From assembly GCA_031288595.1 (NCBI GenBank), contig JAITRB010000004.1, positions 1 through 32,000 on the forward strand: a stretch of DNA of 32,000 nt, given 5' to 3'. This DNA is from Puniceicoccales bacterium. GTDB taxonomy: Bacteria; Verrucomicrobiota; Verrucomicrobiia; Opitutales; JAIRLG01. The position numbers and the translations under genes were made by a program. Shown one piece after another: positions 1 to 32,000 of this stretch; the first letter of the stretch is position 1, and every line of letters starts with the position of its first letter. Under the pieces are notes generated by a model, which did not search any database, had not been told where the DNA came from, and saw only the letters and a list, made by a program, of their open reading frames with translations.

Positions 1-1
1 G

Positions 2-1333
2 AGAATAGCCAGCGAAAATCTGAAGAGACTGGGGATGGGAAAATGGCGGCAGTTGTGGGGCAATGTCTTCGAGGAACGGGTGGCGTATGAGCTACCCATG
101 TCGTCCCAGGAGAGCCTGAAGCGGGGCCGCCATCAGGGCCGGCGAATTCTCCACTCCAATCCGGAGGAATTTCTGGACTACTGGTTGCATCGGGCCATCG
201 ACGCGCGGGCATCCGATATCCACTTCGAATGCTTCAAAGAGCTGCTCGTCGTACGCTACCGTATCGATGGGGTATTGAAGAAGATCACCGATGTGCCCAA
301 TACTTTACACAGCGGCTTAGTGACGCGCATCAAGCTGCTCTCCTACCTGCGCCTGGACGAGCGGCGGGTGCCCCAGGACGGTCGTTTTGCCTTCGAGCAT
401 GCGGGACAATCCTTCGACTTCCGCGTCTCGGTGATCCCCAGCTACTGGGGTGAGAGCGTGGCGCTGCGCATCCTCGGACACGATGACAGGACCACGGATT
501 TGCAGTCCCTGGGTGCCTCAGAGGAACAGGCCATCGAGATCGACATGATGATGAATGCCTCCAACGGTATGATTCTGGTCGTGGGCCCCACCGGTTCCGG
601 CAAATCGACAACGCTGTATGCCGTGATCAAGAAGATCTCCTCGCCGGAACGAAAGGTGCTGACGGTGGAGGATCCGGTGGAGTACCAGATCGATGGGGTG
701 AACCAGATCGCCGTCAACGAGAGGGTGGGCATGACCTTTGCCCGGGCCCTGCGGGCGATGTTGCGCCAGGCACCCAATGTCATCCTCGTCGGAGAAATTC
801 GGGACAAGGAAACGGCGGAGATGACCATTCGGGCTGCCCTGACCGGTCACCTGGTTCTGTCGACAGTGCACGCGCGGGATACGACCAATGCGGTGACGCG
901 CCTGGTCGACCTCGGTATCCCCAGCTACCTCATCGCCGCTACGCTGCGGGGCATCCTCTCCCAGCGCCTGGTGCAGAAATTATGCCCCTCCTGCGCACGA
1001 CCGGTTCCCTGTGATGAGGCCTTTCTGAAACGTTCGGGTCATGAGGGCCCTTTGCCGACGGATACGGTAACTTACGAAGCCGTCGGTTGCGAGCACTGCC
1101 TGCAGACCGGCTACCGGGGACGCCTGGCTGCCTATGAGGTCCTGCCCATCGACGCCGGGTGGAGGGAAAGGATCCACAACTATGCGGATGAAGATGTGCT
1201 GAGGCAAAAATTCCTTCAGGAGGGCCGGAAATCGATGCGGGAATCCGCGATTCATCACTATCTGAAGGGCCACAGTGATCTGAATCAGGTTCGAGGCATT
1301 GTTGCCGAAGTAGGAGTCTATGCCTCGGCTTAG
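2..1333 (+). CDS. Type II secretion / type IV pilus assembly ATPase (GspE/PilB family), possibly 5' partial
   Basis: ORF track 35..1333. Walker A GPTGSGKSTT; ASDIHFE motif; C-terminal tetracysteine CPSC...CEHC typical of GspE/PilB. The frame has no stop back to nt 2, so the real start may lie upstream of the window. ATG at 35 is the first in-window Met. Confidence 0.85.
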   Translation, partial: RIASENLKRLGMGKWRQLWGNVFEERVAYELPMSSQESLKRGRHQGRRILHSNPEEFLDYWLHRAIDARASDIHFECFKELLVVRYRIDGVLKKITDVPNTLHSGLVTRIKLLSYLRLDERRVPQDGRFAFEHAGQSFDFRVSVIPSYWGESVALRILGHDDRTTDLQSLGASEEQAIEIDMMMNASNGMILVVGPTGSGKSTTLYAVIKKISSPERKVLTVEDPVEYQIDGVNQIAVNERVGMTFARALRAMLRQAPNVILVGEIRDKETAEMTIRAALTGHLVLSTVHARDTTNAVTRLVDLGIPSYLIAATLRGILSQRLVQKLCPSCARPVPCDEAFLKRSGHEGPLPTDTVTYEAVGCEHCLQTGYRGRLAAYEVLPIDAGWRERIHNYADEDVLRQKFLQEGRKSMRESAIHHYLKGHSDLNQVRGIVAEVGVYASA

Positions 1334-1392
1334 TTATTCCGGATGCTCCGGCTCAAGCTGGGCCCAGAGCGCACTCCGGTCCAATGGGTGCT

Positions 1393-1488
1393 CTCGCTGT
1401 CTTTGAATCCCTTCGGGATTGCCCGCGCAGCGGGCTACAAGAGGGGGACGAAAAATATTTTTCGTCCCCCTCTTGCAAAGACAGCGAG
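1393..1488 (+). repeat. Cloverleaf palindromic element copy R1 (closing stem plus 3 hairpins)
   Basis: 13-bp closing stem CTCGCTGTCTTTG / CAAAGACAGCGAG. H1 AATCCC-TTC-GGGATT (1406-1420); H2 GCCCGC-GCA-GCGGGC (1421-1435); H3 is a perfect 36-nt palindrome AAGAGGGGGACGAAAAATATTTTTCGTCCCCCTCTT (1439-1474). Lies between the GspE-like gene and comM. Confidence 0.9.
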
Positions 1489-1638
1489 GAAGCCTCCCAT
1501 GGACAAGAGCCTCCGCATTCCCTTTCCTCCTTTCACCTCTTCATTCCCCTCACCCTCAGGGGGAAATCTCGGGATGCCTGGAAAATCTTTCGCTTTTTTA
1601 TTGACGCGACCTGCTTCCATGCTGTAGCCTGCGGTCCC

Positions 1639-3186
1639 ATGTTGGCAGTGGTGAGTTCGGGTGCGCTGCGGGGCGTGGATGCCTTTCCGGTGGAAGTGGA
1701 GGTCAGCACGGGCGAGCGAGGCGAGCCGCGCCTGGTGCTGGTTGGCCTTCCGGACTCGGCGGTGAAAGAGTCCCAGAATCGCGTCTTCTCCGCCCTGATG
1801 ACGACCCAATTCACCGCTCCCCGAACGCACACGACGGTCAACCTCTCTCCCGGGGAGTTGCGGAAGGAGGGGGCGCTCTACGACTTGCCCATCGCCCTGG
1901 GCATTCTGCAGAGTACCCGTCAGACGGACTTCAATTCTCTATCCGACTACATTGTCGCCGGCGAGCTGAGCCTTTCGGGGCGTCTCCTGCCGATTCGGGG
2001 TAGCGTAGCCCTGGCTCTTCTGGCCAGAAAGCACAGAAAATCGCTTCTCCTGCCAAGAGCATCGGCGGAAGAGGCCGCGCTGGTGCGGGAGGTGAAGGTC
2101 TTCGCCGTCGATGATCTCTGCGATGCTGTGAACTTCCTCCACCGTCCGGAACGGGTTCCTACGACGGCCTCTTGGGCGGAGGATACGGAGCCGGTTTACG
2201 ACGTCGATTTTTCGGAAGTGCAGGGCCAGGATGCCCTGAAGCGGGCGATCGAAGTGGCGGTTTCCGGCGGACATAATCTGCTGATGCTGGGTTCACCCGG
2301 TTCCGGAAAGTCCATGCTGGCCCAGCGCATCCCGACAGTCATGCCGAAGTCCAGTTTCGAGGAATATCTGGAATGCCTGAACATCTACTCGGCATCGGGA
2401 ACGCTCATGGACGAGTACCAGCGCAGGTACCAGCGTCCCTTCCGCTCTCCACACCATACCCTGAGCGATGTGGGGCTATTAGGAGGTGGGAGGCTGCCAG
2501 GCCCGGGCGAGGTCTCTCTAGCCCACACAGGTGTCCTGTTTTTGGACGAGCTGCCGGAGTTTCGCCGCTCGACGCTGGAGGTTCTGCGCCAGCCGCTGGA
2601 GGATGGGAAGGTTTTGATCTCCCGAAGCGCGGGCAAGATCCAGCTGCCGGCCTCCTTCATGCTGGTGGCTGCCATGAATCCCTGTCCCTGTGGCTATCTC
2701 ATGGATCCACGACACGACTGCCATTGTACGCCGCTACAGATCCAGCGCTACCGCTCGAAGATCAGCGGGCCGCTCTTGGACCGCATCGATATCCACATGG
2801 ACGTCGTTGGGGTGAGCTCAGCGGAACTGAGAACTCAGAGGCCATTGGAATCCTCGGCCCAAATTCGCCGACGGGTCCAGCGGACGCGAGAGATCCAGCG
2901 GCAGCGATTCGCCGCCACCGGCCTATCGACCCCGGTCAATGCCCGTATGGGGATCAATCAGATCCGCGCCTATGCGCCGTTGGATCCGGAGTCGGAAAAG
3001 ATTCTCGCCATGGCCGCCGATCGCCTGGGCCTTTCGGCCCGGGCCTACTACCGCGTGATCAGGGTTTCGCGCACCCTCGCCGACATGGCTGAGATGCCCA
3101 ATATTTTGCCGGAACATATTTTGGAAGCGCTGCAGTACCGCTCACGGGAGGTGTTGCCTCCCTGTTTCACCAAGGTGGCCATCTGA
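1639..3186 (+). CDS. comM: Mg-chelatase-like AAA+ protein ComM/YifB
   Basis: Track ORF 1384..3186. Homology-like sequence starts at MLAVVSSGALRGVDAFPVEVEV (ATG 1639), the typical YifB N-terminus. Walker A GSPGSGKS, GVLFLDELPEF, and the C-terminal ARAYYRVIRVSRTLADM helix. The upstream extension reads through repeat R1. Confidence 0.9.
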   Translation: MLAVVSSGALRGVDAFPVEVEVSTGERGEPRLVLVGLPDSAVKESQNRVFSALMTTQFTAPRTHTTVNLSPGELRKEGALYDLPIALGILQSTRQTDFNSLSDYIVAGELSLSGRLLPIRGSVALALLARKHRKSLLLPRASAEEAALVREVKVFAVDDLCDAVNFLHRPERVPTTASWAEDTEPVYDVDFSEVQGQDALKRAIEVAVSGGHNLLMLGSPGSGKSMLAQRIPTVMPKSSFEEYLECLNIYSASGTLMDEYQRRYQRPFRSPHHTLSDVGLLGGGRLPGPGEVSLAHTGVLFLDELPEFRRSTLEVLRQPLEDGKVLISRSAGKIQLPASFMLVAAMNPCPCGYLMDPRHDCHCTPLQIQRYRSKISGPLLDRIDIHMDVVGVSSAELRTQRPLESSAQIRRRVQRTREIQRQRFAATGLSTPVNARMGINQIRAYAPLDPESEKILAMAADRLGLSARAYYRVIRVSRTLADMAEMPNILPEHILEALQYRSREVLPPCFTKVAI

Positions 3187-3275
3187 GGCCCATGAAAGCC
3201 ATGGGCATGGAGTGGAGCATGGCTTCCTTCGAGGATCACCGGTAGCACTGGATTCCGAGGGCCCCTGGGTGCTCG

Positions 3276-3378
3276 CTTCGCTGTCTTTGCGCGCCGCCCC
3301 CTTTTTTTAAGAAAAAAAGGAGGGCAGCGCGTGGCCCGCGGAGCGGGCCGATTCCTCTGGAATCCAAAGACAGCGAAG
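3276..3378 (-). repeat. Cloverleaf palindromic element copy R2 (inverted orientation)
   Basis: 14-bp closing stem CTTCGCTGTCTTTG / CAAAGACAGCGAAG. On the + strand the order is H3 (3290-3331, imperfect, T7/A7 core), H2 GGCCCGC-GGA-GCGGGCC (3333-3349), H1 GATTCC-TCT-GGAATC (3350-3364). Confidence 0.9.
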
Positions 3379-3485
3379 AGGACCAGCAGGACAGCAGCGA
3401 CTTCTTCCACAGGATCCCCTTTCCCCGAGAGCATTTTGAGCAAAAACCCTTGCGCCGGGGATATTTTTGAAAGAATCGCAGATCG

Positions 3486-5255
3486 ATGGTGGATATCTTC
3501 CATGTGGCTTCCTGGATCAGCGCCCGTCTGGGAGCGGCCTTCTCGCGCCTGGAGATCGAAGCGGCGGAAGAATCAGCCAGGGTGCAGCCGGCGGATCCCC
3601 GCTTCGGCGACTTTCAGGCCAATGGGCTACTGGTTCTGGCGAAGAAGAGAGAGCTCGCGCCACGTCCACTGGCGGAAAGGTTGTTACAGGTGCTGATGGC
3701 TGACGAGGCATGGCGCGAGGCCGGTATCGAAGCCTTTGTCTCCGGTCCGGGCTTCCTCACTTTCCGCCTTTCGGACGGCTTTCTCCTGCGCTGGCTGAAC
3801 ACCTACCGCGATGAGACCTCGCTCCAGCTCGGTGCCGGCCAGAGATTTCTGGGCAGGAAGATCGTCGTCGATTATTCCTCGCCTAACACGGCCAAGCAGA
3901 TGCACGTGGGGCACCTGCGCTCCATGATCATCGGCGAATCGATCCAGCGCCTACTGCGCTTCTGCGGAGCCGAAGTGATTCGGGACAACCATATCGGCGA
4001 CTGGGGAACGATTTTCGGCATTTTGATCCTGATGATCCGCAGGAATTCCCTCGATTGGGAGCGGAGTCCAACCGAGGTATTGGAAAGCCTGGAGGCGCTC
4101 TATCGGGAAGGGGTGGCCCGGACGAAAGGGGATGAGGCCTTCCTGGAGGAGGCTCGTCGGGAGCTCGTCCGCCTGCAGCGGGGCGAGCCGGAAAATGTGG
4201 CCCTGTGGAAGAGGATCAACGAGCTTTCCTACAGGGCTTTTCAGGAGATCTACGACGAGATGGATGTGCATTTCGACTATGTTCTGGGGGAATCCTTCTA
4301 CCGCGAGCAGGTCGACCGCGTCTGTCGGGAACTCGAAACCACTGGCCTGGCCGAAGTCAGCGACGGAGCACTGGTCGTCTGGCACAGGACCCATCCCCGT
4401 TTCGGCGAACAGCCCTTCCTGGTGCGCAAGAAGGACGGGGCCTCGAACTACGCGACGACGGACCTGGCCGCGCTGCTCTATCGGGTCGAGCATTTCCACG
4501 CGGACGAGATCATCTACGTGACCGATGGGCGCCAGCAGGACCATTTTCAGCAGCTCTTCCTCACGGCCGAGGTATGGTTTTCCAGGAAGAGCTACCCCTT
4601 GCCGGCCCTGAAACACGTCTGGTTCGGGACGATTCTGGGCGAGGATGGCAAGGCCATCCGGACGCGCTCCGGCGAATCGCTCCGCCTGCGCGAGCTGATG
4701 GAGGAAGGGAAGTCGCGGGCCTACGACATTGTCGCGGAGAAAAGCCCCTCCCTGACGGAAGAGGAAAAGAGGCAGATCGCGCGCACCGTCGGCCTAGGGG
4801 CGATTCGCTACGCCGACCTGTCCCAAAACCGCACGCACGATTACGTCTTTTCCTGGCCGAAGCTGCTGTCCTTCGACGGCAACACGGCACCCTATCTCCT
4901 CTATGCCCTGGCGAGAATCCGCTCGGTCTTTCGGAAATTACCCATTTCGGCGAGAGGGAAAATTGAGGCCATCCTCATCCCCTCGCTGGCAACAGCCGAG
5001 GAGCGCGCGCTGGCCAAAAAGCTCGTTTTCTTCCCCTATGCATTGGCACAGGCCATCGAGGATTTAAGGCCGCACTTCCTCTGCACCTATCTCTACGAGT
5101 TGTCCGGAGTGTTTTCCGCCTTCTACAAGGCGAATCGCGTCCTGGGAGAAGCGGAAGAGATCGAGAAGCGGCGCCTGGGCTTGTGCGCCCGAACGGCCCT
5201 GATCCTCGAGCAGGGGCTCCATCTGCTGGGCCTCGCGACCCTGGAGCAGATGTAG
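3486..5255 (+). CDS. argS: Arginine--tRNA ligase
   Basis: 589-aa ORF. Class I HIGH motif (SPNTAKQMHVGHLRS), an anticodon-binding C-terminal domain, and a terminal Met (..ATLEQM) as in ArgS proteins. Confidence 0.93.
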   Translation: MVDIFHVASWISARLGAAFSRLEIEAAEESARVQPADPRFGDFQANGLLVLAKKRELAPRPLAERLLQVLMADEAWREAGIEAFVSGPGFLTFRLSDGFLLRWLNTYRDETSLQLGAGQRFLGRKIVVDYSSPNTAKQMHVGHLRSMIIGESIQRLLRFCGAEVIRDNHIGDWGTIFGILILMIRRNSLDWERSPTEVLESLEALYREGVARTKGDEAFLEEARRELVRLQRGEPENVALWKRINELSYRAFQEIYDEMDVHFDYVLGESFYREQVDRVCRELETTGLAEVSDGALVVWHRTHPRFGEQPFLVRKKDGASNYATTDLAALLYRVEHFHADEIIYVTDGRQQDHFQQLFLTAEVWFSRKSYPLPALKHVWFGTILGEDGKAIRTRSGESLRLRELMEEGKSRAYDIVAEKSPSLTEEEKRQIARTVGLGAIRYADLSQNRTHDYVFSWPKLLSFDGNTAPYLLYALARIRSVFRKLPISARGKIEAILIPSLATAEERALAKKLVFFPYALAQAIEDLRPHFLCTYLYELSGVFSAFYKANRVLGEAEEIEKRRLGLCARTALILEQGLHLLGLATLEQM

Positions 5256-5317
5256 AGAACTGGCATGAAAGGCAGAAATCTCCCGAAGAGAATTCCTGCA
5301 AGAGGGCAGTGGAAATA

Positions 5318-6244
5318 ATGGGAATTCTGGCCTTACCGGAGGCGGTGGAGAGATTTTTAGGCTTTCTGACCCTGGAAAAGGGCGCATCAGAACATACGCT
5401 GTCAGCCTACCAGTCAGACCTCAAGCAGTGGGAGCAATCCGTTCTGGACAGGCACCCGGAGGCGAAGAGAGACGTGTCGGTCATCGGCATTGAAGACATT
5501 CAGCCCTGGCTCATCTCCCTCCATAACTCCGCCTATCGGCCGAAATCCATCGCGAGAAAAATCGCGGCCCTGCGCTCGTTTTTCAAGTATCTAGCCCAGA
5601 GAGACGAGATTCAGAAGAACCCCATGGAGGAGATCCACTTGCCCCAAACCGGCCGTTCTCTGCCGGATGTGCTGACGCCTGGGGAGATGGAGCGCTTGCT
5701 CCAGGCGCCTCCACGCGAGCTCCCCCAGGGCCTCAGGGATCGAGCCATGCTGGAATTGGCCTACGGCAGCGGCCTGCGGGTATCGGAACTGTGCAAGCTG
5801 CCGCTACAGGCACTGGACCTGGAAAACAGCTTTGTTCGGGTCTACGGCAAGGGGAGCAAGGAACGCATCGTGCCCATCGGCCGCTGCGCGCTGGCGGCGT
5901 TGAAGGAATACCTCGAACATGGTCGTCCGGTCCTGGTCTCGCGGAAAACGGACAGCTCCGTCTTTCTCAGCCGACGGGGATCTGCCCTGTCGCGGAAGAG
6001 CTTTTGGTCCTGTGTCCAAAACTACGCCAAATCCCTCGGCTTACGCTCGCCGGTAAACCCGCATACGCTGCGCCACTCGTTTGCGACTCATCTGCTGGAA
6101 AATGGGGCCGATCTGCGCTTTATCCAGGAGATGCTGGGGCACAAGGACATTTCGACGACGCAGATCTATACCCATGTCGGGACCAGGCGACTTCGGGAAC
6201 AGTACGAAAAGTTTCATCCCCACTCCAGCCGAGCAGCATCCTGA
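5318..6244 (+). CDS. xerD: Site-specific tyrosine recombinase XerD
   Basis: Track ORF 5183..6244. The conserved part starts at MGILALPEAVERFLGFLTLEKGASEHTLSAYQSDL (ATG 5318). RDRAMLELAYGSGLRVSEL, GKGSKERIVP, and HTLRHSFATHLLENGADLRFIQEMLGHKDISTTQIYTHV with the catalytic Tyr. Closely XerD-like in both the N- and C-terminal blocks. Confidence 0.88.
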   Translation: MGILALPEAVERFLGFLTLEKGASEHTLSAYQSDLKQWEQSVLDRHPEAKRDVSVIGIEDIQPWLISLHNSAYRPKSIARKIAALRSFFKYLAQRDEIQKNPMEEIHLPQTGRSLPDVLTPGEMERLLQAPPRELPQGLRDRAMLELAYGSGLRVSELCKLPLQALDLENSFVRVYGKGSKERIVPIGRCALAALKEYLEHGRPVLVSRKTDSSVFLSRRGSALSRKSFWSCVQNYAKSLGLRSPVNPHTLRHSFATHLLENGADLRFIQEMLGHKDISTTQIYTHVGTRRLREQYEKFHPHSSRAAS

Positions 6245-6341
6245 AACCTCCCCGGCTCTCCCCCCGAAGGGTTTGCGGTTCTGCCGAGACCCTACAATCC
6301 TCCCCAACGCTCTTCGAGAGACTGAGCCTGAGGAGATTTTT

Positions 6342-6415
6342 TGGTGCGGGCAGAGGGATTCGAACCCTCGATTCAAGCTTGGGAAGCTCGCGTATTGCCC
6401 CTATACTATGCCCGC
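6342..6415 (-). tRNA. tRNA-Gly (anticodon CCC)
   Basis: The minus strand reads GCGGGCA-TA-GTAT-AGGGGCA-ATAC-G-CGAGC-TTCCCAA-GCTTG-AATC-GAGGG-TTCGAAT-CCCTC-TGCCCGC-A-CCA. This is a full 74-nt cloverleaf with a T-loop TTCGAAT and an encoded CCA. Confidence 0.93.
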
Positions 6416-6540
6416 CATTGGGAGAAGAGGACAGCCAATGCGGGAGGGAAATCAACGGAAAAGTTTTCGGGATAAAGGAGAAAAGTCGCTCGGAAGAAAA
6501 ATCTTTCCATGGGCCTTCGCAATGCTTCACTGACCCCGCC

Positions 6541-7014
6541 ATGGATGGTTTTATACTCGTACCGGACTTGGCCCAGAAGGCGGTAGTCATCGACTGGCCA
6601 CTGTCCCGCGTTCTTCTACAGTCTTCCCGAGACTTCCCCTGGATTCTGCTCGTTCCGCGGCTACCAGGCATTTCCCAAATCCACGAACTGGCCGAAAAGG
6701 AGCAGGGACAACTGGTGCGGGAAATTTCGTCAGCGAGCCGCTTGATGCTCACGCATTTTCCCTGCGACCGCGTCAATGTGGCTGCCATGGGCAACAAGGT
6801 AGCGCAACTGCATGTCCATATCGTCTGCCGTGACCAGGAAGATCCGTATTGGCCAGAAGTTATCTGGCACCAAGCGTATATCCCGCTGGAGGCGGAGGCT
6901 CTGGAGCAGCGCCGCCAAGAGCTATCGGCTCTCTTCCGCCTCGAGAATTGGAAAAAATCCACTCAGGCTGAATGTGGAGATCCTGTCTTCGCTGGCTTTC
7001 CAGGGCCCCAATGA
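6541..7014 (+). CDS. HIT-family nucleotide hydrolase/transferase
   Basis: Last 157 aa of track ORF 5791..7014, starting at ATG 6541 (MDGFILVPDL..). Histidine triad QLHVHIV followed by DPYWPEVIW. The final 8 codons plus the stop lie inside repeat R6. Confidence 0.8.
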   Translation: MDGFILVPDLAQKAVVIDWPLSRVLLQSSRDFPWILLVPRLPGISQIHELAEKEQGQLVREISSASRLMLTHFPCDRVNVAAMGNKVAQLHVHIVCRDQEDPYWPEVIWHQAYIPLEAEALEQRRQELSALFRLENWKKSTQAECGDPVFAGFPGPQ

Positions 7015-7083
7015 TAGAAAATCATTGGGACCCTGGGGCCCGCTGCGCGGGCCCGATTTCTTCGAAATCGAAAGCCGGCGAAG
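6987..7083 (-). repeat. Cloverleaf palindromic element copy R6 (inverted orientation; overlaps the HIT 3' end)
   Basis: 13-bp closing stem CTTCGCTGGCTTT / AAAGCCGGCGAAG (one G:T). H3 CAGGGCCCCAATGAT-AGAAA-ATCATTGGGACCCTG (7001-7035, one C:A); H2 GGGCCCGC-TGC-GCGGGCCC (7036-7054); H1 GATTTC-TTC-GAAATC (7055-7069). Confidence 0.9.
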
Positions 7084-7194
7084 AAACAAAACGTTTCCAA
7101 TCCTCAAACCCATCCCCAGCGCTCGCATCGGGAAATGCGACTCCAAGACGAGCGGAGAAATGCCCGAGGGAAATTTCTCCTATCCAGAATTGAG

Positions 7195-7593
7195 ATGAGA
7201 CCGAAACCGGGCAAGATGAGGCTGAAGTCGAAATGCCATTGGGCCCATGCAGGCTGCATGAAGCTCATCCAGATTTACCGTGAGCACCTTTCCCCTCTGA
7301 AGAAGCTTTGCCTGGGTGCCCAAGCAGCCTGCCGCTTCCATCCGACCTGTTCGGCCTACGCCTTGGAAGCCCTTCGAACCTATTCCCTTCCACGGGCCCT
7401 GGGCTTAAGCCTCAGACGCCTCCTGCGCTGCCATCCCTGGAGTCGATCGAAGATCCACGACCCAGTCCCTCTGCCCAGAAACGGAGCCCGATGCCCAGAA
7501 TTCCCAAGCCAAGGCTCAGCACTTGTCCACGGGAAAAGGGCCCCCAAAGCGGAGCATCCGGCTCGCGAAAAATTTCCACAAAAATCCTCATGA
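7195..7593 (+). CDS. yidD: Membrane protein insertion efficiency factor YidD
   Basis: LIQIYREHLSPL...CRFHPTCSAYALEAL...LRRLLRCHPWS..HDPVP is the YidD signature. The start is uncertain (ATG at 7195, 7216 or 7258). An unusually long non-conserved C-terminal tail runs to the stop at 7591-7593. Confidence 0.75.
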   Translation: MRPKPGKMRLKSKCHWAHAGCMKLIQIYREHLSPLKKLCLGAQAACRFHPTCSAYALEALRTYSLPRALGLSLRRLLRCHPWSRSKIHDPVPLPRNGARCPEFPSQGSALVHGKRAPKAEHPAREKFPQKSS

Positions 7594-8317
7594 GGGCATA
7601 GAGATAGAGGAAATCGGCCGTTAGATAGCCCTGGGGACGGGCGGGATATTTCCAGAATTTTCTCTGGAGAAGGAGCAGCAGCAGTCCTCCCTCCAAAAGT
7701 GCCTCGTAGAGCTGGGAAGGATGCCGCGGCGGGATGGCGGCGATGGGAGTGCAAGAAGCAACGGACTGCGGGAAACGGATGGCCCAAGGCACACTCGTGA
7801 TTTTCCCCCACAGCTCTCCGTTGATGAAGTTGGCGATGCGGCCGAAAAAAATCCCCAGCGGCGCGATGGCACAGACCTCATCCGTCAGAGGAAGAAAGGG
7901 AAAATCTTTCTTTTTGGCCAGAATAGCGAGGGCCAGTCCAGCGCCGATGACCGCTCCATGGAAGGACATCCCACCGTTCCAAAATTGGAAAATCCAAAGG
8001 GGATCCTGTTTGCAGAAGGTGAAGTCGTAGAAAAAAGCATAGCCCATCCGTCCGCCGATGAGAATTCCCAGGGCGAGGGCCATGAGCAGGGATTCCCTTT
8101 CTCTGCCTGATAGGGAAAGACGTCCCTGGCGGGCACAGAGGAGAGAGAAGAGATGGGCCGCGAGAAAGCCGAGGACATAGGCAAAGCCGTACCAGCGAAT
8201 GCCCTCTATAAAGCAGGGGAAGGGAAAGCGGAGGACGAAGGGGTCGATCCGGTGCACCCAATAGGCGAGACATTTGAGGGAGATCCCTAGCGAAAAGGGG
8301 AAAATCCAGCCACTCAT
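7412..8317 (-). CDS. lgt: Phosphatidylglycerol--prolipoprotein diacylglyceryl transferase
   Basis: 301-aa polytopic ORF with Lgt blocks (IRWYGFAYVLGFL, GGRMGY, WNGGMSFHGAVIG, GRIANFINGELWGK). The start overlaps the dapA stop as ATGA (8314-8317). Confidence 0.9.
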   Translation of the reverse strand: MSGWIFPFSLGISLKCLAYWVHRIDPFVLRFPFPCFIEGIRWYGFAYVLGFLAAHLFSLLCARQGRLSLSGRERESLLMALALGILIGGRMGYAFFYDFTFCKQDPLWIFQFWNGGMSFHGAVIGAGLALAILAKKKDFPFLPLTDEVCAIAPLGIFFGRIANFINGELWGKITSVPWAIRFPQSVASCTPIAAIPPRHPSQLYEALLEGGLLLLLLQRKFWKYPARPQGYLTADFLYLYALMRIFVEIFREPDAPLWGPFSRGQVLSLGLGILGIGLRFWAEGLGRGSSIDSRDGSAGGV

Positions 8318-9231
8318 GGCTTTAGGCCGGATAAGTTTTCCGATGCCTTGAGAAAATCGGCGAAGGTATTTTCCAATGCTCGGGCATGCTCCGGCATAAG
8401 GGGTACTAGCGGCAGCCTAAGTTCTCCGGATGCGATGAGCCTCTGCCGTGCCAGGAGGTGCTTGATGGGTACCGGATTGCTCTCGATGAAGAGATGGTGG
8501 AGAAGTGGATTCAGGGCATGGTGGAAGATCCTGGCCCGGGCGAGGTCCCCACGAAGCATGGAACGGACGAGAGACTGCATCGGGTGTGGACAGAGATTGG
8601 AAGCGACGCTGATGACCCCGTTGGCGCCGAGGGCCATAAAGGGCAAGGTCATGACATCGTTGCCGCTGAGAATCGAAAAATCTTCGCCGAGGGCGGCCCG
8701 CAGGCTATCGACGCGCGCGCACTCTTCGGACGCCTCTTTGATCCCGACGATGTGAGGATGGGCCTCGCGTAGTCGGGCGACGGTCTCGACGGCGATCTCG
8801 ATGCCGCAGCGGGAAGGGACGGAGTAGAGGAGAATGGGCCTGCGGGTGGCTGCAGCGATGGCCGAGAAATGCCTGAAAAGACCCTCTTGGGAGGGTTTAT
8901 TGTAGTAAGGGGCGACGAGGAGGATGGCCTCCACTCCCAGGCGTTCGGCCACCTTCGTCCGGTGGATAGCCTGTGCGCTCGCGTTCGATCCCGTACCGGC
9001 GATGATCTTGAGATCAGGATCCTTTCTCTGCCGCTGGGCCTCTTGAATGAGGATTTCCAATTCGCCCTCACTGAGCGTCGGCGATTCTCCGGTAGTACCG
9101 CCGATAACGACTCCTTCGAGCCCTTCCTGTGTGCTGAGCAGATACCCGAAGCTCAGGAGGTCGAGCTTCCCCGAGAGGAAGGGCGTGACGAGTGCGGTGT
9201 AGGTACCGGAGAAATCCGGAGACTCGGGCAT
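8314..9231 (-). CDS. dapA: 4-hydroxy-tetrahydrodipicolinate synthase
   Basis: 305-aa [32 protein letters not shown] and the active-site GIKEAS motif of DapA. Confidence 0.92.
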
Positions 9232-9295
9232 GGGGCAAAGGTGGAAGAAGATGGGAGAGGAGCAAGGCTGATCTTTGGAGGGAGGGGCGGATGCT

Positions 9296-9400
9296 TTGGA
9301 GCTGGCTTTCGATTTCGGAGAAATCGGGCCCGCGCTGCGGGCCGTCCCCTGGAGGGAAAGGACGACGTCCTTTCCCTCCAGGGGACAAAGCCAGCTCCAA
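9296..9400 (+). repeat. Cloverleaf palindromic element copy R5
   Basis: 14-bp closing stem TTGGAGCTGGCTTT / AAAGCCAGCTCCAA. H1 GATTTC-GGA-GAAATC (9311-9325); H2 GGCCCGC-GCT-GCGGGCC (9327-9343); H3 has a 19-bp stem TCCCCTGGAGGGAAAGGAC-GAC-GTCCTTTCCCTCCAGGGGA (9345-9385). Lies between divergent dapA and recA. Confidence 0.9.
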
Positions 9401-9479
9401 GGAAGACACTCCCATATCCCAGGTTTTACCCTGGAATAAGGCTTGTCAGGGACTCAGCTTCCCTCTAGAACTAGAGGCT

Positions 9480-10544
9480 ATGACGGAGAAGCCTCGGGAG
9501 CCTCAGGAGCCCATCAACGCCCTGCAATTTGCGATCAACGCTGTGAACAAACAGTTCGGAGAAGGTTCTCTGATGCGCATGGGAGATGCCAAAAAGCTCA
9601 ACGTATCGGTCATCTCGAGCGGATCGATTTCGCTCGACCTGGCCCTGGGGGCTGGCGGACTTCCCCGGGGGCGCATCTGCGAGATCTTCGGGCCGGAATC
9701 TTCGGGAAAGACGACCCTCTGCCTGAGCGTCATCGCTGAAGCCCAGCGCCGCGGTGGAAGTGCGGTTTTCATCGACGTCGAACACGCCATCGATCCGCGC
9801 TACGCGAAGATCGTGGGAGTCGACCTCGATAACCTCATGATCGCTCAGCCCGAGAGCGGCGAGGATGCGCTCAATATCACGGAGACCCTCATCCGTTCCG
9901 GCGCCATCGATGTCATCGTCGTGGATTCCGTGGCGGCCCTGGTCTCGAAGGCGGAGCTGGAGGGGCAGATGGGCGATGTGACCGTCGGCGCCCAGGCGAG
10001 GCTGATGAGTCAGGCAATGCGCCGCCTGACCTCGGTGATCAACCGCACCCAGTGCGTGTGCATCTTCACGAACCAGATCCGTGAGAAGATCGGGGTGATG
10101 TTCGGCAATCCGGAGACGACCCCCGGGGGAAGGGCCCTGAAGTTCTTCGCCTCCATCCGCATGGACATTCGCCGTGTGGGGCAGCTGAAGGACAGCAGCG
10201 GCCGGGTGATCGGGAACCGTACTCGGGTTAAGGTGGTGAAGAACAAGATCGCTCCGCCGTTCACGGAATGCGAGTTCGACATCATGTACAATGAGGGGAT
10301 CTCCCGCACTGGCTCGCTGCTGGACCTGGGGCTCGAGTACCAGATCTTCGAAAAGAAGGGTTCTTGGTTAGCCTACAAGGGCAAGATGCTGGGTCAGGGA
10401 CGGGAGGCAGCCAGACAGGTATTGGCCAAAGATGAGGCTATGATGGAGGAGGTCCAGGCGGCGATCTACCAAAAGGTCAAGGTGGCCGGAGGAACGGTAC
10501 TCGGGGAATCTTCCCGAGATGCGACCAATGGCGATGAGCTCTGA
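9480..10544 (+). CDS. recA: Recombinase RecA
   Basis: Track ORF 9192..10544. The conserved RecA sequence starts at [36 protein letters not shown] (ATG 9480). Walker [10 protein letters not shown], and the [30 protein letters not shown] block. The upstream extension reads through repeat R5. Confidence 0.95.
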
Positions 10545-10561
10545 GGAGCGCCCAGAGGTCA

Positions 10562-11572
10562 TTGTCGGCGGAGTTGGCCTTATGCCCGATGTCGAGAGAA
10601 GACCGGACTAAGAAAGTGGCTCGGCCATTCTCCAAAGAAAAGTCTCGTTTCAGGGGAGAGCTATGGCGTTTTGGCGAACGGGATGCTTTTGAAGTTCAGT
10701 GGCAGAAGCTCTTGGAGCGGGAAGAGGGGAGGAGGGAAAAATCATCTCCTGCCTCGGCCGGAACAGCTCCCGAAGAACCGTCGTCGTCCTGGGGCTCCTA
10801 CGCCCATTTCGACCAATACACTAGCGGAGCTTGGAGGGAACGGGAGCTGCTGATATCGCAGTCCGGCAGCCGGGAACTGTCCCTCGATGGAGGGCAGATT
10901 CACAAGGATATGGTGGTGGTAGCAGAAGACGTGGATCTCTCCCTGCAACGCCGCATCCGGTCAGACCATTCCTTCCTGGCCCAGCGCTTGCGCATCGATC
11001 TATGCCGGGGCTCACGGCTGAAGTTCATCCTTCAGCTGGAGAGCGGGAGGGCGATTTTATCGGCTCTGCGCTTCGTCCTGGCCGAAGGAGCTCTTTTGGA
11101 AATCATCCTCTCGCAGCGGGAGCTAGAGATGAGCCGTCTGGAACTGGATCTGCAGCTGCAGGGCGAGGGGAGTTCCGCTGCGGCTTTCCTCACCTGTTTC
11201 GGCCACGGAGGACAGCACCTCGATTGTCGAGTCCGCCAGTACCACCAGGCAGGCTCTACAGAATCTCGATTGAGGCTTAAAACCGCTCTCGAGGGTCGGG
11301 CGTATTCGGTTTTCGGTGGTCGGATTGTGATGGAGGAATCGGCGATGAATGGCAGGGCTTCGCAGAAAGCGGAGCATCTGATGCTCTCGCCGGAAGCATT
11401 GGCCCACAGTATGCCGGAATTGGATATCCGGACGGACGAAGTATCCTGCTCCCACGGAGCGACGGTGGCCCCTTTGGATGAGGCGGCTCTGTTCTACCTG
11501 GGCACCAGAGGCATTCGTCGCGCTGCGGCCAAGCAGGTCCTGAGAGAGGCATTTTTGGGCTGGATTTCCTGA
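10562..11572 (+). CDS. SufD-like (SufB/SufD family) Fe-S assembly protein, stand-alone
   Basis: The C-terminal block PELDIRTDEVSCSHGATVAPLDEAALFYLGTRGIRRAAAKQVLREAF matches the SufB/D signature (..DDVKCSHGAT.G..D...LFYL.SRGI). The N-terminal third is divergent and low-complexity. The start is uncertain (TTG 10562 or ATG 10589). Confidence 0.7.
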   Translation: MSAELALCPMSREDRTKKVARPFSKEKSRFRGELWRFGERDAFEVQWQKLLEREEGRREKSSPASAGTAPEEPSSSWGSYAHFDQYTSGAWRERELLISQSGSRELSLDGGQIHKDMVVVAEDVDLSLQRRIRSDHSFLAQRLRIDLCRGSRLKFILQLESGRAILSALRFVLAEGALLEIILSQRELEMSRLELDLQLQGEGSSAAAFLTCFGHGGQHLDCRVRQYHQAGSTESRLRLKTALEGRAYSVFGGRIVMEESAMNGRASQKAEHLMLSPEALAHSMPELDIRTDEVSCSHGATVAPLDEAALFYLGTRGIRRAAAKQVLREAFLGWIS

Positions 11573-11630
11573 TCTTCTGGAGAAATATTTTCTGGAGAAA
11601 CATTGGGATAGATGGGAAAAGGTGCATCCG

Positions 11631-11738
11631 CGCGCAACGGCCCCCGTCAGAAGGACAGCGAGGCTTCGCTGTCCTTCCGACGGGGCCTTCCTGCTCCGCA
11701 GGAAGGCCTCCTTTGCTTTGCAAAGGGGCCGTTGCGCG
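11631..11738 (-). repeat. Cloverleaf palindromic element copy R8 (subfamily with R9)
   Basis: Closing stem of 12-14 bp, CGCGCAACGGCC(CC) / (GG)GGCCGTTGCGCG. Three internal hairpins: 11645-11682 (core GAAGGACAGCGA / TCGCTGTCCTTC), 11684-11708 (GGCCTTCCTGC-TCC-GCAGGAAGGCC), 11710-11726 (CCTTTGC-TTT-GCAAAGG). Confidence 0.85.
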
Positions 11739-11771
11739 GAGAAAGCATAAGAGAGCCGAACCGGGACCTTG

Positions 11772-12308
11772 TCAGTACAGGGTCGAGAGGACGACACATC
11801 CGTAGAGACTGAAGAGCGCGCCCAGGAGGCGGGGATAGAAGAATCCCCTTTTCTCCTGTAGCCAGAGGACGAGGTCCCTGAAGCGATAGGGCCAGATGCC
11901 AAGGTAAATGGCCAAAACGATCAGCACATAGGTCCCTGAGACCATCCACAGCCTGGAAATGGGCAATTCCAGGTAGGCGGACTTCAGCAGCTCATGGGCA
12001 CTGAGGAGGATTAAGATGCAAACCCCGCGGACGGCAAGGAAGTCACGGATGTGGAATAGGGCGATGAGACCGATCATGGCGAAGAAGCCGAAGAAGAAGG
12101 TTCGGTACTGTCCAAAGTCAGCCTCGCCCAGATGGGAGATATTGTACAGGAACCAGCCCATCGCCAACCCAAAGCAGAGAATATTGGCCCAGGTCGCGCG
12201 CAGCTTGCGCCCTAGAAAGGAGAGGACGCGGCCTGGAAAACAGAGCCAAGCCACTCCCAGGAGGAGAAAGGTCGCTCCGAAGAGGAATGTGCCTTCCGCT
12301 AGCAACAT
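11772..12308 (-). CDS. Hypothetical integral membrane protein (about 5 TM segments)
   Basis: 178-aa ORF made of hydrophobic helices (FLFGATFLLLGVAWLCF, ILCFGLAMGWFLY, FFFGFFAMIGLIALF, VCILILLSA, TYVLIVLAIYLGIW, LLGALFSLYGCVVL). The start overlaps the miaA stop by 10 nt, which suggests co-transcription. I recognise no family. Confidence 0.6.
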   Translation of the reverse strand: MLLAEGTFLFGATFLLLGVAWLCFPGRVLSFLGRKLRATWANILCFGLAMGWFLYNISHLGEADFGQYRTFFFGFFAMIGLIALFHIRDFLAVRGVCILILLSAHELLKSAYLELPISRLWMVSGTYVLIVLAIYLGIWPYRFRDLVLWLQEKRGFFYPRLLGALFSLYGCVVLSTLY

Positions 12309-13252
12309 GGTGCCCGATACTGAAAGAAGGCACTCAAAATGTCAAAGCTTTCATCAGGGCTCTGCTGGTCCAGGTTCAGCCTTCGGTCGATGGGGATCTG
12401 ATGGCGGAACCAGCTGCGCTGCTTGTGGATCAGTTGCTTCGTGTGCAGGAGAATGTGGGCCTTCAGTATCGCCTCGTCCCTGCATCCGCTCTGCAGCCAT
12501 TGCAGGGTTTCTCGGTATCCGATGCTCCGGCCGGCCGGGCCGTTGGGGTTCAGGCCCTGGCGCTGCAATTGCCGGACTTCTTCGACCAGGCCCTGCGCCA
12601 GCATGTCATCGATGCGTCGGGCCGCGCGTTCCTGAAGATTTTCCGCTTCCCGCTCGAGCAGACAGCTGCGTTTTCTCCAGGACTGGAAGAGCGAAGCTTT
12701 CATCTCGAAATTCCTCTGCAATTCCGGAATACTTTGGCCAGAGGCGAGGCATCGGGCCAGGGCTCGCATCACCCGCTGGGGATTGCGAAGGTCGAGCGTG
12801 CCGGTCTGAGGACTGAGCTGGAGTAGTGCCTCCCTTAGGCCTGCAAGTCCGCGGCAGCGGAAGAGCTCGCTCACCTCTTCTCGAATGCCTGAAGAGATGA
12901 TGATATCGTCTGTAACGGCTTTGTAAAAGCTTTGGAGATAGAATCCGGAGCCGCCTACGATGAGGACGGGATGGCCGCGGTACTGGATGTCCGCGATCCT
13001 TTCAAGGGCATAGCGCTGATAGCGGTCGACGTCGCACTGTTCGGAAATCGAACAGAAGTCGAGGCCGTGGTGCGGAACCCGGGCCTGTTCTTCCGGAAGG
13101 GGCTTGGCCGTTCCGATGTCCATCCCGCGGTAGACGAGCCGCGAATCACAGGAGAGGATTTCGGCCGAGTATTTTTCGGCAATGCGCAGCGATAGTTCCG
13201 TTTTCCCCATCGCCGTGCAGCCCGTCAAAATCCATAGTTCTGGCTGTTCCAT
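12299..13252 (-). CDS. miaA: tRNA dimethylallyltransferase
   Basis: Track ORF 12299..13312. MEQPELWILTGCTAMGKTELSLRIAEKYSAEILSCDSRLVYRGMDIGTAKP carries the P-loop plus the MiaA signature. ATG 13252 lies 4 nt after the lptD-like stop. Confidence 0.9.
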   Translation of the reverse strand: MEQPELWILTGCTAMGKTELSLRIAEKYSAEILSCDSRLVYRGMDIGTAKPLPEEQARVPHHGLDFCSISEQCDVDRYQRYALERIADIQYRGHPVLIVGGSGFYLQSFYKAVTDDIIISSGIREEVSELFRCRGLAGLREALLQLSPQTGTLDLRNPQRVMRALARCLASGQSIPELQRNFEMKASLFQSWRKRSCLLEREAENLQERAARRIDDMLAQGLVEEVRQLQRQGLNPNGPAGRSIGYRETLQWLQSGCRDEAILKAHILLHTKQLIHKQRSWFRHQIPIDRRLNLDQQSPDESFDILSAFFQYRAPCC

Positions 13253-13256
13253 GAGA

Positions 13257-15413
13257 TTACCAGCGGATGAGATTACAGCTGATGAAAAACCGCACGTGCT
13301 TCTTCCAGGCATCGCGGTGCCGAATGCTCAGTCCGGCCTCCAAATTCCAGGTCTGTGAAATCTGACGGACCAGGCGGTATCCGTGCTCGTCGAGACGATG
13401 CCGGCGGGCATCCCATTGAAAAAAAAACTTCCACCGAGTGACGGCATCGAGACAGCCCGAAAGCTCTGCGGAATAGCTCCGGGTGCGCTGCCTCAGGTAC
13501 TGCTGTTCGATTTGGAGCTGCCAGCGCTCTCCGCTGAGAATTCGACAGGAATTTCGGCATTCCTCCCAGATCTTGGCGACGGGATCGAAGCGCAGGTCGT
13601 TCTGAAACTGCAAAAACTCGGCCGGATGGAGCTGCAGATGGAGATAGGTATGGGAAAGATGCTGGGAGTGGGGAGAAGGCGAATGGGGCGAGGGTGGTGG
13701 AGCGATCGGCCGCTGCGGATAGAGGTCTTGGTAGAGGTGGCACTGAAGCAGGTCGCGGGCCAGATGAGGGCTTTGGCCTGCGGTCTGGAGAAAATTCTCT
13801 ATCCCGAGGCGCAGGACGTGGGAGCGGTAGGGCCGATCCGTGTCGCGCCGCTCCAGCAGATCCAGGATCGGGAGATGCTTGTCTCGGCTGAAGTCATCGA
13901 TGCCCGGGATCTCGTCCCAGTGGCGCTCGGCGTGAGGAATCCAGCGATACTGCAGCATCGGGTGAATCACGTGCCGCAGGCCGTGGATTCCCCATCGCTC
14001 CTGCTCGACGTCCATCGGATAATGGGCCTGAAGGTCGAGGTCGAAGCCGACCTGGCCCAGCACGCGCCGAAAGGATTTTTGGGGAGAGGAGGAGCAGCTA
14101 TAGCTCGTCCCGCGCAGGCCCAGAATAGGGGTCCAGCCGATACCACTTCCCCAAGAGACGGGGCAGAATAGCTGATAGGCTAACTCCGCCCGTCGGGTGC
14201 GGAGGGAATTTTTTTCCCGCGTCCGGAGAAAGGTCTCTCCACGATCCTCCCGCGATAGATGGGAGAGGTCGATGAATCCCTGTTGGTAGAGAGATGTCTC
14301 ACCGATAAGCGCGGGGAAGTACTCGAATCTCAGGGAAGGAAGGCGTTGGGTAGCACTTCGGAAGCGGTGTGGCGGAACGCGCAGGAACAGGGTCGTCAGG
14401 GCATGCCGGTGCCGATAATTCGCCTCCGCGAAGGAATCAGGAAAGGGATTTTTTTTGTAATCGCCGTAATGGAAATCGCTGAAGATTTCCGAATCGCTCC
14501 ACCGCTGGACATGGCTCGTGACGTGGAAATGTTCGGAAAGGCACTGCCGGTGGGCGATCCGGCATCGTCCCCTTCTTTTTGGAAGAGGACTGGAAAAGAA
14601 ATCATTTCCCCGCTTCCCGTGGTCTCGGATGAAATAGCCCTGGGCATCGAGGGCCCATGGAAGCTCGGCATCGGCGGGCGCTGCGGCGGAGAATTCCATT
14701 CCCCCTCCACAGCCTCGACGGCTGCTGCTGTCGAAGAGCGCGCCGAGGTGACTGTGAGGGCCGATATGGAGGGGCCATTGGGACTGGACAAAGGTCCCTA
14801 GCGAGGAGTCGTGCCCCAGTTTCATCTTTACATGGAGACTGCTGCCCTCGACGTCCCAGCGGCAGTGGCGGGCATAGAAGAGAGGCAGGCGGCCCAGGAA
14901 GAAGAGGGCCTGTCGGGCCTCGAGGTAGCGGGACTGCGAAAGGCTGATCTCCTTGGCTCGGACGCTGAGCGATAAGGAAGCCGGTTCGTGGAGATAGAGC
15001 GTGGCCTGGCGGGCCAAGATCCAGTCAGTCTTGGCCTCGACATCGGTCGCCTTGAGGTAAAAGGAGGAGCCGCCCAGGCGCAGATTTTTTCCCCGCAGAT
15101 GGGCCCGGTGTAGGTCGCAGTGCAGTTCCTCTGCTCTGAGATAGAAGGGAGGATAGAGGGCCGATACCCGATGCGATGCATGGGCCTGGCCATCCTCCTG
15201 TCGGTAGCGGATTTCATCGGCCCTGAGCCGCAGAGAATCGGTTTGGAGATGAGCCTTTCCGCTCGCGAGCATTTCTCCGGACTCCTGTCCGCTGAGCTTG
15301 ATCCGCTCGGCGCTGATTTCCGGCCCGATCCTCTCCGCTTCCGTGTTGCCGGTACCGGCTCCATGGGAAAAACAGGCGAGGACGGGAAGAAAGCCGCAGA
15401 AGAGGCGCTTCAT
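13257..15413 (-). CDS. LptD/OstA-like outer-membrane LPS-assembly beta-barrel protein
   Basis: 718-aa ORF with a signal peptide (MKRLFCGFLPVLACFSHG) and an N-terminal OstA-like region (A..I......G.....A.G.A.L..D.L.L.AD.I.Y). The long beta-rich C-terminal part ends in an aromatic residue (..NLIRW), typical of OMP barrels. The family call is from motif-level resemblance only. Confidence 0.55.
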   Translation of the reverse strand: MKRLFCGFLPVLACFSHGAGTGNTEAERIGPEISAERIKLSGQESGEMLASGKAHLQTDSLRLRADEIRYRQEDGQAHASHRVSALYPPFYLRAEELHCDLHRAHLRGKNLRLGGSSFYLKATDVEAKTDWILARQATLYLHEPASLSLSVRAKEISLSQSRYLEARQALFFLGRLPLFYARHCRWDVEGSSLHVKMKLGHDSSLGTFVQSQWPLHIGPHSHLGALFDSSSRRGCGGGMEFSAAAPADAELPWALDAQGYFIRDHGKRGNDFFSSPLPKRRGRCRIAHRQCLSEHFHVTSHVQRWSDSEIFSDFHYGDYKKNPFPDSFAEANYRHRHALTTLFLRVPPHRFRSATQRLPSLRFEYFPALIGETSLYQQGFIDLSHLSREDRGETFLRTREKNSLRTRRAELAYQLFCPVSWGSGIGWTPILGLRGTSYSCSSSPQKSFRRVLGQVGFDLDLQAHYPMDVEQERWGIHGLRHVIHPMLQYRWIPHAERHWDEIPGIDDFSRDKHLPILDLLERRDTDRPYRSHVLRLGIENFLQTAGQSPHLARDLLQCHLYQDLYPQRPIAPPPSPHSPSPHSQHLSHTYLHLQLHPAEFLQFQNDLRFDPVAKIWEECRNSCRILSGERWQLQIEQQYLRQRTRSYSAELSGCLDAVTRWKFFFQWDARRHRLDEHGYRLVRQISQTWNLEAGLSIRHRDAWKKHVRFFISCNLIRW

Positions 15414-15495
15414 GTTCTGTCACTGTGAATAGGAATCGCTGAAATGGCGACAAGTCCATTTCGTTCTCGAGATGCGGGGAGGGCCAGTGGCAGGA

Positions 15496-15604
15496 TTTGG
15501 CGCCTTTGGAGGCCTTTGGGCTCCGGCCCGCGGCGCGGGCCGCGGCCGAGGGAGAGGGAGAGCTGTCCCAGCTCTCCCTCTCCCTCGGGCGCAAAGGCGC
15601 CAAA
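15496..15604 (+). repeat. Cloverleaf palindromic element copy R7
   Basis: 13-bp closing stem TTTGGCGCCTTTG / CAAAGGCGCCAAA. H1 GAGGCC-TTT-GGGCTC (15509-15523, one mismatch); H2 GGCCCGC-GGC-GCGGGCC (15525-15541); H3 has a 20-bp stem CCGAGGGAGAGGGAGAGCTG-TCC-CAGCTCTCCCTCTCCCTCGG (15546-15588). Lies between the divergent lptD-like gene and recD2. Confidence 0.9.
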
Positions 15605-15691
15605 CCGAAGAAAGGCGAGGGGCATCGTCCCGTTCTGAGCTTTGGGATTGAAGAGCGCGGGCAGGAGCACAGACTGCTCCCAAAACCTCCC

Positions 15692-17890
15692 ATGTCCGTC
15701 ATCGTACAGGGTAATCTGGAACGCATTCTCTTCCGCTGCGAAGAAAATGCCTATATGGTCGGCCGGCTACGCCCATCGGGACCAGAGCAGGGAGAGGCCG
15801 TTGTTTTCTGCGGGACCTTCCCCAGCGTCCAGTGCGGAGAACGGCTTTCCCTAAAGGGTGAGTGGAAGGAACATCCCACCTACGGCCGTCGTCTGGAGGT
15901 AAATGCCTTCGAAGTCCAGCTCCCATCGGACTTATATGGCCTCGAGCGCTATCTGGCGAATGGATTTGCCAGTGGCATTGGCAAATCCTATGCCGCGAGA
16001 ATCGTCCAACATTTCGGTCCCGAGACCTTCGAAGTGCTCTCCCGTGACATCGGCCGCCTGAATGAGGTGCCGGGTATTGGGGCACGGCGGGTAGCCCTGA
16101 TACGCAAGGCCTGGGAGGATCAGGTTCAGATGCGCGACCTCTCCATCTTCCTCCAGAGCTACGAAATTTCCCAGTCGCTCTGCCAAAAGCTCCACAAGAC
16201 CTATGGCGACCAGGCGCGCTCGGTGCTGGAAAAGGATCCCTATCGCGTCGCTCGCGAGGTCGCGGGCATCGGCTTCAAAACGGCCGACCGCATGGCCAGG
16301 AACCTCGGCATTTCGGACGAAGCCTCGGTGCGTCTGGAGGCCGGACTCTTCTACAGCTTCGAGACGGAGGAAATGAATGGGCATACCTGTCTCGAGCGCA
16401 GTACTTTGATTCACACTGCCCAGAATCTGCTAGGAGTAGGGGAGGATCTCATCGAGGCCCAGCTCGACCTCCTGCAGCAGTACGGTAAAATCCATCTCCT
16501 TCCCAGTGGCCGTCTGCAGTTGGCACATTTCAAGGTCGCCGAGGAGACGATTGCCTTCCTCTTGAAACGACTCCTACAGAGAAAATCTCCCTCTCTGGGG
16601 ACCATCGATGGGGACGCGGCCGTGGCCTGGGCCCAGCGTCGGGAGGGATTCGTCTTCGCCGAGGAACAACTGCTCGGCCTGCGCTCGGCGCTGACGAAAA
16701 AGGTTTCGGTCCTGACCGGTGGGCCCGGGACGGGCAAGACCACGCTGCTGCGCGCCCTGGTCGCCATTCTACGGGCGAAGCACATCGCCGTCGCCCTGGC
16801 CGCCCCTACTGGCCGCGCGGCCCAGCGCCTGGCCGAAGCGACGGGCACTCCGGCCAAAACCATCCACAAGCTCCTGCAATTCCGAACGGATGTGGAGGAG
16901 CGCCGGTTCATGCACAACGAGGGATGTCCGCTGAACCTGGACTATCTCATCGTGGACGAGATGAGTATGCTCGACACGCGCCTGGCTGCCTCGCTGCTGC
17001 GGGCGGTGCCGGAAACCGCCTGCGTACTCTTTGTCGGAGACAGCGACCAGTTGCCTTCGGTGGGGGCTGGCAATGTCCTCAGCGACCTGATGCAATCCGG
17101 AGTCCTACCCGTCGTTCGCCTCCGGAAGGTCTTTCGCCAGGACGATGTGAGCTCCATCGTGCACGTGGCCCATGCCGTCATTGCTGGTAATACGACCCTG
17201 AGCGGGATCAGTGCTGATCTGTCGGCCATCCAGCCTCGGGACGATTTCCATTTCATCCTGGCGGATTCGCCTGAAGATTGCATCGAGAAGACGAAGCAGC
17301 TCTGCCTGCTCTGCCTACCGAGCTGGTACGACATCTGCCCGCAGCGGGACGTCCAAATCCTGGTCCCCCTCTACAGGGGCAGCGTTGGCATCGATCGTTT
17401 TAACGAGATCTTTCAGTCTCTCTATGCCCAGGAGGGCACACAGGTGCCTTGGATGCACCTGCGCCTGGGGGACAAGGTGCTCCAGACACGCAACAACTAC
17501 GAAAAGGGCATTTTCAACGGTGATCTCGGGTTCATCCGAGAACTACGGGCATCGGAGAGGAAAATCGTCGTGGATTTCGACGGAGGGGATGTCGAGCTGG
17601 GCGCGGCGGAAATCGGGGATCTCTCCCTGGCCTATGCGATCAGCATTCACAAATCGCAGGGCAGCGAATTCCCCATCGTCGTGATGCCGCTCCTCTTCCA
17701 GCATTTCATCATGCTCCAGCGCAACCTGCTCTACACCGGTATTTCCCGCGGACGCCACAAGGTCTTCATCATCGGTGACCCGAAGGCCTATGCGGCAGCC
17801 GTCAGAAATCAAGGGAGTGTCCAGCGCTCGACGGGCCTGCAGGATCTCCTTCGCTCGATAGGCTCTCCGTCCGAAGGGCATGGGTCATGA
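15692..17890 (+). CDS. recD2: ATP-dependent RecD-like DNA helicase (RecD2 type)
   Basis: Track ORF 15497..17890. The conserved sequence begins at MSVIVQGNLERILFRCEENAYMVGRL (ATG 15692), an OB-like N-terminus. HhH region GIGKSYAARIV / GIGARRV; Walker A GGPGTGKTT; LIVDEMSMLD; SIHKSQGSEFP; LLYTGISRG. The upstream extension reads through repeat R7. Confidence 0.88.
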   Translation: MSVIVQGNLERILFRCEENAYMVGRLRPSGPEQGEAVVFCGTFPSVQCGERLSLKGEWKEHPTYGRRLEVNAFEVQLPSDLYGLERYLANGFASGIGKSYAARIVQHFGPETFEVLSRDIGRLNEVPGIGARRVALIRKAWEDQVQMRDLSIFLQSYEISQSLCQKLHKTYGDQARSVLEKDPYRVAREVAGIGFKTADRMARNLGISDEASVRLEAGLFYSFETEEMNGHTCLERSTLIHTAQNLLGVGEDLIEAQLDLLQQYGKIHLLPSGRLQLAHFKVAEETIAFLLKRLLQRKSPSLGTIDGDAAVAWAQRREGFVFAEEQLLGLRSALTKKVSVLTGGPGTGKTTLLRALVAILRAKHIAVALAAPTGRAAQRLAEATGTPAKTIHKLLQFRTDVEERRFMHNEGCPLNLDYLIVDEMSMLDTRLAASLLRAVPETACVLFVGDSDQLPSVGAGNVLSDLMQSGVLPVVRLRKVFRQDDVSSIVHVAHAVIAGNTTLSGISADLSAIQPRDDFHFILADSPEDCIEKTKQLCLLCLPSWYDICPQRDVQILVPLYRGSVGIDRFNEIFQSLYAQEGTQVPWMHLRLGDKVLQTRNNYEKGIFNGDLGFIRELRASERKIVVDFDGGDVELGAAEIGDLSLAYAISIHKSQGSEFPIVVMPLLFQHFIMLQRNLLYTGISRGRHKVFIIGDPKAYAAAVRNQGSVQRSTGLQDLLRSIGSPSEGHGS

Positions 17891-18965
17891 GTCCCAGAAG
17901 GGCGTAGACAGCGATGAGGTTAGAACCTCCATAGCTGAGGAAGGGGAGGGAAATGCCCTTGGTCGGGAAGCAGGCGGTGACGACGCCCATATTGAGGATG
18001 GACTGGTAAACGATCATGAAAATGGTCCCATAACCCAGGATGCGGGCGAAGAGGGATTCCTGTCGCTGCAGACCGGACAAAACGCTCAGGAAAAGGAGAG
18101 AGAAGAGGCCGATGATGAGCATTCCGCCGATGCAGCCCAGCTCTTCGACCAGTACGGCATAGATGAAATCCGTATGGGCCTCAGGTAGATAGGTGAGCTG
18201 CTGCCGCCCATGGCCGATGCCCCGTCCCCAGGGCCCACCGGAGACGAAGGCGAGGATGGCTTGCCACAACTGGTAGGAGCCATCGCTGCGGTTCCCCTCC
18301 AGGTCGAGAAAGGAGATGATGCGCTTGAGCCGAGGAGGGTTTCGCCACACGAGCAGGGTGAAGAGGAGCAGGAAAGCAGCAGCCGATAGGAGCAGGTGCC
18401 TGATTTTGGCTCCGCCCAGAAAGAGCAGCGTTACGGCTACGGCCAGGAGAAGGACGGCTGTGCCGTAGTCCGGTTCGAGCAGAACAAGACCAGCCCAGAA
18501 CGAACAGAAGAGAATGGGCTTAAAAAATCCCTTCCAGAAACTATCCATCCATTCCGCATTTTTCTCGATGTAGTCCGCGAGCCAGAGGACGAGGGCGATC
18601 TTGCTCAATTCCGATACCTGAATGCTGACGAAGCAGTGAATCCAGCGCCGCGAGCCGTTGACTTTTGTCCCTAAGCCTGGGATCAGCACCGCCACTAAAA
18701 GGCCGAGCGAAATCCAGACCCAGAAGGGGAGGGATTTCCTCAGCTTTTCCACTGGGATGAGGGCCGTTAGGCAGAAGGCATTCAGGGCCAAAACTAACCA
18801 GGCGAGCTGCTTGAGGGCGTAATTCTCCGACTTGAGAAAGGCAAGGCTAGCGCTGGAGAGGATGACGAAGCCCATGACGTTCAGGAGCAGCGCCAGCAGA
18901 ATGCAGAAGCATTCCCTTTTCCTCTTTCTAAAAAAAAGGCCGCTCGAGAGAAATTCGAAGTTCAT
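17802..18965 (-). CDS. ftsW: SEDS-family peptidoglycan glycosyltransferase FtsW
   Basis: 387-aa polytopic ORF with SEDS motifs (QLSELSKI-like VSELSKIALVLW, EPDYGTAV, LPEAHTDFIYAVL.EELG, TKGISLPFLSYGGS). Called FtsW rather than RodA because it sits in a murD-containing operon. Confidence 0.85.
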   Translation of the reverse strand: MNFEFLSSGLFFRKRKRECFCILLALLLNVMGFVILSSASLAFLKSENYALKQLAWLVLALNAFCLTALIPVEKLRKSLPFWVWISLGLLVAVLIPGLGTKVNGSRRWIHCFVSIQVSELSKIALVLWLADYIEKNAEWMDSFWKGFFKPILFCSFWAGLVLLEPDYGTAVLLLAVAVTLLFLGGAKIRHLLLSAAAFLLLFTLLVWRNPPRLKRIISFLDLEGNRSDGSYQLWQAILAFVSGGPWGRGIGHGRQQLTYLPEAHTDFIYAVLVEELGCIGGMLIIGLFSLLFLSVLSGLQRQESLFARILGYGTIFMIVYQSILNMGVVTACFPTKGISLPFLSYGGSNLIAVYALLGLMTHALRTESLSSEGDPAGPSSAGHSLDF

Positions 18966-20008
18966 CCCTCAGGGCAGACCTGCACGACCGGAATCGCATC
19001 GATGTCCTCCTTGAAAAAATCGGGGTCTTCCATGAGCCTGGTGTAGCTGGACTGAGGCGCGCGGGAGGCCACATTGCCCGATGTAGTCGGTATACAGCCC
19101 ACCGTTTCAAGGGCTTGGGTCGTTTCCGTGAAGGTCGTTTCCGTCGAAGGGCCAGCCGGATGGATGAGAAGCTTCTGCCCGATTTGGAGATTTTTCGGAT
19201 CGCTGATGTGGTTGAGCTCCTGCAGTTCAGAAAAGGTGGTGCCGGTCTTCTTGGCGATGGAAAAAAGCGAATCGCCCCGCTTGACGGTATAGCTCCCGTT
19301 GGCATCGCTGTAGGCCTGAGCCAGTGGCGCAGGATCTTTATGCTTGATGAATTCTGTCTTTCTAGAGGCACTACAAGCCGCTGCCGTTTCCGCCTGGCTC
19401 GGGATCTTCAGCACTTTCCCGACCAGGATACGGTCATTCCGGAGATGATTGACGCTCTTGAGGGAGGCCACCGTCGTAGCGTGGCGCTGGGCGATTTTGA
19501 AGAGCGTATCCCCTGGTCGGACCGTGTACTTTCCGTCGATGGCCAGCGCCTCGAGGGCGTCAATCTGGACACCCGGGAGGATGATTCTCTGGCCAGGGTA
19601 AATGGGGACGCCCTTACCCAGATGGTTCTCCTCGATGAGCTCTTGCAGGGAAAGCTTGAAGCGGCGGGCAATACCACAGAGCGTATCTCCCTTCTGGACG
19701 ACGTAGTCCGTCTGCGGCCTGAGGACTTTCGGCTCCGGAGCCGATGGAGCGATCTCCTCTTTGAGTTCCGGTTCCGGGTAGTACCAAATGGGACGTAGGG
19801 GCTCTGCGCGCACAGCGGGGGCCGGAGCGGATACCACCAGAGTCGATGGGACAGCAGTACTCCTCTCCGGAGGGAGTGTATCCTCCGGGCAGGGTCCTTT
19901 TTCCTGTGAATTGAATGGAAGTTGCAGGGTATCGCATCCGCCCAGGCCCAAGAGGAGCAGCAGGATGGGGCCCCGTCTGAGCGAACGATAAGGCGCGAAA
20001 GACTTCAT
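18962..20008 (-). CDS. LysM-repeat lipoprotein (3 LysM domains)
   Basis: Track ORF 18962..20056. ATG 20008 gives MKSFAPYRSLRRGPILLLLLGLGGC with a lipobox L-G-G-C. There are three LysM units (YVVQKGDTLCGIARRF.., YTVRPGDTLFKIAQRH.., YTVKRGDSLFSIAKKT..) and no recognisable catalytic domain. The stop overlaps the ftsW start as ATGA (18962-18965). Confidence 0.8.
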   Translation of the reverse strand: MKSFAPYRSLRRGPILLLLLGLGGCDTLQLPFNSQEKGPCPEDTLPPERSTAVPSTLVVSAPAPAVRAEPLRPIWYYPEPELKEEIAPSAPEPKVLRPQTDYVVQKGDTLCGIARRFKLSLQELIEENHLGKGVPIYPGQRIILPGVQIDALEALAIDGKYTVRPGDTLFKIAQRHATTVASLKSVNHLRNDRILVGKVLKIPSQAETAAACSASRKTEFIKHKDPAPLAQAYSDANGSYTVKRGDSLFSIAKKTGTTFSELQELNHISDPKNLQIGQKLLIHPAGPSTETTFTETTQALETVGCIPTTSGNVASRAPQSSYTRLMEDPDFFKEDIDAIPVVQVCPEG

Positions 20009-20065
20009 TGGATACTCAGAAAAAGGTGATGAAAGAACGGCGGAAGCAATTAACACAAAGAGCTT

Positions 20066-21346
20066 TCATGACAAACTTAAAATGAGTTTTTCAAACGTTT
20101 TCCCGCGCTCCGCGAAATCCTTGAACTGGTCAAAGCTCGGATAGCCCGGGCTGAAGAGAACGGTGTTGCCCTGTGGCTCGAGCAGAGGATGGGCCATGGC
20201 ATCGTCCAGGGCCCGTTCGAGTGTTTTGGAAAGAGTGGTCATTACACCCCTCTCTTGCAGGAGAGGGGTGAGCACGGCACCCTCCTCGCCGATGAGGAAG
20301 GCATGGGCGACATGGAGATGGATTTCCCGCAAAAATGCCTCTTTGGGCTCTCCCTTATCCCGCCCACCGCCGATCCAGAGGATGGGCGATGGGAACTGGC
20401 GGAAGGCGGCAATGGTAGAGGCAAAAGTGGTCGACTTGGCATCGTTCCAGAAAGTTCTGTTGTCCCGAGTGATCAGGCGCTGGAGCCGGTAGGGCAGTGG
20501 CTGAAAGCTAAGGGCAGCCCGTAATAAGGTTTCGACGGGCAAGGACCATTGCCGCCAAAACGCCTGGATGAGGGCGATGTTCTCCCTCTGCGGGGCGAGC
20601 TCGAAGACGGTATTTTGCCAGCGCAGGTCATCCCGCACAGGCGGACAGATTTGGGTGAAATCCGGCAGAGTACAGCGGAATTCCCGCGCGTGCTGGGCCA
20701 CGCTCTCGCCGCAGAAAAACTGCGAAGTTCTCAGGGAAGAGAGCAGGTGGTATTTCGCCAAAAAGTAGCGCTGCAGGTTGCCGTGCTCATGGAGGTGATT
20801 GGGCGCAAAATTCGTCCAGAGAAGCGCCTGCAGTGGCGTGCTCCGCATGTGCTCTGCCTGGGCCGAACTGATCTCGCAGATGACCCAATCCTCCTCGGCT
20901 GGCGGACATTCGGAGGCGATGAGCTCCGAAAGGGCCTGGCCGATGTTGCCCGCTGTGAAGCTGCGCAGGCCCAGGGATTGGAGAGCGTGGGCCAGGAAGG
21001 CGACAGTGGTCGTCTTGCCATTGGTCCCCGTGACCCCTATCAGTTTTGCCCGGGTAAAGCGCGAGGCGAAGTCGAACTCCTGAAGACATTGGCAGCCGGA
21101 GCTTTCAGCCAATTGTACCCAGGGGTGCTGGGAGAGAAAGCTCGGGCTGCAGAGGATCAAGCGGTGTTGCCGAGCCCGTTCCTCATCGAAGAGAAGGGCC
21201 CGAGAGGGATTTTGGTCATAGAGCTCGTAGGAGATGCTGTGGCGCTTGAGGAACTGAACGATGCCCCTCGCCGTCACACCGGCCCCGAAGATTCCGATAG
21301 GGTGGCCACCGGAAATCTGAATAATGCTCTCTCTTGCGTTCGACAT
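20066..21346 (-). CDS. murD: UDP-N-acetylmuramoylalanine--D-glutamate ligase
   Basis: 426-aa ORF. Mur ligase P-loop GVTGTNGKTTT and a C-terminal domain with the GGRDKG motif. N-terminal Rossmann GIFGAGVTARG. Confidence 0.9.
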   Translation of the reverse strand: MSNARESIIQISGGHPIGIFGAGVTARGIVQFLKRHSISYELYDQNPSRALLFDEERARQHRLILCSPSFLSQHPWVQLAESSGCQCLQEFDFASRFTRAKLIGVTGTNGKTTTVAFLAHALQSLGLRSFTAGNIGQALSELIASECPPAEEDWVICEISSAQAEHMRSTPLQALLWTNFAPNHLHEHGNLQRYFLAKYHLLSSLRTSQFFCGESVAQHAREFRCTLPDFTQICPPVRDDLRWQNTVFELAPQRENIALIQAFWRQWSLPVETLLRAALSFQPLPYRLQRLITRDNRTFWNDAKSTTFASTIAAFRQFPSPILWIGGGRDKGEPKEAFLREIHLHVAHAFLIGEEGAVLTPLLQERGVMTTLSKTLERALDDAMAHPLLEPQGNTVLFSPGYPSFDQFKDFAERGKTFEKLILSLS

Positions 21347-21513
21347 GTCAGCGGGGCAGCTTTCTTTCTATCCTTTAGCCGAGAAAAGGCAAATTTCAAA
21401 GAAGGAGGAAGCCCCGGATTTTTAGAAAAATGCCCCTCGGGACTCTCACAGTTCAGGGGAAAATGTTTGGGAGGATGGAAGGCGGCCATTGGCATCCGTC
21501 CTCGCATGGGCCT

Positions 21514-22092
21514 CTATACGGGATTGCCAAAGCTCTCCGGATGCTCCTCCATATGGAGTTTCAGAGAGAGAAGCGCATGGAGGGTGACGCCGCTGTCGAT
21601 GCGGCCATCGCGGACATGGGCCCAGAGCTTTTCCAGGGGGATGGAGCGATAGCTGATCTCTTCCATCGGATCCAGTTGCTGGGGACCGACGGAGTGGCAC
21701 TGGCGGACGAGAACCGTGAAGAGCCGATGCTTGATGAGGGCAGGATTCGGGTAAATTGCCGAGAGGAGCTTGGGTTGAAGGCCGGCATAGCCCGTTTCCT
21801 CCCGTAATTCTCGGGCCGCTGCGGTGAGAGGGTCCTCATCGGGATCCACGATCCCGCCCGGGAGTTCCAGCGAGAGGCATTTGCTTGCGAAGCGAAACTG
21901 TTGCACGAGCAGGATTTCTTCCCCCGGTGTCAGGGCGATGACCTGGACGCAGTCCGGGCATTCCAGGGTGAAGAAATCGCCTTCCCGACCATCTGTCGGA
22001 TGGATGCAGTGTTCGCTGTAAGCTTTGAAAACAGGGATATCGGCGATCAATTGGCGCCGAGCGACCCTCCAGATGGCGGGAGGATGAGACAT
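21514..22092 (-). CDS. NUDIX hydrolase (ADP-ribose pyrophosphatase-like)
   Basis: 192-aa ORF with the Nudix box GGIVDPDEDPLTAAARELREETGY. Confidence 0.85.
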   Translation of the reverse strand: MSHPPAIWRVARRQLIADIPVFKAYSEHCIHPTDGREGDFFTLECPDCVQVIALTPGEEILLVQQFRFASKCLSLELPGGIVDPDEDPLTAAARELREETGYAGLQPKLLSAIYPNPALIKHRLFTVLVRQCHSVGPQQLDPMEEISYRSIPLEKLWAHVRDGRIDSGVTLHALLSLKLHMEEHPESFGNPV

Positions 22093-22170
22093 GGCCGAGA
22101 GGAGATGGGATCCTCCCGAGCTCTGTCAATCGTCGGTGAGGGAAAAATGATCATGGGCTTGGTTTGTGCA

Positions 22171-22282
22171 GCGCGATGACCCCTTTGCGAAGCAAAGGGG
22201 AAGACAGGCATCTCGCCGGGGCGAGATGCCTGTCTTCCGGTGGGAGCCCGAATGACCTTCGGGCTCCCACCGGTCATCGCGC
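22171..22282 (+). repeat. Cloverleaf palindromic element copy R9 (subfamily with R8)
   Basis: 11-bp closing stem GCGCGATGACC / GGTCATCGCGC. Hairpins: 22182-22198 (CCTTTGC-GAA-GCAAAGG), 22200-22237 (18-bp arms GAAGACAGGCATCTCGCC / GGCGAGATGCCTGTCTTC), 22239-22271 (GGTGGGAGCCCGAA-TGACC-TTCGGGCTCCCACC). Lies between the divergent Nudix gene and accA. Confidence 0.85.
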
Positions 22283-22432
22283 AAAAAAACACCTCCACTA
22301 CAGCACTTCTCCCCTTCCCCAAAACAGATCATCCATAACAAAACATCCTCATTTTTCAGTTGCTGTGCTCCTGTCGACCCCTTGGATGCCCCTCCGACCT
22401 TCGGAAAGAGGATCGATACTTGGAGATCTGAA

Positions 22433-23374
22433 ATGAGTCCGGACAAAATACTCCTGGAAAAATCCGAACCCTGCGTCTGGAATCCATCTGAGGCATCCCT
22501 CGCTGAGAGGGAGACACCTCCCTTCAGTGCCTGGGAGAATGTACGGCTCGCACGGCATCCGGAGCGGCCACAGGCTTTGGATTTCATCCATGCACTTTTC
22601 GAAAACTTTCAGGAACTGCACGGCGATCGCCATTTCGGTGACGACGGCGCGATGCTGGCCGGCACGGCCTATTTTCAGGGCGAGCCGGTGATGCTCATCG
22701 GGGAACAGAAGGGGCGTACGATCCAGGAAAAGCTGAAGCACCGCTTCGGCTCTCCCCAAGCGGAGGGTTACAGAAAAGCGCTGCGCCTGATGCAGCTGGC
22801 CGACAGATTTCATCTGCCCATCGTCAGCTTCGTCGACAGCCCGGGTGCCTACCCAGGTATCGGGTCGGAGGAACGCCATGTCGCCGAGGCCATCGCGCTC
22901 AATTTAAGGGAGATGATGGGATTCTCCGTCCCCATCATCGCCATTGTGATCGGCGAGGGCGGTTCCGGTGGTGCCCTGGGCATCGCTGTGGCCGACCGCG
23001 TCCTGGTTTTGGAACATGCTTATTACTCGGTCATCTCCCCCGAGGCCTGTGCGGCTATTTTGTGGCGGGACCGTTCCCTCGCGCCGGAGGCGGCGGAGGC
23101 CCTCCAGCTCTCATCCGAACATCTCACTACCTGGGGGGTGGCGGACGAAATTATTGCCGAGAGCTCCGAGGCTGCCCATGTAAGCCCAACCGAGAGTTTC
23201 GAAGCTGTCAGGACAGCATTGCTCAAATGTCTTGCCGAAGTCTCGGCCTGGCCAGCCGAGGAGCGAATGGAACGGCGCTATCGGCGCTTCCGCGCCCTGG
23301 GATGCTATGCCTCTAAGGATTACCCAGATTTTCAGGAAATCGGGAGGAAGAGCCCTGACTCCCCTGGGAACTAA
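22433..23374 (+). CDS. accA: Acetyl-CoA carboxylase carboxyltransferase subunit alpha
   Basis: AWENVRLARHPERPQALDFI, GDRHFGDDGAMLAG, FVDSPGAYPGIGSEERHVAEAIA and IVIGEGGSGGALG match AccA. The start is ATG 22433, or TTG 22382 as in the track. Confidence 0.9.
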   Translation: MSPDKILLEKSEPCVWNPSEASLAERETPPFSAWENVRLARHPERPQALDFIHALFENFQELHGDRHFGDDGAMLAGTAYFQGEPVMLIGEQKGRTIQEKLKHRFGSPQAEGYRKALRLMQLADRFHLPIVSFVDSPGAYPGIGSEERHVAEAIALNLREMMGFSVPIIAIVIGEGGSGGALGIAVADRVLVLEHAYYSVISPEACAAILWRDRSLAPEAAEALQLSSEHLTTWGVADEIIAESSEAAHVSPTESFEAVRTALLKCLAEVSAWPAEERMERRYRRFRALGCYASKDYPDFQEIGRKSPDSPGN

Positions 23375-23394
23375 GGAGATCAGGAATTTTCTTG

Positions 23395-23493
23395 TTTTCG
23401 CTGTCTTTGGATTCCGAAGGAATTGCCCGCTGCGCGGGCTACGAGGAGGCGCTGGCGCAAGCGCCAGCACCTCCTCACCAAAGACAGCGAAAA
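23395..23493 (+). repeat. Cloverleaf palindromic element copy R3
   Basis: 16-bp closing stem TTTTCGCTGTCTTTGG / CCAAAGACAGCGAAAA. H1 ATTCC-GAA-GGAAT (23411-23423); H2 GCCCGC-TGC-GCGGGC (23425-23439); H3 GAGGAGGCGCTGGCGC-AA-GCGCCAGCACCTCCTC (23443-23476, one C:A). Lies between convergent accA and the small ORF downstream of rbfA. Confidence 0.9.
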
Positions 23494-23574
23494 ATGATGC
23501 TGCGCCCTCGGGAACGGTCCACCATGGGGCTCGTCGCGAAGACCGAAGGACCCAAGAATACGGAGTTTTCTCCC

Positions 23575-23724
23575 TCAGAACCCACCCATCATCGGCAGGG
23601 GCGAGGCCTCCCAGGCGCTGGGCCTAGCCCAGGGGATGGCGCTCTCCTTGGAGCGCGAGGAACTGCAGGCATTCAGGCCAAGTACCAGCAGGGCTACGAG
23701 AAGAAGTGGCAGTCGTACCGTCAT
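23575..23724 (-). CDS. Small (49 aa) secreted or lipoprotein-like ORF, translationally coupled to rbfA
   Basis: Hand-translated; too short for the ORF track. Sequence MTVRLPLLLVALLVLGLNACSSSRSKESAIPWARPSAWEASPLPMMGGF*. It has a classical signal peptide with Cys at position 20. Its ATG overlaps the rbfA TGA as ATGA (23721-23724). Confidence 0.4.
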   Translation of the reverse strand: MTVRLPLLLVALLVLGLNACSSSRSKESAIPWARPSAWEASPLPMMGGF

Positions 23725-24098
23725 GTCTGTGGACTGGAGTTGAGGTTCCCATCTACCTGATCTTCAGCGGCGATTTCCGCCAATAGGGAGGAGACCCGCA
23801 GCTCCTCTTGATGGGAATCGTCGATGGCAAACTGCAGTTCCGGTGAGAATTTGAGCACGACCTCCCGACTGAGCCGCCGTCGCAGCTCCGATTTCTTACA
23901 CCGCAGCCAGCGCCACACCTTCTTCTGAGCATTTTCATCGCCCAGGAGGCTGACATAGATATTCACGTGGCGCAGGTCATTGGAACTCACGACTCGGGTC
24001 AGGGTAATGGCCATCGCTTCCTCGCGGTAATACTTCCTCAAAATGCCGCCAAGCGCGGACTGCAGGAGAGCATTGACCCGTTCCACCCGGAAGTGCAT
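23721..24098 (-). CDS. rbfA: Ribosome-binding factor A
   Basis: 125-aa ORF. RVERVNALLQSALGGIL....ITLTRVVSSNDLRHVNIYVS matches RbfA. It sits immediately downstream of infB, the canonical position. Confidence 0.9.
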   Translation of the reverse strand: MHFRVERVNALLQSALGGILRKYYREEAMAITLTRVVSSNDLRHVNIYVSLLGDENAQKKVWRWLRCKKSELRRRLSREVVLKFSPELQFAIDDSHQEELRVSSLLAEIAAEDQVDGNLNSSPQT

Positions 24099-24103
24099 GA
24101 GGC

Positions 24104-26656
24104 TTAAAGCGAAGGCCTCCGTTCGACGAGCTCATAACACTTGATCTCGTCATGGATTTCGAAGGCGGAAAATCCCTGAACTTGTATGCCGCACTCGAGT
24201 CCGGCCCGCAGCTCGGCTAAGTCTTCCTTGAGATGCTTGAGGGAAGCCATACGCCCCTCAAAAATCGTCTCCCGCCCGCGCTGGATGCGGAGGGGCTTGT
24301 CCCTCAAAATCCGGCCATCGGTTACCATGCAGCCGGCCACGACGTATTTGGAGAATTGAAAGACCTGGCGCACCTGGGCGGAACCTAGGTAATTTTCACT
24401 CCACTCCGGCTCCAGAAGGCCGACCATCGCTCCGCGAACCTGCTCCACCAATTCATAAATAATCTCGTGCCGGATTACTGGCACACCGAGATTTTTTACG
24501 AGCGCTCCGGCACCGGAATCGTAGGCAACGTTGAAGCCCAGGAGGGTAGCACCGGAGGAATGCGCCCGTTCGACATCATTCTTGCCGATATGACCGACGG
24601 ATTGATCGAGTACCTCGAGTCGCACCTTGTTGCTGCGAATCGTGGCCAGGCACAGATTTACCGCCTCGAGACTCCCCTGTACATCGGCCTTGATGAGGAT
24701 CCGGAGCACTTTCTCCTGGGACTCCGTGCCCAGGGAGGCGAGGGCATCCTGCCGGCTCTTTCCATGGGCAGCGGCGGACACTTCTTCCCGCGATTGCTTT
24801 TCGACCAAAGCACTTTCCTCAGCAGCTTGGCGGGCACGCTTCTCGTCCTTCTCCGCCCGGGCGATACTTCCGACCTCGGGAAGCGCCGACCAGCCCGTGA
24901 TGCGTACCGGCGTGGAAGGGGACGCTGAGCGGATGGCCTGGCCGTGGTCGTCGAAGAGAGAACGCACGCGGCCGTACTGCGAGCCGCAGACCAGGGCGGT
25001 GCCGACAGACAGGGTCCCTTCCCGGACGATGGCCGTCGCGACCGCGCCACAACCGGGATCGATTTGGGATTCGATGATAACCGCTTCGGCCTTGGCTTTT
25101 GGATTCGCCTTCAGCTCCAGCATTTCCGCCTGAAGGAGCAGCAGTTCCAGAAGCTCCTGAATGTGGGTTTTCTGGGCAGCGGAAATGCCGAGGCAGAGGG
25201 TTTCCCCTCCCCAATCTTCCGGTGCGATGCCGCGCTGCTGCATCTGCTGCTTGACCCGCTCGACATTGGCCGACTTCAGATCGACTTTGTTGATCGCTAC
25301 GACGACAGGCACGCCGGCCTTCTGGGCACATTTCAGCGCCTCGTCGGTCTGAGGCATGAAACCATCATCGGCGGCCACAACGAGAATGGCGATGTCGGTC
25401 ACATCCGCTCCTCGTTGGCGCATGTTCGCAAAGGCGGCATGGCCCGGAGTATCGAGAAAGGTGATTTTCTTCCCCTGCACTTCGACCTGGTAGGCGGCGA
25501 TGTGCTGCGTGATACCACCGGCTTCGCCGGAGGCGACATTCGCCTGGCGAATCGCATCTAACAGGGTCGTCTTACCGTGGTCGACGTGACCCAACACGCA
25601 GACGATGGGCGGACGGGTCTCCCGTTTGGCGGAAATATCGACGGCAGGGCTCTTCTCCTTCTTCTCAGCCTGACGGACATCGCCTTCTTCGCCGCGCCGG
25701 CGGATTTCCAGCTGAAATCCGTACTTTTGGGCCATCGTCACCGCTACGTCCTCCGCGATGGACTGGTTCATGGAGACGAATAAGCCTATATGCATCAATT
25801 CAGAGATGAGCTGGAAGGGCTTGAGTCCAATGGCCAATGCGAACTCGTGGACGATGATGGGAACCCTGATCTTCAGAAGCTTGAGCGGCTTTCCCGACTC
25901 AATCCCTTTTTTTTCTGGCGATGGGTGAAGTTTCGGAGGAGGTAAGGGGGCCGGACTTTTATATGCCCTCGGCGGCAGCGGCGGAAGATGGGGAGGCATG
26001 GGGGAGCTTGGCCGCGAGGAGTTCGCCACAGCGGATAAAGGGGAGACTTTGGGACTGGACTCCCTGTTTACGTCTCTCCCGGATTCCTTCCCGGGCTGGT
26101 GGATGAAGGGCTTTAGCCCGTTCGAAAAGGAGACCATGGATTCAAGAGCAGAGGGCTGCTTCCTCTCGAAGTGAAAGAGCGGCGGCCGTGGTGCCGGCTT
26201 TCCGCGATTGGCCGGAGCCCCCGTCAGCGGAGTGCTTAGAGCTGAAACTGCTCCGGTGGAGGACGCAGCCGAGGCTGTCGCCGTCCCAAGAGCCGAAAAT
26301 GGGGGCGTCTTCGTCGCGGGAGGCATACTGTTCTCGGCAGGCGAAAGGGCTCCTATGCCGGAACCGCGGGGCGCAGGGGTCCCTTCGGTTTCTGTTTTCG
26401 GTTCTTCTCTCTGGGCTTTAGCCGGAAGGGGAGTCTGATGAGGCTGGGACTTCAAGGTGCCTGGAGTCCCCTGCCCATCGGGGCATTCCGGCTTAGAAGC
26501 TCCTGCTGCAAGTGTTTTCAAAAAAGCCTCGGCCTCGGCCTCGGAGATGGAGCTGGAGGCACTCTGGACGGACAATCCATGTGCCTGTAGAAGGACGATC
26601 AGTTCCTTATTGGTCTTGCCTACTCGCTTGGATAATTGATGGACCCTAACGCTCAT
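24104..26656 (-). CDS. infB: Translation initiation factor IF-2
   Basis: Track ORF 24104..26692 (TTG). [24 protein letters not shown] (ATG 26656) looks like the IF-2 N-terminal domain. A Pro/Ala/Ser-rich linker follows. G domain [23 protein letters not shown]. Confidence 0.93.
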
Positions 26657-26743
26657 GCCTTCCTCGAATGATGAAAACATCGGCGATGGCAATGACTTCC
26701 GTTACCAGGAGCCGAAACCAGAACTGTCCTCCCATTGCATGGA

Positions 26744-28006
26744 TTACACGGCTGTCTGGGCGCGGAAGGCCTGCACGGAAGAGAGGATGCTCTCGGCCTC
26801 TTCGGCTTCGAACCCGGAGGCTTGCAGATCCTCGGCAGTGACTCCTTCGAAGACATCGAGACCCGTGATGCCGATGGCGACGAGTTTCTGGGCCATTTCA
26901 TCCGAAATGCCCGGTATGCCGTTGAGACCCTCGGTGGCCTTTTGGATGCGCTGAGACAGGGCTATATCCGCCTGCGGCGCTGCCCGGTTGATGCTCAACT
27001 TCCAGTTCATGAGCTTGGAGGTGAGCTTGGCGTTGAGTCCGCGCTTCCCTATGGCCGTGGCGAGATCATCCTCACTGACCTCGAAACAGAGGCGGCGATC
27101 CCGCTCATCGATCTGGATGTTCCGGGGAATGGCTGGGCGAATGGCCTCGATTAGAAATTCGACCGGATCTGGGTAGTAGCGCAGGATGTCGATCTTTTCA
27201 TTGCCGAGCTCCTTGCAGATGCTGCGGATGCGGACACCCCGAGCACCGATGCAGGCCCCAACAGGGTCGACATTCAGCTCCCGACTCTCGACGGCGACCT
27301 TCGTCCGGTAGCCAGCTTCACGGGCAAGGCTGTGAACGGCAATAGTTCCATCGGCGATTTCCGAGATTTCCAGCTCGAGCAGTTTGTGGACGAACTGGTC
27401 GCAGGAGCGGCTGAGGATGATCTCGGGGCCGTTAGGTGTGGATTCGATGCGCAGGAGGAGGCACCGAACCGGATCACCTGGGCGATAATCCTCCCCCGGG
27501 GTGCGCTCGCGGTGGGGCATGATGCCCTCGGCCTTCCCAAGGTCGATGAAGAGATGACCTCGGTCTTCCGCCCGCACGATGCCGGTGACAAATTTCCCCA
27601 CCTGGTTCCTGAAATCCTCGTAGATGCGTCCTTTTTCGAAGTGGCGGACGCTCTGGTTGATGGCCTGGAGCGTGCTCTGGGCGGCGATGCGCCCCAGGGC
27701 GGATGGCGGTATTTCCTTCTCAACGGTAGTCCCCAGTTGCGCCTGGGGATCGAGTTCCTGAGCCTTGAGAAGGTGCATCTGGGACGCGGGATCAGCGACG
27801 GAATCCACCACTTCGTAGATAGCCCAGGCCTGGAGATGCCCCGTTTTGGGATGGATATGGACGCGCACGTCACGGCCGAAGTGGATGCTCTTGAGCGCAG
27901 CGCTGCGAATGGCTTCCTGAATTGCCTCGATCATGTCGCTCCGGGCAATGCCCTTCTCCTTTTCCATGTACTCCAACACGGCGATGATCTCGGTTCCACT
28001 ATTCAT
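26744..28006 (-). CDS. nusA: Transcription termination/antitermination factor NusA
   Basis: Track ORF 26744..28075. ATG 28006 gives MNSGTEIIAVLEYMEKEKGIARSDMIEAIQEAI, a typical NusA N-terminus. S1 and KH regions (DPVGACIGARGVRI) and a C-terminal HhH repeat. Confidence 0.92.
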   Translation of the reverse strand: MNSGTEIIAVLEYMEKEKGIARSDMIEAIQEAIRSAALKSIHFGRDVRVHIHPKTGHLQAWAIYEVVDSVADPASQMHLLKAQELDPQAQLGTTVEKEIPPSALGRIAAQSTLQAINQSVRHFEKGRIYEDFRNQVGKFVTGIVRAEDRGHLFIDLGKAEGIMPHRERTPGEDYRPGDPVRCLLLRIESTPNGPEIILSRSCDQFVHKLLELEISEIADGTIAVHSLAREAGYRTKVAVESRELNVDPVGACIGARGVRIRSICKELGNEKIDILRYYPDPVEFLIEAIRPAIPRNIQIDERDRRLCFEVSEDDLATAIGKRGLNAKLTSKLMNWKLSINRAAPQADIALSQRIQKATEGLNGIPGISDEMAQKLVAIGITGLDVFEGVTAEDLQASGFEAEEAESILSSVQAFRAQTAV

Positions 28007-28343
28007 ACGACACAGTCCTCGGCGGAAAATTTTCGCTACACCAAGCCCTTCCGGAAGGGTAAAATCAACGCCCATTTGTCAAGGGAGAATGCGCCCAGCA
28101 CCTCATCCCAGAGAAATAGAGCTGAAGGGGTTCTTGAGTGATGTGATTGAGGCTGCTTGACCTATTTTGAAATGGACAGCCATTCCGCTCTGTGGGCGAG
28201 CCCTTCCAGCCAGGGAGACCGGAGACGCGTTCCCTGGAGAGAAGAGAGAAATTCCTCCCTCCTGATTCCCCAAGGCACTGAGGCGCTCGCGAAAAAAGAT
28301 TTGCCAGTTTTAAAATACAGAATAAATGTGGCGGGAGAGCAAA

Positions 28344-29699
28344 ATGAGCCCTCAAGATTTTTCCTCACCCCAGAAGGCTTCCATGAGCCCTAGGACGACA
28401 CCCGCCAGGGACTTGAAGGACGATGTCCGCCAGACCTTTCTCTACTGGCGTTCCCGCATTTTGTATGCCCTGATCCTCGGCTACACCACGTTCTACATCG
28501 TGCGGCAGAATTTTCAAGTAGCGGCCCCTTCGATGCTGCACGAGCTGGGCTATACCCGCTGTCAGATTGGCTGGGCCTTCAGCTCCTTCGCCCTCATCTA
28601 CGGCCTCGGGAAATTCATCAGCGGTGTGATCTGTGACCGCACGAGTGCCCGCTATTTCATGGTCATCGGCCTCCTGGGAGCCTCTCTCTGCAGCCTGCTC
28701 ATCGGCTGCAGCCATTCCATCACCCTGCTGGCGCTATTCTACGCACTCAATGGGGTCTTCCAGTCGATGGGTTGGCCCCCCGTCGCCCGCCTGATGGTCC
28801 ACTGGTACTCACCTCGAGACTTGGGGACGCACTGGGGAATCGTCAATGCCTCCCATCAGGTCGGCAGTGTCATCATCCTGCTCGGAGGTTCTTGGCTACT
28901 CATCCACTGGGGTTGGCGGTCGGTCTTCATCCTTCCGGCGGGGCTGGCTCTTCTCATCTCGGCTGTTCTCTTCCAACGCCTGCGCGACATTCCCGAATCC
29001 ATGGGATTGCCCTCCATCGAGGAGATGGAGGGTCTAGATCCTAGCTCCGGCCATGAGGAAGGCGAGAGCGTGACCCTGCGCGAGATTCTCCTGGAGCACA
29101 TCCTGCCCAATCCCTCGCTGTGGTACGTCTGCTGTGCCAATTTCTTCCTCTATATCGTCCGCATGGGATTCTTCAACTGGGCACCCACCTTTCTGCAGGA
29201 GGCACGAGGTGCTTCGGTCATGATGTCCGGAGTTCAGTCCATGGGGTTTGAGCTGATGGGGGCTCTGGGAGGGGTCTTTGCCGGCTGGGTTTCGGACAAG
29301 TTCCTGCAGGGGAAACGGAACCGCGCCTGTGTCTATTTCACGTCAGCACTGATCGTCGTCCTGCTCCTCTTCTGGTGGCTGCCGTTACGGTCAACGGCCC
29401 TGAATACGCTATTCCTCTTCATCCTAGGCTTTCTGGTCTACGGCCCCCAGATGCTGGCGGGTTGCGCTGGAGCGGAGTTCGGCTCCAAACGGGCAGCCGC
29501 CGCCGGCAATGGACTGACCGGTCTTTTCGGTTACCTCGGGGCTGCGTTCTCCGGTTGGGGAATTGGAAAAATCGTCGATGTCTGGGGATGGAATGCGATG
29601 ATCCTCTTCTTTTCGCTCTGCACTGCTATCAGCATGGGATTCTTCATGCTCAACGGCCAACAGGCGAGGAAGAAACTCAGAGTAGCTCAAGGGAAATAG
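28344..29699 (+). CDS. MFS organophosphate:phosphate antiporter (GlpT/UhpC family)
   Basis: Track ORF 28326..29699. 12-TM MFS protein; the N-terminal block ILGYTTFYIVRQNFQVAAP....GYT..QIGWAFSSFALIYGLGKFISGVICDRTSAR parallels GlpT/UhpC (..YYLVRKNFALAMP..G.S..DLG.A.S.....Y..SKF..G..SDR.N.R). Confidence 0.8.
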   Translation: MSPQDFSSPQKASMSPRTTPARDLKDDVRQTFLYWRSRILYALILGYTTFYIVRQNFQVAAPSMLHELGYTRCQIGWAFSSFALIYGLGKFISGVICDRTSARYFMVIGLLGASLCSLLIGCSHSITLLALFYALNGVFQSMGWPPVARLMVHWYSPRDLGTHWGIVNASHQVGSVIILLGGSWLLIHWGWRSVFILPAGLALLISAVLFQRLRDIPESMGLPSIEEMEGLDPSSGHEEGESVTLREILLEHILPNPSLWYVCCANFFLYIVRMGFFNWAPTFLQEARGASVMMSGVQSMGFELMGALGGVFAGWVSDKFLQGKRNRACVYFTSALIVVLLLFWWLPLRSTALNTLFLFILGFLVYGPQMLAGCAGAEFGSKRAAAAGNGLTGLFGYLGAAFSGWGIGKIVDVWGWNAMILFFSLCTAISMGFFMLNGQQARKKLRVAQGK

Positions 29700-29773
29700 A
29701 AGGGTCTCCCCTCTGTCCCTATCCCCAAAAAAATACCTTTCCCCTACCAAATCCTTTTCTGCCAGGGGGGACC

Positions 29774-29850
29774 TGGCGAGGTGGACGGGACTTGAACCCG
29801 CGACCTTCGGCGTGACAAGCCGACGCTCTAGCCAACTGAGCTACCACCCC
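29774..29850 (-). tRNA. tRNA-Asp (anticodon GTC)
   Basis: The minus strand reads GGGGTGG-TA-GCTC-AGTTGGCTA-GAGC-G-TCGGC-TTGTCAC-GCCGA-AGGTC-GCGGG-TTCAAGT-CCCGT-CCACCTC-G-CCA. 77 nt with an encoded CCA. Confidence 0.92.
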
Positions 29851-29859
29851 CTTGGGGAA

Positions 29860-29887
29860 AATCTGCGCGCCCTCCGATTGAAGTCAA
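29860..29887 (-). promoter_or_regulatory. Candidate sigma70-type promoter for tRNA-Asp
   Basis: The minus strand reads TTGACT (29887-29882), a 16-nt spacer, then CAGATT (29865-29860). This places a start a few nt upstream of the mature tRNA 5' end (29850). The -10 matches the consensus only at A2, A4 and T6. Confidence 0.25.
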
Positions 29888-29970
29888 GGGACAAAATCGC
29901 TGGCCGAAAGAAGGACAAAATCACTGATGGAAAAAAAGTTATCCGGGCGGAAGGAGGATGTATCGGGAAC

Positions 29971-30068
29971 CTGCGCTGTCTTTGCAGGTGCGAAATGGCC
30001 TGAAAGGCCATTTCGCACCTGGGGCTCGCGGAGCGAGCTGAGCCCTGTGGGCTCCAAAGACAGCGCAG
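29971..30068 (-). repeat. Cloverleaf palindromic element copy R4 (inverted orientation)
   Basis: 14-bp closing stem CTGCGCTGTCTTTG / CAAAGACAGCGCAG. H3 AGGTGCGAAATGGCC-TGAAA-GGCCATTTCGCACCT (29986-30020); H2 GCTCGC-GGA-GCGAGC (30024-30038); H1 GAGCCC-TGT-GGGCTC (30040-30054). Lies between the clpC stop and tRNA-Asp. Confidence 0.9.
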
Positions 30069-30104
30069 CGGGAGCAACGGAGAACGTTGAGATTTCTGAG
30101 TCCC

Positions 30105-32000
30105 TCAGGCCTCGGCCGTAGTCACCGCCGAGCGCACCGAGTGTCTGGACCGAAAAAAAGTACGGCCGTCGGGATCCAGAGCGACCTGGACCGACATATC
30201 CTCGCGAAGGCTTCCCTGGAGAAAGGCTTCGGCCAAAGGGTCTTCGACATGGCGCTCGATGGCCCGCCGCAGCGGCCGTGCCCCATATTTAGGGTCATAG
30301 CCCTTCTGGATGAGAAAATCCTGCATCTCCTGGCTCAGCCGGATGGAAATTCTCCTCGCCTCCAGGCGCCGGTTGAGGGCAGCCAGTTCCAGGCGGACGA
30401 TAGCCTCCAGCGCGCTGCGGGAGAGCGGTCGGAAGACGATGATCTCGCTCAGACGGTTGAGAAACTCTGGCCGAAAGGCCTTTTTCACCTCTTCTAATAC
30501 CCGAGCTTTAGTCGCCTCGAAATCACCGAATTCCCGGTGCCCCGAGGAAGGAAAGCCCAGACTGCCATTTTTCTGAAAGAGCTCGGCACCGACATTGCTG
30601 GTCATGAGAAGCAGAGTGTTCCGAAAATCGACCTTGCGGCCGAGGCTGTCCATCAAACGGCCCTCTTCGAGAATCTGAAGGAAAAGGGGCAAGATCTCCT
30701 GGTGCGCCTTTTCGATCTCGTCGAAGAGCAGCAGGCTGTAGGGCTTGCGCCGAACCGCTTCTGTGAGCTGGCCGCCCTCCTCATGACCGATGTAACCCGG
30801 GGGCGAGCCGATCAGGCGGGAGGCGGAAAATTTTTCCAAATACTCCGTCATGTCGACCGAGATGAGCGCATCGGCGGAGCCGAACACCTTTTCCGCCAGC
30901 GCTTTGGCCAAATGGGTCTTGCCCACACCGCTGGGGCCCAGGAAGAGAAAGGAGGCAATGGGCCGCTTCGGGTCGCGGAAATCGGCCTGGGCACGCCGAA
31001 GGGAGCGGGAAATAGCGGCAATGGCTTCGGATTGGCCGACGACAGAGGACTGCAGTTCCTCCTCGATGGAGAGCCAGGATTCGCCCTCCTTGGGCTCCAC
31101 GCGCTCGAGAGGAATGCCCGTGTAGTTCGACACCGTGTGGTAGATGCATGCCTCGTCGATGGGGATGGCCGAAGTGGACTGGAGCTGCTCGCGCCAGCCG
31201 TGCAGGGCGGAGGCCCGCTGTTCGCGGAGCTGCTTCTCCTTATCCCTTAACTGGGCCGCCTCCTCGAAGCGCTGTTCGCGGATCGCCCTTTCCTTCTGTC
31301 CGATGATCTCTTCCAACTCCTGCTGTAGGGAGTCGACGAGTGCCGGTGGTCGCGGGTGGACATGCAGATGGGCATAGGAACCGGCCTCGTCCAGGATGTC
31401 GATGGCCTTGTCGGGAAGGGAACGGCCCTGTATGTAACGGTCGGAGAGCCGCACAGCCAACTCGACGGCCTGGGGAGTATAGGTGACGGAGTGATGGGCC
31501 TCGTAGCAGGACTGAATTCCCTGGAGGATGTAAATGCTTTGCTGGACACTGGGAGCCTCGACAACGATCGATTGGAATCGCCGTTCCAAGGCTGTATCCT
31601 TCTCGATATTCTTCCGGTACTCCGCAAAGGTCGTGGCGCCGATACACTGGATCTCCCCACGGGAAAGCGCCGGCTTTAGCATATTAGAGGCATCCATCGA
31701 GCCCTCCGAGGCACCGGCTCCGACCAGGGTGTGCAGCTCATCGAGGAAGAGGATGATGTTCTGGGCCCGCCGAACCTCCTCCATAAGCGCCTTGAAGCGC
31801 TCCTCGAACTGTCCGCGATACTTGGTGCCAGCCACCATGAGGGCTAGGTCGAGCGAGAGGATGCGCTTGTCCTGCAGGGACAGCGGAACTCTTTTGGCGA
31901 CGATGGCCTGGGCCAGGCCTTCGACGATGGCGGTCTTTCCCACACCGGCCTCACCGATGAGCGCCGGATTGTTCTTCGTACGCCGGCAGAGAATCTGAAG
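30105..32000 (-). CDS. clpC: ATP-dependent Clp protease ATP-binding subunit ClpC (5' end outside window)
   Basis: The frame continues to nt 32000 (..[20 protein letters not shown] is the D1 Walker A). UVR-type linker [17 protein letters not shown] points to ClpC rather than ClpB. D2 Walker [13 protein letters not shown], and the sensor-2 region [10 protein letters not shown]. Confidence 0.88.

Follow-up and report, generated by a model that had tools for sequence, protein, structure and literature searches.

Among the short repeats of bacterial chromosomes, REPs, as in Enterobacteria and Pseudomonas, are single imperfect palindromes of 20–40 nt that bear a GTAG or CGTC tag, and a REPIN is a pair of inverted REPs that together fold into one long hairpin; the gene encoding the cognate RAYT, a Y1 HUH transposase, is usually flanked by REPs. 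The BIMEs of E. coli bind gyrase, IHF, and Pol I. The RPEs of Rickettsiales are simple hairpin-forming palindromes of ~100–150 nt belonging to one sequence superfamily, which occur between genes as well as in frame within protein-coding genes of an obligate intracellular host, and MITEs (Correia/NEMIS, ERIC/IRU, RUP, and BOX) have target-site duplications (TSDs) and termini matching those of an autonomous IS. The AAV ITR, which caps the two ends of a linear replicon, is a T-shaped hairpin with two internal arms (a three-way junction) that carries Rep-binding and nicking sites and is targeted by the HUH nuclease Rep. Fungal mitochondrial double-hairpin elements and GC clusters, together with plant mitochondrial t-elements, are multi-hairpin, mobile, GC-rich components of reduced genomes, the t-elements being cloverleaf-like processing signals, and integron attC sites are imperfect hairpins with extrahelical bases and R/L boxes that stand in cassette arrays beside intI.

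Here, we analyzed a stretch of 32,000 nt (the window) from a Puniceicoccales bacterium (Verrucomicrobiota), kin of termite-gut MAGs and part of an uncultured, intracellular, termite-gut clade of this order, in which nine copies of a palindromic element are found. Like REPs, BIMEs, and REPINs, these are short, high-copy, extragenic palindromes that occur in either orientation with no TSD, fall into subfamilies within a genome, and could form hairpins on single-stranded DNA. They differ in their length (77–131 nt across the superfamily, ~100 nt being typical) and in their construction from a closing stem and three distinct perfect hairpins. GTAG-tagged REPs have been reported in Opitutus terrae, a member of the same class, Opitutia (PMC3733652). 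In the elements studied here, GTAG and CGTC were present within 12 nt of the 5′ end in 0/121 and 7/121 copies, respectively, and the RAYT that accompanies REP systems was not found, since tblastn with approximate IS608, IS200, and RAYT queries returned no Y1/RAYT match in the ~365 kb covered of the fragmented MAGs. The resemblance to RPEs lies in the presence of palindromic repeats in an intracellular bacterium and in an in-frame insertion, here in mutL, that keeps the ORF; judged from the description of RPEs, the differences are the four-way junction, the several unrelated families, the Verrucomicrobiota host, and the single intragenic case. The elements also resemble MITEs as small, noncoding, dispersed, mostly intergenic units with terminal inverted repeats (the closing-stem arms) and presence/absence polymorphism, but neither TSDs nor a related IS were found, and the fold is conserved rather than the termini. 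With the AAV ITR they share a long closing stem, small GC-rich perfect palindromes, 3-nt loops, “flip”/“flop” loops, and a putative single-stranded DNA fold, whereas their internal arms number three and their chromosomal copies run into the hundreds, and the sampled DNA yielded no Rep/HUH gene; we regard the ITR as a structural and mechanistic analogue only and claim no membership. The mitochondrial elements likewise comprise several hairpins, are GC-rich and intergenic, and reside in reduced genomes, but they are organellar, with either two hairpins or genuine tRNA-like loops, in contrast to the 3-nt loops of the elements studied here. Assignment to attC sites was rejected, as the helices are 98.7% Watson–Crick and the copies lie scattered one by one among housekeeping genes.

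Nine Elements with a Common Fold

The conserved unit is the fold, not the sequence: a closing stem of ~13 bp and three hairpins (H1–H3), joined in a nearly perfect four-way junction. As the original prediction had proposed, all nine loci adopted one architecture, their MFE structures comprising, with RNA and DNA parameters alike, one closing stem of 10–15 bp around exactly three hairpins, with linkers of 0–3 nt at the junction and ~400 of 405 pairs being Watson–Crick. With DNA parameters, the z-scores of the folds ranged from −9.4 to −14.7, none of the 200 dinucleotide shuffles made for each locus matched it in energy, and the MFE structure accounted for 33–63% of the ensemble. Across copies, the junction was perfect or contained 1–2 unpaired nt, and the closing-stem arms measured 12–14 bp (median 14 bp when their extension into the flanks is counted).

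Our own gene map agreed with the predicted occupancy of 9 of the 11 intergenic gaps measuring ≥150 bp, the gaps at 21347–21513 and 28076–28325 being devoid of elements, and with the occurrence of both orientations in tandem (R1, R2, R3, and R9), convergent (R5 and R8), and divergent (R4, R6, and R7) contexts. Together, the nine elements cover 927 nt (2.9%) of the window, where repeats constitute about a quarter of the intergenic DNA. Two points required revision. The copies sharing H1 and H2 sequences, given previously as R1–R7, are R1–R4, R6, R8, and R9 (family A), whereas R5 and R7 exhibit the same topology with sequences unrelated to those of family A (family B); H3, rather than being freely hypervariable, turned out to be subfamily-specific and inherited in orthologous copies. 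A covariance model (CM) of family A run with filters off detected zero extra family A copies in the window.

Within family A, R1 (1393–1488, + strand; z = −12.7; CM 86.8 bits) lies between a pilT-like gene and comM with H1 first on the + strand, its closing stem (1393–1405/1476–1488) enclosing H1 (1406–1420, AATCCC-TTC-GGGATT), H2 (1421–1435, GCCCGC-GCA-GCGGGC), and H3 (1438–1475); the ortholog of R1 (L004:5803–5903) retains H3 and exhibits a compensatory A–T to G–C change in H1. R2 (3276–3378, − strand; z = −11.1; CM 78.5 bits), located between comM and argS, is H1-first on the − strand and thus reads on the + strand as closing arm, H3, H2 (GGCCCGC-GGA-GCGGGCC), H1 (GATTCC-TCT-GGAATC), and closing arm, and its ortholog (L004:3663–3768) is adjoined by a second element in the relative. 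R3 (6987–7083, − strand; z = −9.4; CM 83.2 bits), also H1-first on the − strand, separates an HIT-family gene from yidD, and in its ortholog (L047:5215–5311) the H2 loop is inverted (GCA vs. TGC). The TGA stop codon of the HIT ORF (7012–7014) falls within an arm of R3 H3. R4 (9296–9400, + strand; z = −13.5; CM 77.6 bits) belongs to the largest subfamily (H3 GYCYGRAGG..AAGGAC) and occupies the divergent dapA/recA gap, in which a family A element was observed in four genomes with differing subfamilies and orientations. R6 (15496–15604, + strand; z = −9.9; CM 72.7 bits), with an imperfect H1 and an H3 of ~23 bp, is located in the divergent lptD/recD2 gap, and R8 (23395–23493, + strand; z = −9.6; CM 82.9 bits) in the convergent accA/rbfA gap. 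R9 (29971–30068, − strand; z = −13.4; CM 91.1 bits) has a compensated H2 (GCTCGC-TCC-GCGAGC) and lies between the stop codon of a clp ATPase gene and tRNA-Asp; nonorthologous kin of ~87–89% identity were found at L015:6576–6673 and L004:133–230, the latter, of R9 type, being nested within another element.

In family B, R5 (11631–11738, − strand; z = −12.3), situated in the convergent gap between sufD-like and hypothetical genes, has the closing stem CGCGCAACGGCC, the H1 CCTTTGC-AAA-GCAAAGG, and two long hairpins, and R7 (22171–22282, + strand; z = −14.7), in the divergent nudix/accA gap, has the closing stem GCGCGATGACC, the H1 CCTTTGC-GAA-GCAAAGG, an H2 of 18 bp, and an H3 of 14–16 bp, the family signature being a GCGCGAYGRCC closing stem with a CCTTTGC-NAA-GCAAAGG H1. 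The family A CM gave only 24.9 bits for R5 and no whole-element match for R7, and both were recovered by a model-free scan. The sufD/hypothetical gap of L052 also harbors a family B element (18325–18420), in the orientation opposite to that of R5.

One Architecture in Unrelated Sequence Families

More than 120 further copies were detected in related genomes, so the family claim withstood the refutation proposed originally, a lack of copies elsewhere. The covariance-model search suggested originally returned 116 distinct further copies of family A in 295 kb from three related MAGs, a count drawn from fragmented assemblies whose contigs often end at repeats (L017, for instance, begins within one). 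In window and relatives, family A copies scored 50–95 bits, and 114 of the 116 further copies fold as a closing stem with exactly three hairpins, H3 being absent from the model. The 27-nt H1–H2 pattern occurred four times in the window versus 0.00 expected in shuffles, and among 185,579 species genomes its 48 loci were confined to three related MAGs.

The most unusual aspect of these elements, and one missed in the original prediction, is that at least four families unrelated in sequence possess one architecture. The model-free scan recovered 104 stable three-hairpin elements versus five two-branch and three four-branch candidates, these being mostly degenerate or flank-extended members, whereas 50 kb of E. 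coli K-12, a free-living relative, and three unrelated contigs each gave no such element. In addition to family B, it revealed families C and D and one further family in the more distant relative L055, all with the architecture of family A and no sequence in common with it.

Pairing within the elements was strict, with 4767 of 4832 pairs (98.7%) being Watson–Crick and ~1.3% G–U. Two-sided changes were observed in 24 of the 27 modelled pairs with G–U intermediates nearly absent, and the covariation score of 0.371 lay above all 500 shuffles (0.111 in shuffles and up to 0.12 for slid partners). RNAalifold, given a single subfamily in an unfitted MAFFT alignment, recovered the junction with 28 of 40 pairs covarying. 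Triloops with C–G closure comprised 88% of the H1 and H2 loops, and ~75% of these loops were GNA or its complement TNC, both forms coexisting on one strand. The four-way-junction shape is apparently undescribed among bacterial repeats, as had been surmised: no published description was found in the literature that could be searched, Rfam 15 returned only tRNAs and subthreshold miRNA-hairpin noise on H3 for the window (gathering threshold and E ≤ 5) and seven related loci (gathering threshold), and viral, plasmid, and phage collections yielded no match.

Gain, Loss, and Replacement of Copies

On the time-scale corresponding to ~87% nucleotide identity between genomes, the repertoire turns over through gain, loss, replacement, and nesting of copies. 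Comparison with relatives revealed both filled and empty orthologous sites, with R7 missing from the orthologous gap L015:7673–7699 and with further differences in occupancy between the window and Pcl387_bin38. The number of copies per gap ranged from 0 to 3 among close relatives, many gaps being filled in one genome and empty in the other, and subfamilies included near-identical dispersed copies. The same gaps were filled by differing subfamilies or families across genomes, the dapA/recA, HIT/yidD, and sufD/hypothetical gaps remaining occupied despite such replacement. Nesting was also observed, with an R3-type copy hosting an R9-type one in the apical loop of its H3.

Both orientations and all gene contexts are represented, and one copy, the sole intragenic case among ~130, lies in frame within mutL. 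In Pcl387_bin38 and a 90%-identical relative, mutL carries the element as an in-frame insertion of 40 codons, which is absent in four orthologs, and the ORF is intact where the insertion is present. The H3 of this copy exhibits two compensatory double substitutions, both of which change amino acids, and across double substitutions the arms remain strictly Watson–Crick.

In line with the original prediction, no TSD was detected, the longest direct repeat between 60-nt flanks being distributed as in mismatched flank pairs, and the window contains no transposase. No transposition event with clean nucleotide-level boundaries was seen, the flanks of filled and empty intergenic sites having diverged. 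There was no multi-copy ORF family in ~330 kb, and neither the window nor the sampled related loci contained an autonomous IS whose termini match; the only integrase-family gene is XerC-like and syntenic.

A Probable Mobile Repeat Acting at the DNA Level

Among the three roles considered originally (a structured RNA module, a cruciform or junction-like protein-binding site, and a non-autonomous mobile element), the evidence favors the last, a non-autonomous mobile or selfish DNA element, and the RNA module is disfavored. The elements probably constitute a lineage-specific, structure-defined, DNA-level mobile repeat superfamily, functionally closest to REP/REPIN, RPE, and MITE, as indicated by the gain and loss at ~87% identity, the nesting, the in-frame mutL copy, and the near-identical subfamily copies. 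Such an element would act and persist at the DNA level, its fold probably forming on single-stranded or extruded DNA, where C–G-closed GNA triloops are expected to be especially stable. A putative trans-acting, structure-recognizing enzyme, possibly HUH/RAYT-like or a junction-specific nuclease or recombinase, would copy it to new sites without target duplication. The orientation of the elements showed no bias with respect to GC skew, which argues against a strictly lagging-strand, IS608-like mechanism. The complementarity of the arms and the coexistence of loops with their reverse complements may reflect partly selection for the fold and partly templated correction between arms, through quasipalindrome template switching or cruciform processing, and any effect on transcripts, such as 3′-end protection, would be an orientation-independent side effect. 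That the same gaps are filled time and again in four genomes (e.g., dapA/recA) could, however, point to selection for presence, and hence to a host role, instead of to a hot spot of insertion.

More tentatively, and with a probability that we place below even, the four or five unrelated families of this one clade may represent a class of mobile DNA defined by shape, each forming the same four-way junction on a single strand. Such a class would imply machinery that recognizes, copies, or resolves a Holliday-junction-like single-stranded fold, with templated correction maintaining both arm complementarity and loop inversion. The puzzle posed by REPs, RPEs, and MITEs is whether they are selfish, domesticated, or both, and what the mobilizing enzyme recognizes; unrelated families that share a whole junction set shape apart from sequence as the trait under selection, and do so with greater clarity than any REP system. 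They render testable whether a junction-specific enzyme mobilizes single-stranded DNA, whether templated correction of palindrome arms, not RNA-level selection, can yield apparent compensatory evolution, and how repeats, even inside the mismatch-repair gene mutL, are tolerated by a symbiont that lives within cells and whose genome is shrinking. The strong covariation and the very negative fold z-scores seen here would mislead RNA-discovery pipelines into calls of structured ncRNA.

Relation to Transcription and Alternative Explanations

The elements were not identified as tRNAs or tRNA-like structures, given that ARAGORN and Rfam RF00005 called only two true tRNAs and that the elements have loops of 3 nt and a closing stem of ~13 bp. 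Intrinsic (Rho-independent) terminators were likewise rejected. On either strand, the flanks are G/T-rich at the 5′ side and A/C-rich at the 3′ side (T 14%), T-rich 5′ and A-rich 3′ flanks being the reverse of what a terminator tail would show.

Among the alternatives, an unlikely one, though the best surviving, is that of cis-acting RNA modules whose junction blocks 3′–5′ exonucleases, pauses or terminates RNA polymerase, or serves as tRNA-like processing “punctuation.” Such modules would make up for a lack of canonical terminators, as hairpin and U-tract terminators were not enriched in the window (19 vs. 14.8–14.9 expected in each half), and six of the nine copies in the window are located 3′ of one gene or more, with R8 and R9 lying 21 and 37 nt past the accA and clp stop codons, respectively. 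The RNA folds are extremely stable (−68 to −97 kcal/mol), and several genomes occupy the same gaps. Near-perfect palindromy would allow equal function in both orientations, but no orientation preference was observed (32 sense and 22 antisense), and the sense and antisense folds were practically equal in energy (dG sense minus antisense = −0.11 kcal/mol). Divergent gaps, which contain promoters only, are filled like tandem ones (0.39 vs. 0.41 per gap, and 0.53 for convergent gaps), and the flanks described above run in the reverse sense of a terminator tail on both strands. There is a weak excess of G–T pairs (67) over 1×1 A–C mismatches (22) on the H1-first strand, a method-biased count accompanied by a marginal energy difference between the strands (p = 0.054), yet the scarcity of G–U and the two-sided changes nearly devoid of wobble intermediates are atypical of RNA families, and the GNA/TNC triloops occur on either strand. 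Moreover, mutL, whose conserved ORF is intact around its copy in two genomes, would be destroyed by a site of efficient termination or processing.

A somewhat poorer prospect is that the elements are host-domesticated DNA structural sites, that is, extruded cruciforms that would bind a nucleoid or junction protein (HU/IHF, gyrase, and RuvA-like proteins being candidates) or absorb negative supercoils between transcription units, and that are kept by selection. The filling of 9 of the 11 long gaps, the strict and orientation-independent Watson–Crick pairing, and the near-perfect junction, which resembles a Holliday junction, are consistent with this role, for which the protein-binding BIMEs of E. 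coli offer an analogy, and the lasting occupancy of the dapA/recA, HIT/yidD, and sufD/hypothetical gaps suggests that presence may outweigh sequence. However, the variation from 0 to 3 copies per gap among close relatives and the many filled/empty differences speak against it, as does the copy within a coding sequence, and the nested copies resemble unregulated spread. Extrusion from duplex DNA would be kinetically unfavorable, the closing arms being ~70 nt apart, unless the three inner palindromes extruded first, and no candidate binding protein was identified.

That there is no family at all, the elements being unrelated GC-rich hairpins or terminators alike by chance or through assembly artefact, is scarcely credible: nothing speaks positively for it, the caveat being that MAG contigs often break at repeats, and against it stand the enrichment and lineage restriction of the 27-nt pattern, the z-scores (−9 to −15), CM scores, and covariation, and the orthologous copies in independent assemblies.

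Fold, Gap Occupancy, and Sequence Families in the Window

Folding of R1–R9, the nine elements of about 100 nt in the window, under both RNA and DNA parameters revealed that all nine intervals (9/9) form a closing stem enclosing exactly three hairpins (H1, H2, and H3), as originally described. With DNA parameters, the z-scores of these folds ranged from −9.4 to −14.7, no shuffled sequence equaled any of them, and the MFE structure accounted for 33–63% of the ensemble. The claimed occupancy of 9 of the 11 intergenic gaps measuring 150 bp or more was likewise reproduced, with one element per gap and with tandem, convergent, and divergent gaps all represented. The elements make up 2.9% of the window sequence and, as a rough estimate, a quarter of its intergenic DNA. 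The proposal that R1 to R7 share a common sequence held only in its count: seven sequence-related copies exist, but they are R1 (1393–1488), R2 (3276–3378), R3 (6987–7083), R4 (9296–9400), R6 (15496–15604), R8 (23395–23493), and R9 (29971–30068). These belong to family A, which exhibits a closing stem of the form ..GCYGKCTTTS, an H1 of GATTCC-NNN-GGAATC, and an H2 of G(G)CCCGC-NNN-GCGGGC(C). Family B is represented in the window by R5 (11631–11738) and R7 (22171–22282), with a closing stem of GCGCGAYGRCC and an H1 of CCTTTGC-NAA-GCAAAGG; against a covariance model (CM) of family A, R5 scores only 24.9 bits and R7 as a whole is unmatched.

Distribution of Family A in Related Genomes

A 27-nt degenerate pattern covering H1 and H2 was found four times in the window, against 0.00 occurrences expected by chance, and its 48 loci among 185,579 species-representative genomes are all accounted for by three MAGs, namely Pcl387_bin38 (JAITKE01; hereafter bin38), Pcl387_bin136 (JAITIW01), and Ct408_bin121 (JAIRRP01). 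The predicted family extends well beyond the window, since the CM yielded 116 distinct family A copies in 295 kb of these three MAGs. In this model, pairing was specified for the closing stem, H1, and H2 only, and H3 was left unpaired. As many as 114 of the 116 copies fold as a closing stem with exactly three hairpins, the other two being severed by contig ends; the occurrence of H3 in all complete copies is therefore an independent confirmation of the fold. Within family A, the closing stem spans 12–14 bp, H1 and H2 span 6–7 and 6–8 bp, each with a triloop, H3 spans 9–26 bp (median 17 bp), and the junction linkers measure 0–2 nt. Families A and B were also detected at syntenic loci of more distant relatives, with ArgRS 71–73% identical. 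The comparative data consist of fragmented MAGs and loci picked for containing an element, so copy densities in relatives are biased upward; the nine copies in 32 kb of the window provide an unbiased density.

Searches of other collections agreed with the predicted novelty. Rfam 15, searched with the window at gathering and permissive E-value thresholds and with seven related loci at gathering, holds no matching family and returned only tRNAs and sub-threshold miRNA-hairpin noise. The family A pattern had no match in viral contigs, blastn of the R4 element against plasmid and phage collections returned nothing, and searches of the literature on cloverleaf, four-way-junction, or palindromic repeats and on Verrucomicrobia repeats yielded no account of such an element. 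Three pattern matches in JGI metagenome contigs, none with a CM match, were dismissed as chance.

Maintenance of Pairing and DNA-Like Signature

Watson–Crick pairs make up 98.7% of the 4832 pairs. Across 112 copies aligned by fitting to the CM, 96.1% of cells are paired, two-sided changes occur at 24 of 27 pairs, and one-sided (wobble) intermediates are nearly absent. The covariation score of 0.371 was reached by none of 500 shuffles (0.111) and compares with values of at most 0.12 obtained with slid partners. RNAalifold also predicted the four-way junction, independently, from a MAFFT alignment that covered the largest subfamily and was not fitted to the model; in it, 28 of 40 pairs, H3 included, covary. 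The loops of H1 and H2 are C-G-closed triloops in 88% of cases, and GNA together with its complement TNC makes up roughly three quarters, the two forms being similarly common on one and the same strand; in one orthologous pair, the loop is exactly inverted (GCA in the R3 H2, TGC in its ortholog). C-G-closed GNA triloops are exceptionally stable in DNA, as exemplified by the d(GCGAAGC) mini-hairpin, and their presence here fits a DNA-level fold, an agreement that is suggestive rather than proof. Pairing in these elements is maintained, and its signature is DNA-like.

Sequence-Unrelated Families with the Same Architecture

A model-free scan for 9-bp inverted repeats with arms 60–140 nt apart, followed by folding, detected 104 stable three-hairpin elements, of which 85 belong to family A and the remaining 19 mostly to families without sequence in common with it. 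Family B was recovered in this way as an A-unrelated family. Two further families have no copy in the window and were found at loci of related genomes (L-numbers). Family C (77 nt, GGGGCCCCGGGAC...) has six copies, at L011:3524–3600, L028:2375–2451, L036:6060–6152, L037:291–367, L037:2662–2738, and L039:4709–4787; family D (about 86 nt, TCCGGCGATCC...AAAACTTAAAAGTTTTG) has four, at L004:3509–3594, L011:691–779, L017:3984–4070, and L024:5351–5458. Yet another sequence family is represented outside the window by a single copy (L055:6318–6409), in a relative with 61% ArgRS identity. What these families have in common is architecture, not sequence. An origin of the junction from hairpins inserted at random into one another was rejected because stable two-branch and four-branch forms are essentially absent, the five and three respective scan candidates being mostly degenerate or flank-extended three-branch members. 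The same scan yielded zero elements in E. coli K-12 (50 kb), a genome with REP/BIMEs, and zero in a free-living Verrucomicrobia relative (21.8 kb) and three unrelated contigs.

Individual hairpins seem to recur across family boundaries. The H3 stem of R5 (GGAAGGACAGCGA/TCGCTGTCCTTCC, window 11642–11685) is similar to the family A closing stem (CAAAGACAGCGA/TCGCTGTCTTTG), the H1 of family C is identical to the R9 H2 (GCTCGC-NNN-GCGAGC), and the H2 of R7 (22199–22238) is grouped with these cases. The families seem to share or exchange hairpin modules.

Gain, Loss, Replacement, and Nesting

Four bin38 contigs show synteny with the window, at 81–89% nucleotide identity, and comparison of orthologous sites revealed filled and empty states, as copies differ between the two genomes. 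The orthologs of R1–R4 keep H3 with compensatory changes, the R7 site has no element in bin38, and bin38 carries extra copies in the pilT/comM, comM/argS, Mur-ligase-like/nudix, and ftsW/LysM gaps. In the window, ftsW and the LysM-protein gene overlap by 4 nt (ATGA, 18962–18965), an arrangement suggestive of translational coupling; the two genes are split in bin38 by a 415-bp insertion (L015:3661–4075) composed of an X repeat, a four-way-junction element, and another X repeat, with the 12-nt direct repeat CATCCCCTAGRG at its bounds. As had been claimed, no target-site duplications (TSDs) were found; two insertions in bin38 do have direct repeats, of 17 bp and 12 bp, but these do not generalize. 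X is a separate dispersed intergenic repeat of about 135–150 bp with 72–88% identity between copies, located at L015:3661–3810, L015:3966–4083, and about 20 other places in relatives (L004, L007, L009–L012, L019, L020, L027, L028, L030, L038, L042, L046, and L048); it has no copy in the window, no Rfam match, and no consistent gene-relative orientation.

Replacement was also evident. The R5 site holds a family A copy in bin38 and a family B copy of opposite orientation in Ct408_bin121, and the dapA/recA gap harbors family A in four genomes, with three different subfamilies and both orientations. Subfamilies are defined by a shared H3, and in some of them nearly identical copies occur on separate contigs. 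In a nested arrangement at L004:98–303, an R9-type copy (133–230) sits precisely within the apical loop that caps H3 in an R3-type copy, and hairpin loops may be preferred insertion targets. A family B copy at L047 (about 2700–2880, reverse strand) bears a 35-nt insertion in its H3 loop.

A Copy Inside mutL

The mutL gene of bin38 (L025:577–2619) contains an in-frame family A copy (L025:1205–1304), which separates the ATPase part of the N-terminal domain from the transducer part. The resulting 40-residue insertion after GQIL is common to the bin38 MutL and that of a 90%-identical JGI relative (L058:4861–6873), and is absent, in this protein-level comparison, from four orthologs whose identity is about 50–81% according to the measure chosen. 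The 120 inserted nt consist of the element and a further 21 nt that repeat its 5' end in tandem (PALAAEG twice). Between the two genomes, H3 of this copy differs by one single and two compensatory double substitutions, although amino acids change as a result, and a force other than selection on the protein evidently maintains its pairing. Neither an efficient terminator nor an efficient RNA-processing site would be tolerable inside mutL. In total, 37 open frames cross elements; among nine inspected, mutL was the sole real gene, the other eight being spurious GC-rich ORFs or upstream extensions.

Orientation and Terminator Properties

In tandem gaps, the H1-first strand, on which the element reads H1, H2, H3, is sense in 32 cases and antisense in 22, and the sense fold has no advantage over the antisense fold (mean difference −0.11 kcal/mol). 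Occupancy per gap is 0.41 in tandem, 0.53 in convergent, and 0.39 in divergent gaps, and orientation exhibited no bias relative to transcription, gene-strand majority, or local GC skew. There is no sign of a strand-specific RNA role. On either strand, G and T predominate in the 5' flanks and A and C in the 3' flanks, the reverse of what a terminator tail would look like; together with the lack of enrichment in terminator-like (hairpin-plus-U) sites in the window halves (19 vs. about 15 expected from shuffles), this led us to reject the terminator hypothesis. A HIT-family ORF without its own stop precedes a repeat, and its TGA in the window (7012–7014, within the stretch 6987–7014) lies inside the R3 H3 arm; the ORF of its bin38 ortholog enters a family B element and ends there (L047 around 5506–5490, reverse strand). 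Because these ORFs end inside repeats, the repeats furnish the HIT stop codon and a variable C-terminal tail.

Nature of the Elements

The best-supported interpretation is a superfamily of structure-defined, DNA-level, selfish or mobile repeats. In functional terms, their nearest counterparts are REP/REPIN, RPE, and MITE elements, yet the present elements depart from each in its defining properties: unlike REPs, they have no GTAG or CGTC tag; unlike REP/REPIN, they are not a single hairpin; unlike MITEs, they have no TSD; and the cognate transposase of REPs and MITEs was not found in these partial data. All-against-all BLASTP of 247 ORFs revealed no multi-copy family, and tblastn with Y1 transposase sequences gave no match in the partial genomes. 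A single transposase gene may still be present, the families listed by a batch Pfam scan of 148 short ORFs being the 25 commonest of 98. Such mobile repeats would be recognized as a folded single strand by a trans-acting enzyme, and templated correction between arms, through quasipalindrome template switching or cruciform processing, would add to the perfect complementarity and the loop inversion. Roles as an RNA module or as a host DNA site are possible as secondary or domesticated functions, the main point in favor of both being the recurrent occupancy of the same gaps; the RNA module, however, is at odds with the absence of orientation bias, terminator tail, and sense-fold advantage, and with the mutL copy in an intact frame.

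Genomic Context and Host Lineage

The window has a G+C content of about 59% and an ordinary housekeeping gene content, comprising a pilT-like ATPase gene, comM, argS, a XerC-like recombinase gene, a HIT-family gene, yidD, lgt, dapA, recA, a sufD-like gene, miaA, lptD, recD2, ftsW, genes for a LysM protein, a Mur-ligase-like product, and a nudix hydrolase, accA, rbfA, infB, nusA, genes for an MFS transporter and a Clp ATPase, and tRNA-Gly(CCC) and tRNA-Asp(GTC). Its ArgRS shares 90% identity with the ArgRS of an NCBI MAG labeled Puniceicoccales bacterium, Puniceicoccales being an order within Opitutia, Verrucomicrobiota. The accessions of the three element-sharing MAGs lie inside the range JAIRJQ–JAITXW, which derives from 48 gut metagenomes in a study on termite gut flagellate symbionts (PMC11257099). 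Among the ORFs of bin38 are those for a TLC ATP/ADP transporter and for four type III secretion chaperones of the CesT family; these hallmarks suggest an intracellular lifestyle of the energy-parasitic type, despite a G+C content of about 60%.

The XerC-like tyrosine recombinase gene (5183–6415) adjoins tRNA-Gly(CCC). It is probably a housekeeping recombinase and not part of an integrated element, because the argS–xerC order is syntenic in three relatives (L052, L054, and L055). Canonical sigma-70-like promoters are not enriched in the window halves, which hold three and two against 4.3 expected from shuffles. A TTGTCA-N17-TAGAAC motif lies downstream of R4, some 11 nt ahead of the start codon of recA, and is conserved in bin38.
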